This document shows, one piece after another, positions 1 through 64,000 of a stretch of DNA of 64,000 nt (positions are counted from its first letter, which is position 1; every line of letters starts with the position of its first letter). The notes under the pieces are model-generated. The model was not told where the DNA came from. It ran no database searches and saw nothing but the letters and a program-made list of their open reading frames with translations. This stretch comes from a virus (Duplodnaviria > Heunggongvirae > Uroviricota > Caudoviricetes), in IMG/VR virus record IMGVR_UViG_3300033076_001232, positions 1 through 64,000 of that record; one strand, written 5' to 3'. Made by a program: the position numbers and the translations under genes.

Positions 1-540
1 TCAGGAACAACAGGTTCATCAGGAACAAGTGGATCTAGTGGATCTTCAGGATCTAGCGGATCATCAGGAACAACAGGTTCATCAGGAACAAGTGGATCTA
101 GCGGATCTTCGGGATCTTCAGGATCTAGCGGTTCATCAGGAACAACAGGTTCATCAGGAACAAGTGGATCTAGTGGATCTTCAGGATCTAGCGGATCATC
201 AGGAACAACAGGATCTTCAGGCTCGTCAGGCTCTTCCGGATCACGAGGTTCTTCAGGATCTAGCGGATCATCAGGATCATCGGGAACAACAGGTGCTCCT
301 GGATCCTCAGGTTCATCAGGATCCAGTGGTTCTTCAGGAACAACAGGTTCTCCAGGTGCTCCTGGTTCTTCCGGATCAAGTGGTTCTTCTGGATCATCAG
401 GAACAACAGGATCTCCAGGTGCTCCTGGATCATCGGGTTCATCAGGATCTAGCGGATCCTCAGGTTCTTCTGGATCTAGTGGTTCTTCTGGAACAACAGG
501 TGCTCCTGGATCTTCAGGTTCATCGGGTACTTCTGGAGCT
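1..540 (+). repeat. Imperfect 9-bp-period coding tandem repeat (Gly every third codon) with higher-order units starting tcaggaacaacagg
   Basis: tcaggaacaacaggttcatcaggaacaagtggatctag recurs at 1, 64 and 136 and encodes (G-S/T-S/T)n. Confidence 0.95.
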
Positions 541-2667
541 AATCTTCAGGTTTTAGACGAGGGATCTTCTTTAACAACGGCTGCATCCTCTATGAATTTC
601 GTCGGTGCGGGGGTTACCGCTACCGTTGTTGGTACTGCAGTTACCGTCACTATCCCTGGAGGTGGTGGGGCTATACCTGGATCTAACAACCAAGTAATTA
701 CTTCCGATGGTGCTGGTGGAGCGGTAGCTGAATCCTTATTAACATTCAATGGAGCATTAGCTTCTCCTTATTTAAATGTAAATTCAGTAACTATTGGTAG
801 AGGAGGTAATAATGTTAATACCAATGTTTCGGTAGGTGATATAGCTTTCTCTGCAACTGCAAGTGGAACATATAATGTTGCAATAGGTAAGAATACATCG
901 TCATTAATTACCACCGGAAGTAATAATGTCTCTATCGGTACACAGGCTCTTGGTTCAGCAACGACAGGAAGTAATAATATAGCTTTAGGAAACAAAGCTC
1001 AGTCTAAAAACGATGTTTCGTCAGTAATTGCGATAGGTTATAACGCTTTGCAATGTAATACTCGCAATAGAACAATAGGTATTGGTAGTAACGTCCTTCA
1101 GGTAAATACTACAGGCTGTATTAATACTGGGTTAGGTCATTTAGCTCTGATCAATAATTCAACTGGATCTTATAATACATCTGTAGGTTACTCTTCCATG
1201 CAAAGACTCGTTTCTGGGTCTAAAAACACGGCTGTAGGAGCTGGATTTGCTTGTGGAGGGCCTAGTCCATCCTCTACATCTTGGTCACCTCTATACGGTA
1301 ATGTTTATGGAAGTCTAAACGTTGCTATCGGTACGAGTGCTTTGGCTAGAGGAACAAATGTGAATCAGCTTGTAGCAGTAGGGGTTGCAGCTCTACATGC
1401 AAATACAACGGGAACACAAAATACTGCTGTTGGTACATACGCTTTAGCTAAAAATACAATTGGAGTATGTAATATAGCTATTGGTAATAAAGCTTTAACC
1501 GGTAATGGTTATGGAGGATGTAATATCGCTATAGGATTTGAAACACTTTGTTATAATAATACTGGAGGGGGTAATATCAGTATCGGTGCTGCAAACATGG
1601 TCTCTAACACATACGGAAACCATAACGTTGCTTTAGGTAGATCTGCTTTATATTCTAACAATGCAGGATGTGGAAATATTGCGATAGGTAGAAGAACTTT
1701 AGCTTACAATACTACAGGTCTTTATAACGTTGCAATGGGAAGAGCTTCTTTATATTGCAATATCAGTGGATGTTACAACGTTGCCATAGGTAGATCAGCT
1801 CTATATGAGAATTATAATTCAAGCGGTAACGTTGCTATCGGTCACAGATCTTTGGTTTACAACAATACGGGAGGATATGAAGGTTCAAAAAATACAGCAG
1901 TTGGATCAAAATCTCTTTATAAAAACAATAGGGGTAGTTACAATACGGCATTGGGATATATGGCATTGTATAATAATACTACCCAAGGAAGTAACGTTGC
2001 AGTAGGTTATAAAGCTTTATTTAACTCGACCTCTAGAAGCAACGTTGCAATTGGTGCGAATGCGGCTAGTTCTCAAACTACCGGACAAAGCAACGTTGCA
2101 ATTGGAGAAAATGCTTTAGCCGCAAACGTTTATGGAAATGGATCAACCGCAGTTGGTAAAGCTGCGGGTAATAATTTTACCTATAACTATCAAATAGCGG
2201 TAGGATACAACGCGGTAACATCTAATGCCGCATATCACACTGTTTGGGGAAATGCAAATAACAACGTTTACAACTGTGTTTGGGCGGCTTGGACAAACGT
2301 TTCAGATTGTAGAGATAAAACTAATATAGAGCCTCTATCTAATAATTTAGGTCTTAATTTCATCAATAAGCTAACCCCTGTTTCCTTCAATTGGGATCAA
2401 AGACAGAGGTATGTTGATAAATGTGGATTTGAATATGGCCAAAAGGACGGAACATTAGTAAGCGAGCACAAAGAGTATGGACTTATAGCTCAGGATCTTA
2501 GAAAAGCACTAGATGAGCTAGGGGAACAATTCGATGCACTTAAGTATAATAGCACACAAGATGCTTATCGATTAACATATGAAGCTCTAATGGCACCTAT
2601 GATTAAGTCAATTCAGGAATTATCTGCTAGACTGGAGACATTAGAGAACACTTTAAACGGACAATAA
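1..2667 (+). CDS. Tail fibre/spike protein, 5'-truncated by the window: collagen-like G-X-Y (Ser/Thr) stalk, beta-roll repeats, C-terminal S74-type intramolecular chaperone
   Basis: Frame 1 is open from base 1 (SGTTGSSGTSGSSG...) into the 592..2667 ORF. It has many N-x-A-(I/V)-G-x-x-A-L repeats and a C-terminal SDCRDKTNIEPL...GLIAQDL...coiled coil typical of Peptidase_S74 chaperones. Confidence 0.85.
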   Translation, partial: SGTTGSSGTSGSSGSSGSSGSSGTTGSSGTSGSSGSSGSSGSSGSSGTTGSSGTSGSSGSSGSSGSSGTTGSSGSSGSSGSRGSSGSSGSSGSSGTTGAPGSSGSSGSSGSSGTTGSPGAPGSSGSSGSSGSSGTTGSPGAPGSSGSSGSSGSSGSSGSSGSSGTTGAPGSSGSSGTSGANLQVLDEGSSLTTAASSMNFVGAGVTATVVGTAVTVTIPGGGGAIPGSNNQVITSDGAGGAVAESLLTFNGALASPYLNVNSVTIGRGGNNVNTNVSVGDIAFSATASGTYNVAIGKNTSSLITTGSNNVSIGTQALGSATTGSNNIALGNKAQSKNDVSSVIAIGYNALQCNTRNRTIGIGSNVLQVNTTGCINTGLGHLALINNSTGSYNTSVGYSSMQRLVSGSKNTAVGAGFACGGPSPSSTSWSPLYGNVYGSLNVAIGTSALARGTNVNQLVAVGVAALHANTTGTQNTAVGTYALAKNTIGVCNIAIGNKALTGNGYGGCNIAIGFETLCYNNTGGGNISIGAANMVSNTYGNHNVALGRSALYSNNAGCGNIAIGRRTLAYNTTGLYNVAMGRASLYCNISGCYNVAIGRSALYENYNSSGNVAIGHRSLVYNNTGGYEGSKNTAVGSKSLYKNNRGSYNTALGYMALYNNTTQGSNVAVGYKALFNSTSRSNVAIGANAASSQTTGQSNVAIGENALAANVYGNGSTAVGKAAGNNFTYNYQIAVGYNAVTSNAAYHTVWGNANNNVYNCVWAAWTNVSDCRDKTNIEPLSNNLGLNFINKLTPVSFNWDQRQRYVDKCGFEYGQKDGTLVSEHKEYGLIAQDLRKALDELGEQFDALKYNSTQDAYRLTYEALMAPMIKSIQELSARLETLENTLNGQ

Positions 2668-3488
2668 TGCCAGTAAAAAAGATATTTTATAACTCCTCAC
2701 TTCCGAGGTCCGGATCCACATTACTACAAAATGTGATGATGCAGAATCCTGATATTTACTCAACACCAACCTCTGGAGTTTCAGAACTTCTTTTATCGTC
2801 AAGAAGTGTCTATTCTTCTAGTGATGCTTTTAAAGCACAGGATCCTGAAGAAATGAAAGAGGCTTTCAGAGGATTCTGTAAAGGGGGTATTTATGGTTAC
2901 TTTAATTCTATTACTGATAGACCATACGTATTTGAAAAAAGCAGATCTTGGCTGGGAAACAGATCCTTTGCAGATTTTTTTGAAGAGGATCCTAAGATAG
3001 TTGTAATGGTTAGAGATTTAAGAGGTGTATTCTCTTCGATGGAAAAGAATTTTAGAAAAAACCCACACAAAGATCCTATGATCGTTAATGGTGCTGAATT
3101 AAAAAACATGACAACCCCAGCAAGGGTAGATTATTTTTCGGTTTCCCCTCCAATCGGTCCTTCTTTAGAATGGCTTTTCGAGTCAATACATCAAGGATAT
3201 GATGAAAAAATCCACTTTATTAAATTTGAGAATTTTACGACCGATCCTGAATCTGAAATAAAGAAGCTTTACACCTATTTAGATATCCCTTATTTTAAAC
3301 ACGATTTTGACAACGTTCAGCAATTAACACACGAGAATGATGTCATTCACGGCATTTTCGGAGATCATAAAATATCTCCTAAAGTTAGGCCTGTTCCTGA
3401 CGATTATGTAAAAATACTAGGTAAATCAGAATCTGATAGATTAAGAAACCATTATGATTGGTTTTATAAAAAGTTCAATTATATATAA
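2667..3488 (+). CDS. PAPS-dependent sulfotransferase family protein
   Basis: 5'-PSB loop SSLPRSGSTLL, 3'-PB motif VMVRDLRGVFSS, and later IKFENF..DPESEIKKLYTYL. The start overlaps the fibre stop (TAATG). Confidence 0.85.
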   Translation: MPVKKIFYNSSLPRSGSTLLQNVMMQNPDIYSTPTSGVSELLLSSRSVYSSSDAFKAQDPEEMKEAFRGFCKGGIYGYFNSITDRPYVFEKSRSWLGNRSFADFFEEDPKIVVMVRDLRGVFSSMEKNFRKNPHKDPMIVNGAELKNMTTPARVDYFSVSPPIGPSLEWLFESIHQGYDEKIHFIKFENFTTDPESEIKKLYTYLDIPYFKHDFDNVQQLTHENDVIHGIFGDHKISPKVRPVPDDYVKILGKSESDRLRNHYDWFYKKFNYI

Positions 3489-3491
3489 GGT

Positions 3492-4082
3492 ATGCCAGAT
3501 CCTAGAGTAATATTACTGCAAGAAAAACTAACTAAGCTTTCTGAGATCTTAACAGATCCTACACCTCTTTACAAGGAGCACATCTTAAAAGATGACGAAA
3601 AAACTGTTAAGCCAAATCTTAAGGCTAAACACGTTAGTGAATTTACTGATGATATGGAGAGAAGATCTAAGTCCATCGAAATTTTAAAAGCGGAAATAGA
3701 AAGCGAGTCTTTAGAGGTTCCATTCGAGACCGTTCAGACTTTTAATAATGTCATAAAAGATAAGGAAGTTTTTCTGGAAAAGGGATCAACAAATTGGGAC
3801 AAGAGTCAATCTTTTAGTTCTCCTTCTTTTTATATAGCAAACAATACTTTATTTTTTCAATATAAGGACACATCTCCCATAGATTATATAGAAATAGTAG
3901 AGATCTCTCCCGATGGAAAATCAACAACCTCTTCTCAGGGGGGTACTATAGGAGATAATGAATTCATAAAAGTTCCGGTCATAATAGACTATTTGGAGAA
4001 GAATTCGCCCGGAACTAAATATATAGTTACTGTCGTTAATGGTAGCGGACAGAAAGGATTTTTTACTTACGTTTATAAATAA
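3492..4082 (+). CDS. Hypothetical protein
   Basis: 196-aa ORF packed tightly in the operon; no motif recognised. Confidence 0.7.
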   Translation: MPDPRVILLQEKLTKLSEILTDPTPLYKEHILKDDEKTVKPNLKAKHVSEFTDDMERRSKSIEILKAEIESESLEVPFETVQTFNNVIKDKEVFLEKGSTNWDKSQSFSSPSFYIANNTLFFQYKDTSPIDYIEIVEISPDGKSTTSSQGGTIGDNEFIKVPVIIDYLEKNSPGTKYIVTVVNGSGQKGFFTYVYK

Positions 4083-4088
4083 TATCAT

Positions 4089-4541
4089 ATGATCTACTGG
4101 TTTACTGGCCAACCAGGACACGGAAAAACAGTTCTTGCTAAAGAGCTAATAAAAATTCTAAATAACGGTGCGTTTCATATTGACGGAGATCATCTAAGAG
4201 GGATATTCGATAACAAGGATTATTCTGAATCAGGGAGAAGAAAAAACATAGATTTAGCTCAAAAGATCTCTCACTATTTAGAGAATCAAGGTAAGGATGT
4301 AGTGGTTTCTCTAGTTTCACCTTATAGAGATCAAAGAGATCATTTTAAGACTTCCATGGGTGATTCATTGGTTGAAATATACGTCCACACTACAGAGAAA
4401 AGAGGAAGAGAGAATTTCCACGTTCCCGACTATCAAGCTCCGATCGAAAACTTCATAGACATTGATACTACAATAGATAATCCAGAGGAAAGTATTATCA
4501 AAATAGTATCACATGAAAAATTATATCGCGAAAGCAGATAA
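4089..4541 (+). CDS. cysC: Adenylylsulfate (APS) kinase
   Basis: WFTGQPGHGKT P-loop, IDGDHLR, R..NI, VVSLVSPYRDQR, VEIYV and YQAP motifs of APS kinases. Confidence 0.88.
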   Translation: MIYWFTGQPGHGKTVLAKELIKILNNGAFHIDGDHLRGIFDNKDYSESGRRKNIDLAQKISHYLENQGKDVVVSLVSPYRDQRDHFKTSMGDSLVEIYVHTTEKRGRENFHVPDYQAPIENFIDIDTTIDNPEESIIKIVSHEKLYRESR

Positions 4542-4911
4542 AAAAACTTCTTCCAATAGACATCAATATTCAATGTTTGTTGGTAGATGGCAGCCTCTCC
4601 ATTCGGGACATCAATGGCTTTTTAATCAAGCATTAGAAGAGGGTAAAAACGTACTTATTTGTATAAGAGATGTTGAACCCGATGATAAAAATCCATTCTC
4701 TCCGGAACAAGTTAAAAATGATATAGAGAATTTTTATCAGGATTATGTACAATCAGGAAGAGTTAAGGTGATGATTATACCTGACATAGAATCTATAAAT
4801 TACGGTAGAGGTGTTGGTTACGATATCATCGAACACGTTCCGCCAGCGGAAATATCGGATATTTCTGCAACTAAGATAAGAGAGGGTTTAAAATCAGAGG
4901 GTAAACTATGA
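4513..4911 (+). CDS. HxGH nucleotidyltransferase (cytidylyltransferase-like fold), candidate minimal ATP sulfurylase
   Basis: GRWQPLHSGH, NPFS and ISATKIR motifs; overlaps cysC. Confidence 0.75.
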   Translation: MKNYIAKADKKTSSNRHQYSMFVGRWQPLHSGHQWLFNQALEEGKNVLICIRDVEPDDKNPFSPEQVKNDIENFYQDYVQSGRVKVMIIPDIESINYGRGVGYDIIEHVPPAEISDISATKIREGLKSEGKL

Positions 4912-5357
4912 GCAAGAAATTTAAGACATATCACATTAGATTTAACACGGTCTCTTCATCGGAGGACGATAGATGGAGATTGATAGAAGAAGGAGGAAAG
5001 GAGATTCTTGTTTCGGATGTAATAGTAAATGGACATTCATACACTACTAAAAACTGGATACCAGAGATTGAGGAATATAAGTGGCATATGTCATGTGATG
5101 GGTATTGTACAATCAAAGACAATGTTGCTAGAATAGAGACGATAAAAAACGAATCCGTTTTGACCCGGCATATACTAAAAACTGTTTCGTATAGAATAAT
5201 CGGAACCCTTACAACAGTAACTGTTGCATATTCTTTAGGTGTTCCTTTAGAAATATCATCTATGCTGGGCATGGGAGAGTTACTATTAAAACCAGTCATA
5301 TACTTCCTCCACGAAAGAATGTGGTATAAATGGATTAGAATCGGTATAAAGAAATAA
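4908..5357 (+). CDS. Protein with C-terminal DUF2061-like membrane domain
   Basis: RHILKTVSYRIIGT...KPVIYFLHERMW pattern with two hydrophobic helices. Confidence 0.7.
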   Translation: MSKKFKTYHIRFNTVSSSEDDRWRLIEEGGKEILVSDVIVNGHSYTTKNWIPEIEEYKWHMSCDGYCTIKDNVARIETIKNESVLTRHILKTVSYRIIGTLTTVTVAYSLGVPLEISSMLGMGELLLKPVIYFLHERMWYKWIRIGIKK

Positions 5358-5360
5358 TCT

Positions 5361-6239
5361 ATGGACAGTTATTTAGTGTGGCATATAGAGGGAGGTTTAG
5401 GTAAAAATGTTGCTGCAACGTCCCTAATAGAAACTCTTCACGGAAGGTACCCTGACAGAAAAATTATTATAGTGGCTTCTTATCCGGATGTATTCGTTAA
5501 CCATAAACTAATATATCGGGTTTATAGTGTTGGAAATACCCCATATTTCTATGATGACTATATTAGAGATAAGGATACCCTCGTTTTTAGACACGAAGCA
5601 TATTACGAGAGCAATCACATATCCAAAAGAAAACATATTATTGAGAGTTGGTGTAAATTAATGGATCTGGAGTATAAAAATCAGAGTCCAGTAATTAATT
5701 TCAATCTTGTCCAGCAGAGGAGTGCACAAAAATGGATTAGAGAAAATCCGATTCTGTTGATCCAAACTAACGGAGGACCTATGAATTCGGAAAATGCTTA
5801 TTCGTGGACCAGAGATATCCCATTTGATATTTCTTTGAAAATAGCGGACAAATTCAGAAGTACCCATCATATAATACAAGTATGCAAGCCCACTTCTAGA
5901 CAAATCCCAGGAGCGGAAATAATTAGTGACCCGTTATCTCCATTGGATCTTTTTTTATTGCTTGCTCTTTCTGAGAAAAGAGTTCTTATCGATTCGTGTC
6001 TCCAACATGCTGCGACAGCTTTAAATCTTAAATCTACTGTTTTATGGATAGGTACTTCTCCCGTTAATTTCGGGTATCCGTTTCATAAAAATATAATTGC
6101 AAACCCGCCAGAGACTCAACCTAAGCTAATAAATTCATATCTTTTTGATTATTCGTTCGATGGAATAGCTTACGAATGCCCATATTATAGTACGGATGAG
6201 ATTTTTAATGTAGATGACATAATAAAATCAATCGAATAG
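5361..6239 (+). CDS. Glycosyltransferase, GT9 (heptosyltransferase)-like GT-B fold
   Basis: N-terminal GGLGK..AA...L...YPDRKIIIV and C-terminal IDSCLQHAATALNLKSTVLW resemble GT9 motifs. Confidence 0.72.
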   Translation: MDSYLVWHIEGGLGKNVAATSLIETLHGRYPDRKIIIVASYPDVFVNHKLIYRVYSVGNTPYFYDDYIRDKDTLVFRHEAYYESNHISKRKHIIESWCKLMDLEYKNQSPVINFNLVQQRSAQKWIRENPILLIQTNGGPMNSENAYSWTRDIPFDISLKIADKFRSTHHIIQVCKPTSRQIPGAEIISDPLSPLDLFLLLALSEKRVLIDSCLQHAATALNLKSTVLWIGTSPVNFGYPFHKNIIANPPETQPKLINSYLFDYSFDGIAYECPYYSTDEIFNVDDIIKSIE

Positions 6240-6266
6240 AAACTTTAGCATACCAGGAATCTAAAA
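6239..6266 (+). promoter_or_regulatory. Class II (putative middle, ECF-type) promoter GAAAC-N18-TANAA
   Basis: GAAAC tttagcataccaggaatc TAAAA; the same motif lies upstream of seven other genes. Confidence 0.6.
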
Positions 6267-6279
6267 AAAATAAAAACAA

Positions 6280-6555
6280 ATGGAAGAATCAGTAAAATTA
6301 CCAGAAGAATTAGTACTAGAAGTTCAAGCTCTTAAGGATGAACTTATGGACAATGTTATTAAAGTTGGAAGATTAAGCGTACAGAAATCTTTTTACGAGA
6401 AAGATCTTGAAATGATTAATACACAGCTTTCTGAGCTTCATGACCAAGCAGCTCTAATTTACCAGAAGGAAGAGGATTTACAACAAAGAGTGATCTCCCA
6501 ATATGGCAATGGAAAATTAGATTTCGAAAGCGGAATCTTTACTAAAACGAAATAA
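6280..6555 (+). CDS. Small coiled-coil hypothetical protein
   Basis: 91-aa helical ORF with A-rich leader, ending YGNGKLDFESGIF. Confidence 0.75.
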   Translation: MEESVKLPEELVLEVQALKDELMDNVIKVGRLSVQKSFYEKDLEMINTQLSELHDQAALIYQKEEDLQQRVISQYGNGKLDFESGIFTKTK

Positions 6556-6613
6556 TCTAAACCTCCTAAACCTCATTCTGTAGATAGACTTGTTATTCCT
6601 TAATTTTTTTAAG

Positions 6614-6621
6614 GATATATA
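6614..6621 (+). promoter_or_regulatory. Class III (putative late) promoter GATATATA
   Basis: Octamer recurring shortly upstream of structural genes; analogous to the T4 late promoter TATAAATA. Confidence 0.7.
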
Positions 6622-6641
6622 CAAAAAGTACTTACTACAGA

Positions 6642-9131
6642 ATGAGTTTTTATCCGGAGAATAGATTTCCTAAAGACGGATCCCCTGTCAGAAACACAAA
6701 CGGGGAACAATATAATTTATCCAACCAGAGATATAATTATCATGATGGTCTACAGAATACTTCTAAAGTAAAGAATTCTTCCGTAGATAACATCTTTTCA
6801 ACTACTGGAGCAGCTGAAGCCAGATCTAAGCAGATAGGATGTGGTGGATATCACCAAGTTACCTTAGATGGTAAGGTATTCTATAAACCCTGCGAAACTG
6901 CAGAATATTACGATCTTAGAATAGAGCAATTAGACAGTGCTTTAAATTTCACTTATATAGGTAATTATCGGGTTTTAACCTGGGATAATCCTTTTGAATA
7001 CGTTACAGCATTTAAGGGATGGATTATAGATGCTTCACACAGTAATAATTCTGGATCGATATTAAATGCTAATGACATATCGATAGATTTCAGATACAGT
7101 ATCGACGGTAAAACTTGGTCACTCTGGACTAATGTTGGAACTGCATTAGGTGGATTAACTAATGAATATTCCGAGCTTTTTGATATTCCATTAAACCCTA
7201 ATAATAAATTCTACCCCGAATTTAGATTTACCTCGGTATTGGTAAATGATGACGGTACGATAGTTTATAACAGCGAGGAACCAATAGACCCCTCGATTGT
7301 AATAGTAAACTTTGAATTGGATTTAGAATATGAACCTACTCCAGAGGTTGTCATCTATAAGCCAGCTCCTATATGTACCGATGAGGTTTCCACTAGACCC
7401 ATACTTTTTTCTAATTGCAACTTTACGTTTAATCCATACGGAGTTAATAGAGCTCTTAATATGTACCAGGATCTAAGTTTAATGGTGAATAATGTATTCG
7501 GTCTAGATATCAATTACTATTCTGTTCAACCACAGGCTAGAGGTAAGGATGTGGTATTGAAAGAGTATACCATTTTTGATGTTGTTGATGAGAAATGTAT
7601 AAAGGTATTGGTTCCTCAGAATCAATTCCCGGACAATAAGATAAACTTCGATCCATTTGGTCTTCAATTTGAAGAGCCTTTTGAGATACAAATAGATAGG
7701 AGATACTTCGAATCTATCTTCGGTAGGGGATCACAGCCTCGAAAAAGAGATATCATATATTTTCCTTTAACCAATAGAATCTATCAGATTAATTCAACCT
7801 ATTTATTTAGGGATTTTATGAACGCTCCTGTTTACTTTAAAATAGAGCTCAAAAAATATACTCCTAGGTCTAATACGTATTTTCAGGATCCTGCTTACAA
7901 AGAAGAACTTGATGGTATATCACTTACCACTGCAGATCTATTTGGCGATGAAGTACAGGCAGAGGAACTTAAAAGCTCTAAACCCCAGCAGTACGCTACA
8001 ACTATAACGCAGTTAGATCAAGACCCTATAAGATCTTATGTCTATAAGGATCTTTCGATTATAGAATATGATCTGAATAATAACTGGACGATAGTTCTGA
8101 ATAATTATTATGATCTTTACCAAGCTTTTGCAGACGATTCTGAATTTGGATCAGATCCTAGAAGATATAGAAATGCAGTAAGATATAAAGTTCTTCCGAA
8201 ATCTGATTCGACTACCGAGTTAGCCTATAGTTGCTGGTTTAGTCTTAAGAATTTCTACGATAATCAACAGCTTGCAAGAAGATCTTATCCTGTAATGAAC
8301 CTGACACTAGAATCATCGACTAATGATCTTCTTTATTTTAACAGTTATCCAAGAAAACATAATCTACAGGTATGGGAATCATATAGTAGTAATCCGGAAG
8401 GATATGTTGCGATTAAAGGGGATAAGCTACACTCTGGAGGATATGAGGTAAGGGAGGTAATTGATGAATATAGATTTGCTGTCGATAATAACTCTGTAGA
8501 TTTTTCTGAAGGAACCATTATATGGAAAATGCAAAAAGCTCAAAGCAGAAATTTAATAAGTGGTCTCTATTTAGATGTTAATGAGGATATCAAAGGAATC
8601 CGAATAGATCTAATTCACTCTGGTGTAATGGATGAACTCACTAATAATTTCTTAGGTGAGGGAAGCATAGTAATAAGACTAAACGATACCATAATAAACT
8701 CACCTCTCCAATTTGTTCCTGAGTTTGGTGACTGGTATGGTGTAGTTGTTAATTTCTCTAATGTTTACAAACAAATCTCTGCAAATGTATGGGCAATGAC
8801 ATATGATCCTACCGATCCTAATGATCAGACAAGCAATTTAAAGAAGGTGCATAGTTCGGTAAGAATGTTCACAAACGATATTCTTTTCGATGCCCCTGCT
8901 GATATTGTTACCGACACATCTAGTCCTTTTTACGGAACTGATAATAACTCATATAAGATTTACACCGGACCTATTTGGCTTAGTAACGTCAGATTATTTA
9001 AAAATATGATAGATATAGATACTCAATCAACTGTATTAAATCAGAATATAGTGAGAGATGCACAATTAGCCCATATTATTGATAACGCAAAACCACTTCT
9101 GAATATTCCGAAGTTTGCAAGAAACAGATAA
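6642..9131 (+). CDS. Neck/head-closure protein (T4 gp14-like core) with large N- and C-terminal extra domains
   Basis: Central FGLDINYY...FDPFGLQFEEPFEIQIDRRYF...PRKRDIIYFPLTNRIYQI resembles gp14; lies before the terminase genes. Confidence 0.65.
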   Translation: MSFYPENRFPKDGSPVRNTNGEQYNLSNQRYNYHDGLQNTSKVKNSSVDNIFSTTGAAEARSKQIGCGGYHQVTLDGKVFYKPCETAEYYDLRIEQLDSALNFTYIGNYRVLTWDNPFEYVTAFKGWIIDASHSNNSGSILNANDISIDFRYSIDGKTWSLWTNVGTALGGLTNEYSELFDIPLNPNNKFYPEFRFTSVLVNDDGTIVYNSEEPIDPSIVIVNFELDLEYEPTPEVVIYKPAPICTDEVSTRPILFSNCNFTFNPYGVNRALNMYQDLSLMVNNVFGLDINYYSVQPQARGKDVVLKEYTIFDVVDEKCIKVLVPQNQFPDNKINFDPFGLQFEEPFEIQIDRRYFESIFGRGSQPRKRDIIYFPLTNRIYQINSTYLFRDFMNAPVYFKIELKKYTPRSNTYFQDPAYKEELDGISLTTADLFGDEVQAEELKSSKPQQYATTITQLDQDPIRSYVYKDLSIIEYDLNNNWTIVLNNYYDLYQAFADDSEFGSDPRRYRNAVRYKVLPKSDSTTELAYSCWFSLKNFYDNQQLARRSYPVMNLTLESSTNDLLYFNSYPRKHNLQVWESYSSNPEGYVAIKGDKLHSGGYEVREVIDEYRFAVDNNSVDFSEGTIIWKMQKAQSRNLISGLYLDVNEDIKGIRIDLIHSGVMDELTNNFLGEGSIVIRLNDTIINSPLQFVPEFGDWYGVVVNFSNVYKQISANVWAMTYDPTDPNDQTSNLKKVHSSVRMFTNDILFDAPADIVTDTSSPFYGTDNNSYKIYTGPIWLSNVRLFKNMIDIDTQSTVLNQNIVRDAQLAHIIDNAKPLLNIPKFARNR

Positions 9132-9134
9132 TTT

Positions 9135-9926
9135 ATGCCTAGAAGAAAACCGAAACCGGAGAAAGTTGTCGAGGAAAAAATAAAGGAAAGCCTTGACTCT
9201 ATAATTATGCAGGAAGCTCTGGAGAATATACTTCCTGATAGCGACGAGCTTCCCAGATTAAAAACAACGGATCTGATGGATTTTTCTGGAGAAAAATCTG
9301 CAGCATTGACCGATGCTAAAGCTTTGTTAGATACAATAACAAAATTCTACATGGATGAAACGAGCGTGAGCGAAGCATCCCATGTTGAATTTAAGAAGAA
9401 GATAGATGCGATGAATTTATCTTCTATGATGTTCCAATTAAAATCAGCCCAGCACGCGATAACTAAAATCCTTGAAGAAATAGATTTGGGAAATATGCAC
9501 CCAAGACTTTTTGAAGTTCTTGCACAACTACAATCACAGATTATGCAGATGCCTAAGGATTATCAGGCATATCTGGAAAAGATGGAGCAGAACTACAAGA
9601 AAACTAGAATTGAGGTTGATGAAAAGAAACACTCAAGAGGGATAGTTATAGACCAGGAAAGCGGAGACGGAAATGTTTATACACCTAACAGTTCACTCAC
9701 TTCAGATGGGGGATTGAAATCTAGAGGAACTAGAGGTATTATGGAGGGACTTAGAGATATTATAGGATCCGAGGTGGTTGACATAAAACCCGAGGTGATT
9801 GATCCCAATGCGGTAGTAAACGCTAGAGAGAAAAAAATAATAGATGCTCAGAATCCGAATAGAACAGACTCTGACGATAAGGTTGATGTGGATGATTTTT
9901 CAATAGAGGATGATATCTTAGAATAA
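9135..9926 (+). CDS. Terminase small subunit (gp16-like)
   Basis: Helical core with HPRLFEVLAQL (compare gp16 HPRAYEV); translationally coupled to the large subunit. Confidence 0.65.
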   Translation: MPRRKPKPEKVVEEKIKESLDSIIMQEALENILPDSDELPRLKTTDLMDFSGEKSAALTDAKALLDTITKFYMDETSVSEASHVEFKKKIDAMNLSSMMFQLKSAQHAITKILEEIDLGNMHPRLFEVLAQLQSQIMQMPKDYQAYLEKMEQNYKKTRIEVDEKKHSRGIVIDQESGDGNVYTPNSSLTSDGGLKSRGTRGIMEGLRDIIGSEVVDIKPEVIDPNAVVNAREKKIIDAQNPNRTDSDDKVDVDDFSIEDDILE

Positions 9927-11746
9927 TGGAAAATAGCATAGAGAAAATAGAACAGATAGAAACCTCCCATTGGTCAACTGCAAGGGTCGAAGAACTTCTG
10001 CGTAAAGTTGACGAGGAAGGATTGGATTATAAGTCTATAGATAACCCTTTCCATGATAATGATCCTGAATTAAAAAGAGCTAATGTCCTATGGGAGTACA
10101 CCAGAGAAGAAATTCTCGAAATGAAGAAATGTGCTGAGGATGTTACATATTTTGCTAAGTATTGTAAGGTAATGACTGATATGGGATTGGATTATATCCG
10201 ATTAAGAGATTATCAAGGATCGGTACTTAGAGAATATCAAAACAATAGATTCAACATATTTTTAGCACCCAGACAGGTTGGTAAATCAATTACGTCTTCT
10301 ATAATATTGGTTTGGTACTTGCTTTTCAATCACGATAAAAATGCGATGATCCTGGCGAACGTTGGTGACACTGCTGAAGAGTTAATGGACAAGATAAAGG
10401 CAATCATCAAAGGGCTTCCTTTTTATATGAAACCCGGTATGGTTGTTAATAATGTGATGACCATGAGGTTTGACAATGGATGTAGAGTATTAGCTAAAAC
10501 TACCACTAAAACTTCAGGTATTGGTTTTACTATACATTTTCTATACATGGACGAGTTTGCTCACATTAATGCAAACTTTATTGAGGCTTTCTTTAGATCA
10601 ACATATCCAACGGTATCTTCGTCCAAGGTTTCCAGAATTATTATTACCTCCACACCAAACGGGATGAATAAATTCTATGAAATTTATCAAGGTGCTCTAA
10701 ACGGTGAAAACAGCTTCAATCCAATAAGAGTAGATTGGTGGCAGGTTCCTGGAAGGGATGACGATTGGAAAAAAAGAGAGATTGGTAACTTAGGTAGTGA
10801 AGAACTTTTTAATCAGGAATACGGTAATCAATTTTTAAGCTCGTCAAGTCTTCTACTTGGCTCAGATGAGCTTAGAAAAATAAGAAATAATGAGGTTGAA
10901 TATCAGTGGAGAGAACTTTCAAATCTTCATTATGCTGATGTTAATTATGAGAATCTTATATGGCATCCCAAGTTTGATCTCGATAAAGCTAATCAGCCGG
11001 GTAAAAAATTCATCCTTTCAGTAGATCTTAGCAGCGGTGCCAAAGGGGATTTTACAGTTATAAATATTTTTAAAGTTACCCCTCTTCCAAAATATGTCAT
11101 AGAAAAAATGGAGGAGTATGAGGACGAATCTGATTTCTTTGGTCTTGTTCAGGTTGGGGTTTTTCGTGATAATGAGATAAAGCTTGAGGATTTCACAAAA
11201 CTCCTACAGATCCTATGTTCTGAAATATTTGAGGTTGATAGGGTTAAAATAGCTCTCGAGATGAACTATAAAGGTGAGCTAGTTTATGATAAACTTTCAC
11301 AGAGGGATGATTTCTATGATGAGATGTTTTTGTTTACTAAACACACAGAAGCAGCCAGAGTTTTAAAACCTGGTATTAAGTACAACGAGAAGAATAAAAT
11401 GAAGTACTGTGAACTTCTCAGAAGCTTAATAAGAAGGGATAGGGTTTTAGTTAATGAAAAGAAATGGACTATACCGGAGCTTTTTACATTTGGTCTTAAT
11501 AATTCAGGTACATATTCAAGTCAGAGCGGACATGATGATGTTGCAATGACACTGGTCAATCTCCCTGGGCTGTTTGATGGTTATGATTTTAATCAAATAG
11601 TAGGTGAGGTATTTGACGAATTGGAAGAGAATTCCTACAAAGATATGATCATTAAGAAACTCGAGTCCGGATTTAATGGAGAAGATGAAAACGGATTCTC
11701 TACCAAAGATGGAAAGAGCTACGGAGATTTTAACAATCTGTTATAA
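9926..11746 (+). CDS. terL: Terminase large subunit (T4 gp17-like)
   Basis: LRDYQ, Walker A PRQVGKS, Walker B YMDEFAH, TSTPNG, nuclease SVDLS and GHDD motifs. Confidence 0.96.
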   Translation: MENSIEKIEQIETSHWSTARVEELLRKVDEEGLDYKSIDNPFHDNDPELKRANVLWEYTREEILEMKKCAEDVTYFAKYCKVMTDMGLDYIRLRDYQGSVLREYQNNRFNIFLAPRQVGKSITSSIILVWYLLFNHDKNAMILANVGDTAEELMDKIKAIIKGLPFYMKPGMVVNNVMTMRFDNGCRVLAKTTTKTSGIGFTIHFLYMDEFAHINANFIEAFFRSTYPTVSSSKVSRIIITSTPNGMNKFYEIYQGALNGENSFNPIRVDWWQVPGRDDDWKKREIGNLGSEELFNQEYGNQFLSSSSLLLGSDELRKIRNNEVEYQWRELSNLHYADVNYENLIWHPKFDLDKANQPGKKFILSVDLSSGAKGDFTVINIFKVTPLPKYVIEKMEEYEDESDFFGLVQVGVFRDNEIKLEDFTKLLQILCSEIFEVDRVKIALEMNYKGELVYDKLSQRDDFYDEMFLFTKHTEAARVLKPGIKYNEKNKMKYCELLRSLIRRDRVLVNEKKWTIPELFTFGLNNSGTYSSQSGHDDVAMTLVNLPGLFDGYDFNQIVGEVFDELEENSYKDMIIKKLESGFNGEDENGFSTKDGKSYGDFNNLL

Positions 11747-11791
11747 AGGGGATATTTATCCAACCTCCCCAATAAATCCGATTTCTGTTTT

Positions 11792-11799
11792 GATATATA
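11792..11799 (+). promoter_or_regulatory. Class III late promoter GATATATA
   Basis: Upstream of the sheath ATG at 11828. Confidence 0.7.
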
Positions 11800-11827
11800 G
11801 TCTAGAAGCAAAAATATCTTTAATATA

Positions 11828-14800
11828 ATGGCAAATAAGGTAAAAATAGACTATTCTCAGTTTAGAGCATCCGGAGTCTACACCCTGGAGTTTGACGCGT
11901 CACAAAACGTGATCTTAACTTCACAGACAATTCGTCTAGTTGTAGGGTTTTCTAACAAGGGTCCATTCAACACACCAGTTTATATCCCGGACGTAACTAC
12001 TCTAATTTCTATTTTTGGCGACATCGATAGATCATTAGAAAACAAGGGATCTTTTTTCCAAAGATCCATATTAACATGTTTGAATGCAGGCCCAGTGTTT
12101 GCTTTAAACCTTTTAAGACTTAATGACGATTTGGAGTCAGCTAATCCGGATGAGGTAGACTATCAGGCATATTCACTTGATACCGAGGAATATAATGGTG
12201 TAGTAACAAGTAAGTTATATTCATCATACTATAACAAGGAAAGATTCTGGTTCGCAGATCCTAATTATTTCCTTGCAACTCTTAGCGTTGCAGATCAGGG
12301 TAAATTATTTAGCTTGGTTAATTTAGGTAAATCCCCGATGAGTATCATTACTAGAAAATCGACGGATTCGTCAAAACCACTTAAGGGTTATGATATCTTT
12401 GCTATAGATTGGTATGGAGCAGATAACGTTCCTAGCTTTATGCACCCTTATGATTACATGTCCGATTATTTCATTGACGTAATCGCTGTCTATGGAGATT
12501 GGACAAACTATCAAGCTCTCTCCATTGATCCTAAGTGGAGTACTTACTTTACTGAAAACGGGTTCATTAAAAGCCGTATAGACAACTTTTTAGCTGAACC
12601 TGATGTTTCCATTGTTACTTCTGTTACAGGCTGTATTATACCAGATTTCGTTGATTTAAATGGTGTTAATCAATACATCCAAACACTCATAAACAATAGC
12701 ACACCTTCTACGGGATTATTCTGTGCTATAGACGAACAATCATTTGATGATATCTGTGCTAATGGATCTAAAATAGATCTTGTTGGTAATCACCTTATTG
12801 ACGAATTAACAGGAGACAGTGATTTACCGAGTCCGAGAATTAATTTCTTAAGTTACGATCAGGTTCTAGTAGCTGACTACTTATACAGTCAAAATGTAGT
12901 AGGTGTTACTGGAGCAACAGGATTTGTAAGTGCAACCGGAGCAACAGTTTATACAGCTGGTGCTAAAGTAGGTACTCTCTACACGTTAACCGGAGTTACT
13001 GGAGCAACCGCAGGTATTGTTTATCAATCTTTTGCAGCTTATGATCCTGCTTCTTTCGACGGAGGTCTTCACTATCTACAAACTTCAGGAACCGGTGGAA
13101 CTGCAGGGTATATTCAAACAGCAGCACAGAAGAATGAATTAAAAACTTTCTTGACAGTAAATTCTTCTAATGATCAGAAGTTTATCCTTGGTGTCGTATC
13201 TGGTTACACTGGTGGTTTAACTGGTGCATTGGTTAACCAATTCTCCGAAGGTGACTTAGTTAAATTAAAAGTAACTGGAACTAAAGATGTTAGCGGGGAA
13301 TTAAGAATATTCTTTACTCACCCTCTAGATACTGGTTTCTACAGATCTCAAGGTATTACAGTAACGCCAACTTATAATCTTACTTCTTATAATACTGGTG
13401 CTTCTGGAAGTAATCAACCTTTCTACACTAATGCTTACCAATTTGGTAACTCTGATTATGTTGATATAGTTAGTACAGCTACACCTGGTGGTGTAACTGG
13501 TCCAAATGCTCCACTTGGGGTTTCTAACGTACTAGTAGGATATAATGCTTCAGAATTATACCAAGATAATAAATATGCTAACATTGCAGATGGTGATATC
13601 ATATGGCTTAACGATACCGGATCAAGTGTTCAATATCTAGGATTCGAAGAAACAGTTGACCGTGATCAATTTAACTTTGTTAATACCAGAGCGTTTACCA
13701 ATGTTTCTTTAGCAGACACTACAATAACCAATATAACCGGATTCGGTACAGCTTATGCTTCTAATAACGTTGGTTTACCTGTATCTACTCAGGCTATTGA
13801 TATAGTTTCTCAAGAGGGATCAATAAATGAATTTGTTGATTGTACTAAGATAGACGTAACAACTTTCCTAGTAACTCAAGATGTTAATGGAAACGCTCCT
13901 TTCTCTGTTGGTGATTTGGTAGTTTCTACTGATTTAGACATATGCGATCCTGCAACAGGAAATAGACAAAATAGATTAGCTAAAATTACTACAGTTTCTG
14001 CAACTACTACAGCTGGAACTTATAGAGTTACTTCTGCAAGACCGGTTCTTTATTATACTGCAGGATCTGGTGTAAGAGTTCAGAAATTTAAATCTATAGC
14101 TCAATTCACAAGATCATTTGACTTCACTTACCTAAGTGGATTTACAATGACCGAATGGCATAGACCAAATGGAAGCGATGCTAGAATATCCGAGATATTG
14201 GATGTTATGTACAATACTAATATTGCAAAAACCCTAGCAGCTAAGGACGTTATATCTTACCGATATATCGTAGATACTTTCTCCGGTCAGATCTTACCTA
14301 ATACTAAGTACCAGCTTTCTAGGTTGGCTAAATTAAGACAACAAGCTTTAGCTATCATTAATGCTCCTTCAATGGCTCAATTTAGAGCTAGCACTGATCC
14401 TAGATTTACTGATGCACCTACTGCAGCTAATCCTTATCCAAGATTAAATACGGCTTATATTGCAGACGGCGGTAACTTATCTTTAAATCCAACATACACA
14501 TTTAGCTTACCTACTGAAGATGATGGTGCTAAATATGCGGCATTCTATTCTCCTTATATTACTGTAAGAGAGTCAAATAGAAACGTCGAGGTTCCACCAG
14601 CAGCTTATGTTTCTAATAACTTCCTTAGAAAGTTTGCTAACGGAGAACCTTATGCGATTATAGCAGGTCAAAAAAGAGGGGTTATAAGTGGAGGAAACAT
14701 CGTAGGTGTTGAATATGACTTTACTGAAGAAGATAGAGGAAATCTAGAACCTTTTGGAATTAACCCAATTATAAAAAGAAGAGGAATTGGAGTGGTTATC

Positions 14801-15178
14801 TTCGGTAACCAAACTGCTTATCAGCAGGTTAATTCCGCATTCAACTTGGTTCACGTAAGAGACTTATTAATTAGCGTAGAGAATGACGTACAAGAAATTC
14901 TTGCTAACTACTTATTTGACTTTAACGAGGATTCAATTCGTCTAGAAATTAAAACATTAGTAGATAATTACTTAGATGGAGTTAGAGCCGGTGGAGGTAT
15001 TTACGCATACCAAACAATCATGGACGCTTCTAACAACACTCCAGCAATTATCGATATGAATATGGGTATTATCGATGTTATCATCGAACCAGCAAGAGGA
15101 ATTCAGAAGTTCATTAACAGAATTACAGTTACTAGAACAGGTGGAATCGCTTCTGGAGGATTTATCCAATTCGTATAA
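11828..15178 (+). CDS. Contractile tail sheath protein (gp18-like) with large insertion
   Basis: SGVYTLEFD..., GFSNKGPFNTP, VPPAAYV, AGQKRG, GINPI, FGNQT, VRDLL, FDFN motifs. Confidence 0.93.
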   Translation: MANKVKIDYSQFRASGVYTLEFDASQNVILTSQTIRLVVGFSNKGPFNTPVYIPDVTTLISIFGDIDRSLENKGSFFQRSILTCLNAGPVFALNLLRLNDDLESANPDEVDYQAYSLDTEEYNGVVTSKLYSSYYNKERFWFADPNYFLATLSVADQGKLFSLVNLGKSPMSIITRKSTDSSKPLKGYDIFAIDWYGADNVPSFMHPYDYMSDYFIDVIAVYGDWTNYQALSIDPKWSTYFTENGFIKSRIDNFLAEPDVSIVTSVTGCIIPDFVDLNGVNQYIQTLINNSTPSTGLFCAIDEQSFDDICANGSKIDLVGNHLIDELTGDSDLPSPRINFLSYDQVLVADYLYSQNVVGVTGATGFVSATGATVYTAGAKVGTLYTLTGVTGATAGIVYQSFAAYDPASFDGGLHYLQTSGTGGTAGYIQTAAQKNELKTFLTVNSSNDQKFILGVVSGYTGGLTGALVNQFSEGDLVKLKVTGTKDVSGELRIFFTHPLDTGFYRSQGITVTPTYNLTSYNTGASGSNQPFYTNAYQFGNSDYVDIVSTATPGGVTGPNAPLGVSNVLVGYNASELYQDNKYANIADGDIIWLNDTGSSVQYLGFEETVDRDQFNFVNTRAFTNVSLADTTITNITGFGTAYASNNVGLPVSTQAIDIVSQEGSINEFVDCTKIDVTTFLVTQDVNGNAPFSVGDLVVSTDLDICDPATGNRQNRLAKITTVSATTTAGTYRVTSARPVLYYTAGSGVRVQKFKSIAQFTRSFDFTYLSGFTMTEWHRPNGSDARISEILDVMYNTNIAKTLAAKDVISYRYIVDTFSGQILPNTKYQLSRLAKLRQQALAIINAPSMAQFRASTDPRFTDAPTAANPYPRLNTAYIADGGNLSLNPTYTFSLPTEDDGAKYAAFYSPYITVRESNRNVEVPPAAYVSNNFLRKFANGEPYAIIAGQKRGVISGGNIVGVEYDFTEEDRGNLEPFGINPIIKRRGIGVVIFGNQTAYQQVNSAFNLVHVRDLLISVENDVQEILANYLFDFNEDSIRLEIKTLVDNYLDGVRAGGGIYAYQTIMDASNNTPAIIDMNMGIIDVIIEPARGIQKFINRITVTRTGGIASGGFIQFV

Positions 15179-15200
15179 TTTACGAGTTTTAAGAAGGGCA

Positions 15201-15208
15201 GATAAATA
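15201..15208 (+). promoter_or_regulatory. Class III late promoter variant GATAAATA
   Basis: Immediately upstream of tail tube 1. Confidence 0.6.
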
Positions 15209-15217
15209 TAACTAATT

Positions 15218-15772
15218 ATGGCAGGATTATCTCACTTTTCGAATTCATTATCAGCAGTAAACAAGTTTGAACCTGTTTACCTGAATCAATTTGAAGTTAC
15301 TATCATCCCACCAGCAGCTGTTGCTGGCGGTGAGATACTACTTCAACACGTTTCCAAAGTAAGTGGACTTTCTTTGGATAAAAACCCGGGATTGGCAACT
15401 CAGAAATTTAAGTTTGCTAAGAGGAACTACGCAGGTGCTAAACCTGACCAGACATTTATGGATTTAAGTGTCAGCTTCTCCGTAAACTTAAATGATGACA
15501 ATTCGATGTATGTGTTTAAAACACTAAGACAGTGGTCGGATCTGATCTACAATCCTCTTACTGGTGCAATGGGTCTTAAAAATGATTACGTTGGAACTAT
15601 CGTAGTCAACATCTTCAATAAACAAGGTGACGTCTTTAGAAGAATCACTTGTAAAGATTGTTTCCTTACTAAGCCAATTTCACCAATGAACCTAAACTAC
15701 ACTTCAACAGATCTTTACAAGATTGATGATATGGTATGGGCGGTTGATTATTGGGAGGATTTGTTCCTATAA
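15218..15772 (+). CDS. Tail tube protein, copy 1 (gp19-like)
   Basis: Follows the sheath; NQFEV, YAG, LRQWSDLIYNPLTG, DYW pattern. Confidence 0.85.
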   Translation: MAGLSHFSNSLSAVNKFEPVYLNQFEVTIIPPAAVAGGEILLQHVSKVSGLSLDKNPGLATQKFKFAKRNYAGAKPDQTFMDLSVSFSVNLNDDNSMYVFKTLRQWSDLIYNPLTGAMGLKNDYVGTIVVNIFNKQGDVFRRITCKDCFLTKPISPMNLNYTSTDLYKIDDMVWAVDYWEDLFL

Positions 15773-15787
15773 AAAACACTTAAATAA

Positions 15788-16363
15788 ATGGCAGGATTAC
15801 CACACTTTACTAATTCTAAAGCAGCTATAAACAATTATGAACCGGTTTATCTAAACCAGTTTGAGGTTATTATTAATCCTCCTGCTGGAATAGTTGATGC
15901 TGCTACTACTTTCAATGGAGAAGGTATATTATCTCAGCAAGTTAAGTCTATAACTGGTCTTGCGGTAGATATAGCACCTGCAGCTACAGTAGAACAAAAC
16001 TATAAGTTCGCAACTAGAAGATACGCTGGTGGCGAACCATCTACCAGTGATATGACTTTATCTATGGAATTTGAGGTCAACTTAAATGATCAAAATTCCA
16101 TGACAGTTTACAAGGTTCTTAGACAGTGGTCAGATTTAATCTACAATCCTCTAACAGGTGCGATGGGTATCAAATCAGATTATGTCGGATCTATGGTAAT
16201 TCAGGTATTTAATAAGAGAGGTGACGTATTTAGAAGAATCAGAATACCTTCTTGCTTCTTAAGTGAAGCTATAAATCCAATGGAACTAGATTATGAATCT
16301 GCATCGATATACAGTCTTAGCGCTAGTTGGATATGTGATTATTGGGAAGATATCTTCTTATAA
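15788..16363 (+). CDS. Tail tube protein, copy 2 (paralog)
   Basis: Shares EPVYLNQFEV, LRQWSDLIYNPLTGAMG, GDVFRRI and DYWED with copy 1. Confidence 0.85.
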   Translation: MAGLPHFTNSKAAINNYEPVYLNQFEVIINPPAGIVDAATTFNGEGILSQQVKSITGLAVDIAPAATVEQNYKFATRRYAGGEPSTSDMTLSMEFEVNLNDQNSMTVYKVLRQWSDLIYNPLTGAMGIKSDYVGSMVIQVFNKRGDVFRRIRIPSCFLSEAINPMELDYESASIYSLSASWICDYWEDIFL

Positions 16364-16385
16364 TAATATAGGATGAAAAAAATTG

Positions 16386-16417
16386 AAAAAAAAGAGGCTA
16401 TTTTGGCCTCTTTTTTT
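16386..16417 (+). terminator. Intrinsic terminator
   Basis: aaaaaaaagaggc-tattttg-gcctc-ttttttt after the tube genes. Confidence 0.85.
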
Positions 16418-16451
16418 GTTTCCTGTTATATAATAGAAAAACATAAGATAT

Positions 16452-17564
16452 ATGGATAATGGACTATCGCCTGAAGAAATTCTAAGAAGAAAAGAAATAG
16501 AGGGTGGAATTGAATATGATGATCCGAAACCAGCAGAAGAAAAACCTGAAGAAATTCAGTCTTCTCCGTCTACTATTTCACACATCGAGAAAGAAGAAAC
16601 GGCTAAAATAGAACCAATAGGTCCTGCTCATAACGTTCAGGATAAAAAAATGAACGTATTAGGAGTAAACGAATCCGTTAATAGAACATCATTCGGTAAA
16701 GCTCAGAGTGTTAGCGAATCCCCGGCTTTTGACAGTGGGTGGAAAAATCTTCCTGTTACGCTTCTTCCCTCTAGCGGTATCTTTTATCCAGAAAAAACCC
16801 GGATTGCTATCCGTGCAGCTGAAGTTAAAGAGATTCGACATTTTTCTACTATCGACGAGGATGACCAATTAGATATAGAAGAGAAGCTAAGCTATATTTT
16901 GGATAGATGTTTTAGAATGGATTTTCCTGGTGAGGGCGTAGTTTCATATAAAGATCTTAAGCAAGAGGACAGATTTTTTGTTATTATGGCAATAAGGGAT
17001 CTTACCTTTGTTAGAGGAGAGAATTCGATTATGCTTGGGGTTAAGAAAAAATGTAGGGAAACACCAGAATGTCCATTTAGTGATGGCATAGAACTAAGAA
17101 CGGGAGTCCTTAGTTCCTATGAGATAGATCGGGACATTATGAAATACTATAATCCTGAGACTAGAAGCTTTATCTTTACTATTAAAAAAACGGGTAAGAA
17201 TATAGAGATGACAATTCCTAGTATAGGTGTTACTCAGGCTATTACTGAATTCGTAAGAAATGAATACAAAAGAAATAATATAGTCGACGAAGGATTTATT
17301 AAAATTGCTCCTTTTATTTTTTCCGAGTGGAGAGATCTAACCCCAGATAAGATCAGAATTAAATCTAAAGAATCTGATTTTTGGTCGAAAGAGGAATACA
17401 GCTTATATTTCGGTCTTTCTGAAAAGATCAAGATAGGAACTAGCTTAGAAGCTAAACAGAAATGTCATATATGCGGTGATGAGGAGGTCACCGCTGATAT
17501 TACCTTTCCCGGAGGGATCAGATCTCTTTTCCTTATTTCAGATATCTTTAGAGAACTTCTTTGA
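16452..17564 (+). CDS. Baseplate hub / tail assembly chaperone (gp26-like)
   Basis: LLPSSGIFYP..IRAAEVKE..., D..F...AIRDLT and Cys pairs (CRETPEC, CHICG); sits after the tubes. Confidence 0.7.
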   Translation: MDNGLSPEEILRRKEIEGGIEYDDPKPAEEKPEEIQSSPSTISHIEKEETAKIEPIGPAHNVQDKKMNVLGVNESVNRTSFGKAQSVSESPAFDSGWKNLPVTLLPSSGIFYPEKTRIAIRAAEVKEIRHFSTIDEDDQLDIEEKLSYILDRCFRMDFPGEGVVSYKDLKQEDRFFVIMAIRDLTFVRGENSIMLGVKKKCRETPECPFSDGIELRTGVLSSYEIDRDIMKYYNPETRSFIFTIKKTGKNIEMTIPSIGVTQAITEFVRNEYKRNNIVDEGFIKIAPFIFSEWRDLTPDKIRIKSKESDFWSKEEYSLYFGLSEKIKIGTSLEAKQKCHICGDEEVTADITFPGGIRSLFLISDIFRELL

Positions 17565-17739
17565 TATTAAGTTTAGGCTTTGGTATGAACATAAGATAGA
17601 TCCAGAATGGCTAGAATCAATACCTTTCTATGAATATCAAATATGGATCGATAAACTTAATTCTACGATAGAAAAAGAAAATGCAGAGGCCCAAGCTGAG
17701 GGAGGGGTTACACAGTTATTTAGTTTTACATCTAAATAA
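17476..17739 (+). CDS. gp51-like small assembly protein (start uncertain, possible frameshift product)
   Basis: SLENFFDIKFRLWYEHKIDPEWLESIPFYEYQIWI resembles the gp51 pattern; overlaps the upstream gene by 89 nt. Confidence 0.6.
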   Translation: MMRRSPLILPFPEGSDLFSLFQISLENFFDIKFRLWYEHKIDPEWLESIPFYEYQIWIDKLNSTIEKENAEAQAEGGVTQLFSFTSK

Positions 17740-17761
17740 AACTATCTAAATATATACAGAT

Positions 17762-19288
17762 ATGTCAGATCCTAAACTAACAGCTCAGATGCTAGATCTC
17801 AGTAGAAACATTGAGAAGCTTACCGGTGCGGTAAAAACAAATACCGAGAGTTCAGAAAAACTGGAGAAATCAAATGTTGAGTCGGAGAAGGGACTAAAAG
17901 ATACTGTTTCTAAGTTAGGCGGGGATCTAAAAAATCTGGATTTTAAATCTTTATCCAAAGAATTCGAAGGAGTTACTAAAAGTATCAAGGGTCTTGACTT
18001 TAAAAAATTAGGCGAAGATTTTAAAGGAATAACAAAATCATTCGGTGACGTAGGTAAAAATCTAGGTGAAATTAAAAGTCTAAAGGATCTTCCTAAGAGT
18101 TTTGGTGACATATCCAAATCATTTGGAGGAATAAAAGATTTAACCAAGAATTTTGAGGGAGCAGCCAAAGGTCTCGAAGGTGCAGGGAAAATCAAAGATA
18201 TTGTATCCGGAGGATTTGGCAAAAAAATACTAGGAGCATTTGCTCAGGGAGGGCCTGTTCCTGAAAGCGGAAGTTATCTAGTTGGGGAGAAAGGACCGGA
18301 AATAGTTAAATTAGAAGGTGGTAGCACGGTGGTACCTAACGATAAGCTAGTTAGTGCGGATCAGCAGCTTTCTGAGAAAAGAGGTCCTAGTGAAAAACAG
18401 ATAGAAAGATATAAGAAGTATCTTTTAAATAATAGTCCCGATTACTACTCAGAATTCCCTGATGAATTGGATTATGATATTAAAGAGTGGATAGACAGTA
18501 CCAAATATCAGAAGGAATCAACAATAGATAGTTTATTAGAAGGAAGGGGAGAGGAAACGTTTACTAAAGAGGACGTAGCTAAGCTATCCTCCCCTGTTTC
18601 TCCAGCCAAGCCACCCATTACAGTAGAGGAAGAATTAACTAAATCTGAAAAGAGGAAAAAGGAAAGGGAGGAAAAAAAATTAGCTAAAGAAAAATCTAAA
18701 GCTGAAAAGAAAGCAGAGGGACTGGAAACTAAAAAAGAGGGTAAGGGGAATCTTGGCTCTCTCGGAGAAACCTCTAAATCCGCTCTGAGTGAACTTAAGA
18801 AAAATTCAGGATCTCTTATAGAGAAAGCTACTGACATAGGAGGTGGAATACTATCCAAAAATATCGAGAACCCTCTATTAAAAAAAGCTGGAGAAGCAGG
18901 ATTAAAATCATCTGCCGAGGCTCTTAAGAAAACAATAGAAAAACCTAAAGCTGTATCTAATATTACCCCGCTTAAAAGTCCGGCACCTAAGCCTTCTGAA
19001 TCACAAGAGAAAAAAGCGGATCAGATTTCAGCAGAAAATAAAAAGACTGAAGAGACTAAACCCGCATCTTCGACATCAGCATCCACCGAATCTAGTAGTG
19101 GATCTAAATCCGAATCTAAAACCGGAACAGGAAATGAAAAAAGTTCATCTAAAGGTGAAACAAATATGTCAAAAGCCGATATAGATGATATGAAATCGGC
19201 ATTATTTAGAATAGCTTCCCTTCTCGAGGGAACTTTGATGGTTTCCCCGATTGAATCCCCTTACAGACCAAATTCAAAAAGAATCTAA
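17762..19288 (+). CDS. Tape-measure-like / baseplate hub protein
   Basis: Amphipathic K/F/G repeats, then FAQGGPV..SYLVGEKGPEIV, a motif common in tape measure proteins. AATATATA lies at 17749. Confidence 0.55.
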   Translation: MSDPKLTAQMLDLSRNIEKLTGAVKTNTESSEKLEKSNVESEKGLKDTVSKLGGDLKNLDFKSLSKEFEGVTKSIKGLDFKKLGEDFKGITKSFGDVGKNLGEIKSLKDLPKSFGDISKSFGGIKDLTKNFEGAAKGLEGAGKIKDIVSGGFGKKILGAFAQGGPVPESGSYLVGEKGPEIVKLEGGSTVVPNDKLVSADQQLSEKRGPSEKQIERYKKYLLNNSPDYYSEFPDELDYDIKEWIDSTKYQKESTIDSLLEGRGEETFTKEDVAKLSSPVSPAKPPITVEEELTKSEKRKKEREEKKLAKEKSKAEKKAEGLETKKEGKGNLGSLGETSKSALSELKKNSGSLIEKATDIGGGILSKNIENPLLKKAGEAGLKSSAEALKKTIEKPKAVSNITPLKSPAPKPSESQEKKADQISAENKKTEETKPASSTSASTESSSGSKSESKTGTGNEKSSSKGETNMSKADIDDMKSALFRIASLLEGTLMVSPIESPYRPNSKRI

Positions 19289-19291
19289 CAA

Positions 19292-19325
19292 AATTTTTTT
19301 TTCTCTAAGTGAATAGTTACATTTG
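19292..19325 (+). promoter_or_regulatory. Class I (putative early, host sigma) promoter: AATTTTTT ... TAnnTTTG
   Basis: TACATTTG at 19318 (repeated at 19332) matches the Bacteroidota -7 element; AATTTTTT starts 26 nt before it. Confidence 0.65.
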
Positions 19326-19353
19326 GTAAACTACATTTGGAGAGCATTTTTAT

Positions 19354-19920
19354 ATGGGCAAAGAAAACAATATTAAAGAGCTAGTCTTTAGTGATACCTC
19401 TTTTTTAACGGATGAATTTTTTGGACTATCTAATTGGAAGATTGTGAAAAAACTAGATGAACATGAAAAAATTTCATTTAGGGTATTTACTTCTGATGAT
19501 TCTGATCTTATAATTAATCATAGAAGTGATAAGATCTATTTAGAAATGGCACAAATCTGGGGAAAAAATTCATACTGTGAGAGAAAAAAAGTTGGATGCT
19601 TAATTGTCAATAACAGAGCTATAATTTCGGATGGCTACAATGGGTCACCTACTGGATTTCCTAATAAGTGTGAGGTAGATGATGTTACTTTACCTTATGT
19701 CCTCCATGCGGAAGCTAATGCCATAACTAAATTAGCAAGAGGGACACAAAGTTCCGACGGATCCGTTCTTTATGTTACGTTATCTCCTTGCTATGAATGT
19801 TCAAAACTTATCATACAATCTGGTATAAAAAGAGTGGTTTTTAATCAGATTTACAGAAAAATGGAATCAATATCCTTTCTTGCTGAGGCAGGAATTGAGA
19901 TAATAAAAATAAATATTTAA
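19354..19920 (+). CDS. dCMP deaminase
   Basis: KVGC, GYNG, HAEANAI and TLSPCYEC zinc motifs; has an N-terminal extension. Confidence 0.92.
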   Translation: MGKENNIKELVFSDTSFLTDEFFGLSNWKIVKKLDEHEKISFRVFTSDDSDLIINHRSDKIYLEMAQIWGKNSYCERKKVGCLIVNNRAIISDGYNGSPTGFPNKCEVDDVTLPYVLHAEANAITKLARGTQSSDGSVLYVTLSPCYECSKLIIQSGIKRVVFNQIYRKMESISFLAEAGIEIIKINI

Positions 19921-19927
19921 TTACTGC

Positions 19928-20527
19928 ATGGAGAAAAATATACAAAAACTCGCCGAGGATTTTATGGAATTCAAAACAGACAGAGCTTTCCAACCATTAT
20001 TTGACAGACTTAGACCCGGCGTATTAAACCATTGTTTTCTTATAGTGAAGGAGAATGAACTAGCACAGGATGCTTTTATCAACACAATGGCAAAGGTCTG
20101 GCTTAAGATAGATCAATATGATAAAGATCGAGGTAATTTTTCTACATGGTGTTACAATATTGCCAGGAATGAGTGTTTATTGCTACTGAAATCCAGGAAG
20201 AGATATTTCTCTCATAATGAATCTGAATTAGACTTTCTTTCTGCTAAAAACACTCTAGGCGATTTAGGAGGAGTTTATTTAATGGAGGAGGATCCTGCCA
20301 ATTTTGTATTTGGTGAGGAAAATACAGTGGATGAGATATATGAATCTGTGCTGGATGAGATCCGAGATCTTCCTGACTTATATCGGGATATTATGATAGA
20401 TCGTGAAATAAATAACATGAAGTATAAGGATATCGCGGAGAAATATGGTATAAAGAAAAGATCCATAGCCACTAGAATTAGGAGGGCAAGAGGTAAGATA
20501 AGAAAAAAAATGGGTGGGAAACATTGA
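19928..20527 (+). CDS. ECF-type sigma-70 RNA polymerase sigma factor
   Basis: Region 2 AQDAF...KVW...FSTWCYNIARN and region 4 HTH YKDIAEKYGI...IATRIRRAR. Confidence 0.9.
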   Translation: MEKNIQKLAEDFMEFKTDRAFQPLFDRLRPGVLNHCFLIVKENELAQDAFINTMAKVWLKIDQYDKDRGNFSTWCYNIARNECLLLLKSRKRYFSHNESELDFLSAKNTLGDLGGVYLMEEDPANFVFGEENTVDEIYESVLDEIRDLPDLYRDIMIDREINNMKYKDIAEKYGIKKRSIATRIRRARGKIRKKMGGKH

Positions 20528-20558
20528 TTCTCATTGTCATATAATATAAAAAAGGGAT

Positions 20559-20984
20559 ATGTTCAGGATCATTAAAGTAATAAAGGAGATAAGACTCTAC
20601 CGGGAATATTCCAGGATAGTAAGAAAAGAAGAGGCAGAGTCACAAATTTGGAGAAGAAGAAATTTAAGGAGAGATAGACTTAATCGAATCTATACGGTAG
20701 TGAATTTACCTCTTCAGGTTTTAGCTTCTGTTGATTTACCAAGAGAATCTAGACCTTCTTTTGTAATTCAGGAATTAAAACCAATAAACGAGTATCTTAA
20801 GTCTCTTAATATAGAGGAGATCATAACAATGTGGATAGAACCGGTTAAAGGTACAGACGAGGAATCTTATCTGGTCGTCTATCAGTTTTTGTTTAGATAT
20901 TTATCTTGGCTTTGGATACTTAGATTACTTTTAGAACTCTCAGTTATCTCCGTATTAGCATACTATTTTTTATTCTATAAATAA
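20559..20984 (+). CDS. Hypothetical protein with C-terminal transmembrane helix
   Basis: Hydrophobic C-terminus; class II motif at 20518 (17-nt spacer). Confidence 0.7.
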   Translation: MFRIIKVIKEIRLYREYSRIVRKEEAESQIWRRRNLRRDRLNRIYTVVNLPLQVLASVDLPRESRPSFVIQELKPINEYLKSLNIEEIITMWIEPVKGTDEESYLVVYQFLFRYLSWLWILRLLLELSVISVLAYYFLFYK

Positions 20985-20992
20985 TTGATATA

Positions 20993-21796
20993 ATGTCAGA
21001 TGGGTTAATCCAAGCTAAAAAGAGAGAAATAGAGGAGAAGCTAAAATTTTACGAGGATTCAAATTTTACCTTTCACGAGGAATCACATGTTTATAGATAT
21101 AGCGGGGTTAAATTCGATTCGGTTACAACCTTCCTTAAAGTTTTTAAAGTCCCATTCGATAGGGAATATTGGTCAAAGAAAAAGGCTGAAGAAAGAGGTG
21201 TTGATGTATCTGTAATTTTAAACGAATGGGAAACCAAGGGTGACATATCGAGAACTCTTGGTACCAACGTTCATAAATTCATAGAAGATTTTTGGATGGG
21301 TAAAAATCCGGAGATTCCAGAAGATCCGGATGTTAGAAAAAGGGTTATGGATTTTCTTGATGTCTACAATAAGAGACTACATATATTAACCCCTCTTAAA
21401 TCGGAGCTAAAAATATTCTCTAGAAAATGGAGATTAGCAGGAACTATAGATCAGCCCCTTTTATTATGGGATGCTAAATCTGAGAAGGTCTACTTAATCA
21501 TAGGTGACTGGAAAACCAATGGTGAATTCAAAAGTGACAATCATCCGAAAGGAAGATTTAAGAAACTACTAAGACCCTTTAATAACCTTTATGAAAATGA
21601 TCACAACGAGTATTCTATTCAGATAAGCCTATATAGATTGATCTTAGAGGAAATTGGAATAGAAACAGAGAGTGGATTTCTTTTACATTTAGGTCCGGAA
21701 GATACCAGAATATACCCGGCTAAAGATCTTAGAGAACCTCTAAGAGCTTATTTGGATCAAAATAGAGTAGATTTCGATATTTTTAAAATAGATTAG
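20993..21796 (+). CDS. PD-(D/E)XK (RecB-like) exonuclease
   Basis: SVTT, GTNVH, LAGTID, IGDWKT and QISLY motifs. Confidence 0.85.
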   Translation: MSDGLIQAKKREIEEKLKFYEDSNFTFHEESHVYRYSGVKFDSVTTFLKVFKVPFDREYWSKKKAEERGVDVSVILNEWETKGDISRTLGTNVHKFIEDFWMGKNPEIPEDPDVRKRVMDFLDVYNKRLHILTPLKSELKIFSRKWRLAGTIDQPLLLWDAKSEKVYLIIGDWKTNGEFKSDNHPKGRFKKLLRPFNNLYENDHNEYSIQISLYRLILEEIGIETESGFLLHLGPEDTRIYPAKDLREPLRAYLDQNRVDFDIFKID

Positions 21797-21842
21797 AAAC
21801 AAAACAGTAAAAGATAACTAAAAATAAAAAAAAATAAGAAAA

Positions 21843-22379
21843 ATGACAAAGAAAAAATCAGAAGAAATGCCAAACAACCACGTAGAAATGCCAGGTGGAT
21901 CTTCAGTAGTAGACTTTGAAACTACTCAGGGAGCATTTGAATCTAACGTTGTAGTTGATTCAGAACTTGTTGATAGCATTCAGAATCAGATTCAAGAAAA
22001 GAAGGAAGAGATTAAGAGTAAGGTTTATGCAGTAACTTGCTCAGATTCACTGTTTTCTGAATATGAGACATTCATGAGAGAAAAAGCAGAATGGAATTCT
22101 ACAGAGGCTCTAGGGGTCGTTGAAATTAACAAGCAAATTGCTAGAATTAAAAAGGATGGAATTAAGGATGGAGTTATCTACCTTGGTGCACTTCCTTTAG
22201 AGGCTAGCCACTATTTTCTTTCAAAATCTAAAGGAGTAGGTGTAGAAAGTGCTGAAGCTTTTATCAAATTGTATAAGGCTTTCGATCAGGCATTAAATGA
22301 TGCTAAGCAAGATGCTGCATCAATTAAAGATCTAGAAAAACAATTAGCTGCTGCAATGCAGGGCATTACCTTAGGATAA
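21843..22379 (+). CDS. Hypothetical helical protein
   Basis: ORF with A-rich leader, class II promoter at 21796 and a downstream terminator. Confidence 0.75.
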   Translation: MTKKKSEEMPNNHVEMPGGSSVVDFETTQGAFESNVVVDSELVDSIQNQIQEKKEEIKSKVYAVTCSDSLFSEYETFMREKAEWNSTEALGVVEINKQIARIKKDGIKDGVIYLGALPLEASHYFLSKSKGVGVESAEAFIKLYKAFDQALNDAKQDAASIKDLEKQLAAAMQGITLG

Positions 22380-22392
22380 ACCTCCAATATAT

Positions 22393-22428
22393 AAAAAAGG
22401 CTAGCTTTTCAAAAGGCTAGCTTTTTTT
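22393..22428 (+). terminator. Intrinsic terminator
   Basis: aaaaaaggctagc-ttttcaaaag-gctagc-ttttttt. Confidence 0.75.
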
Positions 22429-22476
22429 GTATGCTGAAGTTTAGAAATAGATATATAGACAGTAAACTATTAAATT

Positions 22477-22770
22477 ATGAAAGCAATAGAAAAAATCAAA
22501 TCAAATTATTGGATTATACTTCTTTTCCTTACAACAATTATTTTCTTCAAACAATGTAGTGTGAGAAATGATGTAGACAGAATCGAGAAGAATATAAAAT
22601 CACTAGAAGAAAAAACTGATTCGATCCAGGATAATACCGTAACTCGTGATCAGGTTAAGTACGAGATGAATCAGACCATGTTTAACTTCCTTATTTATGA
22701 GGATGATTTTGACAAAGGTAGATCATCTTTATCTGACATTAGAAATAAAATAAATAAAGGTGAGCAGTAA
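22477..22770 (+). CDS. Small membrane-anchored (possible lipoprotein) coiled-coil protein
   Basis: WIILLFLTTIIFFKQC followed by a coiled coil; GATATATA at 22450. Confidence 0.7.
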   Translation: MKAIEKIKSNYWIILLFLTTIIFFKQCSVRNDVDRIEKNIKSLEEKTDSIQDNTVTRDQVKYEMNQTMFNFLIYEDDFDKGRSSLSDIRNKINKGEQ

Positions 22771-23389
22771 ACTAGTTAGGGGTTTTATTATAACTACTTT
22801 CGTTAGCTTATATCTGGTCGTTTCTTTGATATCGACCATTCACGTCATAGACTTTTTTAAGCTTTCTAACCCAGATTGGCTTGCAATATCTTTGGCTATA
22901 GCTTTTGAAATAGGAGCTGCTGCATCTCTCGCAAGTTTAATAGCTCTAGATAAAATGAACAAAACAATGGTTTGGGTTCTTTTTATTTTATTGACTGCCA
23001 TGCAGGCTATGGGTAATACCTACTACGCATATACCCATTTGGAAAACTTTAATTCTTGGGTAGAACTCTTTGGACTGGTTGAGGAGGAGTTAATTTATCA
23101 GAAAAGAATTCTTTCTATAATAAGTGGTGCAACACTTCCTTTAGTAGCTTTAGGATTTATTAAATCACTAGTTGATTACATAAAACCTCAGGAAGAAAAA
23201 CTTGAAAGTGATCCAACGGCCATACAACCAGAAGCAATGGATGGAGGAACAAGGGGGGATCAGATTAAAGATATATCCGTTTCTAAGATTGTAGAAGAGG
23301 AATCTTCCCAAGATGAAATCCCTAAAATCGAAGAATCAAAAAGAGTTAATCGGAACATAATATATGAAGATCCGACCACGTTAAAATAA
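22760..23389 (+). CDS. Multi-pass membrane protein (about 4 TM) with acidic tail
   Basis: Four hydrophobic segments in the translation. Confidence 0.75.
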   Translation: MSSKLVRGFIITTFVSLYLVVSLISTIHVIDFFKLSNPDWLAISLAIAFEIGAAASLASLIALDKMNKTMVWVLFILLTAMQAMGNTYYAYTHLENFNSWVELFGLVEEELIYQKRILSIISGATLPLVALGFIKSLVDYIKPQEEKLESDPTAIQPEAMDGGTRGDQIKDISVSKIVEEESSQDEIPKIEESKRVNRNIIYEDPTTLK

Positions 23390-23399
23390 TAGATACAAA

Positions 23400-24068
23400 T
23401 TGGCAGATAATCAGGATAACAATTTTTATGGTGGTAGTGCTTCCGAGACGGGATCTGAATTTTTCACAGGGGGAAGCGCAGGATATCCCTTGGATCCATT
23501 AGGTGGATCGACTGGAGGATTTGAGACCAGATACACCAATATAGCAGAAATAACGAGGGATCTAGAAAGAGTAGAGGCTACTTTTAAAAGATTCAATGAC
23601 CCGATAGAGATTGAATTCATAAAGGAATCTTTTAGAGTCAACCAGCAGTCACAGACACTAAATTCATTAGATCTAGTTGATTTCTTCCATCCCCTACAGG
23701 ACTTTTCTGAATTTCAAAAGGTTTCAATGATCATAGGTCCAAGATCTTCTGCAAACCTAGATCCTGGATCATTCTATGGAACTACTGGAGAGGTTTCTAT
23801 GTTAATAGCAAGAGCTAATTATTTACCGGAAACCCCAGAAGATCAGAAAGTTCTATTCTGGGATTATAAAGCTAACGAAAGAAACATAATGGGAGAAATT
23901 ATGGTTCTAACTGGAGCAATCAAAGACGGTTCTCAATGGAGAGGATGGGATGTCGATCCATTTTCTACATATGGACATACCGGAAATGCAAACCTTGCAA
24001 ATGGTGGATTTACTTTCACGAACCCGACTGACTACAATGTCAAGTTAACAGTAATAGCAGCAAATTAA
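23400..24068 (+). CDS. Hypothetical protein, probably virion; paralog of the next gene
   Basis: WDYK..MGEIMVLTG..GW..GGFTFTNP is shared with 24070..24555. Confidence 0.65.
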   Translation: MADNQDNNFYGGSASETGSEFFTGGSAGYPLDPLGGSTGGFETRYTNIAEITRDLERVEATFKRFNDPIEIEFIKESFRVNQQSQTLNSLDLVDFFHPLQDFSEFQKVSMIIGPRSSANLDPGSFYGTTGEVSMLIARANYLPETPEDQKVLFWDYKANERNIMGEIMVLTGAIKDGSQWRGWDVDPFSTYGHTGNANLANGGFTFTNPTDYNVKLTVIAAN

Positions 24069-24069
24069 C

Positions 24070-24555
24070 ATGGCAACACAACCTATAACATGTCCATACG
24101 ATGTACTTGAAGGATTTAGATTCTATCGAGGAAATTTAGTACTTGATACTGGACGCACAAACAATCCTCAGAGATATCTTGAAATGTCCGATCTATCATT
24201 GGTTATTCAAAACTTTGCAAGAAACAGAGCGGTTTTAAATGAATCATCTTGCTACCTTTTAAGCCAACCTGATGTAGCGGATCAATATGGATTTGTGTCT
24301 TTTATTGCAATAAAAGCTATTTTCCCTAGCGATATCGTGGAATCCAAGAAATACCTAAACTGGACATATCAGGGTAAAACTTATTATATGGGTGAACTTA
24401 TGATATTAAGTGGTAAAAGAATCTCTTCAGTAGATGCAGGGTACGAGGGGTGGAATCTAAGTAAACCTGGTACTACCCCACAGGATGGAGGAATTACATT
24501 TTGTAATCCCCATACCGATATAAAAATAAGATTAGAAATGTTAATCGGTCAGTAA
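24070..24555 (+). CDS. Hypothetical protein, probably virion; paralog of the previous gene
   Basis: WTYQ..MGELMILSG..GW..GGITFCNP. Confidence 0.7.
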   Translation: MATQPITCPYDVLEGFRFYRGNLVLDTGRTNNPQRYLEMSDLSLVIQNFARNRAVLNESSCYLLSQPDVADQYGFVSFIAIKAIFPSDIVESKKYLNWTYQGKTYYMGELMILSGKRISSVDAGYEGWNLSKPGTTPQDGGITFCNPHTDIKIRLEMLIGQ

Positions 24556-24633
24556 AACCATTGAGCGATTAAATATATACTGTAAAAGTTTTGTATTCTG
24601 TTTGGATATATAATTCGAAAAAAAAATTTAACT

Positions 24634-26874
24634 ATGGACTTCATAAACCAGGTAAAAAAGCTAAAAGACACAACAAAATCTCCGGAGGTCAAAGCTCTTT
24701 GTGAAAGTTTCCTTAACGGTGGATCCGTTTCTAAGGAACAACTATTTGAATCCTTCGAGAATCACAATATATCGATCGATAGCGAAAACAAGGTGCAAAG
24801 TCATCTTGATGCTATTAGAAGCGAAGAAATGGAAGCATCTAAAAGATTAGCCGAATCTTTAATGGAATCTTGGTCGGGATTAAACAAAAACAAAGATCTA
24901 GGTAATTCTGGTTCTTATGTTGGTTTAAAAGAAACTAATAATTCTCTATTTGAATCTGCTAGCCCATCTTTCATGGAGGAACTAGAAAAAGCAGGTTCTA
25001 TTGACAGATCAGCTGGCGAATTCATAAAATCTAATATGGTTAATAAATTAGGTATCTTGGAATCAATAGAGACTATCAAGGAATCTTCTATTTATACATA
25101 TCCTAAAGCCAGAATTATCTGCGAGCAATACCAGAATCTTATTATAAACAAAAGAGTACCTGAATTTTCTTTAGTTCATAATTTCATTAACGATATTCAG
25201 TCTTTGAATTGGGACGATACAGTTAAAGGAGTTTCTGCAACCCTTAAAGAGAATGCTGAATCTCTTTCTAGAGAAATTGAAGTTGCTAAGGTTATAGAAT
25301 CTATTAAAAATTCAGGCAGTTCTAATTTTTATTCCGAATTGAATGACGTTCTAAGTGAATGGATGGTTTCAGAAAACAAATCGAATGCACTTTTAGTGAA
25401 GAACATTTCAAAATGGTCATTCAATCCAGTAGTTAGAAATTTAATCAACTTTATAAACGTAAACGAAAGCACTGACAATAGAAAATTAGAAATTCCTACT
25501 GTTGCTCAGGGTGAATCTTCAGTTTCTAAAGTATTCTCTCCTGTTATGTTAGGCAGTCATAAATCAATTTTCTATCTAGGTGGAAATGTATTTGAAACTA
25601 ACTCAGCTGAGATTAAGAGATTGGGTAAAAAAGAGGTATCTGAATTATCATCAGATTACATAAGCTTGGTTGAATCATTTACTAAGCCATACGTTAGAGT
25701 TAACGAAGAAGGAGTATTCGTTCAAATAGGAAAGAGTATAGTAAGAATCATCGAAGAGGGTGAGGAAGTATCGGTTTATCTAGGAAAAAGAAAGTTAAAA
25801 TTTAGTGACCCATCTGGACTTGCTAAAATATTAGGACTTGAATCAGCTACATATTTCGGAGTTAATGAAACTCAGGTAGTTTCAGATATCATGAGACTCT
25901 ACACAAATTACAATAATATCGTAGAGCTTGATTTTGCTAAGACTATAAATTCAAATGTATTTGAAGGTTTAGCAATTAATCTAGTTAAGTGGAACAACCA
26001 GATCTATCTACAGAAGATTAACCAAGGAATGAATGAAAATTCAATCTTTAAAGTTACTGGAAATCAGGCAGTAGCTATGGTTAAAGAATATATGAGATAT
26101 GATATCTCTGAAGGTCTTACTGAATTCTTAGTTGGTGAGAACAAAGTTAAATCTATCATGATCAACGATAGAAATAAGGTTATAGAAAATATTTCTAAAG
26201 TGGAAGAGCAAATAAGCAAATTAGAGACTTTAATGTCTACTAATCCTTTATATTCTGCTTCTACTGAAATAATGTCAGCTAAGAAACTCTTAGAAAACGA
26301 ATTAAACGTTTTAAGAGAAAAATGGAACCAGATCAACATTGAAATAGCTTCTGCTGAAACCACAATAGATTTAGAGAGATCGTTGGAGATTTTTGAAGAT
26401 GAAAAATTCAACATCGGAGACTTTATCAAAGTTAAAGAATCTGGTGACACTGGAAAAATTATTTCCATCGATGCAACATCTGGAAGATATACAGTTCTTT
26501 TAGATACTGGAAAAACTTCAGATTTTCTAATTAGTGAGATTACTGACCTTGAAGAAGCTCTTAGTCAAGCAGCAGAAAAAAATGCAGATTCTTCAGAGGA
26601 AGATGATTCAGAAGAAGAGGTTAAAGAAAATTTCGATGTACTAAGTGGAAATGGAAATAATCTTAACAAATCCCAATTAAGTGAGACTGATCAGAAAAAA
26701 CTTCTAAACAACTTCGCAAAAGGACATGGATTTTCTAAAGCCCCTGGTGCTGAAAACGGTAAGGTAGATATGAAGATGGATTCGCTTCATGGATATAATT
26801 CTACTATGAATGAAGAAAACGAGGGAGAAAAAAAAACCCAAGTCGTAACTTCTACTTCGCACCAAAATCAGTAG
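24634..26874 (+). CDS. Large late protein, probable prohead core/internal protein; a -1 frame extension runs to 26987
   Basis: GATATATA at 24605; many L/I-x-E(S) motifs, a coiled coil and an SH3/KOW-like segment (FNIGDFIKVK..GKIISID..YTV). Confidence 0.65.
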   Translation: MDFINQVKKLKDTTKSPEVKALCESFLNGGSVSKEQLFESFENHNISIDSENKVQSHLDAIRSEEMEASKRLAESLMESWSGLNKNKDLGNSGSYVGLKETNNSLFESASPSFMEELEKAGSIDRSAGEFIKSNMVNKLGILESIETIKESSIYTYPKARIICEQYQNLIINKRVPEFSLVHNFINDIQSLNWDDTVKGVSATLKENAESLSREIEVAKVIESIKNSGSSNFYSELNDVLSEWMVSENKSNALLVKNISKWSFNPVVRNLINFINVNESTDNRKLEIPTVAQGESSVSKVFSPVMLGSHKSIFYLGGNVFETNSAEIKRLGKKEVSELSSDYISLVESFTKPYVRVNEEGVFVQIGKSIVRIIEEGEEVSVYLGKRKLKFSDPSGLAKILGLESATYFGVNETQVVSDIMRLYTNYNNIVELDFAKTINSNVFEGLAINLVKWNNQIYLQKINQGMNENSIFKVTGNQAVAMVKEYMRYDISEGLTEFLVGENKVKSIMINDRNKVIENISKVEEQISKLETLMSTNPLYSASTEIMSAKKLLENELNVLREKWNQINIEIASAETTIDLERSLEIFEDEKFNIGDFIKVKESGDTGKIISIDATSGRYTVLLDTGKTSDFLISEITDLEEALSQAAEKNADSSEEDDSEEEVKENFDVLSGNGNNLNKSQLSETDQKKLLNNFAKGHGFSKAPGAENGKVDMKMDSLHGYNSTMNEENEGEKKTQVVTSTSHQNQ

Positions 26875-27001
26875 ATCAAAACAAACCAGGACAACCTTTT
26901 GTTCAATCTTCTGAAGGAAAATTAAGTAAAGCACCTACAGGTAAAAGCGTTACTGAGGAAGAGGAAGAAGGGGAAGATAAAGAATAATAGATAATAAAGA
27001 T

Positions 27002-27040
27002 AGGAGAATGTAGCTTCATAAGAGGCTACATTCTTTTTTT
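27002..27040 (+). terminator. Intrinsic terminator
   Basis: agaatgtagc-ttcataagag-gctacattct-tttttt. Confidence 0.85.
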
Positions 27041-27068
27041 GAAATCTTTTTCTGTTTTGATGGTAGAA
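27041..27068 (+). promoter_or_regulatory. Class II promoter variant GAAAT-N18-TAGAA upstream of the late sigma gene
   Basis: Same spacing as the GAAAC-N18-TANAA sites. Confidence 0.55.
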
Positions 27069-27104
27069 TAAGATAACAAACAAACCAAAATTAATTACAC
27101 TTTA

Positions 27105-27464
27105 ATGGCTAAAGACTATGTAAAAAACAGTGACTTGATGGCTGCTGTAGTGGAATCCAAGAATAAGGGTGAGCTAACTCCGGAAACCATAGAGATGTTT
27201 CATTTAATGATTCAAGGGATTTCAAAGAAGATGTCATATAAGGATCCGGAAGATAAAGAGGACTGTATGGCCTTTGCCATGGAGGATCTATGCAAATATT
27301 GGAACAGATTTAATCCGGAAAAATCAAACAATCCTTTTGCCTATTTCACTCAAATAGCTAAAAATGGATTCGCTAAGGGATGGAAAAAGCTTCATCCACC
27401 AAAGAGTCCAAGAACTATACCTTTTAGTTATATTACTGGGGAGGACAATACATATAACGTGTAA
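27105..27464 (+). CDS. Late-transcription sigma factor (T4 gp55-like), compact
   Basis: YVKNSDL and FNPEKSNNPFAYFTQI, the gp55 signature. Confidence 0.88.
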   Translation: MAKDYVKNSDLMAAVVESKNKGELTPETIEMFHLMIQGISKKMSYKDPEDKEDCMAFAMEDLCKYWNRFNPEKSNNPFAYFTQIAKNGFAKGWKKLHPPKSPRTIPFSYITGEDNTYNV

Positions 27465-27474
27465 TATTATTCCT

Positions 27475-27960
27475 ATGGTAGATATCAAGAAAGTAAAACC
27501 CAATGGTGAATACAGATCTGGAAAATACGAGCCCAGAAATCCTGATAAGTACATAGGGGATATACATAACATTATCTATAGATCTTCGTGGGAATATAGA
27601 TTCTGTACATATTGTGATACCAATGAATCCATATTAAAATGGAGTTCAGAACCGGTTTCTATCGATTACTATAATCCTTTAGATAAGAAAGAACACAAAT
27701 ATAATGTTGACTTCTATATAAAAGTGTTAAAAGAAAGCGGAGAGGAACAAGACTGGATAATAGAAATAAAGCCAGAAAATCAGACAAAAAAGCCTATATA
27801 TGAAGGGGTAAACACTCTCAGTAAATTAAAGTCATATAATAGGAATATGCAGATCTGGATAACAAATCAGGCCAAATTTAAGGCTGCGAAAGAATGGGCA
27901 GCTAAAAGAGGATATAAATTTGGTGTGATTGATGAGAATTTCCTTTTTCGTAGCAAATGA
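27475..27960 (+). CDS. Head completion nuclease (T4 gp4-like, TnsA-type)
   Basis: GKYEPRNPDKYIGD..IIYRSSWE, WSSE, Y.VDF, IEIKP motifs. ATG 27475 is preferred over 27364 because it avoids overlap with gp55 and follows AATACATA at 27447. Confidence 0.88.
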   Translation: MVDIKKVKPNGEYRSGKYEPRNPDKYIGDIHNIIYRSSWEYRFCTYCDTNESILKWSSEPVSIDYYNPLDKKEHKYNVDFYIKVLKESGEEQDWIIEIKPENQTKKPIYEGVNTLSKLKSYNRNMQIWITNQAKFKAAKEWAAKRGYKFGVIDENFLFRSK

Positions 27961-28550
27961 GTTTTAGAGATCGGGTCTTAGAGTACAAGAATAAAACAGA
28001 GGGATCAAAGAATATCTTTAAAGAGACCGATGATTATTTTGTGAATGAATATTTCAAAAACAATAAGAGATTTTTAATCCCTCCAGTTTTGCCAAATCTC
28101 GGTGAAATATACTATTTCAACTACTCTACGGATAGCAAAATAACTAAGGATAGAAAATTCATTAATAGATTACCCGTTGTTTTATGTACAGATTTTTTCG
28201 AATCTAACAATTTCAGGATACTTAAAGGAATTGATTTAATAACAGTTCCTCCGAAATACCGGATGGAGATATTATCAAAAGTATATGATACCTTTATAAA
28301 TTCTACCGGAGATATGGAATCGATTGATAATCAGAAAATAAGTGTAAATCTAAAGGATGACATTTTAAGTAAGTTATTGTCAGGAACTGGGTATAAAAAT
28401 TCCCTCTTTGGTTTTAAAACCAATTTTATCAAAAACATTGGTGTTATTAAGTACTCCGATTGGGATAAACTACCATACTTGACTGTCAATGTGTTAGAAG
28501 GCTTGAGAATACAGGGGATATATAGTGAATATGAATCGAAATTAAAATAA
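27957..28550 (+). CDS. DNA end protector (T4 gp2-like)
   Basis: GEIYYFNY...NRLPVVL...GIDLITVPPKYR resembles gp2; adjacent to gp4. Confidence 0.55.
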   Translation: MSFRDRVLEYKNKTEGSKNIFKETDDYFVNEYFKNNKRFLIPPVLPNLGEIYYFNYSTDSKITKDRKFINRLPVVLCTDFFESNNFRILKGIDLITVPPKYRMEILSKVYDTFINSTGDMESIDNQKISVNLKDDILSKLLSGTGYKNSLFGFKTNFIKNIGVIKYSDWDKLPYLTVNVLEGLRIQGIYSEYESKLK

Positions 28551-28571
28551 TATCTCGATCTACAATTTAAA

Positions 28572-30251
28572 ATGGCTGGATTTGTTGAAAATAATAATCC
28601 TGGACAAGCTCCAGTTATACAGAGGATTAGAGACTCTGTAAGAAAACTGAGCACGTTTGGAATGAAGTACGATGACATGGTCATCCGTAACTCTCAAGCT
28701 GTCGGTGTAACCGAGGCTTCCTTTCTCAATAAGAATAAATCTAATGTTGAGGATGAAAGCATGTTATGGACCCTGGCCAAACAAGATATCTCATCTAAGC
28801 AGTTCATTGGTTATTTCGATAAAGACTACAAAGGGAAAAGAGACTACCTCAGAAAATTCTCGCTTAATCCAGAAATTGAATGGGTATTAGATACGATATG
28901 CGACGAAGCAATATCTTACGATCCCTCCAATTTCTTTGCTTATCCAGATTTTATAGATCTGAGCGACATTAACGAGAAGCTGAAAAATGATCTATATGAA
29001 TCATATAAGAAGCTATATGATATATGGGGGTTTTCCGATGATATAACTGGATGGCAATATTTCCGACAATTTATAGTTGATGGATTTTTAGCTTTTGAAA
29101 TAATCTATGATGATGCTGGTAAGGAGATTGTTGGATTCAAAGAACTCGATCCAATTTCTCTTGTTCCTAGTGTGGAAAAACAGATAGATGGCAGTTTCAT
29201 TAATACTTGGACACAATATCCACAGGATCCTAAGAAGAAAAGAGTTCTTTATGATCCCCAGATAATCTATATTTCATATGCTAAGGGTAATGCCGTATCT
29301 AGGGTAAGTTATATCGAGAGATTGATAAGACCATATAATATTCTCCGAATTATAGAATACACCAGGGTCATTTGGTCAGTAATGAATGCTTCTTTCAAAT
29401 TAAAGATGACCGTTCCTATAGGAAGCAAATCCCCGCAGAAGGGTATGCAAACACTTGGTGAATTAATGAGTATCTATAAAGAGGATATTCAATTAAATGA
29501 CGAAAGTGGTGAATTAAGTATAGATGGAAGACCTAAAATACAATTCTATAAGAACTATCTAATGCCATCAGGTGTTAATGGTACTCCTACTATCGAACCG
29601 ATAACTACTGATGGACCCAATCTGAATGACCCCGCACCTTTAGCTTATTTCTTTGATAAATTTATTCTAGAATCTAAGGTCCCTCCTTCCAGGTTTCATA
29701 ATCCAGACGGTGGTACAACATCACCTTATTCTAATGGAGCTGAGGGATTGGATAAAGAGGAGATTAGATTTGCTAAATTCATTTCTAGATTAAGATCTAT
29801 ATTCCAGGAGATTCTTACAAAACCTCTTTGGATACAAATGGTTAAGAAGTATCCTAAGTTAGAGGACGATTTTATGTTCAAGAGTCAGCTTGGACTTGAT
29901 TATTTTTCGGATAATCCATTTAAGCTGAATCAGGAAATGGATATCATTAATAAAAGGAAAGAGGCAGTAACGGCTATGGGCGGTTTAGTTGGTGACGAGG
30001 ATAAACCTTATTTCTCCAACGCATTCCTTATAGAAACATATTTGGGATTATCTAAGCAAGATATAGACGCAAATAAAGAGGCTTTAGAAAGAAAAGCTAA
30101 GGAGAAAAAAGAAAAAGAAGGAGAAGCTGGTGGAGAAGCTGGTGGAGAAGGTGGAGGAGAAACTGAGACCGAAACTACAGAAGCTCCTGCGGCGGAGGAA
30201 ACCCCTCCGGCAGAGGAAAGTGGAACTGAAGAAACCCCGGCGGAAGCATAA
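28572..30251 (+). CDS. Portal protein, copy 1 (gp20-like)
   Basis: PEIEWVLDTICDEAI, FRQFIVDG, SYIERLIRPYNILR, KVPPSR, EEIRFAKFISRLRSIF; GATATATA at 28517. Confidence 0.9.
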   Translation: MAGFVENNNPGQAPVIQRIRDSVRKLSTFGMKYDDMVIRNSQAVGVTEASFLNKNKSNVEDESMLWTLAKQDISSKQFIGYFDKDYKGKRDYLRKFSLNPEIEWVLDTICDEAISYDPSNFFAYPDFIDLSDINEKLKNDLYESYKKLYDIWGFSDDITGWQYFRQFIVDGFLAFEIIYDDAGKEIVGFKELDPISLVPSVEKQIDGSFINTWTQYPQDPKKKRVLYDPQIIYISYAKGNAVSRVSYIERLIRPYNILRIIEYTRVIWSVMNASFKLKMTVPIGSKSPQKGMQTLGELMSIYKEDIQLNDESGELSIDGRPKIQFYKNYLMPSGVNGTPTIEPITTDGPNLNDPAPLAYFFDKFILESKVPPSRFHNPDGGTTSPYSNGAEGLDKEEIRFAKFISRLRSIFQEILTKPLWIQMVKKYPKLEDDFMFKSQLGLDYFSDNPFKLNQEMDIINKRKEAVTAMGGLVGDEDKPYFSNAFLIETYLGLSKQDIDANKEALERKAKEKKEKEGEAGGEAGGEGGGETETETTEAPAAEETPPAEESGTEETPAEA

Positions 30252-30272
30252 GGGAATAAATATTTACATCTA

Positions 30273-31880
30273 ATGGCAGGATTTTTAGATTTTTTAAAAC
30301 CAAATCAATCAGCTTTAGGTAATATCCTGAAGAATCTTTCAGATATCTCTAAATTTGGAATGAGATATGATGATATGGTTGTGAGAAATTCACAAGCCAT
30401 AGGTAAAACAGAGGGATATTTCTTTAATCAAGAAAGTACTGGATTTACACAGAATGATGCTTTCCAATGGACAGCTTCATATCAAGATACGAAAGTAAGA
30501 AAATACATTGCGTATTTTGATAAAGATTACATCGAGAAAAGAAACTATCTTAGAAAATTTTCTCTAAATGGAGAGATTGAATTTATACTTGATACTATCA
30601 CGGACGAATCTATAGTTTATGATGATAGAAATTATTTTGCACAGCCATCTTTTGTAAATTTAGATCTTAAGGATAAGATAAAAGACAAATTAGCTTCACA
30701 TTACAATAGAATATACAACGTATTTGGATTCCAGAATACAATTTTAGCTTGGCAATATTTCAAGCAGTTTCTTATAGATGGATTTTTATCTTTTGAGATT
30801 ATCTACGATAATAAGGGAAGAGAGATAATAGGATTTAAAGAATTAGATCCAACTTCTCTGCAACCGGTAGTTGAAAAAGTCGGTGAGGGTGAATATAGAC
30901 AGTTTTGGATACAGTACCCAAAGAATCCTCAGATGACAAGAAAGCTAACTAACGAGCAGGTCATTTATATTTCATATGCTAAGGGTAATACCATATCTAG
31001 AGTAAGTTACATAGAGAGATTGGTTAGATCGTATAATATCCTGAGAATAATGGAAAACTCCAGGGTTATATGGAATGTTATGAATGCTTCATATCGCCTT
31101 AAGTTCATTATACCTATTGGTAGTCAGTCTCCTCAAAAAGCTATGCAGACTTTAGGACAGCTTATGTCAAATTACAAGGAGGATATCTCTATAAACGATG
31201 CCTCTGGTGAATTAACAATTAACGGAAAACCTAAAGTTCAGTTTTATAAAAACTATTTGTTTCCCGAAAAGGACGGGCAGAGTCCGCAGATAGAATCTCT
31301 GAATCCTAGCGGTCCGGACTTTAATGTTATGGAAAACGTTGTTTATTTCTTCAATAAGCTTAAAATGGATTCCAAAATACCATACGCTAGATTTGCTTCG
31401 AAAAATACTACTCCTGGAAATTATCAAACCAGTATAGATCAGCTTGAGAGGGACGAAATTAGATTCGAGAAATTCCTACGCAGATTAAGATCAATTTTTC
31501 AAGAAATTTTGGTTAAGCCGTTGTATATTCAGATGTGTCTAGATTACCCGGAACTATCTAGAGATAAGGGATTTAAATCAAACGTAGGTTTAAATTACAA
31601 TCGAGATAGCGAGTTCGAGGAAATGGTTGAACTTACTGGTTTTACTAAAAGAACCGAATTTATTAATGGATTGAAGGAATTGAAAGTTAAAATAGGGGAA
31701 GAAGAAAAAGGTTACTTCGATCCTGACTTCCTTATTCAGAGGTTCCTTGGTATGAATCCAGATCAGATAAAAATGAACGAGAAGTACAAGGAGAAAGAAG
31801 CTAAGGAAGCTGAAAAAGCCAAAGAGGAAGGCGGAGGTGAAGCAGAAGCAGAAGGCGGAGGTCAGACTGTAACCTTGTAA
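30273..31880 (+). CDS. Portal protein, copy 2 (gp20-like paralog)
   Basis: Same motifs (EIEFILDTITDESI, FKQFLIDG, RDEIRFEKFLRRLRSIF); AATAAATA at 30255. Confidence 0.9.
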   Translation: MAGFLDFLKPNQSALGNILKNLSDISKFGMRYDDMVVRNSQAIGKTEGYFFNQESTGFTQNDAFQWTASYQDTKVRKYIAYFDKDYIEKRNYLRKFSLNGEIEFILDTITDESIVYDDRNYFAQPSFVNLDLKDKIKDKLASHYNRIYNVFGFQNTILAWQYFKQFLIDGFLSFEIIYDNKGREIIGFKELDPTSLQPVVEKVGEGEYRQFWIQYPKNPQMTRKLTNEQVIYISYAKGNTISRVSYIERLVRSYNILRIMENSRVIWNVMNASYRLKFIIPIGSQSPQKAMQTLGQLMSNYKEDISINDASGELTINGKPKVQFYKNYLFPEKDGQSPQIESLNPSGPDFNVMENVVYFFNKLKMDSKIPYARFASKNTTPGNYQTSIDQLERDEIRFEKFLRRLRSIFQEILVKPLYIQMCLDYPELSRDKGFKSNVGLNYNRDSEFEEMVELTGFTKRTEFINGLKELKVKIGEEEKGYFDPDFLIQRFLGMNPDQIKMNEKYKEKEAKEAEKAKEEGGGEAEAEGGGQTVTL

Positions 31881-31912
31881 TTTTTTATTCCCGGGAGTTT
31901 TTGGTATTTTTA
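31879..31912 (+). promoter_or_regulatory. Class I promoter variant (AATTTTTT ... TATTTTTA)
   Basis: Same 26-nt offset as the other class I sites, with one mismatch to TAnnTTTG. Confidence 0.5.
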
Positions 31913-31925
31913 GGAAAAAATATCG

Positions 31926-33257
31926 ATGAGAAAAGAACTCCAATTATTCAAAGACCTCGAATCCTTAACAGGAGAGGGATCACAAAAAGCCAAGCAAAAG
32001 ATAATATCGGAAAATCAGGACGACCGATTTTTGTATCTTCTGGACGTATGTTTCAATCCGTTTGTAACAACGAAGCTCCATAAGATATCTTTTAATGAGA
32101 CTTTATCCGAAATGAATCCTAACATATGGCAGGAATTCAATGGTCTCGTAGAGGAGCTAAAAACAGCCCCAGCGGCAAACGATTCACTCAGGAGAAGAGC
32201 TCAAGACTTAGTTTCCTATAGAATATCAGATGATGATTCGGAGGATCTCCAATTAAGGGAAATTTTAATGAAGATCATCACCAAAAGGATGAATATCGGG
32301 ATTGGAGCTAAACTAATCAATAAAGCTGTTGGTAGGGAATTAATACCAGATCCTTCTTTAATGCTTGCTACTGACGATCATTCTACTATTGAAAAATGGG
32401 AAACCATATACTGTGAAGAAAAATATGATGGTGTTAGAGTTATTGCACTATGGAAAGAAAATAAGTTTTCCTATTTCACTAGAGCTTTCAATGAATTGGA
32501 CTCGTCATGCTTTCCAAGAACATCTGAATATTTAAAATTAGCGATAGAAAAATCAGGTATTTCCGGTGAAATTTTCTTTGATGGTGAATTAACGGATCTG
32601 AACAGGAAATCAGTAAGTGGAAAGGTAACACAAATACTGAAAGGAAAGGTTGATTCCAGTATAGAGAATGGTATGATATTTAATGTTTTCGATTTAGAAG
32701 ATGCTACAACTTTAATCACAGGTAAGGGAAAAATTAAATACAAGGATAGAAGGAATTTACTTGAAAAAGTATTGGGACATCTACCTGACGAATCGAATGT
32801 TACCCTGGCCCAAATGTGGGAGATAGGGTCTTCCTCCGATATAACTCCAATCTACAAAAAAATAGTAGATCAGGGAGGCGAAGGAGTGATTTGCAAGGAT
32901 AACGAAGTTTATGAATGCAAGAGATCTAAATCTTGGGTAAAATTCAAAGAAGTTAATGATTGCGATCTTTTAGTTACTGGATGGTATCCAGGAGAGGGAA
33001 AAAGAGAGGGGTTAATAGGTGGATTTATTCTGACTGATCTTTCTTCTACCCTTAATGTTAGAGTTGGAGCTGGATTCACTGATCTGGACTTGAAAACTCT
33101 CAGTGAAGATCCAGATTCCCATATAGGAAAGGTCGTTGCGGTTCAATATAACGTGGTGATTACGGATAAACACGGGAATCGATCTTTATTTCTCCCAAGG
33201 TTCATCGAGGTACGTAATGACAAAAGTACTCCCGATGATCTTTCCTCATTATTTTAG
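31926..33257 (+). CDS. lig: ATP-dependent DNA ligase
   Basis: EEKYDGVR (KxDG), FDGEL, EGVICK, WVKFK, VGAGF, LFLPRF. Confidence 0.95.
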   Translation: MRKELQLFKDLESLTGEGSQKAKQKIISENQDDRFLYLLDVCFNPFVTTKLHKISFNETLSEMNPNIWQEFNGLVEELKTAPAANDSLRRRAQDLVSYRISDDDSEDLQLREILMKIITKRMNIGIGAKLINKAVGRELIPDPSLMLATDDHSTIEKWETIYCEEKYDGVRVIALWKENKFSYFTRAFNELDSSCFPRTSEYLKLAIEKSGISGEIFFDGELTDLNRKSVSGKVTQILKGKVDSSIENGMIFNVFDLEDATTLITGKGKIKYKDRRNLLEKVLGHLPDESNVTLAQMWEIGSSSDITPIYKKIVDQGGEGVICKDNEVYECKRSKSWVKFKEVNDCDLLVTGWYPGEGKREGLIGGFILTDLSSTLNVRVGAGFTDLDLKTLSEDPDSHIGKVVAVQYNVVITDKHGNRSLFLPRFIEVRNDKSTPDDLSSLF

Positions 33258-33284
33258 AAACACTTTATAAGCATCACAGTAAAA
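33257..33284 (+). promoter_or_regulatory. Class II promoter GAAAC-N18-TAAAA
   Basis: Upstream of the clamp-loader operon. Confidence 0.6.
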
Positions 33285-33290
33285 AAAAAT

Positions 33291-34235
33291 ATGATACAAG
33301 AATTATTGACAGAAAAGCTTAGACCGAGGGAGTTAAGACACATGATTTTACCCCCTAGGATCTATAACATCTTCGAAAACGGTTTAGGACACAATGTTTT
33401 ATTAAGCGGATCCCCTGGATGCGGTAAAACCACACTTGCTAAAATCTTAGCTGCTCCATTTCCGCATTTATTCATCAACGTTTCGGACGAGAGCTCAGTA
33501 GAAACAATTAGAGTTAAAATAAATGATTTCTGCTCCACTGTTTCTATCATGGACGGTAAGTCGTCTAAGAAAGTTGTTATACTGGACGAGTTTGATGGTG
33601 CATCAGATCAGTTTTACAAGGCTTTAAGAGGAACAATAGAAAAGTTTGCAGGAAATGCTAGATTTATAGCCACTTGTAACTACATAAATAAAGTTCCTGA
33701 TGCTATCCAAAGTAGATTTGAAGTTATAGATTTTAATCCAGTATCTAGTCAGGAGGAGGAGGATCTTAAATCAGAATGGAACAAGAGAATACGATTGATT
33801 CTAAAAAAAACTGGGATAGAAATAGACGACAACTCACTTAACCATTTCCAGAAAAACTACTATCCTGATTTTAGATCTGCCCTGAATAGAATACAGACAT
33901 GGATGATAGAAGGGGTTAAAGTTGTAGATAACAATAAGATAAATGAGTTTGGATGGTCTTATGAGGATATTTATAATCTAATTGTTACCTCCAAAGATCC
34001 GATTAAAAATTATCAGAATATCTCCAGTGAATACCAAGGTAAGGTTGATGACGTGATGTCTGCTTTAGGTACCGAGTTCATTGATTGGATTATAAAAAAT
34101 AAACCGGATCTTTCCAACATTATACCTGCTGTGATTGTTATGGTAGCTGACCATCAATCTCAGAGAACCCAGGTAATCGATCCGATGGTTTCTTTGCTTT
34201 CTTTGGTATTCAGTATACAAAAACTAATACCTTAG
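33291..34235 (+). CDS. Clamp loader large subunit (T4 gp44 / RFC-like AAA+)
   Basis: EKLRP, GSPGCGKTT, ILDEFD, FIATCN, IQSRF, YPDFR. Confidence 0.93.
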   Translation: MIQELLTEKLRPRELRHMILPPRIYNIFENGLGHNVLLSGSPGCGKTTLAKILAAPFPHLFINVSDESSVETIRVKINDFCSTVSIMDGKSSKKVVILDEFDGASDQFYKALRGTIEKFAGNARFIATCNYINKVPDAIQSRFEVIDFNPVSSQEEEDLKSEWNKRIRLILKKTGIEIDDNSLNHFQKNYYPDFRSALNRIQTWMIEGVKVVDNNKINEFGWSYEDIYNLIVTSKDPIKNYQNISSEYQGKVDDVMSALGTEFIDWIIKNKPDLSNIIPAVIVMVADHQSQRTQVIDPMVSLLSLVFSIQKLIP

Positions 34236-34241
34236 CGAGAA

Positions 34242-34757
34242 ATGAGCTGCAAAAGAATCATAATAGTCGGAAAAGGTGGATCCGGGAAGGATCATCTGAG
34301 AAAAGAAATGGTCTCTAACGGATACCGTTATTGTGTTTCCCATACATCCAGACCAATTCGACAAGGTGAAATTGAGGGAGAGGATTATTATTTTGTTGAT
34401 GAAGCATATTTCCAGCCCGACGATTTTTATGAAATGGTAACATTTAACGGATGGTTTTACGGAACATCATTAAAGGAGTTTAAATCCTCTGATTTGTTTA
34501 TCATGACACCCTCGGGGTTATCAAAAATGTTACCTCAAGACAGGGAACAATCCTATGTTATTTACATAGATATAGATGAGGATACGAGGAGGGAAAGACT
34601 ATCTCATAGAAGAGATGCAGATGATGTTGAGAGAAGGCTAAAGGCAGACGAATCCGATTTTCAAAATTTTTACGATTTTGATCATAAAATAACCGATCCC
34701 AATTTTAGGTTTGAAGCAGAGTGGATAGATTTAGAAAAAATAAAGATAAATGGTTAA
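34242..34757 (+). CDS. gmk: Guanylate kinase-like protein
   Basis: GKGGSGKD P-loop and VSHTSRPIRQGEIEGEDYYFV. Confidence 0.85.
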   Translation: MSCKRIIIVGKGGSGKDHLRKEMVSNGYRYCVSHTSRPIRQGEIEGEDYYFVDEAYFQPDDFYEMVTFNGWFYGTSLKEFKSSDLFIMTPSGLSKMLPQDREQSYVIYIDIDEDTRRERLSHRRDADDVERRLKADESDFQNFYDFDHKITDPNFRFEAEWIDLEKIKING

Positions 34758-35886
34758 TATACTAATAGACGGGAATTACATCTTCCATAAAACTTTTGGA
34801 GTTTTTGGAGGGTATGGAAACGTGGATCCGGGTAAAATACTTAAAGATAAAAAAGAACAGGCAGCTTTCGTTAGAAAAATTTCTACTGATTTATGTGCCT
34901 CTCTTAAAATGATTCCACAAGGGGGTAGAATGATATTCACCTCCGATAGCAGAAGCTGGAGAAAAGATGTGGAGATTGAGGATGGAGGTTATAAATCAGG
35001 AAGAGTAAAAGACGAGAATGTTGATTGGTCCATATTTTTTGACCTTATGAAATCCTTTGGTGATCATTTAGAAAAAATGGGATTTGTTTTTTCTAAAGTT
35101 GAGGGTGCAGAGGGTGATGATCTCTTAATGTTCTGGTCTGAGTATTTCAATTCAAAAGGTGAGAATTGTTTAATTATAACTGGAGATAAGGATTTACATC
35201 AATTAGCCAGAATTTCTTCTGATTCTTGGACAATTATCTGGAACAATAACCAGAAAAAGAATACTCTATTTGTTCCCGATGGATGGCAAGAACTTTGGCT
35301 AGATAAGGAGGAATCAATTAGCATATTCAATATGGCTTCTGCAATATCGCCAGAGAAGGAAAGATTTAAAACTTTTCTCAAAAAAGCAACAATAGAGGAG
35401 GTCGAGAGTAGGTCCTTTGTTTTTACTAAAATATTGACCGGAGACAAAGGTGACTCTGTTCCCAGTGTATGGGAGCAAATGTCTGGCTCACGGAATATGG
35501 GATTTACCCAAAAGAAGGCTGATTTAGTTTTTGATTCTTTTTCTTCTTCCGAATGGTCAGATATAGAATTTCATCAAATGGTAGAGAATTCAGAATTTCT
35601 GAATTGGTTGAGCGGGATGGTATTAAGAACTGCTAAAGCTGTAGATAGCACGGAAAATAGAAATACAGTAAAGGGAAACATCATAAGAAACTTTAAGCTC
35701 TTATGGTTAGATCCTTTTATTATACCTGAATTTGTTAAGAATTCTTGTGGTGAGGAGATCGAAAGAGGAATTACGTTAGAGAAAAAATCAGTAACTCTGG
35801 ATAGAATAAAAATACTAGAGGGGACAGAGTGGGTTACACCAAATTACCAACCTAAAGGATTCGATCCCTTTGAAAATCTAATTTGA
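34750..35886 (+). CDS. 5'-3' exonuclease / T4 RNase H-like flap nuclease
   Basis: LIDGN, SWRK, YKSGR, EGDD, TGDKDLHQL, LTGDKGDSVP. Confidence 0.88.
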   Translation: MVNILIDGNYIFHKTFGVFGGYGNVDPGKILKDKKEQAAFVRKISTDLCASLKMIPQGGRMIFTSDSRSWRKDVEIEDGGYKSGRVKDENVDWSIFFDLMKSFGDHLEKMGFVFSKVEGAEGDDLLMFWSEYFNSKGENCLIITGDKDLHQLARISSDSWTIIWNNNQKKNTLFVPDGWQELWLDKEESISIFNMASAISPEKERFKTFLKKATIEEVESRSFVFTKILTGDKGDSVPSVWEQMSGSRNMGFTQKKADLVFDSFSSSEWSDIEFHQMVENSEFLNWLSGMVLRTAKAVDSTENRNTVKGNIIRNFKLLWLDPFIIPEFVKNSCGEEIERGITLEKKSVTLDRIKILEGTEWVTPNYQPKGFDPFENLI

Positions 35887-36329
35887 TTATGGAATTATTT
35901 GATATAGTCAAAAATATATTCTCTCAGGATTCTAAAAAATGGTCTAATGTTTCTAGAAATGATAAGTCTAGAAACTTTTTTATGGTAAATCGGATAATGG
36001 CAATCCAATTTCCAGCTATTGCTAATCAGTTCAATAAGCTGAAGATAAATCCGGAAGCTACGGTTGATTGGTGGAGAAATAATCTTTCCTCGAGATATTC
36101 CAAGCCTCCACAATGGATATACACGAAGGCGATCAAAAAAGGAGAAAAGGCTAAAAAGTCATCCTCTGCGTCTTGGGCAGAGGCTGAAATTTTTGTGAGA
36201 GATAGATATAATGTATCTAAAAGAGAACTTTCTGATTTGAAAAGATTTTATCCAGAAAAATATGACAATTGGATGAAGGGAATATCAGATCAGATGGGAA
36301 TAAAAAATAATTCTCGAAATGAAGAATAA
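35883..36329 (+). CDS. Putative clamp loader small subunit (gp62-like)
   Basis: LFDIVKNI...FMVNRIMA...W...RYNVSKRE pattern; near gp44. Confidence 0.55.
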   Translation: MIMELFDIVKNIFSQDSKKWSNVSRNDKSRNFFMVNRIMAIQFPAIANQFNKLKINPEATVDWWRNNLSSRYSKPPQWIYTKAIKKGEKAKKSSSASWAEAEIFVRDRYNVSKRELSDLKRFYPEKYDNWMKGISDQMGIKNNSRNEE

Positions 36330-36891
36330 ACATTCTAAAATCATAGATAAAGTTATTTCAAGCTTGGATTGGGACGTTATCTTTGAGGTTAATAAGTGCT
36401 TCAAACATGGTGTTGGCGAGGGTACCTCTGCAATACCTGGAGTAAAAAGAAAACCATTTGCCGACGGCATAACCAAAAATGACATCAAAAATGAGCTAAG
36501 GTCTCTTCTGAAGTATGTTGTAGAGAATGACTATTCTGAACTTATTTACGGTTACTGGATGATTTTTTGGAATAATTCAGATTGGGCCGAAGAGGAACTT
36601 AAGAAAATTAAGGATGAAATGGACGACGAGGACGAAGAGATAGATCTTGGTGAAATATCCATCGATAATAGTCTGGAAGTTATTTATTCTCCTCAAAGAA
36701 CATTTATAGTGGAAGCAAGAAAAGCTGATGGATCACCTGAGGGTGAGGATAAGGACGTAGCTAGTTTAGAATCTATGTTAAAAAAAGCATTAGAATCTGA
36801 GCAGTATGAGTTGGCTTCAAAAATCAGAGATGTAATTAAGATACAGAAAAACCAGACTGATTCGGATACATACTCAGATGAAGTACATTAA
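36319..36891 (+). CDS. Hypothetical protein with C-terminal UVR (UvrB/UvrC) motif
   Basis: LESMLKKALESEQYELASKIRDVI. Confidence 0.7.
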   Translation: MKNKHSKIIDKVISSLDWDVIFEVNKCFKHGVGEGTSAIPGVKRKPFADGITKNDIKNELRSLLKYVVENDYSELIYGYWMIFWNNSDWAEEELKKIKDEMDDEDEEIDLGEISIDNSLEVIYSPQRTFIVEARKADGSPEGEDKDVASLESMLKKALESEQYELASKIRDVIKIQKNQTDSDTYSDEVH

Positions 36892-37360
36892 ATCTATAAA
36901 CGAGTATTTTGACGCTGGTGCTTTCGGTGACACTTACGGATATGGCGGAGCTAATGGGGTTCTTAAAATAAACTATAAACCATTTAACGACCTTTCAGTT
37001 TCAGTTGGACCTGACCCTAACGTAGAAAGAACGGTCAAGGGATCTGAATTTCAATTAGGAGATGTTGTTATAGCCCAACCTTTGGATTCTAAGGATAAGG
37101 TAATAGGTGTTATCGTAAGATCATTTAGAAATCCTGACAATCAAGAATATAGATATTTTATTCAGGTCTACAATAGAGGAAAGAAAACCGAAAGAGTGAT
37201 AGAGGTTAAATCTGATTCTATAAAGTTCGCAGAAGGTGGGGATCACGGTAATATGGAGACCAAATCCAATTACAAAAACAACGATATACCTAGTTCTGCG
37301 TTTAACTCCAAAACCGTATACAATTCAAGCGAACTTGGGTTGGAAACAACGGGAGGATAG
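36878..37360 (+). CDS. Hypothetical late protein with CTS-like N-terminus and SH3-like core
   Basis: MKYIKSINEYF; FQLGDVV..VIGVIV..YFIQV; GATACATA at 36865. Confidence 0.7.
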   Translation: MKYIKSINEYFDAGAFGDTYGYGGANGVLKINYKPFNDLSVSVGPDPNVERTVKGSEFQLGDVVIAQPLDSKDKVIGVIVRSFRNPDNQEYRYFIQVYNRGKKTERVIEVKSDSIKFAEGGDHGNMETKSNYKNNDIPSSAFNSKTVYNSSELGLETTGG

Positions 37361-37396
37361 AAACTTAAACTCTTATTTTGGGTACAATAGATAAAA

Positions 37397-38296
37397 ATGG
37401 TATCCGCTAATAATCCATTGATTACCTATCTCGGAATACCCAAAACATGGGCAAGTTCGGGATTTAGAATCTCAACATATAAAGATCTACTGAATTTAGT
37501 TTTAGATCTATGTAAATTCAATTCATCGATACAATGCAGGTCAGTTTGTATAGACACTGGGGAGATCGATTTCGATAAAGCTCTTTTTAATTCTGTTATA
37601 GATGAAACAGACCCTGAAACTTCAGCTATTCTTCTCGAAATACAGGAAATAATGCACCGTGAAAAAATTAGGGTTTATTTTTTAGTTACCAAGGATTATT
37701 TTCTAGGCAGCCAAATAGATGATATATTTCTTTCTAGTGTTAATTTTTTAAATTTCATGGGATGCTTCTTAGATTCTATAGGAGTCAGCTATCCTTCTAT
37801 CATAGTAAGAATTGGATCTGCATATGGTAACAGAAAGGAGACAATGAGAACATTTTGTAAGAGAGTAAATGATCTGTGTGAATCTGCATCTACTAAGTTA
37901 TGTGTGATGAATGACGATAAACCTAGTCTTTTTTCGATAACTGATCTTCTATCCGGGGTTTACTATGATTCGGGTCTTCCTTTGTGCTTCAGAACACTCG
38001 CACATCATTTTAATCATGGTGGTTTAACTATAAGGGAAGCTTTGTATCTGGCTTCTACGACTTGGAAAAATGGAGAGGTTCCTCTAATTATACATTCGGA
38101 ATCAAAAGACATTAATGAAGCGGGGGTCTTTCTTACCCCCTCCATATCTTCCGGATTAACAATGAGGATCCCTACTTTTGGTCTTCAGTGCGAGGTTGTT
38201 ATAGATTCTACTGATCGGGAGCTTACGTATCTTAGCTATCTTAAAAACTATAAGTCTCTTCCACCAATAATAATCAACAGAGTATCCGGTAAGTAA
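37397..38296 (+). CDS. UV-damage endonuclease (UvsE/UVDE)-like protein with a degenerate active site
   Basis: IGSAYGNRKETMRTF, VMNDDKPSLFSITDLL, HHFNHGG, STTW, HSES; class II promoter at 37360. Confidence 0.7.
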   Translation: MVSANNPLITYLGIPKTWASSGFRISTYKDLLNLVLDLCKFNSSIQCRSVCIDTGEIDFDKALFNSVIDETDPETSAILLEIQEIMHREKIRVYFLVTKDYFLGSQIDDIFLSSVNFLNFMGCFLDSIGVSYPSIIVRIGSAYGNRKETMRTFCKRVNDLCESASTKLCVMNDDKPSLFSITDLLSGVYYDSGLPLCFRTLAHHFNHGGLTIREALYLASTTWKNGEVPLIIHSESKDINEAGVFLTPSISSGLTMRIPTFGLQCEVVIDSTDRELTYLSYLKNYKSLPPIIINRVSGK

Positions 38297-38328
38297 TTTT
38301 TTTATCCTGTGTTTTTATATTATCTTTG
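38295..38328 (+). promoter_or_regulatory. Class I promoter (AATTTTTT ... TATCTTTG)
   Basis: Bacteroidota -7 element ending 5 nt before the ATG at 38333. Confidence 0.65.
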
Positions 38329-38332
38329 AATT

Positions 38333-39034
38333 ATGTTTAAAATTGAATTAATTAAGAAGTACCTCTACTTTGATGTTGAGACGGCTACTGGATGTGAATC
38401 CTATGAAATCTTGGTCGAGAAGAATCCCCGATTAGCCTCACTCTGGGAAAAAAGATGTAAATATTATAAATCTACATTTCCCGAATTATCTGATGCTTCT
38501 ATATCAGAAATATACGATCAAAAGGCTCCGTTAGAACCTGAATTTGCTAGAGTTGTTTGTGTTTCTTTTGGTTCATTTGATGAGGATAATATGGAGAGAT
38601 TTATTTCATTCTCCGGTCCTGACGAGGTTGATATCTTGAATAAAGCGAATAAGGTTCTAAATAATGCCTTTGCTAAAAACTGGAAATTGTGCGGTCATAA
38701 TATCAAAGCATTCGATGTACCATGTTTAGGTAAGAGAATGTTATACAATTCGATAAATCCATCTGGAAATATCCAAATATGGGATAAGAAGCCTTGGGAA
38801 ATTCCTTACGTTGATACCTCTGAAGTTTTTTCTTTCGGTAGCTGGGTTCAACAGAAATACCTAAGTCTTGATCTAGTTTCTTGCATGCTTGATGCAGAGT
38901 CTCCTAAAATTTCTATGGATGGATCTCAGGTAAGCAGTTTTTTCTGGAAGGATCAGGATTACACCAAGATTGGTGAATATTGCGAGAATGATGTTAGGAC
39001 AGTGATGGAGATCATGAAAAAGTCCTGTTTCTAG
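38333..39034 (+). CDS. DEDD 3'-5' exonuclease (PolB-exonuclease-like)
   Basis: FDVET, GHNIKAFDVP, YCENDV. Confidence 0.88.
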   Translation: MFKIELIKKYLYFDVETATGCESYEILVEKNPRLASLWEKRCKYYKSTFPELSDASISEIYDQKAPLEPEFARVVCVSFGSFDEDNMERFISFSGPDEVDILNKANKVLNNAFAKNWKLCGHNIKAFDVPCLGKRMLYNSINPSGNIQIWDKKPWEIPYVDTSEVFSFGSWVQQKYLSLDLVSCMLDAESPKISMDGSQVSSFFWKDQDYTKIGEYCENDVRTVMEIMKKSCF

Positions 39035-39059
39035 AAGTTTACTCAAACAGTCATTATAT

Positions 39060-39096
39060 AAAGCTTTTCTTTGATATATAGAGAAAAGCTTTTTTT
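39060..39096 (+). terminator. Hairpin/terminator with the late promoter GATATATA (39073-39080) in its loop
   Basis: aaagcttttct-ttgatatatag-agaaaagcttt-tttt, followed directly by the GTG start. Confidence 0.7.
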
Positions 39097-39894
39097 GTGG
39101 CCAGAGTTTTAGATTACATATCATTCAATTCGGGGATCAATGAATCAGAAACCCCATACTATCACGAAAACCTTAATCCGGTCTTTTGGGAAAAAAAGAA
39201 GGATAGAAAGGGAGATGTGAAATGGGTTTTCGATCAGAGGGTTCGTAGAAAATTAATCAGAATAGCCAAAGAGTTTTACTCTAAGTACGAGGATATACTT
39301 GGACAGAGAGCAATAAAAGATATAATTTTAACTGGCTCACTTGCTAATTTCAACTATACCAAATATTCAGATTTGGATGTTCATGTTTTAGTTAACATGG
39401 AAGGAATAGATGATGACAATCCAAAGATTCTAAAGTCTGCAGTAGACGGGGTTAGATTTATTTGGAATCTCAGGCATGATATTAAAATCAGAAATTATGA
39501 TGTCGAATTATATCTTCAGGATGAAAATGAAGAGCATACAGCATCTGCAATATTCTCCCTTCTTAATAACGAATGGATAAAAAAACCAGTATACGATCTC
39601 CCAGAAATTGACGATCAGCAGGTTCAGAGAAAATACGAAGCAATTGTTTCTGATATTGAGAATATGCACACTAGATTGATGATTTCTGGAAATATGACAT
39701 CCAACGCAAGACAGCTCCATAAGAGATGCGAAAAGATAAAAAGCAAGATTTTTAAAATGAGGAGGGAATCTCTCTCCAAAGATGGAGAGATGTCGATAGG
39801 TAATCTAGTGTTTAAAAAGCTTAGAAACGAGGGATATATAAAGCAGTTAATAGATATTATTTCTAAATCCTACGACAAAATTTACACAGAATAA
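39097..39894 (+). CDS. Pol-beta superfamily nucleotidyltransferase
   Basis: IILTGSLANFNYTKYSDLDVHV (GS...DxD) plus VELY; GTG start. Confidence 0.82.
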   Translation: MARVLDYISFNSGINESETPYYHENLNPVFWEKKKDRKGDVKWVFDQRVRRKLIRIAKEFYSKYEDILGQRAIKDIILTGSLANFNYTKYSDLDVHVLVNMEGIDDDNPKILKSAVDGVRFIWNLRHDIKIRNYDVELYLQDENEEHTASAIFSLLNNEWIKKPVYDLPEIDDQQVQRKYEAIVSDIENMHTRLMISGNMTSNARQLHKRCEKIKSKIFKMRRESLSKDGEMSIGNLVFKKLRNEGYIKQLIDIISKSYDKIYTE

Positions 39895-39902
39895 ACTGAG
39901 AT

Positions 39903-42602
39903 ATGATAATTATTTTACCAAAAACAACCGAGTATAAGTTAGGGAATGACTTTCCCCTAATTACCATACCGATGACTATGGAAAATGCTCAGGAAGCTTC
40001 ATTCGAAGATTTCCAGTGGTGGGCATTATCGGAGGATTTCCAAAAGTGGTTAAAAGCTAATCCTAGACAATGGGTTGCAGACTCCGAAGATCTATCTAAG
40101 TATACAGGAAGTCTAACTGAGTATCTCAGAGAATGTATGGAGAATCCAACAGACGAAGATTCTCTAAGTGAATCGAAGGTTGCTTCTTTTAAGGATTATG
40201 AAAGAATGATTTATGAAAATCTTCAGCTTTTTGAAGAAGATGGAGAGGAATCTTCCGGTGTAGATGACCAGGCTACTGTAAAAGAAGCAGTTAAGTTCCA
40301 CTTTGCATACAACTCACTAAAATCTCAAGGAGCTATTCAAGAATCAGCAACAGGAGAACAAATAGCATCAGGAGACGATAAAGCGGTTTTCTTAGTTCTG
40401 GAGGATCCTGAATCTAAAGAAAATCTTCTTGAAACTATGAAGGCCTTCAGAATGAAAGGCTTCACACAAACATCTGCAGGATCCAAGTTTACTTTGATTA
40501 ATGTTACTGAAATGGTTCCTGGTGGTGCTGTTTCAGAGGACGATACCGCAGAAAATGTTGTTGGTAAGATAGTTCAGGATGCTACAATATTAGCTACAAC
40601 TGCAGGAGCTGGAGTATTGATATTCGGAGCTCTTAAAGTAGCTGGAGGTGCTTTAGGAACCCGTGCATTATTAAAAACAATAAAAGGATTTTCACCTAGT
40701 GCAGCAGCTCAAGCAGCAGCACAGACTGCAGGTAAACCTGGTATTTGGAGTAAAGCAGGTAAATTCACTGCTGGTAAACTAAAAAGTATTTGGGGTGTTG
40801 CTAAAGATATGGCAGTACTCAAAAATACTAGAATTGCTGCACAAGGAGCAGCAAGAGGATTTAGAGGAGCCAAGGCAGCTTATATGTTAGGTAAGCAAGG
40901 AATTGGTGGTGCCCTTAAAGCATTCGGTAAAGGATTTACAAGAGGATTTAGCAAGCTAGGTGGAAAGGCAATACCTTTCGTTGGTGAGGTTTTAATGGTT
41001 ATTGATGCTGTTGGTTCTACCTGGAACTGGTTTAGCTCGAATCAAGCTCCAAGATACGGTGAGGTCGAAGATTTCGCTCACAATTCAATGGATCCATCAG
41101 CTATCCCAGTTGGTGTTCCTATCACCATATGTTGGTCTCAGCCTGCAGGTGGATGGGGAGGAGCAGCAACTAGCTTCTTTTTTAATAATGAAACAAGGAC
41201 TACGTGCGAGCTTGTAAAAATAGGTACTAAAGATAACTACTCTATATTCATTCTTACCCAAGTAAATTCCAAGGAAGTTCAGAAACAATTGGCCGAGCAC
41301 GACTTGGTAATGATTGCACTAGATAACAGTGATAAAGTTAATGAACAACCTGAGGATGAAAGTAATGTTCTGATGAAGATAGGTAAGTATGTTCAGAGAA
41401 CATTTGATAACGAGGACCTAGATTTTAAAATGTCATTCGTTGATGGGATCGATAAAATCGCAGCTTTATTTAATTTCCAGGGGATGTGTGATTGGAGCAC
41501 ATTCATTAATGAATATAATAATGCTTCGGACCAATTAATAATAGCTGATGAAAACGCACCTGCTACTTACCAGTTCTATTATACTGATGCGGAGGATAAC
41601 ATAATTAACGTTGCAGGAAGTCTCATAACCAGTGACGAGTTAGCTTCAATATCTGATACTGATATAGAGAAAATATTCTATCCGATTGAAGGCGGTGAAG
41701 ATGTATTCGGTAAGATTAAGAAAAAAGGAGAGGGAGAGGTTGAAGAATCCGAGGATTTTAACCCGACCGGGCTTCATTCTCTAATGGAATCATCTGGAGT
41801 AATCACATCCTTCTCTGATTTCAATAAGTCTCTAGATAGAGTTAATTCTGAAATTTTGGAAACAACAAAAACAGAGGGTAACCCAGACGAAGGAGCGGGA
41901 GATCCGGATTCACAAAGTGAATCTAATACGGTTGATCTAGAACCTGAGGATAAGGCAGAACCTGCAAAGGTGGCAATATACAAGGTTACCGACCGTGAAT
42001 ATGCTAATCCTGAATTAAGAAAATATAAAGCTGGTGTATTTACCCAGTTTATTCTTACTGAGGAATCTTTCGATGCTAAAGCAAATGAATCTATAGGTGT
42101 GGATGTTAATACTACAGGTGAAGATTTAGAAGATCCAAGAAGAGGAGTTTATGCTTACAAGAGAAAAGAGGATAAACCTGTAGTTGTAGTAGATAAGGAT
42201 AAGGAAAAAGATAAGGAAGAGGAAGAAGTTAAAAGAGATCAGCAACCAGACGTAAAAACAGAGGATGACTATTACGTAAAAGTTGATCCTAAAGACGTAG
42301 AGATAAAGGACAAGAGAAACTCTACAGTTATTAGGGACAAAAGCGTAGAGGGAGGAATAAACATTCTTGATGAATTCCTAGACGCTAAGAAAAAAGAACT
42401 TTTGGGTATATCTGATTGGAAAGCAATAACATTTGCTAAATCTATGACAGATGCAAGAGGCGATGTTACTGAGGTTAAACTTAAGAATAGATTTGCTCCG
42501 TTCGGTGATAAGATTAGAAAATATCGAGTTACTGATGGTGAAGCTTTTGAAATAGCGAAGAAGTTTGCCGAGGACGTAGAAACAAGAATAAAATATGAAT
42601 AA
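39903..42602 (+). CDS. Large hypothetical virion protein with a Gly/Ala/Lys-rich membrane-interacting segment
   Basis: 899 aa; GATATATA at 39833; hydrophobic ATILATTAGAGVLIFGAL and KAIPFVGEVLMVIDAV. Confidence 0.65.
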   Translation: MIIILPKTTEYKLGNDFPLITIPMTMENAQEASFEDFQWWALSEDFQKWLKANPRQWVADSEDLSKYTGSLTEYLRECMENPTDEDSLSESKVASFKDYERMIYENLQLFEEDGEESSGVDDQATVKEAVKFHFAYNSLKSQGAIQESATGEQIASGDDKAVFLVLEDPESKENLLETMKAFRMKGFTQTSAGSKFTLINVTEMVPGGAVSEDDTAENVVGKIVQDATILATTAGAGVLIFGALKVAGGALGTRALLKTIKGFSPSAAAQAAAQTAGKPGIWSKAGKFTAGKLKSIWGVAKDMAVLKNTRIAAQGAARGFRGAKAAYMLGKQGIGGALKAFGKGFTRGFSKLGGKAIPFVGEVLMVIDAVGSTWNWFSSNQAPRYGEVEDFAHNSMDPSAIPVGVPITICWSQPAGGWGGAATSFFFNNETRTTCELVKIGTKDNYSIFILTQVNSKEVQKQLAEHDLVMIALDNSDKVNEQPEDESNVLMKIGKYVQRTFDNEDLDFKMSFVDGIDKIAALFNFQGMCDWSTFINEYNNASDQLIIADENAPATYQFYYTDAEDNIINVAGSLITSDELASISDTDIEKIFYPIEGGEDVFGKIKKKGEGEVEESEDFNPTGLHSLMESSGVITSFSDFNKSLDRVNSEILETTKTEGNPDEGAGDPDSQSESNTVDLEPEDKAEPAKVAIYKVTDREYANPELRKYKAGVFTQFILTEESFDAKANESIGVDVNTTGEDLEDPRRGVYAYKRKEDKPVVVVDKDKEKDKEEEEVKRDQQPDVKTEDDYYVKVDPKDVEIKDKRNSTVIRDKSVEGGINILDEFLDAKKKELLGISDWKAITFAKSMTDARGDVTEVKLKNRFAPFGDKIRKYRVTDGEAFEIAKKFAEDVETRIKYE

Positions 42603-42670
42603 TCTTCAGAATGTTAAAAAATATCTGAATGATTGTTGATATATAAATGACATAAAAAAGAAAAATAAAA

Positions 42671-44692
42671 ATGCCAACAACTCAAAGACTTAACGAAGAA
42701 TTGGTTTTTATCCTTGAAAGACAGGAGCTTTTCCTTGAATCTAAAAAGGAAGGCTCAGAAGATTATGTCTTGGAAGGTATAGCTGCTGTTTTCGGTAAAG
42801 AAAACAACAATAACCGAATCTATGAAGAGAAAGAATATCTTCCTCACTTAGATTATCTTAAGGATAAAATCAAACAAAGAAGATTGGTTGGTGAGCTTGA
42901 TCACCCTGAAAAGTTTGACGTTTCACTTAAGAATATTTCACATATCATAGAAAAATTAGACTATGATAAAGGAAATAGACAACTTAAGATCAAAGTTAGA
43001 TTGTTGGATACCCCAGCAGGTAAAATAGCTAAAAATTTAGTTGATGCCGGTGTTCCTTTATCGATATCATCTAGAGCTGCTGGCTCAGTTGGTGGAGATA
43101 AAAAGGTACAGATTAAAAAAATATTCACCTATGATCTAGTTGCAGATCCAGGTTTTCAAGATGCACAGTTAGAAAGAGTTTATGAGAGTGCAGGTTTCAC
43201 TTATGAAGAATTCTTCGAGAAGAGAAACAACACTATCCTAAACAGCTTGACTTGTTTAAATGAGTCTTTGGGTCTAGAAAATGAATCTCCTGTGAAGATA
43301 TATAGAGTTGAAAACAACGAAGAATTTAATAAACTCGTGAAAACAGACAAAAATAAAACATCCCTTATGGAGAATAATGAATTTGTTACCGCTGAAGAAT
43401 TGAATCAATATTCCCTTTTTCTAAAGAAGGAAATGGATTCGATGAAGAATGAGCTGACATCTATTAGACAAGAAAGAAATACTATCACCGAATCTAATAG
43501 TGATTATTCTAAATCTATGGTTACCCAACTTGAAAACAGAGTAGCTAAGCTAGAGAAATATTCTGAGTATCTTGCAGAGAATTTAGATAACGCTATCAAG
43601 TATGGTGAATATCTTGCAGAGAATTTAGACCAAAGCATTGGCTATAGCAAGTACTTAGCTGAAAATTTAGATAAGAACATTTCTTATTCTAAATATCTTG
43701 CTGAGAACGTTGATAAGAACATTTCTTATTCTAAATATCTTGCTGAGAACGTTGATAAATCTATTAGCTATACTGAATATGTAGCTGAGAACGTTGACAA
43801 AAATATCGAGTACTCTAGATATCTAGCTGAGAAACTAGATCAATCTATCCAATACTCTGAATATCTTGCTGAGAACGTTGATAACAACATCGCTTACAGT
43901 GAGCATATCGCAGAAAACGTTAATGATGGAATAGCTTACACTGAATATGTAGCTGAGAAATTAAACGACGGTATCGAGTACACAGAGTATCTTGCTGAGA
44001 ATTTAAATAAATCAATCTCTTATGCTGATTATTTAGCTGAGAATTTAAATAGAGGTTTAGATTATTCTGAATACTTAGCAGAAAAAGTTAAGAGAGGAAT
44101 TGATTACGCTGAATATATTGCTGAAAGCATCAATTCAGGAACACAATCTCTAAACACTAATAACTCCGACTTTGGAAGTATTAGAGAAAGCGTTGATGTT
44201 AGTGCGCATGCAGGACTTAATGAGTCAGGCTTTGCTGGTAACTACGACGATTTAACTTCAAAAATTGACAATTTGATCGAATCGGTTAAAACACAAAAAA
44301 CCGAGTCAAATATAAACGAGGCTGCTTCTAGAATGCAGACTCAAGCCAACACACAAAAGGCAGACGAAACAGTTCTTAACGAATCAATTAACGAAGGAGG
44401 AACTGGTCTCAAATTTATTGATGAAATGCCAGAAGAATATTCTACGGTTTGGGAATCTTTAACTGAGGGTCACAAGCAATCTATCATTGCACAAAGTAAC
44501 TTCTACAGATTAGATACCCCTTACCAAATTAAGAATTTCTGGTCCACACGTCAATTGGGATCTAAAACTCTAGGAGTTCAAAAATTGAACGAAAACGAAA
44601 ACGCAGCTGAAAATAACGCAACACAAGCTTACTCAAGCGATTATATGGCTTACATAGCTTCTGCGTTAGAGCAAAAATTTCAAAAAAGGTAA
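42671..44692 (+). CDS. Prohead protease (gp21-like) fused to a scaffolding domain
   Basis: LEGI..NNNNRIY, GELDHP, LDTPAG, ISSRAAGS, YDLVADPGF, then a repeat-rich coiled coil; GATATATA at 42638. Confidence 0.92.
   Translation: MPTTQRLNEELVFILERQELFLESKKEGSEDYVLEGIAAVFGKENNNNRIYEEKEYLPHLDYLKDKIKQRRLVGELDHPEKFDVSLKNISHIIEKLDYDKGNRQLKIKVRLLDTPAGKIAKNLVDAGVPLSISSRAAGSVGGDKKVQIKKIFTYDLVADPGFQDAQLERVYESAGFTYEEFFEKRNNTILNSLTCLNESLGLENESPVKIYRVENNEEFNKLVKTDKNKTSLMENNEFVTAEELNQYSLFLKKEMDSMKNELTSIRQERNTITESNSDYSKSMVTQLENRVAKLEKYSEYLAENLDNAIKYGEYLAENLDQSIGYSKYLAENLDKNISYSKYLAENVDKNISYSKYLAENVDKSISYTEYVAENVDKNIEYSRYLAEKLDQSIQYSEYLAENVDNNIAYSEHIAENVNDGIAYTEYVAEKLNDGIEYTEYLAENLNKSISYADYLAENLNRGLDYSEYLAEKVKRGIDYAEYIAESINSGTQSLNTNNSDFGSIRESVDVSAHAGLNESGFAGNYDDLTSKIDNLIESVKTQKTESNINEAASRMQTQANTQKADETVLNESINEGGTGLKFIDEMPEEYSTVWESLTEGHKQSIIAQSNFYRLDTPYQIKNFWSTRQLGSKTLGVQKLNENENAAENNATQAYSSDYMAYIASALEQKFQKR
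43559..44134 (+). repeat. 14 tandem 42-bp (14-aa) repeats YSEYLAENLDKxIx; units 43670-43711 and 43712-43753 are identical
   Basis: Counted directly in the translation and the DNA. Confidence 0.93.
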
Positions 44693-44710
44693 AAAAAATA
44701 GAAAACAATC

Positions 44711-46411
44711 ATGAAACTGATTAACGAACAAGAAATCTATGATACCTGGTCTCCGATTATCGAGAGCAAAGCTGGTATCACAGATGAAAACAAAAAAGGT
44801 TGGTTGACTAAATACTGTCACTACCACTCATTAAATGAGTCTGCTGGAGCTTATAACACTTTAGGTGTTGTAAACGGTATGGGTAACGTTGCTCCCCCAG
44901 CATTCCCTGGTGCTACTATTGGTGGTACTTCTTTCTCAACAGGCGCTAACGCTGGTTTCTACAACACAGCATGGCAAGGATCTGGAGATAAATTCCCTTC
45001 ACTTCTTCCGTTGGCTATTCAAGTAGCTGCGAAGACTGTAGGTTTTGATATCGTTCCAGTTATCCCTATGTCTGGTCCTACTGGTATCTTGTCTTACTTA
45101 GACTATGTATACGCAGGTGGTAAAGTTGCAGGTGCTACTTCTGCTGTATCTGGAGACAGTTTAGCAAAAGCTCCTTCAATGATTAAATTCCCAGTTGCTC
45201 AAGGATCTGCTGCAGGTCTTACTGGTGCTACTGCTGGAACATTTACTGTAGGTACTGCTTATACCATTACAAATGGTGGAGTTCTTACATTAAGATTTGT
45301 TGGTCTTTCAAGAATCGATGGTTTCCCAATCTTCGAAATTGAAAACATCACAGACGGTTATAACGTAGCTGGTATCATCGCTTCTCCTTTTGGACAAAAC
45401 GTTGTTACTTCTACAATGTACACTTCTGGTTCTGCTCAGTTAGTTAAAGGTCTTGAAGATCACATCCAAGGATTCTCTGGTGCTGGTTTCAACAACACAG
45501 ACGACTGGCAAGGTCCTTACGTAGATGGTACTAAGACTTACAATCCAATGTTAAGAGGTGTTGCTGAGTCTACTTACTACAACTCAATGGGTCTATCGAC
45601 TTTCACTAAGTTCGTAGAAGCTGAGACTTTCCAAGTTGCTGCTTCTGTTACAACTGAGCAAATCCAAGATCTTAACAAACAATTCGGTATCGACGTTATC
45701 TCAATGATCGAGAACGCATTGGTTAATGAGGTTTCTCAGTCTATTAACAAGCACATCCTTTCAAGAGCATTCGCTCTAGGTTGGTCTAACCACATCCAAT
45801 TCAACTCAGTTGAAAACCAAAACTTGAACTTGAACTTGGTTATCGGTGGTGGTTCTGGTACTACTTCAGCTTACGTTAAGAAAGATGATACTACTGGATC
45901 TATGGCTATCCCTGCAGGTCCTGCATCAGGTGGTTATGAGAACTTGTCAACTCTACAAAGAAGACTATTCTCAAGAATCCTTGCAGCTGCTAATGTAGTA
46001 GCTAACAGAGGTCGTAGAGGTCCTGCTAACTTCATCGTTACTAACGCTGCAGTAGCAAGTGCACTTCAAGATATCTCTCAGTTCACTTTCGCACCTTTCT
46101 CTAACACGTTGACTCAAAACAACGGTACTTTATACCCTGTAGGTTCACTTGCTGGTATGACCGTTTACGTAGATCAGAACATGAGATACGACGATACACG
46201 TGTATGTATTGGTAGAAAAGGTGGTGATGATGAGCCAGGATTGAAATTCATGCCTTACATGATGGCTGAGTCAATTCAGACTATCTCTGAAGGTACAATG
46301 TCACCTAAAATCGCGGTTAAATCAAGATACGCTCTAGTTGAAGCTGGTTTCTTACCAGAGACTATGTACTTGACATTCTATGTTAATGTACCTGCTGGAG
46401 GTTTAGCTTAA
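44711..46411 (+). CDS. Major capsid protein (T4 gp23-like)
   Basis: WSPIIE, VIPMSGPTG, EQIQDL, EVSQSINK, RRGPANFIV, FMPY, PKIAVKSRYAL; strongly biased codon usage. Confidence 0.95.
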   Translation: MKLINEQEIYDTWSPIIESKAGITDENKKGWLTKYCHYHSLNESAGAYNTLGVVNGMGNVAPPAFPGATIGGTSFSTGANAGFYNTAWQGSGDKFPSLLPLAIQVAAKTVGFDIVPVIPMSGPTGILSYLDYVYAGGKVAGATSAVSGDSLAKAPSMIKFPVAQGSAAGLTGATAGTFTVGTAYTITNGGVLTLRFVGLSRIDGFPIFEIENITDGYNVAGIIASPFGQNVVTSTMYTSGSAQLVKGLEDHIQGFSGAGFNNTDDWQGPYVDGTKTYNPMLRGVAESTYYNSMGLSTFTKFVEAETFQVAASVTTEQIQDLNKQFGIDVISMIENALVNEVSQSINKHILSRAFALGWSNHIQFNSVENQNLNLNLVIGGGSGTTSAYVKKDDTTGSMAIPAGPASGGYENLSTLQRRLFSRILAAANVVANRGRRGPANFIVTNAAVASALQDISQFTFAPFSNTLTQNNGTLYPVGSLAGMTVYVDQNMRYDDTRVCIGRKGGDDEPGLKFMPYMMAESIQTISEGTMSPKIAVKSRYALVEAGFLPETMYLTFYVNVPAGGLA

Positions 46412-46434
46412 TCTTAACCACATAAGCACATATT

Positions 46435-46464
46435 AAAACCCTAGGCTCAGCCTAGGGTTTTTTT
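46435..46464 (+). terminator. Intrinsic terminator after the MCP gene
   Basis: aaaaccctaggc-tca-gcctagggttttttt. Confidence 0.9.
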
Positions 46465-46507
46465 GTTTACTTGGGATATATAGAGAGTAGAAAAGTAAAA
46501 TTTTAAT

Positions 46508-47668
46508 ATGAAAAATATCCCATCTTTTGAAGAATTCGAAAAGCATTATGATTTCATAGAGTCAACTAACGAAAGCCTCATGGAAGAGCTTAGAAATCTA
46601 GAGGGAGCTAATCCTGAACATTCCGTAAACGAAGGACACGTTATGAATGCTGCTAAGAACTTCCTGTCCAAATTTTTTCTTGGTCCACTCTCTAGAGTAA
46701 ATGCAATAGACCAAGCTAGAAAGATTATTCTAGAATTAGAATTAGATCTAATAGAAAAAAGACATAAGTACGAGCAAGAAGCGGATGAGCTAAACACCAA
46801 GATTGACGAACTTACCAAAATTAACGATAAGGAAAAGATTCTTTCCTTAGAGAAAGAAAGAGAAATGAAGGCTAGAGAAATGGATGCCTATGTTAAAACT
46901 CAGAAACTTAAGATTCAGAAATCCAAAGATGTAGCAAGAAAGATCGTAGATGGTAACCAGAGAAGAAAAGAATATCTGGATGCTGGTTATGCCGAGGATG
47001 AGATTGCAATAGCAGAACTTGAGTATAAGCTGATTTCACAAAGGTCGGAAGATAAAGAAGAAATTGGAGAATACGAAGCTAAAGTTAAAAAAGCTAAAGA
47101 AGAAGCCGATGCTAAAGCTGCTGCAATGAAGGATAAAGCTGAAGAGAAAGATGTTAAGGATACAGAGAAAAAATCGGAGGAAGATTCACCTGAGGATTTA
47201 TCTTTGGATCCCCAAGAAGAGAAGAAAAAAGTTGCCAGCAGAAAATACAAAGATATTATAGAGAGAAAAAAAGAGTTAGCTGTCGAGATAGCTGATTTGA
47301 GATCTCAGCTGGAAAGAACTTTGAATAAATTTAGGTCTAGAGTTTCTGCTAACTCAGCAGCAGGAAAGAAAGAATCTAAATATGCGGAAACTGTTAAATT
47401 CTCTCTTTTAGAAATTTGTTCAGCATTAGATTCGAAGATAAACCTACTTAAAACATTAAGAGATTTAGGAAAAACTGAATCTGATGTAAATAATAAATTA
47501 GGTAAGGAGAGCGAATTTACTAAATTAGCTGATAAAATCAATCAGAGCATTCTAGATGGTGAGGATGCTAATTCAGGTACTAAGAAGATTATAGCTGATT
47601 TATTTACTGCTTCACAGGTAACGACCCAATTAATCGATGAGGCTAAAAGAAAAATAATGGAAAACTAA
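46508..47668 (+). CDS. Coiled-coil late protein with CTS-like N-terminus
   Basis: MKNIPSFEEF..; GATATATA at 46475. Confidence 0.72.
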   Translation: MKNIPSFEEFEKHYDFIESTNESLMEELRNLEGANPEHSVNEGHVMNAAKNFLSKFFLGPLSRVNAIDQARKIILELELDLIEKRHKYEQEADELNTKIDELTKINDKEKILSLEKEREMKAREMDAYVKTQKLKIQKSKDVARKIVDGNQRRKEYLDAGYAEDEIAIAELEYKLISQRSEDKEEIGEYEAKVKKAKEEADAKAAAMKDKAEEKDVKDTEKKSEEDSPEDLSLDPQEEKKKVASRKYKDIIERKKELAVEIADLRSQLERTLNKFRSRVSANSAAGKKESKYAETVKFSLLEICSALDSKINLLKTLRDLGKTESDVNNKLGKESEFTKLADKINQSILDGEDANSGTKKIIADLFTASQVTTQLIDEAKRKIMEN

Positions 47669-47673
47669 TCGAT

Positions 47674-48567
47674 ATGTCATTACTTAAATTTAACGAGTGG
47701 GATCAACTAAACGAAGCCAATGTTTTTGATAAAATCAAGAGTTGGTTTAGTGCTAATTTTGGTGGTGCTTTATCTAAGATAGAGGATCTTTTGAGCGAAT
47801 ACCGTTCAGCTGAGACTGAGTATGTAGACGAATGGGAAAAAATTATCGAGGAGATCGATAAATTGGAATTACAAAGATCTCAAACTAAATCTGATCCTGC
47901 GGAGGTAAAAAAGATAGAAAGATACATCCAAAGAAACCGTCAGGTTCTGGAGGATATGAAGAAAGCACATGCTAAAAAAATAGAGCATTTGATGTTGAAG
48001 GTTAAGAAAGCTATTTCAGATAGCAGAAAACTTCAGGGATATTGGGAATTGAATAAGACAAAGATAGATGCTGAAGTTGCTGATGATATGTTGAAAAGAT
48101 CTAAGCAATTAGCAAACGTCGATCTTTCAGGTTCTCTTTATGCTAAATATAAGGAAGCAGTTATAAAGGCCAAGGAAAAAGACCAGGAGTTTAGAGATAA
48201 GTATGGGGATCTTATGGATAAGCAGAAAAAATTTCAAGCTCCGTCTAGCTCGAATAAAACTTCAAAAAGTGGTTTTAGTGATGCTGCTTTCGACCTTTAT
48301 GTCACTATGTCATTAGGAGAATTTACTAATGAGGTATCCGAATTAGACAATAAAGAGCGTAAAGAATTAGCATCTTTCTTGATTAATCATAGAAACGATT
48401 TATACGTTAGAATGGAGATGGAGAAAGAATCAGCTAATGAAATGTTTAAATCCGGAGAACTTACAAGGGAAGATCTCGGTAAAAGAATGAAGGAGATCCG
48501 GGAGAAATATATGGATCAAATAAGGGATCTAAGATCAAAAATAACTGTGTCCAGAAGAAATGCTTAG
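47674..48567 (+). CDS. Coiled-coil late protein with CTS-like N-terminus, likely a distant paralog of 46508
   Basis: MSLLKFNEWDQLNEA; KSWFSANFGGALSKIE versus KNFLSKFFLGPLSRVN. Confidence 0.72.
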   Translation: MSLLKFNEWDQLNEANVFDKIKSWFSANFGGALSKIEDLLSEYRSAETEYVDEWEKIIEEIDKLELQRSQTKSDPAEVKKIERYIQRNRQVLEDMKKAHAKKIEHLMLKVKKAISDSRKLQGYWELNKTKIDAEVADDMLKRSKQLANVDLSGSLYAKYKEAVIKAKEKDQEFRDKYGDLMDKQKKFQAPSSSNKTSKSGFSDAAFDLYVTMSLGEFTNEVSELDNKERKELASFLINHRNDLYVRMEMEKESANEMFKSGELTREDLGKRMKEIREKYMDQIRDLRSKITVSRRNA

Positions 48568-48817
48568 TTTTTGTGAATTTATAAATGAGGAGGACAGTGG
48601 TAAAACCAAAGTCCAACAGATAAAGCTAGATCTTGCTAAGAAGTTCGATGAAATATCTGCTGCTAAGGCGGAGAAAAAACCTGGCGACGTTGATTCTGAG
48701 ATTAAGAGCATAGATAAGCAGGCTGCTATTTATATGCAGATCTCGAATATGATGAAGACACTTTCTGTTGAAATGAAAAAGGCGGGAGCCCAAAAAACAT
48801 CAACCAATATATACTAA
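48560..48817 (+). CDS. Small protein with CTS-like N-terminus
   Basis: MLSFCEFINEE. Confidence 0.68.
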   Translation: MLSFCEFINEEDSGKTKVQQIKLDLAKKFDEISAAKAEKKPGDVDSEIKSIDKQAAIYMQISNMMKTLSVEMKKAGAQKTSTNIY

Positions 48818-48824
48818 AAAAGAT

Positions 48825-51323
48825 ATGAAAAATCCATACCTAAATAATTTAGTAGCAAAGAGTATCCTTGAAGGACACTATGAGAGACTTTTCGAGAATG
48901 AAAAAGTCGATTCATTAGCTAATAAATTATCGGACAACGCACTTAATGTTTTTAAGGTTTTAACTTTTGATCTTGCACCAAAGAGGGACAGAAATCCTGA
49001 TGTAATCAGAGTAAAACTTTCCGATATAGCCAACTCAGGAACAGTTAAACAATTAACTGCCAAGCTTCTTGATTATGCAGATGACAATGAATTAGTCGAT
49101 GCTAAGTATGCTGAGGCAAAAAGACTATATTTAGCTTGTTTAAATAAGCTTTGCGAAGCTTTAGAAAGAATTGCAGAGATTAGTAAGGAAAAAGGAGAAA
49201 TCATATTAAAGAGCTTTAAAATATCACCTACGAAGCTTCAGAATATCATAGATAATATAGCAAAGCAGGCAGAGGAGGAAACTAAATTAAAAGCAACAAA
49301 CGAATCTGAGGATTTTGATCTAGTTAACGAGTCTCTTTTTGTTGGTTATAGAGGTAGAATAGAAAAAATTAAAAAGCTACTGACTAACCTAATTACATCT
49401 GCTGAGGGTAAAGATCAGAAGAACGGATATGGAAGGGATTGGAAAAGAACATTTTTAGATCTTGATGAGAAAAGAAAAGTTCTTGATATAACTAAATCCG
49501 GTTTTGGCGACAAAGATAAAAAATCTTTAGATGAACTAGAGAAGCAAGTTACCAAGTATCAGCAAGAGTTTAATGATGCTCTTTTACAAGCAGCGAATAG
49601 ATCATTACAGGCTTTAGAAGACGATGAGGAGGTTTATAAGCTGTATTCAGACGTAACCGAATTATCTACTGAAGCCCTGGATCTTCTTACCAGAGCTAAA
49701 TCTCAATATGAAATAGCTTATAAAGAGATATTGGATCAACATGAGGTAGAGGAAAGTACATTCCTTAAAAGTTTATTTCCTCTTAAAAGGGGAGATAGAG
49801 ATACCAACTCTAAATTTAAGGGTAGCAAGTTAATCTATTATATTCAATCGGCACTTTGTAATGGTATTCCTGCAGCCGATAAATTGATTAAATCTAAAAA
49901 AGGTCCTAATGGAATTTACGGACCAGCCACAACCTCAGTTATTTCATCTCTACAAAAAATAGCTGGTAATAAAAACGTGAATGGACAGATTGATAAAGCT
50001 TTACTTGATTCTATTCTGGCTTCAGACTGGGTTCAGACTAAAGATAAAAAATCTATCGAGTCAGCTCTTGAAACAATAAGGTCAAAAACAAATGAATCTG
50101 AAATATTCGGTGATTATGACAGAGTTAGAAGCATTGATTCGTTTCTACCTCAGCTTAATGAGAACAAGATTGTTATAAATAATTCAGAGTTTGAAAAAGA
50201 ACTGCAATCTCAGTATAAAACTGTTTCTGCTCAACCTGAAGTAGTTTCATCTAGTAGTACAGGGACTAAAAAAGTTGCCGGATCTGGGGTTAAAGATCTT
50301 GCAAAGAAATTAAGAACTGTCTATGGTATGAAAATAGAATCTGATGATTTTACTAAAAAAGACGGAACATTAAGATCGTCTTATAGTCCAGAATTTGTAA
50401 ATGCTTGGGTAAAAGCACTTGATAAAGTAGGCGAATCCGCTAAAGATTATGGTTATTTCTTTTATGATGGTGGTTTATATCCTATTAAGAGTAGATATTC
50501 TTCACTAAAAAGACCTAGCAACTGGGAAAAATGGTCAAAGGTTAGACAAGCAAAGAGCTTCAGTTCTGAAGATGCTTCTGACTTTCTAGACGATTATATG
50601 AAATCCTGGAAAAGCTTTGGTAAAGTTAAAGGCGATGAGAGATATCAATCGATCAAAACGATAATAAGAAAAAGAGAGGATACCGATCTTGCAACCGCTT
50701 ACGAAATGATGGATTCGTCAATTATGAATAAGAGTATTCCATTTATTGACTATGATGATTTAAAGGGTAATATCACTAAAGCATTTAACATAGCTCTTCA
50801 AAAAGGAGAGAAGGATCCAGATTTAGGAGCAGAAGATTTTTGCGCTATAAACGATTTCCTTGTTATGGTTTCTAACGCTGTTTCTTTTGATGGTAAGAAA
50901 TTCATTAGCTGTATTAAATGGATCCATGACCATGTTCTAGGTGAATCCACTGCAAAGAGAATATCCAATGATTCTGTGTTTTGGTTCAAAACAGGATCTT
51001 TATTTGGAGTTGATAGCATGCTTTCCTACAATAAATCAGGTATTTCTGTTAGCGACGTATCGTCAGCATCTTCTTTAAAGAAGCTATTTAATTCAGTTAA
51101 AAAGTTAATTCTTAAAGATCCTAGTAAAGACCTTCCTGGATTCAAATATCTGATTGATATGGAGGACGAGGATGATTTAGGAAAGAGTACTCTTTCTGCT
51201 AACTGCAAGTATATTTCTTGCGAGATCTACCCTATCATCAATTCACATGTCAAAAGAATGAATGCTAATACATTCGAGAAGGTTCCACAATCCGGGAATT
51301 CTAAGTGCATTGAGATAAACTAA
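48825..51323 (+). CDS. Large virion-associated protein with a peptidoglycan-binding-like domain
   Basis: PLKRGD...IQSAL...NGIYGPATTSVISSLQ...NGQID matches the PG_binding_1 pattern; AATATATA at 48806. Confidence 0.65.
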   Translation: MKNPYLNNLVAKSILEGHYERLFENEKVDSLANKLSDNALNVFKVLTFDLAPKRDRNPDVIRVKLSDIANSGTVKQLTAKLLDYADDNELVDAKYAEAKRLYLACLNKLCEALERIAEISKEKGEIILKSFKISPTKLQNIIDNIAKQAEEETKLKATNESEDFDLVNESLFVGYRGRIEKIKKLLTNLITSAEGKDQKNGYGRDWKRTFLDLDEKRKVLDITKSGFGDKDKKSLDELEKQVTKYQQEFNDALLQAANRSLQALEDDEEVYKLYSDVTELSTEALDLLTRAKSQYEIAYKEILDQHEVEESTFLKSLFPLKRGDRDTNSKFKGSKLIYYIQSALCNGIPAADKLIKSKKGPNGIYGPATTSVISSLQKIAGNKNVNGQIDKALLDSILASDWVQTKDKKSIESALETIRSKTNESEIFGDYDRVRSIDSFLPQLNENKIVINNSEFEKELQSQYKTVSAQPEVVSSSSTGTKKVAGSGVKDLAKKLRTVYGMKIESDDFTKKDGTLRSSYSPEFVNAWVKALDKVGESAKDYGYFFYDGGLYPIKSRYSSLKRPSNWEKWSKVRQAKSFSSEDASDFLDDYMKSWKSFGKVKGDERYQSIKTIIRKREDTDLATAYEMMDSSIMNKSIPFIDYDDLKGNITKAFNIALQKGEKDPDLGAEDFCAINDFLVMVSNAVSFDGKKFISCIKWIHDHVLGESTAKRISNDSVFWFKTGSLFGVDSMLSYNKSGISVSDVSSASSLKKLFNSVKKLILKDPSKDLPGFKYLIDMEDEDDLGKSTLSANCKYISCEIYPIINSHVKRMNANTFEKVPQSGNSKCIEIN

Positions 51324-51355
51324 TTTTTTAATCCCGATACCTATTATTATATTTG
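51322..51355 (+). promoter_or_regulatory. Class I promoter (AATTTTTT ... TATATTTG)
   Basis: 26-nt offset; upstream of the kinase-AsnB pair. Confidence 0.65.
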
Positions 51356-51394
51356 CTGGGTGAAATCTATATTAAACCCAGCAGTATAATTTTT

Positions 51395-51964
51395 ATGATT
51401 TACGTGTTCGAAGGTGCTAGAAATAGCGGAAAAACATATCTTAGTAACTATATTTCTAAAACCCATAAAATCCCAAGATTTCAGTTCAATTTTGGGGGTT
51501 ACTTTAATTTATTGGGTCTTTCAAGCAGTGGTAATAGAGAAGCACATTCTTTCTCTATGGGCAAAGAACTTATGCTTCTCCAACTAGGAAAAGAATTTTC
51601 TAATTCATTTCCCGATTTTATACATGACCGGGGGATAGTAACTGTTTTAGCATGGGGTATTTACGAGAAGAGAATATCTTATGATGAACTAATCTCGCAG
51701 ATTGATTATATTCATAAGAATGATTTACTTAAAGGGATCTATGTTATTAGAATAAAGGGAAAAAATCCAGATAGATCAGACAGAGACAAGGATCAATGGG
51801 ACTTTGCAGATTCCAACAATGGTGAATCCGAGTGTTTTGATTTGGTGTTTTCTGAATTCGAGAAGAGAGAAATATTCAAAACTTTTACCGTCAATAATAC
51901 TTTCGATGACAAAGCATTAGAAGAAATTGATAACTTATTTGATTTTATAAATTCAACAGAATAG
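51395..51964 (+). CDS. P-loop nucleoside monophosphate kinase (thymidylate-kinase-like)
   Basis: MIYVFEGARNSGKT and IHDRG. ATG 51395 is preferred because TTG 51353 lies inside the promoter. Confidence 0.78.
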   Translation: MIYVFEGARNSGKTYLSNYISKTHKIPRFQFNFGGYFNLLGLSSSGNREAHSFSMGKELMLLQLGKEFSNSFPDFIHDRGIVTVLAWGIYEKRISYDELISQIDYIHKNDLLKGIYVIRIKGKNPDRSDRDKDQWDFADSNNGESECFDLVFSEFEKREIFKTFTVNNTFDDKALEEIDNLFDFINSTE

Positions 51965-51965
51965 A

Positions 51966-53375
51966 ATGTGCGGAATAATTTTAACTACAGGAGCAAGTAA
52001 GAATCCAGAAATACTGGATTCTATAAAACATAGGGGGATAGAGAGAAGCGAGGTATCTTTTAGTGGCGTGACCTTATGTCATCATCGTTTGCCAATACAG
52101 ACTTCTGATGGCGATGAATGGAGTCAGCCTATAGAAATCTCCGATGGAATGTACCTAATGTTTAACGGCGAGATCTTTAACTATGACAGAGACAGATTCA
52201 CGTCTGATACTGAATATCTAATTAATCTATTCTCTCCCTACAAGGAATCCAACAATCTAGAATTCTTTTGTGCTATGTATATTCCACATATAGTAAAATG
52301 GGATGGATTTTGGGCAATTGTAATTTATGATTCTAAATCTGGAAATGTAATTTATTTTACTGATCCTCTAGGGAAGAAGTGTCTATATAAAAATGAGCTA
52401 GGAGAGATCTGCTCCGAGATAAAGGGATTATACACACAGAATTCCAATATTGACGAGTCTTACATAAGCAGCGTTAGAAAATGGGGATATAACAAGGATT
52501 CAAGAACTCCATATACCAATATAGAAAGGGTTCTTCCGAACAATATTTATATGCACAATATCCAATCCCCCAATTTCGAGCAGTGCTATAAAGAATACTA
52601 TAGGATTTGGAATACACCTATACCTGAATTAAAAGATGCTTCATATGACGATCACATGGAGTGGCTATGGGTCAAAATGATAGAAAGTTTAGAGAATCGT
52701 CTGGTTTCTAAGGATTATCCTATTTCTTTACTTGTCTCCGGAGGACTAGATTCCGCTATTATAGCTGGACTATTGAAAGAAATGAATGCTGATGTAAAGT
52801 GGTTTAGTATAGAGAACGGGGAAACCCAGTTTGTTGATGATTTAAGCGCTCATCTTGGAGTTAAAACCAATTTTCTAGACTATTCTATGGATGCAGAGAA
52901 AAACGCTCTTATATACGCTAAATGGAACGAGAGCCCTATTGATCTAGGATCTGTCATTCCTCAGTACCATCTTTTTGAAGCAATTAGAAAAAGTACCGAT
53001 TACAGAATAGTCCTTAGTGGCGATGGATCCGATGAGCTTTTTGGTGGATATTCTAGAATCCATGAATATGATTCACAGAAATCGGATGTTTTTGAAGAAC
53101 TCACATTTTACCATTTACCTAGACTGGATAAGATGTCTATGGCTCACACACTGGAACTTAGAAATCCATTTTTGAATTTGGATATAGTTAGGTTTGCTTT
53201 ACATCTTCCTCTTGAATGGAGAAAGGATAAAAAGATATTGAAGGATACATTTGGACCTCTTTTACCGGAGTCTATCGTGAACAGAAAGAAAGAAGCACTA
53301 AAGAATCCTGAAATTAAACAGGATCGAATAACATATAGATACAAAGCAGTTGAACTTTTTCTTTCTTTAGCTTAG
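51966..53375 (+). CDS. asnB: Asparagine synthetase B-like glutamine amidotransferase
   Basis: MCGI, HRG, HHRL, FNGEIFNY, SGGLDS, SGDGSDELFGGY, LELRNPFL. Confidence 0.9.
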   Translation: MCGIILTTGASKNPEILDSIKHRGIERSEVSFSGVTLCHHRLPIQTSDGDEWSQPIEISDGMYLMFNGEIFNYDRDRFTSDTEYLINLFSPYKESNNLEFFCAMYIPHIVKWDGFWAIVIYDSKSGNVIYFTDPLGKKCLYKNELGEICSEIKGLYTQNSNIDESYISSVRKWGYNKDSRTPYTNIERVLPNNIYMHNIQSPNFEQCYKEYYRIWNTPIPELKDASYDDHMEWLWVKMIESLENRLVSKDYPISLLVSGGLDSAIIAGLLKEMNADVKWFSIENGETQFVDDLSAHLGVKTNFLDYSMDAEKNALIYAKWNESPIDLGSVIPQYHLFEAIRKSTDYRIVLSGDGSDELFGGYSRIHEYDSQKSDVFEELTFYHLPRLDKMSMAHTLELRNPFLNLDIVRFALHLPLEWRKDKKILKDTFGPLLPESIVNRKKEALKNPEIKQDRITYRYKAVELFLSLA

Positions 53376-53424
53376 ATTAGATTACATTTTTAGGATAGAT
53401 ATATAGTAAAAATAAAATCCTGAA

Positions 53425-54069
53425 ATGACTAAAATAGTTAAGTTGGACGAATTCCAAATAGTTAATGAAGATCTTTCCATGGGTGAACTTCTTTTTGGTA
53501 AAGTTTTGCCTTTTATGGGAGAGGGCTTTATAAAGACCTTAAAACAGAAGATAGCTGCTATTCTTATGGAAAAAATTGGAATCCTCGAGGATTCTAAATT
53601 TTCTATAATCATACAAGAGCTTGTTGATTCTATCCCAGTAAAAGATATCCCGGGTCTAATGACTGGGGAAAAAGCTAATGCTGAATATCTGGCTCCGAAA
53701 TTAGCACAAGCAGTACAGGAGTACATACAAAGAAAGGGACTGGATTCTCTTTTTGAACCATTTGGCATTGATCCTAATGGATGGATGGCTTCTACAATCA
53801 GAGAGGGGTTACAAAGCGAAATAGGACAGGACAGAATAGAAGCTTTCTTTATATCAGCTTTGGGCGGTGAAAAAATACTAAGTGGAGCTTTATCTAAACT
53901 TGATCCTTCAGATAAAAGAGCGGTTGACAGTGCATTGGTTCAACAGGCTGCTAAGACATATCCTACCAAGAGAGAAAGTTCAGTTAGTTCAGATAAGGGA
54001 TCTGGTAATGGAATGATGGATACGCTAAGCGCTATCTGGGGAGGATTACTACAAGGAGCTTCTAAATAA
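53425..54069 (+). CDS. Late hypothetical protein with CTS-like N-terminus
   Basis: MTKIVKLDEFQIVNED; GATATATA at 53398. Confidence 0.72.
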   Translation: MTKIVKLDEFQIVNEDLSMGELLFGKVLPFMGEGFIKTLKQKIAAILMEKIGILEDSKFSIIIQELVDSIPVKDIPGLMTGEKANAEYLAPKLAQAVQEYIQRKGLDSLFEPFGIDPNGWMASTIREGLQSEIGQDRIEAFFISALGGEKILSGALSKLDPSDKRAVDSALVQQAAKTYPTKRESSVSSDKGSGNGMMDTLSAIWGGLLQGASK

Positions 54070-54081
54070 AATTAAAAAGAT

Positions 54082-54438
54082 ATGAACGTACAGAACGTTG
54101 CAAAAAGAGAGATTTTAGATTATGAACAGTTTTTAGGAAAAGTTCATGACGAAAACTATAAGCCATTTTCTCCGGCTAATCAAAAAGATCAAAGAGAAAA
54201 AACCGGACTTTCCACTATAGAAAGACAACCTGCTTTTGATTTCGTAGGTTATGCTGATGCAGTATTTGGTAATAAATCTAAAATAGATGTTCCTGGATAT
54301 CGATCTACTACACCAGACGGTAGCTTCATGAATGATGCGGGGGCATTCGGAAATGTATTTAATATGAATGCTAGTGAATCCGAGAATAGCTCAGAGTACA
54401 CTGAACCAAATTTCATTAAAAGATTATCCGATTTTTAA
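54082..54438 (+). CDS. Hypothetical protein
   Basis: ILDYEQF near the N-terminus and FIKRLSDF at the C-terminus (both CTS-like). Confidence 0.7.
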   Translation: MNVQNVAKREILDYEQFLGKVHDENYKPFSPANQKDQREKTGLSTIERQPAFDFVGYADAVFGNKSKIDVPGYRSTTPDGSFMNDAGAFGNVFNMNASESENSSEYTEPNFIKRLSDF

Positions 54439-54454
54439 TATAAATTTCTTGAAT

Positions 54455-54484
54455 AAAAAAGGATCCTTATGGGATCCTTTTTTT
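54455..54484. terminator. Bidirectional intrinsic terminator
   Basis: aaaaaaggatcc-ttatg-ggatcc-ttttttt between convergent genes. Confidence 0.88.
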
Positions 54485-55205
54485 ATGATATCCGTTCTAT
54501 GAATTTTTCCTTAGCTATCTTAAGTATCTCGGAGTTTTCGTTATAATTTTCATAAATCTCTATAACATATAATTCTGGAGATTTTTTTCTTTCTGAAGAT
54601 TCCCCCTCCAAAATTTCGTGGTAGATATATTCGTAATTAATGGAGAACATTTTGTTCTTTAGATAGATCCGTTTCATAATACATACCTCCTTATCACCTT
54701 CCTGGGTTTTGAGGATAACTGATCCCTGCCATTTATAAGCTTCTATTGCATCAGTTACCATATTTCTAATGATAAGTATACCAGAGTTAGTTTTTTCTGG
54801 TTTAATTAGGGTATCTGGTTCTACCTTAAAGATTTTTATTTTTGACTCCTCTTCTTTTAAGATCTCTAGACAAACCTCCGAATAATCGTAGAGCGTATGT
54901 AGAGAATTTTCAACTATCTCCTCCAACACAGAGGCTGTTTGTTTATCTAATGATTTAAAATCAAAGGATGCCAAATATTCTCTATCCTCCTTTTTTAAAC
55001 CCTTTACTATGGAGCTACCTATAGTTTTTGTTTCCTTGAAGTCGTTTAGAATTTTAACAAGTCTAGAGATCTCCTTTAATACGGAGTATGACGTTTTAGC
55101 ATTTAGCTTTTTTGTTAAAGCTTTTAGGTAATCTAATAAAATATATTCCTTGTGTTCAGAATCTATTGGATCCTTTATGAACCATAATGGGTTAATGTTC
55201 TTCAT
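54483..55205 (-). CDS. Hypothetical protein; the only credible minus-strand gene
   Basis: 240-aa ORF filling a gap with no + strand gene; AATATATA on the minus strand at 55233-55240. Confidence 0.8.
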   Translation of the reverse strand: MKNINPLWFIKDPIDSEHKEYILLDYLKALTKKLNAKTSYSVLKEISRLVKILNDFKETKTIGSSIVKGLKKEDREYLASFDFKSLDKQTASVLEEIVENSLHTLYDYSEVCLEILKEEESKIKIFKVEPDTLIKPEKTNSGILIIRNMVTDAIEAYKWQGSVILKTQEGDKEVCIMKRIYLKNKMFSINYEYIYHEILEGESSERKKSPELYVIEIYENYNENSEILKIAKEKFIERIS

Positions 55206-55286
55206 CTTTTTAAAATTGTGAAGTGATCCATGTATATATTGAAACTTTAAAAATCATTTCTGGATATATAGACTAAAAAGAATAAA

Positions 55287-55733
55287 ATGGCAAGAATATA
55301 CGACTATAATTCTTTTCAGGATGGTAATAAAGGTGCAAATCCTAATGATTTTAAGTTTGGTGACGAAATCAAATACATTAATATTGATATTTACAATAAG
55401 CCTGAAGAATATGAAGACATCACCGATGCTAAGGTTTATGTTGAGTATTCGACCAGATTTATTTTTAAGAAGAGCGGGATAGATGATATTATCTTCTCTA
55501 TTGATTCAGTTGAGCTGGAATTTCAAGTTGATGATTATCCAAATGACGAGCCTAAGGAGTTTGATATCGAGCTTATTCCGGGAAAGACTATAGACTACAG
55601 TCAGCTTAAAGCAGAGAAAGAAGAGATTATTATACCTTCTTATCCAGACAGAATAGAAATTAATATGAACAAATCAACGGAGCCTAGAAACTTTCAGGTT
55701 ACTGTCTATTTTGGATCATCATCTAGATATTAA
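55287..55733 (+). CDS. Hypothetical late protein
   Basis: MARIYDYNSF; GATATATA at 55263. Confidence 0.72.
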   Translation: MARIYDYNSFQDGNKGANPNDFKFGDEIKYINIDIYNKPEEYEDITDAKVYVEYSTRFIFKKSGIDDIIFSIDSVELEFQVDDYPNDEPKEFDIELIPGKTIDYSQLKAEKEEIIIPSYPDRIEINMNKSTEPRNFQVTVYFGSSSRY

Positions 55734-55737
55734 AGGT

Positions 55738-56694
55738 ATGAAGATTTTAAATTTTTTAGAGTTCACCCTTAACGAGTCCACTGAGGTAACCCCAGATGAA
55801 TTTTATAAAGTTCCTGGAGTTAATAATTTTATGGAAGATGGGTACGAGATAAGTGCAAGGAATCATATAGAGTCAGATGAATACCCTGCCTTCGAAATAT
55901 CTGCAATAGAGGAAAATCCAACTGCGATTAAAATATGCTATTGTGATGAGCACGGAAATCCAATGGAGGATATTTGGTTACCTAAGGATTCACTAGATGT
56001 AAAGATGCAGGATCAAGATGACATAATTATTACAATTCATCCTGAGTGCAGATGGATCAATGATCCTTCTAACAGGGAAAAACTTGAAGAATTCATAGAA
56101 AACTTTGATAATTTCAGAACCGATCAGGATGACAAAGAAAATAGAAGATCCGAATCTATAAAGGACGATCTCGAAAATTTTCTGGATGCTATAGGTTTTG
56201 AAGTATCAGTCAAAGATATAAATAATACCGGCAATGGACAATATGAGGTGTATTTAGATAATGATCTTTGTGCTACTGTAAACAAAAGAAGTCTTGCAGA
56301 TATTATAGGAAAAATTAGTTTATATAGGGAAAAAATTATCGGCGACCCATGTATAGAAATAACGGGGGATAGAAACGGGATCACCTTAGTTTCCAATATA
56401 CCTGATCTTTTTAAAAAAGAAGTAGAGTGTCAGATTGATGATTTTGAAGACAATCCTTACCTTAGATATCTCTTGAAAAAACCTCTAGATTTAGATACCA
56501 ATTCAGATAGAGAAAATCTGGCTTCGTATTATTCTTCAGTTCAAAGAAATCACGATAAGGGTAGATATGAGTCAGAAGACGAGAAGGTCAGAACCTCAGC
56601 CAGGGAGGAATCCTATCATATCAAGGATCTAAGAAAAATGCTTTCTCAGTTTCTTAGTGAAGAAAGGCTGAGAAAGATATCTACTGATTATTAA
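55738..56694 (+). CDS. Acidic hypothetical protein with CTS-like N-terminus
   Basis: ATG 55738 gives MKILNFLEFTLNES and is preferred to TTG 55711. Confidence 0.72.
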   Translation: MKILNFLEFTLNESTEVTPDEFYKVPGVNNFMEDGYEISARNHIESDEYPAFEISAIEENPTAIKICYCDEHGNPMEDIWLPKDSLDVKMQDQDDIIITIHPECRWINDPSNREKLEEFIENFDNFRTDQDDKENRRSESIKDDLENFLDAIGFEVSVKDINNTGNGQYEVYLDNDLCATVNKRSLADIIGKISLYREKIIGDPCIEITGDRNGITLVSNIPDLFKKEVECQIDDFEDNPYLRYLLKKPLDLDTNSDRENLASYYSSVQRNHDKGRYESEDEKVRTSAREESYHIKDLRKMLSQFLSEERLRKISTDY

Positions 56695-56731
56695 TTAAGA
56701 AACATTTTAATTTACTTCGGATACAATAAAT

Positions 56732-57016
56732 ATGGATCTGAGTGAGGACTTTTCACTAAATTATAACGAAATCCTTTATATGGCAAAGCCTAAAGGATTT
56801 ACCGTGATTGAGGTTTGTAGACACGCTGATCCGATATTAGATAACATAGTAGAGGTGTGGCAATACGATAAGAGAAAAAACGGATCTAAATCAAAGGGGG
56901 ATTCCAGCTGGATTATATTAAAAGATCTCTACAATCATCTAAGATATTACAAGTCATTGGGATTTACTTCTATCTCTCTGGAAACAAAAGATGGAAAAAA
57001 ATCTAAAAAGAAATAA
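56732..57016 (+). CDS. Hypothetical protein
   Basis: Class II promoter at 56699; start uncertain. Confidence 0.6.
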   Translation: MDLSEDFSLNYNEILYMAKPKGFTVIEVCRHADPILDNIVEVWQYDKRKNGSKSKGDSSWIILKDLYNHLRYYKSLGFTSISLETKDGKKSKKK

Positions 57017-57018
57017 AG

Positions 57019-57669
57019 ATGAGAAAGATTCTGTCTTTTTTTAAAAAGGAACCCAAAAAAAGCCTAAAAATGGATATGTCAGAGCAAAGCATTGAGGATA
57101 TAAAAGATAGATTTAAATCTTCTGAATTTCAGTGGATTAAAGGTGATTATCTTTCTACTACCGAGGATTATAAGAATGTCGTAAATAATGGAGATGCCAT
57201 TTTTATAGAATTTCTTAGCGGTAGAAGAATAAATTTAGATTTACTGGAGGAGTACATGGTGTATTTCCCAGCACAACCTAAGATAGCACCACCTCCAGTT
57301 CAACAACCTCAAGTAACCCAGCCAGCTCACAATCCATCAGCAAAAAAAGATTCCACTGTTACTTCTATAGTTTATGATGAACAATCTAAAAATGCTAATG
57401 AAGATTCTCCGATATATAAACTACTTAGAAAGCAGAAGAAAAATCTAGTCGAAGTTTCTATTAAGCTAAAATTAAATCTTCCTTCTAAGGAGCTTTATGG
57501 GGTTCTTTCTACTTCCTTTGAGGATGCAGATAAAGAAATTATAGAATTTGTTTTAGATGGGGTTGATATAGAGGATATAAAAGCATCATTAGCCCAATCT
57601 ATTCGATCTAATTACTATTCAACAGAGGAAAAAAAGAAACCAGCTACTACAAACCGAAGTAACAAGTAA
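57019..57669 (+). CDS. Hypothetical two-domain protein with a Pro/Gln linker
   Basis: Class II promoter at 56981. Confidence 0.7.
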   Translation: MRKILSFFKKEPKKSLKMDMSEQSIEDIKDRFKSSEFQWIKGDYLSTTEDYKNVVNNGDAIFIEFLSGRRINLDLLEEYMVYFPAQPKIAPPPVQQPQVTQPAHNPSAKKDSTVTSIVYDEQSKNANEDSPIYKLLRKQKKNLVEVSIKLKLNLPSKELYGVLSTSFEDADKEIIEFVLDGVDIEDIKASLAQSIRSNYYSTEEKKKPATTNRSNK

Positions 57670-58259
57670 TGAAAGAAGAAAACGAAGATAAAATTCTATA
57701 CGAAGCACCAAAATTCAACGTCGTTGAAAGAGGAGGTAAACCTGGTATCGTTTCTACCGTTGAAACTGTAATGGTCTTACCCTTTATTTCGGATGACCAG
57801 GGTTTACCTCTAATGGTTGGAGTTCTAAAGGAAAGAAATCTATTTAGAGAAGGTGGATATTCAATGAGTCTAATAACAGGAACTTGTGAAGAGGAAGATC
57901 CAGATTATCTAAGTACAGCTAAAAGAGAACTTCTTGAAGAAGGAGGATTTGATGTACAGGAAAATGAGAGATGGTTTTTCTTAGGAACTGTTACTGGAAC
58001 CAAATTTGTAGAAAAAGAATATCCGTGTTTTGCGGTGGATGTTACTGGAATAACTAGAGGTGAGCCTGAAACAGATGGATCTAAACAGGAGGAATTATCT
58101 AGCTTCCATTTCATACCGGCAAACGATGTTGTAAAAGCACAGGATGTATACATCCCAGCACTTTTTTTGAAGCTTTTCAAATTTGTAGTAGGAATGGATC
58201 TCTATAACAGAGACGATTCTGTTTTTGGAAAACCTAAAGGTTTTAGCGTAGAGATATAA
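57669..58259 (+). CDS. Nudix hydrolase
   Basis: Nudix box GTCEEEDPDYLSTAKRELLEEGG. Confidence 0.88.
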   Translation: MKEENEDKILYEAPKFNVVERGGKPGIVSTVETVMVLPFISDDQGLPLMVGVLKERNLFREGGYSMSLITGTCEEEDPDYLSTAKRELLEEGGFDVQENERWFFLGTVTGTKFVEKEYPCFAVDVTGITRGEPETDGSKQEELSSFHFIPANDVVKAQDVYIPALFLKLFKFVVGMDLYNRDDSVFGKPKGFSVEI

Positions 58260-58269
58260 ATAATACATT

Positions 58270-58572
58270 ATGAGCAGTACAAGAAGAGAAAAAAGAAAAT
58301 TACTAAGGCAGTACGGGGTCTTAGATTCTGTGAAAAAGATCAAGCTGTCTGAAAGAATAGAAGAGGGAAAAAGCATTCACAGAGAAAATCTTCAGAGAAT
58401 GAAGAATCAATCTATAAAGAAAGAAATCGAGAGAGGATCTGTCGTAGAACCAAATCAAGATTTTCCTGTTTATAGAGGAATGGATAACGAATATTCAATT
58501 TTTGGTAGTTTTTTAAACTCCAAAAATTGGGAAACACTGGAATCTAATGGAGACGATGCAATCGAAGATTAA
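58270..58572 (+). CDS. Hypothetical basic protein
   Basis: ORF in operon context. Confidence 0.6.
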   Translation: MSSTRREKRKLLRQYGVLDSVKKIKLSERIEEGKSIHRENLQRMKNQSIKKEIERGSVVEPNQDFPVYRGMDNEYSIFGSFLNSKNWETLESNGDDAIED

Positions 58573-58885
58573 GGTCGATTTCTATATAACTAAATATTCT
58601 CCAAAGGAGGCTAAGAAGAGATCTGAGATAGGTCCTTATTTATATGTAGTAGACATCTCTAAAATAATTAGAGATCTGGGATATACTCTAGACGAACTAA
58701 CTCAGGAATCTGAATTTATTATAAACTATACCATTCGTAAGAAAATTATTCAGGGAATATATAGTACGAAGTGCGAAGGCATACTCGTTTGCTATAAGAA
58801 TGTTTCTCCTGAATTTTTAGAGAATTTAGAAACTTTCCTTGAGGAACACACTGAGGAAATAGAGTATACCATCAGCGATCTTTAA
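58547..58885 (+). CDS. Hypothetical protein
   Basis: ORF in operon context. Confidence 0.6.
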   Translation: METMQSKIKVDFYITKYSPKEAKKRSEIGPYLYVVDISKIIRDLGYTLDELTQESEFIINYTIRKKIIQGIYSTKCEGILVCYKNVSPEFLENLETFLEEHTEEIEYTISDL

Positions 58886-58902
58886 AAAAAGATTGATGCT
58901 AG

Positions 58903-60789
58903 ATGTCAGGAAATAATACGAATAATCCGGTAAATGCGGCGAATAATATAGAAAGACTCCAACAAGGAGCTTCCAATGATATTATTAATAGATACAGTAA
59001 CCTAAACTCTATTAACCCATTTAAAGGACCTACTGCAAGAAGTTTATTCTATGAAGCTGCCAAAAGAGTTCCTGGTAAATATGGACAGTTCCTTTTTTAT
59101 GCCTTGGGTAATAATGAGAATGATTTCGTAGACGCTTACTATAGATCGGAGTCTGCAGATTTTAATAGAACAGTATCATCTTTAAAATCTAAAAATCCTT
59201 CAGCCGGATTTTTAATTAGGCAAACAGCAGATCTTGAAAGGATAGCATCTGCAGCAACCAATGATATATTAGGTCTACCATCAACTTTCGAACAAGACAT
59301 TATAGGAGGATTATCAGCTCCATATTATTGGAAAGATTTTATGTATTGTAAATATTATGGTGCAATACCTAATAATTACATGATAACTCTTAGAAGATTT
59401 CCTACCCCAATCCTGGATAATTTATCAATACCTGATTCAGTCAAGCAATCAGATAATTATACCAAGGAGGGAGCGGGCAAACCCGTTGCACAAGCAGTAA
59501 CTTGGTTTGGCGGTAATACTGGGAATACCCTGAATTCACTAATTAACTTTACGACCGGATTGAACTGGGCTCCAAGATCACAGGAGGAAATTAAAGAAAC
59601 CGAGGCATTTTCCAAGGGATTTTTTCAAGATCTTCCTTATCAGTGGTTTTCTGCTGCGGCTAGAGCTGCTACTGGAAGCGACACTTTGGCTAACGGAGCA
59701 TCCAATTTTGCAGAGGGTACCGCTGTTGCTTTTGATCCTAACAACCAAACAGTGGAGGGACTTAGGTTTCAGGGTCTTAGAGATAGAGCTAAGGATGGAT
59801 CTTTAGGCGTAATGAGCGAATTTATTTGGGTTCCTGTTGATGTGGTACAAACTACATATGTTAGGGAGACCGGTCTTAAATTTACTCCAGGTGAACTTAG
59901 CATAGTTTTTGAATATGAACTAACTTCTGTGGGTGAGGTTAATACTAAAGCGGCTATGATGGATATTATGGCAAATCTTCTCTCCATAGGAACAAACTAT
60001 GGTAATTTTTTAACTCCAGAGACCAGATATAAATCAAATTTCCCAGCTTTTGGGTTTCCTGGGGGAGATGATGGGTTAGCAACTTTTTATCGAGATCCTC
60101 TTCAATTTATACTAAAATTTGGTGATAAGCTGGTTAATCCCGTGGGTAACGCCACTTCATCGCAGGGGGATGCAGAGATAACCGGAACAGTAGGTGAAAA
60201 TGGAGGTGCAACGGATGAACAGACTCAGATTTCAGAGCTTAAAGCTATTCTTGAAAAGCTAACTACAGAGAGTGTCGATCTACAAACGATAAAAGATCTA
60301 GCATCTAAGTTTGGTGCAGGTTTTAATAGATTGCTCAAGCTTGCAGTTACACAAGATTTTGTTGAAAATTGGCAGGTCCCTGCTAGCTTGCTTACTGGTG
60401 CACCCATCGGTGAATGGCACCTAACTATAGGAAATCCATGTAATCCAATAGCAATGATTGGGAATTTAATATGTAACGACGTAAAAATAGAATTCGGCGA
60501 AGTTCTCGGACCCGATGATTTTCCGACAACCCTTAAAGCTACATTTAGTTTAGCCCACGGAAGAGACAGGGAAAGAGGAGAAATAGAAAGCATGTTTAAC
60601 CGTGGCGACGGTAGACTTTACGCATCTTCAGCTCCTTCTTCTTCTTCAGCTGCATCATTTAGTGCATTCTCTGACGTTAACGGAAACGTTCTTAACGAAA
60701 GAACTGCAGCACAGTATATGAATGGCGATGCCTTCAATAATACTACCGGATTAGCGGATCAACTAGGTCCAATAAACAATGGTCAATAA
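58903..60789 (+). CDS. Putative baseplate / tube-junction structural protein
   Basis: Precedes the gp53-like gene; WHLTIGNP.NPIAMIGNLI..V...F...LGPDDFPT suggests a tube-like beta fold. Confidence 0.5.
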   Translation: MSGNNTNNPVNAANNIERLQQGASNDIINRYSNLNSINPFKGPTARSLFYEAAKRVPGKYGQFLFYALGNNENDFVDAYYRSESADFNRTVSSLKSKNPSAGFLIRQTADLERIASAATNDILGLPSTFEQDIIGGLSAPYYWKDFMYCKYYGAIPNNYMITLRRFPTPILDNLSIPDSVKQSDNYTKEGAGKPVAQAVTWFGGNTGNTLNSLINFTTGLNWAPRSQEEIKETEAFSKGFFQDLPYQWFSAAARAATGSDTLANGASNFAEGTAVAFDPNNQTVEGLRFQGLRDRAKDGSLGVMSEFIWVPVDVVQTTYVRETGLKFTPGELSIVFEYELTSVGEVNTKAAMMDIMANLLSIGTNYGNFLTPETRYKSNFPAFGFPGGDDGLATFYRDPLQFILKFGDKLVNPVGNATSSQGDAEITGTVGENGGATDEQTQISELKAILEKLTTESVDLQTIKDLASKFGAGFNRLLKLAVTQDFVENWQVPASLLTGAPIGEWHLTIGNPCNPIAMIGNLICNDVKIEFGEVLGPDDFPTTLKATFSLAHGRDRERGEIESMFNRGDGRLYASSAPSSSSAASFSAFSDVNGNVLNERTAAQYMNGDAFNNTTGLADQLGPINNGQ

Positions 60790-60801
60790 AAATCGTAAGA
60801 T

Positions 60802-61392
60802 ATGGGACTTTTACTTATAGATACCTTAAAAAATAACAAATCGATATTCAATCCCCAATCAGGACTTGATTCCAGTAAATATGGAATATGGGATCTGACT
60901 AAGTCTTCCATCACTTATGATAATTTGAATATTCAAGTGGAAGATTTCTTTTTTGTTAAAGAATCCTATCAGATGAGACCTGATCTTATAGCAGCGATCA
61001 AATTAGGAGATCAATCTAAAGTAGGATCATTATTAAAATTAAACGGTATTAGCAATCCTTTTGCTGTGGCTGAGGGAAGATTTATGCTTATTCCTAGCGG
61101 GGCTACAGTAGAAAGATCTTTTGATGTTAAGAAAATAAAAAATCAGGCTTCATCATCTTCGAATACAAATACTAATCCTAATGAGGCATTTAGAAAAAAT
61201 CAGGAACAGAAGAAATTCAAGGTTTCTGATGGTAGGAAGAAGTTCTTAGAGAGTAAAGTTAAGAAACAACCTGAAATGATTTTACCCCCTAATGTAATGC
61301 AGCCTAGTCAGAGAACGATACTTAAAAAAGATGGATTCTTAATATTCGCACCCGATGCTGGTGGTGGAGGATCTAATAAACCAGTTAACTAA
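60802..61392 (+). CDS. Baseplate wedge protein (gp53/LysM-like)
   Basis: RPDLIA...LLKLNGISNPF....G..MLIP. Confidence 0.72.
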   Translation: MGLLLIDTLKNNKSIFNPQSGLDSSKYGIWDLTKSSITYDNLNIQVEDFFFVKESYQMRPDLIAAIKLGDQSKVGSLLKLNGISNPFAVAEGRFMLIPSGATVERSFDVKKIKNQASSSSNTNTNPNEAFRKNQEQKKFKVSDGRKKFLESKVKKQPEMILPPNVMQPSQRTILKKDGFLIFAPDAGGGGSNKPVN

Positions 61393-61399
61393 AAGATAA

Positions 61400-62953
61400 A
61401 TGTTAGCAGATTCAACTAAAATAGTAGGTATTGCTCTAAACAATATGAAGCTGGATGAATTAATCCAGAATGATAGAGCAAACGGTTCTAACAATCCGGA
61501 TTTACAAAGAGAACTTGGTGCTGGTCAGGATAAATCAACCGGACTAAATTCCCCGTTTATGACCATAAATGGATATAGTGTTTCCAAATATCTGGATTCA
61601 TTTTCTTTAGATCTTAGTGGATTCCTTCCGGTTATTAGATTCTCTTTTTCCCCTGCTGAAACTGTTTTTATATCCGTAAACTATCCTAAAGACGGCGACA
61701 TTGTATCTGTTTATATGAGAGCACCAGGAGATATCTATAACCCTATGAGGATGGATTTTAAGGTTCTGAGTGTTTCTGGTGATGTCTCCAGTAAATATTC
61801 ACCAAAGGGATCTGATCCAAATGGAACATTTTTTAGATTCCATATTGTTGCTGAAGCATATATCCCCGGATTATATTCACCAAAAATAAAATCATTTGGA
61901 AGATCGAATTCTGCAGATGTTCTATTAGAGGTTTCCCAGGATTTGAATCTTGGGTTTGCTACTAATGAAAAAACGACAAATGATACGATGAGGTGGTTAT
62001 GTCCAAACTACTCATATTATGATTTCATCCAGGAGGTTTGTTTAAGAGCTTATAAGGATGATGAACAGAGTTTCTTTGACTGTTGGATAGATCCATATTA
62101 TAATCTTAACTTCGTAAATATGGGTAGTCAATTTGCATTTGACGGAGATCCTAAACAGGAAGTCTTAATAGTACCTGGATATACTAATGCCGGATTAAAG
62201 GTCGATTCTGCTATACCAGGTACACCATCACCCGAACCATCTAAAGTACCTCTAGTTTTGACTAATGCTATAGGAGCTGGCGTGGTTCCCTTCTTTATTA
62301 ATGGATATACATTAACTTCTAGAGCAGGTAACAGTACAAATGAATATGGTTATATAACTGAGGTTGGTTTTTATGACGAAGAAGCTGAAGAAGCTGAAGC
62401 ATCTGGAAAATATGTAAAATATGACATCGAAACTCAGACCACAGATAATGTAAAACCAGGAGCTATTCTACAAAAAGGTAGAGCAAGGGATAATGAATAT
62501 AAAAATGAAACCAGAAGAGAATGGTTTGGTGTTTTGAATTATTTTCCTGATATCGACGACGGTGTGCACCAAAACTATTACCATGCTACTGTCCAGAATA
62601 CTATAAATCTTAGTGATGTCTCCAAGATGACACTGGAAGTTGAAATAACAGCTTATTTTCCGGGAATTATCAGAGGTATGGTCATTCCTGTTTCAATATA
62701 TGTTTTTGATGCTGGAATGAGACAACAGAACGTCGGGAATCTTTCTAATAAAGACAAGAATACCGGAATGAATCCAACTATAGATAATTTTCTTTCCGGT
62801 AACTATGTTGTAACTGGAATGGAGGTTTATTGGTCTAAATTTTCAGGAGGAATGAAGCAGAGGTTAACATTATCTAAAAGAACATGGACAGCTAATTCTT
62901 CTGGAACTATTCCTAAAGCTTTCCCCATATCCATACAAACTGGACAATTCTAG
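61400..62953 (+). CDS. Putative baseplate hub protein (gp27/gpD-like)
   Basis: Follows the gp53-like gene; C-terminal LEVEI..YFPGIIRG...FLSGNYVVTGM...QRLTLSKR. Confidence 0.55.
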   Translation: MLADSTKIVGIALNNMKLDELIQNDRANGSNNPDLQRELGAGQDKSTGLNSPFMTINGYSVSKYLDSFSLDLSGFLPVIRFSFSPAETVFISVNYPKDGDIVSVYMRAPGDIYNPMRMDFKVLSVSGDVSSKYSPKGSDPNGTFFRFHIVAEAYIPGLYSPKIKSFGRSNSADVLLEVSQDLNLGFATNEKTTNDTMRWLCPNYSYYDFIQEVCLRAYKDDEQSFFDCWIDPYYNLNFVNMGSQFAFDGDPKQEVLIVPGYTNAGLKVDSAIPGTPSPEPSKVPLVLTNAIGAGVVPFFINGYTLTSRAGNSTNEYGYITEVGFYDEEAEEAEASGKYVKYDIETQTTDNVKPGAILQKGRARDNEYKNETRREWFGVLNYFPDIDDGVHQNYYHATVQNTINLSDVSKMTLEVEITAYFPGIIRGMVIPVSIYVFDAGMRQQNVGNLSNKDKNTGMNPTIDNFLSGNYVVTGMEVYWSKFSGGMKQRLTLSKRTWTANSSGTIPKAFPISIQTGQF

Positions 62954-62988
62954 AGATTTGGATAAATAGATAAAATAAAGAGAACCTT

Positions 62989-64000
62989 ATGTCTTTAGGA
63001 GCAACAGATAGGGAAAGGAGTTTATTCCTCAAGGGGTTTAAACTATCAAAGCAGGGAAATTACGAAGACCCGACATATCTTGGATTTAAAATAATCTTTG
63101 ATTTTGGTACTTTACCTATAAGTCCAGAAGATGGAATACCACCAAGTCCACTTTTTAAGGACAGAAGTTACTTCTTCGAATCCGGTGGATCTTTTGCTGC
63201 AACTAATCCATTTTCTCAACAGCAATACGATTATAGAAATCCATCTCCCGACGGAATGGTTCAATTTTATTCTGCTACATCTTTCTTAGAACAGAGAGAA
63301 TTTGATTTCGATTACGGTCCGAAAAGAGCTGATATGTTAAGACAGTTTAAATCTACTCTTGATAACATATTATCAAATTCTCCGTGGTTTTTCCAATCGA
63401 TATCTGGACTTGATCAATTAGCTAAGGTTGCTAGACCTGGATACCAGTCGGAAGGATCTGAAGGTGGATTCAACCCTCAGAGAACAGCGGGTAAGACTTT
63501 AGAAATAACAACTCTCGAATCCCTTAATTTAAGGATTTCAGCTTTAGCAGACCTTTATAATCAGGCGACTTTTGATTATGATAACATGAGAGAACTTCTA
63601 CCTAGAAATCTTAGAAGATTTACCATGTATATCTTTGTTTCAGAGGTAAGAAACTTCTTCAAGACTTCCAGATTGATAGGATCTTCTGCTGCTCTAACTA
63701 CCCTTGATAATTTATCTACCTTACTAGCATCAGGTAATAACCCAGGGAGTAATCTGGGTGTTGCTACTACTGTAGCTGGTGAACAGAATCAAAATTTCAA
63801 CGGTGGTTCTTCAGCAAATAATCCAGCTAGCTCATTTAACTCCTTTGTTGGGAATATAGCTAACCAAGCAGGTTTAGATAATGACTTTTCTCTTTTACAG
63901 AATCAACAAGATCAATCTGGGATAAAACCGATGATAGTCTTTGAGTGTAAGAATTGTGAATTTGACTTTACTGAGAGTACTCCAATAAAGAGCGATACCA
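62989..64000 (+). CDS. Structural protein, 3'-truncated by the window (possibly a baseplate tube-fold protein)
   Basis: ATG 62989 gives MSLGATDRERSLFLKG...EDPTYLGFKIIFDF and the frame stays open to the window end; GATAAATA at 62961. Absent from the supplied ORF track. Confidence 0.7.
   Translation, partial: MSLGATDRERSLFLKGFKLSKQGNYEDPTYLGFKIIFDFGTLPISPEDGIPPSPLFKDRSYFFESGGSFAATNPFSQQQYDYRNPSPDGMVQFYSATSFLEQREFDFDYGPKRADMLRQFKSTLDNILSNSPWFFQSISGLDQLAKVARPGYQSEGSEGGFNPQRTAGKTLEITTLESLNLRISALADLYNQATFDYDNMRELLPRNLRRFTMYIFVSEVRNFFKTSRLIGSSAALTTLDNLSTLLASGNNPGSNLGVATTVAGEQNQNFNGGSSANNPASSFNSFVGNIANQAGLDNDFSLLQNQQDQSGIKPMIVFECKNCEFDFTESTPIKSDT

Follow-up and report, generated by a model that had tools for sequence, protein, structure and literature searches.

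A putative two-module sulfation cassette behind a tail-fibre gene in a 250-kb viral contig

The start of the window, i.e., the whole 64,000-nucleotide stretch of viral DNA that was analysed, is best explained (with a probability of roughly 0.6) as the 3′ portion of a late structural operon, in which a tail-fibre gene would precede a mobile sulfation cassette of five genes in two modules, in the genome of an aquatic 250-kb myovirus that is a distant relative of Lak and other huge phages. In the first module, sulfate would be adenylylated to APS by a miniature nucleotidyltransferase (NTase) and APS phosphorylated to PAPS by a trimmed APS kinase, with a DUF2061 membrane protein as helper, perhaps in sulfate entry or membrane tethering. 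In the second module, a sulfotransferase and a glycosyltransferase of GT9 fold would use PAPS and a nucleotide sugar to place a sulfated sugar on an acceptor that can be reached from the cytoplasm. What is observed directly are the genes present, their motifs, folds, and synteny, and the statistics of their co-occurrence; from these we infer every enzymatic activity, when the genes are expressed, and what the acceptor is.

The fibre gene lacks its 5′ end because the window opens at base 1 of a 250,353-bp IMG/VR contig. It is followed by an unbroken run of genes for the sulfotransferase, a 196-aa protein, the APS kinase, the HxGH NTase, the DUF2061 protein, and the glycosyltransferase (Table 1); the layout and open reading frames agree with those given in the initial annotation. 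The fibre stop codon and the sulfotransferase ATG overlap by one base at 2667, and the subsequent genes end and start at 3488/3492 (sulfotransferase/196-aa gene), 4082/4089 (196-aa gene/kinase), 4911/4908 (NTase/DUF2061), and 5357/5361 (DUF2061/glycosyltransferase). For the NTase, the most probable start is ATG 4573 (112 aa) and not 4513 (132 aa, with a 29-nt overlap with the kinase), because most homologues are 108–112 aa long and begin with MFVGRWQP. No family match to the 196-aa protein was returned by the Pfam, PHROG, and NCBIfam searches, and no usable Atlas match was obtained. The late-promoter-like motif GATATATA occurs in 13 copies, on the plus strand only, a number reached by 2 of 100 shuffles; since no copy lies within positions 1–6613, the fibre gene and cassette look like a single late transcription unit. 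A terminator search gave no convincing terminator.

Table 1. Features at the start of the window (nucleotide positions, or residues of the fibre protein where stated).
Feature	Position	Strand	Remarks
Tail fibre/tailspike gene, 5′-truncated	1..2667	+	Frame open from base 1; Collagen, Peptidase_S74, phrog_4636
Fibre stalk, collagen-type (G-S/T-S/T)n	residues 2–181		Pfam Collagen 8e-26, 90 bits
Fibre GxxNxAxG beta-helical repeats	residues ~190–760		
Fibre Peptidase_S74 intramolecular chaperone	residues 768–841		3e-11, 43.7 bits vs cut-off 22
Predicted PAPS-dependent sulfotransferase, 273 aa	2667..3488	+	Cytoplasmic; Sulfotransfer_3/Sulfotransfer_1
196-aa protein, no assigned function	3492..4082	+	Occurs only in four closest related loci
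Trimmed APS-kinase-like P-loop kinase, 150 aa, short lid	4089..4541	+	APS_kinase Pfam 62.5 bits
NadM-like HxGH nucleotidyltransferase, 112 aa	4573..4911	+	Alternative ATG upstream at 4513; candidate mini ATP sulfurylase
DUF2061 protein, 149 aa	4908..5357	+	Conserved soluble N-terminal domain (1–85) and C-terminal two-helix membrane domain
GT-B glycosyltransferase, GT9 (heptosyltransferase-family) fold, 292 aa	5361..6239	+	Predicted structure
91-aa helical protein	6280..6555	+	Downstream of cassette in 16 related loci
GATATATA late-promoter-like motif, first in window	6614..6621	+	21 nt upstream of neck-like gene at 6642

The kinase carries the motif pattern of APS kinases (PF01583/TIGR00455: P-loop, DGDxxR, aromatic residue, R..N, and (I/V)SP). 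Across 46 homologues, its GxPGxGK and DGDxxR motifs and residues G7, P9, G12, K13, D32, D34, R37, Y45, R50, N53, and P78 are invariant, and its best PDB matches, like its NCBIfam matches, are all APS kinases. Its lid segment is shortened, most of it being missing; the Pfam score exceeds the cut-off of 21.1, whereas the NCBIfam score of 67 falls below the cut-off of 138.7, and canonical CysC proteins reach 187–240 bits against its 62 bits. The NTase, matched in Pfam by CTP_transf_like (27.6 bits), belongs to neither of the families to which it might be referred. Against the Sat-type ATP sulfurylases (PF01747), for which membership was taken as the Pfam gathering threshold together with a catalytic domain of ~200 aa and a PUA-like N-domain, it scores 20.5 bits (cut-off 24.3) over the HxGH region alone; in comparison with Sat of ~390 aa, this 112-aa protein has no PUA-like domain and neither the QTRNP nor the GRDHAG motif. 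Against the NadM families (TIGR01527/NF002243) it scores 22–28 bits (cut-offs 127–181), although it shares the GRxQPxHxGH and ISxTxxR motifs with archaeal NMN adenylyltransferases (1ej2, 1f9a, 2qjo). By sequence and fold these NMN adenylyltransferases (NMNATs) are its nearest relatives, with ATP sulfurylases tied only within 1 Z unit. The segment from the third strand to the ISxT motif is halved relative to NadM, so that the second-substrate region used by NMNATs spans 23 residues instead of 47, and the contexts of the NTase examined here concern sulfate and never NAD.

The case for sulfate activation is drawn from cellular genomes, where the NTase family is spread over many phyla, bacterial and archaeal. 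In 65 of 80 cellular loci, the NTase has an APS-kinase gene no more than 1.5 kb away, the partner often being a canonical CysC; in five genomes checked with HMMs, the sole APS kinase is encoded ~100 bp upstream of the sole NTase, and in two of the five this kinase is canonical (226–240 bits). Sat or CysD is present in 9 of 43 NTase-positive genomes (many of them incomplete SAGs or MAGs and phylogenetically non-independent), in contrast to 30 of 33 NTase-negative, APS-kinase-positive genomes from one phylum sample (Fisher p = 5e-10), and both are missing from 34/43 and 3/33, respectively. The exceptions comprise six NTase-positive genomes with Sat and three with CysD, in which the NTase often has no adjoining kinase. 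Other cellular neighbours of the NTase include Sulfotransfer_5, Wzz/Wza/Wzi, GT4, and epimerases, and in Nitrospiraceae the neighbour is CysH. The NTase is thus coupled to APS kinase and present where other sulfurylases are absent, which suggests that it works like a Sat-type ATP sulfurylase without belonging to that family: it is probably a non-Sat, NadM-like mini ATP sulfurylase. Comparative genomics thus lends substantial weight to the role in APS supply suggested for it in the initial annotation, with an enzyme of NadM-like and not of Sat type.

Similarly, the DUF2061 protein (PF09834; 53.1 bits, 4e-14, cut-off 23.1), which is highly conserved among phages, points towards sulfate, for bacterial DUF2061 domains are fused to canonical CysC or adjoin CysC, CysD, CysN, or CysH in 4 of 9 Bacteroidia loci. 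Self-contained PAPS synthesis by the cassette is well supported by genomic context, because NTase and APS kinase are adjacent, Sat and CysD are depleted, and DUF2061 is linked to Cys genes. The arrangement resembles PAPS synthases and Sat-CysC proteins (human PAPSS1, 1x6v; Aquifex aeolicus Sat/APS kinase, 2gks), which likewise join an APS kinase to an adenylyltransferase of the HxGH superfamily; the pair adjoins PAPS users, and Xylella phages carry a natural kinase-NTase fusion with the domain order of PAPS synthase, the kinase being N-terminal. The phage system differs in its trimmed lid and in the DUF2061 membrane protein as third fixed partner.

Across ~160 viral loci, the cassette divides into a kinase-NTase-DUF2061 module, kept together in ~120 viral loci, and a sulfotransferase-glycosyltransferase module that moves as a pair, with gene order shuffled between loci. 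The triad stands without a sulfotransferase or glycosyltransferase of the window type in 43 viral loci, where no clear sulfotransferase was found within 8 kb and only a weak Sulfotransfer_2-like family occurs. The sulfotransferase, in which no transmembrane segment was seen, matches Sulfotransfer_3 (PF13469, 52.3 bits) and Sulfotransfer_1 (PF00685, 41.9 bits) above threshold; the 5′-PSB loop and 3′-PB motif of PAPS-dependent enzymes are represented by PRxGST (R14, G16, S17, T18) and RDxR...S (R116, D117, R119, S124), both invariant in its family. These motifs, together with the lack of detectable PAPS reductase (CysH) or CysQ in the whole 250-kb record, favour the earlier proposal that donor synthesis, sulfotransfer, and glycosyltransfer would form one cassette rather than a helper of sulfur assimilation; the absence of PAPS reductase, previously noted for the window, thus extends to the entire record. 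The glycosyltransferase has no Pfam match at E ≤ 0.01, PF01075 of the GT9 sequence family included, and is only 11–14% identical to the GT9 heptosyltransferases WaaC, WaaF, and TibC. Its predicted GT-B structure (pLDDT 91.8) is nevertheless nearest to GT9 structures, with Foldseek matches to 3tov (4.5e-11), WaaF (1psw, 7.6e-10), WaaC, and TibC.

Alternatively, the kinase-NTase pair might yield some activated compound other than PAPS, be it one related to NAD (NadR-like kinase plus NMNAT) or an ADP- or CDP-sugar for the GT9-like enzyme, with the HAD phosphatase of relatives performing a GmhB-like step. Such a route would suit the closeness of the NTase to NadM, the GT9 fold, and a small HAD-like gene that separates the kinase from the NTase in 15 of 29 triad-only loci, which recalls the kinase-phosphatase-adenylyltransferase scheme of ADP-heptose synthesis. 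It is nonetheless very unlikely, given the APS-kinase-specific motifs and matches of the kinase, the frequent canonical CysC partner, the depletion of Sat and CysD, the shortened second-substrate region, and the links to CysH, sulfotransferase, and DUF2061-CysC, which indicate sulfate; the triad is also found without any GT9. A further alternative is that the cassette acts on the host envelope during infection, where it would remodel a glycan (LPS core, O-unit, or capsule precursor) and leave the virion itself unmodified, for example masking receptors and sparing progeny loss on cell debris. This reading, which we regard as somewhat unlikely, draws on cellular kinase-NTase pairs in capsule/EPS loci with Wzz, Wza, Wzi, GT4, and sulfotransferases, on the LPS-core heptosyltransferases that make up most characterised GT9 enzymes, on the membrane protein of the triad, and on the variable position of the cassette, sometimes beside non-structural genes. 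However, late co-transcription with a fibre gene would be unusual for host-surface conversion by a lytic phage, and no flippase, Wzy, or lipid-carrier enzyme was seen in the cassette.

The initial annotation had also proposed that the cassette is functionally coupled to the adjacent fibre and sulfates a glycan on its Ser/Thr-Gly repeat in the manner of a proteoglycan. In line with phage tail fibres whose trimeric stalk leads into an S74 intramolecular chaperone, the fibre (phrog_4636 tail spike, 3e-94) has its Peptidase_S74 domain on the C-terminal side of the stalk. Its 180-residue G-X-Y stalk has Ser/Thr at 107 of 120 X/Y positions and no acidic residue, and is read as an ordinary collagen-type triple-helix spacer whose role as acceptor is only conjectural. 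Pro-poor collagen helices can gain stability from O-glycosylated Thr, for example in Riftia cuticle collagen. Repeat decoration would accord with the one-base overlap and the apparent late transcription unit, with the protein O-heptosyltransferase TibC among the GT9-fold matches, and with the protein tyrosine sulfotransferases (TPST1/2, E 1.7e-9) as closest solved structures to the sulfotransferase, but the TibC and TPST likeness lies in fold and cofactor motifs common to lipid and sugar enzymes. Also in keeping with it, the window fibre's family precedes the cassette in the closest clade and accounts for 19 of the 34 large ORFs upstream (~23 loci being BLAST-positive); complete fibres of this family that adjoin cassettes have no GXY. 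A GXY-containing ORF lies directly upstream in only 6 of 73 cassettes, other upstream neighbours being helicases, FkbM methyltransferases, and DUF7936 proteins. Conversely, of 79 loci with S/T-rich, Pro-free GXY fibres, just 5 carry any cassette gene within 10 kb, and the figure is 3 for the 42 loci in which a related fibre C-terminus is followed by ≥3 kb of sequence. The cassette therefore occurs largely independently of such fibres, an outcome that the initial annotation had itself named as refuting, and the proposed coupling is not supported. Nor is the proteoglycan analogy: the repeat lacks the acidic Ser-Gly context of glycosaminoglycan attachment, no xylosyltransferase-type enzyme of the kind needed with the linker enzymes for such attachment was seen, and fibre and cassette do not co-vary. 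Decoration of the repeat is thus highly improbable.

For the favoured sulfation cassette, the acceptor has a little less than an even chance of being a structural protein of the virion (the adjacent fibre family, for instance) and about one chance in three of being a host envelope glycan precursor, the remainder falling elsewhere. A virion acceptor would find its best precedent in mycobacteriophages, where phage-encoded glycosyltransferases whose genes adjoin structural genes are reported to act on Ser/Thr-rich stretches of virion proteins (Freeman et al. 2023, as cited in PMC12619734); that system, as described there, has no sulfation, no donor-synthesis module, and other glycosyltransferase families. 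A further proposal, distinctly doubtful as a whole, is that the NadM-derived 112-aa enzyme represents a third class of ATP sulfurylase, miniature in size, which phages captured with the kinase and DUF2061 and which helps them sulfate their own virion glycan. If so, in many marine bacteria and archaea the NTase would stand in for Sat and CysDN next to CysC, and large aquatic phages would make their own PAPS with the captured NTase, the trimmed kinase, and the DUF2061 partner.

Homologous sulfotransferases (25–29% identity) occur in glycan-modification islands that adjoin tail-fibre genes in marine T4-like cyanophages (S-SKS1, S-SRM01, S-SCSM1) and in Marine virus AG-345-L05, a cyanophage relative that has the sulfotransferase-glycosyltransferase pair downstream of a large structural protein, as well as an extra 2OG oxygenase and carbamoyltransferase. 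In contrast to the window, no kinase-NTase-DUF2061 triad was present in the stretches of these hypervariable islands that were examined. In related loci, PF01075 is matched by two other upstream ORFs.

The genes of the cassette are arranged head to tail behind the fibre gene, and the run proposed in the initial annotation (fibre, sulfotransferase, a protein without assignment, APS kinase, HxGH nucleotidyltransferase (NTase), DUF2061 protein and glycosyltransferase) was confirmed in all of its open reading frames, with the NTase start alone being corrected; because homologues of this enzyme are mostly 108–112 aa long and begin with MFVGRWQP, the later of the two candidate starts is probably the correct one. 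At the DNA level the cassette had no match among cultured phages, and Atlas look-ups yielded nothing informative.

Features of the window, of the whole viral record (G000:C1) and of compared loci (L-numbers)
Feature	Sequence	Position	Match or remark
Fibre, part 1	window		180 residues of G-X-Y; Pfam collagen triple-helix repeat, 8e-26
Fibre, part 2	window		~570 residues; repeats of the GxxNxAxG type, as is usual in phage tailspikes; phrog_4636, 3e-94
Fibre, part 3	window		C-terminal Peptidase_S74 intramolecular chaperone; Pfam
Sulfotransferase	window	2667-3488	
196-aa protein	window	3492-4082	no assigned function
APS-kinase-like protein	window	4089-4541	
HxGH nucleotidyltransferase	window	probable start 4573	alternative ATG at 4513, which overlaps the kinase gene, less likely
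DUF2061 protein	window	4908-5357	
292-aa protein	window	5361-6239	GT9-like model
Neck-like protein, large terminase, sheath, portal and major capsid genes	window	downstream of cassette	
Three tandem ORFs	G000:C1, outside window	97084-101987	~520-560 aa each
Open frame	G000:C1, outside window	112980-114989	~670 aa
Kinase-NTase fusion	L002, Xylella phage Salvo	record 15167-15913	early/nucleotide-metabolism region
Sulfotransferase-glycosyltransferase island	L164, T4-like cyanophage AG-345-L05	4223-11570	
HAD-like gene	L155	8411-8815	example
A8 ORF	L124	13815-14543	seven related ORFs
DUF2061, fused to CysC or beside Cys genes	L332, Bacteroidia	1477-2328	listed with L328, L327 and L324

The sulfotransferase scores above two Pfam sulfotransferase thresholds, and both of its PAPS-binding motifs are invariant across 39 homologues; its closest solved structures are tyrosylprotein sulfotransferases, the likeness lying mainly in the cofactor region. 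APS kinases are the sole matches of the kinase in PDB and NCBIfam, and its P-loop, DGDxxR, aromatic residue, R..N and SP motifs are kept invariantly; most of the lid is missing, and the protein scores 62 bits as against 187–240 bits for canonical CysC. The NTase, whose family is named in databases as "cytidyltransferase-like" and nothing more specific, is nearest in sequence and fold to NadM and archaeal NMN adenylyltransferases, with ATP sulfurylases tied within one Z unit, and the distance from its third strand to the ISxT motif is 23 residues, compared with 47 in NMNAT. It is placed outside the Sat family, because it falls below the family threshold and is a quarter of the size. Homologue searches with the phage DUF2061 protein recovered close phage relatives only, and a PDB profile search gave no match. 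The last protein of the cassette has no Pfam match; its model is confident (pLDDT 92), and the best structural matches are GT9 enzymes, namely 3tov, WaaF, WaaC and the protein heptosyltransferase TibC. Elsewhere in the record, a long open frame matches the mini-NTase profile weakly (E 2.7e-5) and may represent a conventional NadM-type NMNAT fusion.

When prokaryotes were scanned with one genome for each species, at least 511 relatives of the mini NTase were recovered at 47–70% identity, carried by Marinimicrobia, marine Bacteroidota, SAR11, archaea of Marine Group III and Thaumarchaeota, Nitrospiraceae, Omnitrophota and CPR bacteria. An HMM screen placed an APS-kinase gene within 1.5 kb of the NTase in 65 of 80 loci. 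In each of five genomes examined by HMM, among them one 4.5-Mb chromosome and one of about 1 Mb, the sole APS kinase lies ~100 bp upstream of the sole NTase, this kinase being canonical (226–240 bits) in two of them, and neither Sat nor a real CysD or CysH was found in any of the five. Among 43 NTase carriers, Sat occurs in 6 and CysD in 3, whereas 30 of 33 NTase-negative, APS-kinase-positive genomes sampled from one carrier's phylum have Sat or CysD, in many cases as a fusion with the kinase (Fisher p = 5e-10, for genomes that are non-independent and carriers of which many are incomplete); these 33 belong to a random sample of 51 genomes of that phylum, in which the NTase occurs only in the two carriers already known. 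The neighbours of the cellular NTase include Sulfotransfer_5, Wzz, Wza, Wzi, GT4, epimerases and UDP-glucose dehydrogenase, as well as a PAPS reductase in Nitrospiraceae and a Cys/Met PLP enzyme in SAR11. DUF2061 points the same way: in one Bacteroidia locus it is fused N-terminally to canonical CysC, and, with this fusion counted, it is joined to or beside CysC, CysD, CysN or CysH in 4 of 9 Bacteroidia loci, a context suggestive of sulfate activation.

Taken together, the kinase proximity, the scarcity of Sat and CysD, the neighbouring genes and the DUF2061 context make PAPS synthesis the best reading of the kinase–NTase–DUF2061 triad, with the NTase acting as a putative non-orthologous ATP sulfurylase. 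NAD salvage and ADP-heptose formation were also weighed as readings of the kinase–NTase pair and were judged unlikely. As a sulfurylase, the NTase would probably constitute a new enzyme class within the known scheme of PAPS synthesis and sulfotransfer; in the literature, as far as it was covered, neither this family of NTases, nor a function for DUF2061, nor a PAPS cassette in phages was found described. If the mini NTase does activate sulfate, it would provide the first step of sulfation for the many streamlined marine microbes in which that step is missing, which retain CysC and sulfotransferases and are devoid of Sat and CysDN, and would offer a 112-residue catalyst for PAPS regeneration; moreover, what large phages carry would be the whole of a sulfation pathway and not a helper gene for sulfur assimilation.

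Among phages, IMG/VR scans returned 197 relatives with the sulfotransferase query and 386 with the kinase query, from which 158 loci were kept and analysed. The triad occurs together in ~120 of these loci, 43 of which have neither the sulfotransferase nor the glycosyltransferase of the window within 8 kb; the latter two genes move as a pair, and the relative order of the two modules is variable. In the cyanophage locus L164, the homologous pair follows a LamG-domain structural protein, the run continuing with a 2OG-Fe(II) oxygenase, the sulfotransferase, a 111-aa ORF, the glycosyltransferase (41% identity) and a NodU/CmcH-type carbamoyltransferase; this looks like a related glycan-tailoring island devoid of the PAPS module. 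In phages of Xylella, Xanthomonas and Stenotrophomonas, a single fusion protein of ~248 aa combines the kinase with the mini NTase (phrog_10255, annotated "kinase"). The kinase domain of the Xylella/Xanthomonas phage fusion comes first, as in animal PAPS synthase, and no sulfotransferase was found near it. The canonical cysC of the related huge phage LR756500 was rejected as the same module, since it sits in a different context.

Additional genes accompany the triad-only loci. A small gene (~113 aa), whose assignment as a HAD-like phosphatase rests on weak Pfam and NCBIfam matches, lies between kinase and NTase in 15 of 29 such loci and is absent from the phage of the window; its product may be either a 3'-phosphatase for PAP or a pyrophosphatase pulling the sulfurylase reaction. 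A sulfotransferase motif screen around triad-only loci found none, and whole-record Pfam scans of these phages returned sub-threshold sulfotransferase matches only. Some of them carry, ~4 kb downstream of the triad, ORFs of ~243 aa (alignment family A8) with LPRxxST and KRxxxER motifs, which are weakly Sulfotransfer_2-like, their matches to Sulfotransfer_2 and heparan sulfate 2-O-sulfotransferase being below threshold; they may form a second family of phage sulfotransferases, divergent from the first. Some contigs assigned to MAGs of Bacteroidota and Ignavibacteria (L175, L185, L198, L165, L195 and L210) also bear the phage-type cassette with DUF2061, and three of these contigs carry the sulfotransferase and glycosyltransferase as well. 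They are probably of phage origin, either binned together with Bacteroidota genomes or integrated in them, and they give a weak hint of host range.

The record itself is a 250,353-bp IMG/VR viral contig with a CheckV completeness of 92%, and the window covers its first 64 kb. The portal protein is nearest to that of LR756500, an uncultured huge phage of 462 kb (44% identity), and to those of Lak phages, and the phage is placed near the recently described aquatic "moraphages", the predicted hosts of which are Bacteroidota (PMC12619734). The octamer GATATATA occurs 13 times in the window (6614-57418), on the + strand only and mostly 20–55 nt 5' of structural genes, including those for neck, sheath, portal and prohead protease; this count was matched in only 2 of 100 shuffles, and the motif is consistent with a late-promoter element. 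The first copy is at 6614, with none in 1-6613, which suggests that the fibre and the cassette are transcribed together as a single late unit. Since the fibre frame is open at base 1, with 888 residues visible, the gene is cut by the contig end; it is not continued at the other end, where a T-arm sequence of the GGATTCGAACC type, on the reverse strand within the last ~120 bases, suggests a tRNA gene at the far edge.

The initial annotation had further proposed that the cassette decorates the Ser/Thr-Gly repeat of the fibre with a sulfated glycan in a proteoglycan-like manner; while the cassette and donor synthesis held up, this part did not, failing the co-occurrence test that the initial annotation itself had put forward. 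The repeat has Ser or Thr at 107 of 120 X/Y positions, Pro at 6 and acidic residues at none, lacks an acidic context and is a collagen-type stalk. Among 73 distinct sulfotransferase loci with readable upstream sequence, a large upstream ORF was present in 34, of which 19 belong to the tailspike family of the window, 6 have Gly-X-Y repeats and others are helicases; the small upstream ORFs include those for FkbM methyltransferases, DUF7936 proteins and GIY-YIG nucleases. Complete fibres of this tailspike family beside cassettes are without Gly-X-Y. Conversely, Ser/Thr-rich, Pro-free Gly-X-Y fibres are common in viral contigs, with a cassette gene within 10 kb in only 5 of 79 loci, and related fibre C-termini followed by at least 3 kb of sequence have one in only 3 of 42. 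Fibre adjacency is therefore ascribed to clade-specific synteny, and the proteoglycan-like idea should not be carried forward unless directly evidenced.

A virion protein nevertheless remains a candidate acceptor, in keeping with the translational abutment of fibre and sulfotransferase, the proposed late operon, the GT9/TibC and tyrosylprotein sulfotransferase resemblances and a mycobacteriophage precedent, although none of these points singles out the GSS repeat; a glycan of the host envelope has about the same likelihood. A sulfated glycan on the virion would amount to a novel type of particle decoration, and a sulfated glycan of the host to a novel type of surface conversion for a lytic phage. 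Outside the window, each of the three tandem ORFs of the record has a short conventional collagen-like segment of mixed residues (GPxGxxG etc.), in contrast to the fibre repeat that opens the contig, which is of the Ser/Thr-only kind.

Follow-up and report, generated by a model that had tools for sequence, protein, structure and literature searches.

In phage T4 the early genes are transcribed with the host sigma-70, the middle genes with MotA/AsiA and the late genes with gp55 together with gp33 and gp45 on TATAAATA, and T4 gp55 carries its clamp-binding tail in its C-terminal part. The T4-like cyanophages lack MotA/AsiA, are not known to have a second phage sigma and serve their middle-type genes by other means. 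Phage SPO1 has early, middle and late classes that depend on a chain of sigma factors (host sigma-A, gp28, gp33/gp34) acting on the host core RNA polymerase, with each phage sigma gene preceded by a promoter of the class used one step earlier, and it is this layout that the locus described here resembles. According to Iyer et al. (2021; PMC7824862), jumbo phages related to T4, Prevotella Lak and Tenacibaculum PTm1 among them, encode a minimal sigma and sometimes also a fuller, cellular-type sigma; promoters, their wiring or a cascade are not described there. I found no account in the literature of a three-promoter sigma relay such as the one proposed below.

The contig under study (250,353 bp) belongs to an uncultured, T4-related jumbo phage with a Bacteroidota-type host; it is related to phages that infect Prevotella, Chryseobacterium and Tenacibaculum, and a megablast search with 20 kb of it returned no match among GenBank phages. 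It carries T4-type genes for a gp44-like clamp loader, portal, sheath, head completion and the major head protein, and across the whole contig Shine-Dalgarno cores are found in just 15 of 312 genes, with leaders that are A-rich. Its completeness is estimated at 92%, so that an additional factor could be absent from it. All coordinates below refer to the window, that is, the whole stretch of 64,000 nucleotides that was analysed. A sequence-only reading of this window had suggested three promoter classes that link the host sigma, a phage ECF sigma and a gp55-like sigma in a cascade, and on the evidence gathered since then I regard a three-step relay in that order as probable.

Three promoter motifs and their distribution

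Motifs were counted in a test zone comprising the sense strand from -80 to -1 of start codons, which amounts to 5% of the two-strand sequence space (250,353 bp). All three classes occur at the places first read off the sequence, and genome-wide their counts stand far above chance, as judged from shuffled upstream regions and, for classes II and III, from reverse-complement controls. Class III is the simplest, a single -10-type element with the consensus (G/A)ATATATA: 37 of the 45 GATATATA copies in the genome fall within the zone, compared with 2.3 on average (maximum 7) after shuffling of the upstream regions and 5 for the reverse complement, and all 13 copies in the window are on the + strand. 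In the 30 nt upstream of 235 distinct instances there is no conserved block and no -35-like element.

Class II has two blocks, a -35-like GAAAC and a -10-like (C/G)TAnAA, separated by 17-18 nt; 13 of the 18 genome-wide copies of GAAAC-N18-TAnAA lie in the zone (mean of 0.4 in shuffles, 0 in the reverse complement), and spacings of N15-17 and N19-21 yield 0-2 each against the 13 at N18, an exactness that fits a two-block promoter. Class I, as read from 16 sites, consists of a T-run, (A)TYCCG, exactly N11 and TAnnTTT(G/A). The composite has 34 start positions in the zone versus 0.1 in shuffles, a count inflated because overlapping T-run starts were each counted, and when sites are counted instead, 16 of the 22 are found no more than 60 nt from a start codon. 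The housekeeping promoters of Bacteroidota have a -7 box, TAnnTTTG, and a -33 TTTG about 19 nt upstream of it; the -7 box is present at every class I site with G or A in its last position, and the -33 position is occupied by a T-run and not by TTTG. The TAnnTTTG box was rightly recognised at the outset, and what had been overlooked is the fixed YCCG-N11 element, in which CTCT takes the place of YCCG at the site before the sigma operon.

Among 53 upstream regions that remained unassigned nothing was enriched that would make a fourth class, the residue being degenerate forms of classes I to III. Gene functions sort according to promoter class (Table 1), and class III does precede structural genes (neck, sheath, tube, protease/capsid and portal), as had been proposed. 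In several cases a class II or III element reaches to within 4-6 nt of the ATG, which would imply leaderless mRNAs.

Table 1. Predicted promoter sites, terminators and sigma genes in the window
Feature	Position	Strand	Detail
Class II site	6239..6266	+	91-aa gene at 6280
Class III site	6614..6621	+	neck/head-closure-like 829-aa gene
Class III site	11792..11799	+	tail sheath gene (11828-15178)
Class III variant GATAAATA	15201..15208	+	tail tube gene (15218-15772)
Class I promoter	19294..19339	+	dCMP deaminase + sigma operon; T-run, CTCT, N11, TACATTTG
Second TACATTTG	19332-19339	+	within class I promoter of sigma operon
dCMP deaminase gene	19354..19920	+	first of operon; PF00383 at 1.8e-23
ECF-type (group 4) sigma factor, 199 aa	19928..20527	+	Sigma70_r2 1.2e-11, r4_2 7e-10
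Class II-type site, N17 spacing	20518..20544	+	spans sigma stop codon; downstream, 141-aa predicted membrane protein (20559-20984) and exonuclease (20993-21796)
Class II site	21796..21823	+	178-aa gene (21843-22379)
Terminator hairpin, class III GATATATA	22400..22457	+	hairpin 22400-22428, GATATATA 22450-22457, before 22477
Class III site	24605..24612	+	746-aa gene
Terminator, abutting class II-type site	27006..27068	+	terminator 27006-27040, GAAAT-N18-TAGAA 27041-27068; before gp55-like gene
gp55-like minimal late sigma, 119 aa	27105..27464	+	phrog_234 at 1.2e-15
Class III site	28517..28524	+	47 nt upstream of first portal gene
Class I promoter	31881..31912	+	DNA ligase gene (31926-33257)
Class II site	33257..33284	+	gp44-like clamp loader gene (33291-34235)
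Class II site	37360..37387	+	299-aa endonuclease-like gene (37397-38296)
Class I promoter, CCTG variant	38297..38328	+	3'-5' exonuclease gene (38333-39034)
Class III site	39073..39080	+	inside loop of hairpin 39063-39096; gene at 39097
Class III site	42638..42645	+	prohead protease (42671-44692) + major head protein (44711-46411)
Terminator, class III site	46439..46482	+	terminator 46439-46464, site 46475-46482; 386-aa gene
Class I promoter	51324..51355	+	189-aa gene at 51395
Class III site	53398..53405	+	gene at 53425
Divergent class III pair	55233..55270	.	AATATATA on - (for 54483-55205), GATATATA on + (for 55287)
Class II pair	56699..57008	+	56699-56726 and 56981-57008; genes at 56732 and 57019
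Class III variant GATAAATA	62961..62968	+	772-aa gene at 62989

Two phage sigma genes and their wiring

The sole full sigma in the contig is the 199-aa ECF type, which possesses regions 2 and 4 only, exceeds the cut-offs of both PF04542 and PF08281 and scores 72.9 bits against TIGR02937 (cut-off 42.9). Every subfamily or equivalog model stays below its cut-off, the top one being TIGR02985 with 77 bits versus 126; the top subfamily matches are the Bacteroides ECF expansion family and SigW, and the first place of the Bacteroides family suggests a cellular origin of the phage gene. SigW models are found near the head of the list, and GAAAC bears a resemblance to the AAC-containing -35 of ECF promoters. 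Immediately downstream, the class II-type site over the sigma stop codon has a spacing that departs from the N18 of the sequence-only reading, and the 141-aa protein encoded behind it has a hydrophobic C-terminus and no match in Pfam, PHROGs or NCBIfam. An anti-sigma factor could not be recognised. When Sigma70_r2, r4_2, r4 and the sigma of Chryseobacterium phage MA9V-1 were used as queries for a third phage sigma, they recovered just the two known genes in the contig, so that the three promoter classes match three sigmas, the host's included.

The second of these genes encodes a protein that matches Sigma70_r2 at 26.7 bits and is 29-32% identical to T4 gp55 over T4 residues 9-113. The homology had been noticed from the start and the shortness had not: the protein has 119 aa versus 185 aa in T4, the alignment stops at about T4 residue 112 and the C-terminal third is absent. 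This short form is the norm in relatives, since almost every one of the 80 that are listed gives a full-length match to residues 1-119, and for that reason I rejected a truncation by a frameshift leading into the ORF that overlaps at 27364, a reading further contradicted by the head-completion domain of that ORF starting only at its residue 50. T4-like cyanophages also contribute gp55 homologues to the database matches. Neither gp33 nor gp45 was detected in the contig with the T4 gp33 and T4 gp45 proteins, PF02916 and PF09116 (searches that divergent homologues could escape), and together with the loss of the C-terminal third of gp55 this suggests that late initiation may differ from that of T4.

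The wiring was also read correctly in the first place: class I precedes the dCMP deaminase and ECF sigma operon, and each sigma gene lies behind the preceding class (class I before the ECF sigma, a class II-type site before gp55), here and in the relatives. All three site types are present at matching relative positions in most of 55 distinct related contigs, where, measured from the sigma gene, class I lies some 620 nt upstream, class II at about +587 (range +584 to +659) and about +1885, and class III at about +2530. By strand (+ to -), the relatives have 159:2 copies of GATATATA and 115:3 of GAAAC-N18. Class II had been assigned to both the gp55-like gene and the clamp loader, and both sites are there, with the correction that the gp55 copy reads GAAAT and not GAAAC; as it does so in most relatives too, this promoter may be weak or form a separate subclass. 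Of 43 distinct sequences upstream of gp55, 38 retain GAAA[CT]-N18-TAnAA; its distance to the ATG is 20-51 nt (91 nt in one), and a hairpin and a T-run usually precede it.

These last figures bear on whether class II is a promoter at all, or instead a signal that acts at the RNA level or at the start of translation, or a side effect of TAG-AAAC stop context and A-rich leaders. Four window sites do begin with the last base of a TAG stop codon, the downstream block is as A-rich as all leaders here, and some sites end 5-6 nt before the ATG; however, the two blocks keep a strict N18 with nothing conserved in between, the distance to the gp55 ATG varies, and there the site follows a terminator and not a stop codon, all of which makes a non-promoter origin highly improbable.

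Which factor reads class II has to be weighed with more care. ECF promoters have an AAC-containing -35, such as the TGAAAC of B. subtilis SigW, and many ECF sigmas have a CGT-type -10. Class II matches the ECF target form in its AAC-containing -35 and 16-18 nt spacer, and its TAnAA differs from the CGT-type -10, which counts against an ECF reader. It could be imagined that the host housekeeping sigma reads class II after being redirected by an unrecognised phage activator, with GAAAC as the activator box and the ECF sigma serving other phage or host genes, considering that T4 middle promoters carry an activator box at about -30 instead of a -35 and that many of the phage's proteins lack an assigned function. 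Yet in T4 the host -10 is retained at middle promoters, whereas TAnAA departs from the host-type TAnnTTTG found in class I, a difference that argues for another sigma and not for the host sigma with an activator; moreover, no AsiA or MotA homologue was found in the contig with PF09010 or PF09158, and the ECF sigma would be left without a visible regulon in the absence of a fourth motif class, so that I consider redirection by an activator unlikely. Very unlikely, to my mind, is that a host ECF sigma induced on infection reads class II and is merely boosted or mimicked by the phage copy. Although the top subfamily match, itself below cut-off, could be cited in its favour, the phage gene is 64-92% identical in all relatives sampled, with the class II motif kept alongside, and it is driven by an early host-type promoter, which is sensible if the phage protein is the reader.

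More distant phages help to delimit the system. Phage MA9V-1 carries no ECF sigma and instead a 387-aa one annotated as RpoS, and none of the three motifs is present in 150 kb of its sequence (GAAAC-N18 occurs 4:3 by strand), which indicates that class II is not generic to Bacteroidota phages, even if MA9V-1 is an unclean control, too distant and differing in all three motifs. In the huge phage LR756500, with an ECF sigma 28% identical and a gp55 49.5% identical (in a form of 124 aa), no recognisable version of the motifs lies near either sigma gene.

A proposed relay and its relation to other phages

The assignment of sigmas to classes and their temporal order, which I infer from motif form and gene wiring, would yield a three-step relay on the host core RNA polymerase. 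Early in infection the host housekeeping sigma would read class I, through its Bacteroidota -7 box, the T-rich -33 region and the YCCG placed 11 nt upstream of the box, and would give rise to enzymes of nucleotide metabolism and nucleic acids and to the phage ECF-type sigma. This sigma, in the place held by MotA/AsiA in T4, would then read class II, leading to genes of replication and repair (clamp loader, nucleases) and to the short gp55-type sigma, whose gene the terminator would insulate from upstream transcription, and the gp55-type sigma would finally read class III, without a -35, for the virion genes. More speculatively, I would venture that among widespread uncultured Bacteroidota phages of 250-430 kb the ECF sigma may be a dedicated middle factor that feeds a clamp-independent minimal gp55, with late transcription free of gp33/gp45 coupling to replication, and perhaps with negative feedback in which the 141-aa membrane protein acts as an anti-sigma; this wider picture is a tentative one that I hold to be possible and not likely.

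If the relay is real, the T4 superfamily has solved the switch to middle genes in at least two unrelated ways, by sigma appropriation in T4 and by a captured ECF sigma here, and a short gp55 suffices to recognise late promoters in Bacteroidota, hosts that depart from the E. coli model in both their housekeeping sigma and their promoters. With three compact and well-defined promoter types, the sequence alone also allows a predicted timing to be given to the genes of a phage family that is large, uncultured and common in the environment, and one could try an orthogonal sigma/promoter pair of this sort as a tool for genetics in Flavobacteria and Bacteroides.

Against the programmes with which this article began, the contig shares with T4 a gp55 homologue, T4-type virion and replication genes and a late promoter that is a single -10-type octamer lacking a -35, GATATATA resembling the T4 TATAAATA; unlike T4, it has a full ECF sigma, a gp55 homologue of 119 and not 185 aa, and no AsiA/MotA or gp33/gp45 that could be found. 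The Group 2 jumbo phages sometimes likewise have two kinds of sigma, the complete one being RpoD-like there and ECF here (PMC7824862). In contrast to the T4-like cyanophages, the contig has an ECF sigma that probably comes with its own promoter class. With SPO1 the likeness lies in the chain and its wiring, whereas the proteins and the host phylum differ, the predicted relay here consisting of an ECF-type middle factor and a gp55-type late factor within the T4 superfamily and in a Bacteroidota-type host.

Promoter classes and the genes behind them

Genome-wide motif discovery over the 250,353-bp contig bears out the sequence-only reading that three promoter motif classes are present, and enriched near gene starts (class III at 37 of 45 sites, class II at 13 of 18, class I at 16 of 22). 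For 313 genes called by a simple ORF selector, the zone tested was the sense strand from -80 to -1, or 5% of the two-strand sequence space; it holds 37 of the 45 genome copies of the class III octamer GATATATA (shuffled mean 2.3, maximum 7; reverse complement 5) and 13 of the 18 copies of class II, GAAAC-N18-TAnAA (shuffled mean 0.4; reverse complement 0), while spacings of N15-17 and N19-21 give 0-2 each. The class I composite has 34 start positions there (shuffled mean 0.1), a figure inflated by overlapping T-run starts counted separately; taken as separate sites, 16 of 22 are no more than 60 nt from a start codon. When intergenic k-mers were screened without bias, GATATATA came out on top, enriched 25-fold, and no fourth class was found among 53 unassigned upstream regions.

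Read from the upstream regions of 16 sites, class I consists of a T-run with (A)TYCCG, exactly 11 nt, and TAnnTTT(G/A); the first description had captured the TAnnTTTG-type box and was too loose for want of the fixed YCCG-N11, and at the site preceding the sigma operon CTCT replaces YCCG. The Flavobacterium consensus has a -33 element 19 nt upstream of the -7 box, and if that spacing applies here, the -33 element falls in the T-run, which would make class I a near-consensus host-type promoter. Nearly all class I sites, both in this genome and in relatives (related IMG/VR contigs encoding homologues of the two sigmas), have YCCG at a fixed distance of 11 nt from the -7 box, on its upstream side; this extra element is not known to belong to the Bacteroidota consensus.

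No block is conserved over the 30 nt ahead of the class III octamers, and T4 late promoters likewise lack one. Octamer-to-ATG distances form two clusters genome-wide, at 4-5 nt and mostly 15-30 nt, the first of which would give leaderless mRNAs; that some class II and class III elements stop 4-6 nt short of the ATG, implying such messages, is a weak point of the sigma relay proposed below. One octamer lies in the loop of a hairpin (39063-39096) followed by a T-run, with a GTG start directly downstream at 39097. Sense-strand copies of GATATATA also occur within coding regions at 39833, 43297 (inside the protease gene) and 57411, and may be internal late promoters.

Promoter sites and associated genes in the window
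Feature	Coordinates	Detail
Class I before dCMP deaminase and ECF sigma operon	19294-19339	
ECF sigma gene	19928-20527	199 aa
Class II-type before gene directly after ECF sigma	20518	N17 spacing
Gene for 141-aa predicted membrane protein	20559-20984	adjoins ECF sigma, 3' side
Hairpin terminator	27006-27040	abuts class II-type site
GAAAT-N18-TAGAA before gp55-like gene	27041-27068	36 nt from gene
gp55-like gene	27105-27464	119 aa
Portal paralogues, adjacent and diverged	28572-30251; 30273-31880	phrog_213, 5e-58 and 1.5e-66
Class I before DNA ligase	31881-31912	
Class II before clamp loader	33257	
Guanylate-kinase-like gene	34242-34757	phrog_1815, 5e-34; directly 3' of gp44-like clamp loader
Class II before endonuclease-like gene	37360	
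Class I before 3'-5' exonuclease	38297	
Class I before gene at 51395	51324-51355	
Class II before genes at 6280, 21843, 56732 and 57019		
Class III before neck, sheath, tube, protease/capsid and portal genes, among others		

The wiring had been predicted as class I ahead of the ECF sigma operon, class II ahead of the clamp loader and the gp55-like gene, and class III ahead of structural genes, with each sigma gene under the preceding class, and this is the arrangement found, save that the upstream block at the gp55-like gene carries T rather than C as its fifth base (GAAAT, not the claimed GAAAC), another weak point. Elsewhere in the contig, genes behind class I include those for an HD hydrolase, an RNA ligase and a D5-like HTH regulator, and genes behind class II include those for a metallophosphoesterase and a phrog_850 RNA-binding protein and a thymidylate synthase-like gene. 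Judged from the genes behind each class, functions sort roughly as early, middle and late with a few exceptions, one being a baseplate-hub-like gene 48 nt downstream of an intragenic class II match that is probably there by chance.

Conservation among relatives

Relatives of each sigma number more than 200 loci in IMG/VR, on contigs of up to 434 kb, and the class I composite precedes the deaminase and sigma operon in nearly all of the 50 distinct upstream regions listed. In most of 55 distinct loci whose sigmas are 64-92% identical, positions relative to the sigma gene agree: ~620 nt upstream for class I, ~+587 and ~+1885 for class II, and ~+2530 for class III. GAAA[CT]-N18-TAnAA occurs in 38 of 43 distinct gp55 upstream regions (GAAAT in most, GAAAC in one subgroup), usually directly 3' of a hairpin and T-run and 20-51 nt from the ATG (one at 91 nt), with spacer information of ~0 at several positions and a moderate T bias elsewhere. 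Plus:minus strand counts over 828 kb of relatives are 159:2 for GATATATA, 115:3 for GAAAC-N18 and 137:14 for class I. Given footprints conserved in this way, it is very unlikely that the sites reflect chance or mere composition. Two controls added little. Phage MA9V-1, whose sigma is long and RpoS-annotated in place of the ECF type, has none of the three motifs, and its distance is too great for the sigma's own effect to be singled out; LR756500 has no recognisable motifs near its two sigma homologues.

The sigma genes and their genomic setting

The ECF sigma contains Sigma70 regions 2 and 4_2 and passes the superfamily model TIGR02937 (72.9 bits, cut-off 42.9), and it falls below the cut-off of every subfamily model, the top ones being a Bacteroides expansion family and SigW. 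The gp55-like protein matches the PHROG 'late sigma transcription factor' (1.2e-15), exceeds the Sigma70_r2 cut-off and aligns to T4 gp55 residues 9-112 at 29% identity, lacking the C-terminal third of the T4 protein; the short form is genuine, as residues 1-119 are covered in the matches of nearly all 80 relatives listed. Searches of the contig with r2, r4_2, r4 and the MA9V-1 RpoS-like sigma gave no further sigma, and AsiA and the MotA C-terminal domain had no match. Nor did T4 gp33, T4 gp45 or either gp45 Pfam domain, though proteins of these kinds diverge quickly and homologues could go undetected. The 141-aa protein has a hydrophobic C-terminus, no family match and a class II-type site in front of its gene, whose slot, by position, is where an anti-sigma factor would be expected. 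That no anti-sigma, gp33 or clamp was recognised in the contig is a weak point of the relay, as is the 8% of the genome that may be absent (estimated completeness 92%).

The window, the first 64 kb of the IMG/VR viral contig (G+C ~35%, nearly all genes on the plus strand), carries a T4-superfamily gene set: the gp44-like clamp loader, a head-completion gene, a DNA end protector, the two portal paralogues, tail sheath, tail tube, prohead protease and major head protein. In T4, the slot of the guanylate-kinase-like gene is instead held by the small clamp-loader subunit gp62. A megablast of 20 kb gave no close DNA-level match among GenBank phages, and the nearest named relatives by protein are Prevotella Lak megaphages, huge uncultured phages, and Chryseobacterium and Tenacibaculum phages. 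A Bacteroidota host fits the scarcity of Shine-Dalgarno-like cores (15 of 312 genes) and the 50% A content of the 20 nt ahead of start codons. At 1-2667 a large ORF, whose long Gly-Ser/Thr repeats give it a collagen-like or fibre-like character, extends past the contig start, and a phage tmRNA gene (genome 145863-146352, tag peptide EEVELAVAA) has a class II site next to it at genome 146359. Near the end of a 746-aa late gene (24634-26874, ending at TAG), a different frame can be read from an A9 run (~26826-26836) as far as 26987, coding for an acidic tail, which points to a frameshift site or else to a homopolymer sequencing error.

A proposed sigma relay and its known counterparts

The best explanation of this arrangement would be a sigma relay working through the host core enzyme, in which host sigma would read class I, the phage ECF sigma class II and the gp55-type sigma class III. 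The case for the ECF sigma as the reader of class II is indirect. This two-block element, with AAC in its upstream block and a spacer of 17-18 nt, has the general form of ECF promoters, and the SigW -35 is TGAAAC; the contig has exactly two phage sigmas for three classes; and the ECF gene lies behind a host-type promoter, the gp55 gene behind class II. Host sigma with an activator could be proposed for class II instead, and is argued against by a downstream block that differs from the host -7 box. For the gp55-type sigma, class III is suggested by homology and by the likeness of its -10-only octamer to TATAAATA.

According to Iyer et al. (2021, PMC7824862), jumbo phages related to T4, Lak and PTm1 among them, carry gp33 and a minimal sigma, in some cases with a more complete sigma as well; their account gives no promoters and no cascade. 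The core genes of freshwater 'moraphages' of Flavobacteriia, as set out in a 2025 paper that has no promoter analysis, include a sigma factor. The relay was not found described in literature on gp55 with ECF sigma, on phage TAnnTTTG or on the named relatives' sigma factors. The cascade interpretation is supported as far as sequence and comparison go, and not in its mechanistic assignments. The ECF sigma would hold the place of MotA/AsiA in T4, the relay having the same logic as the SPO1 cascade and the same late step as T4.
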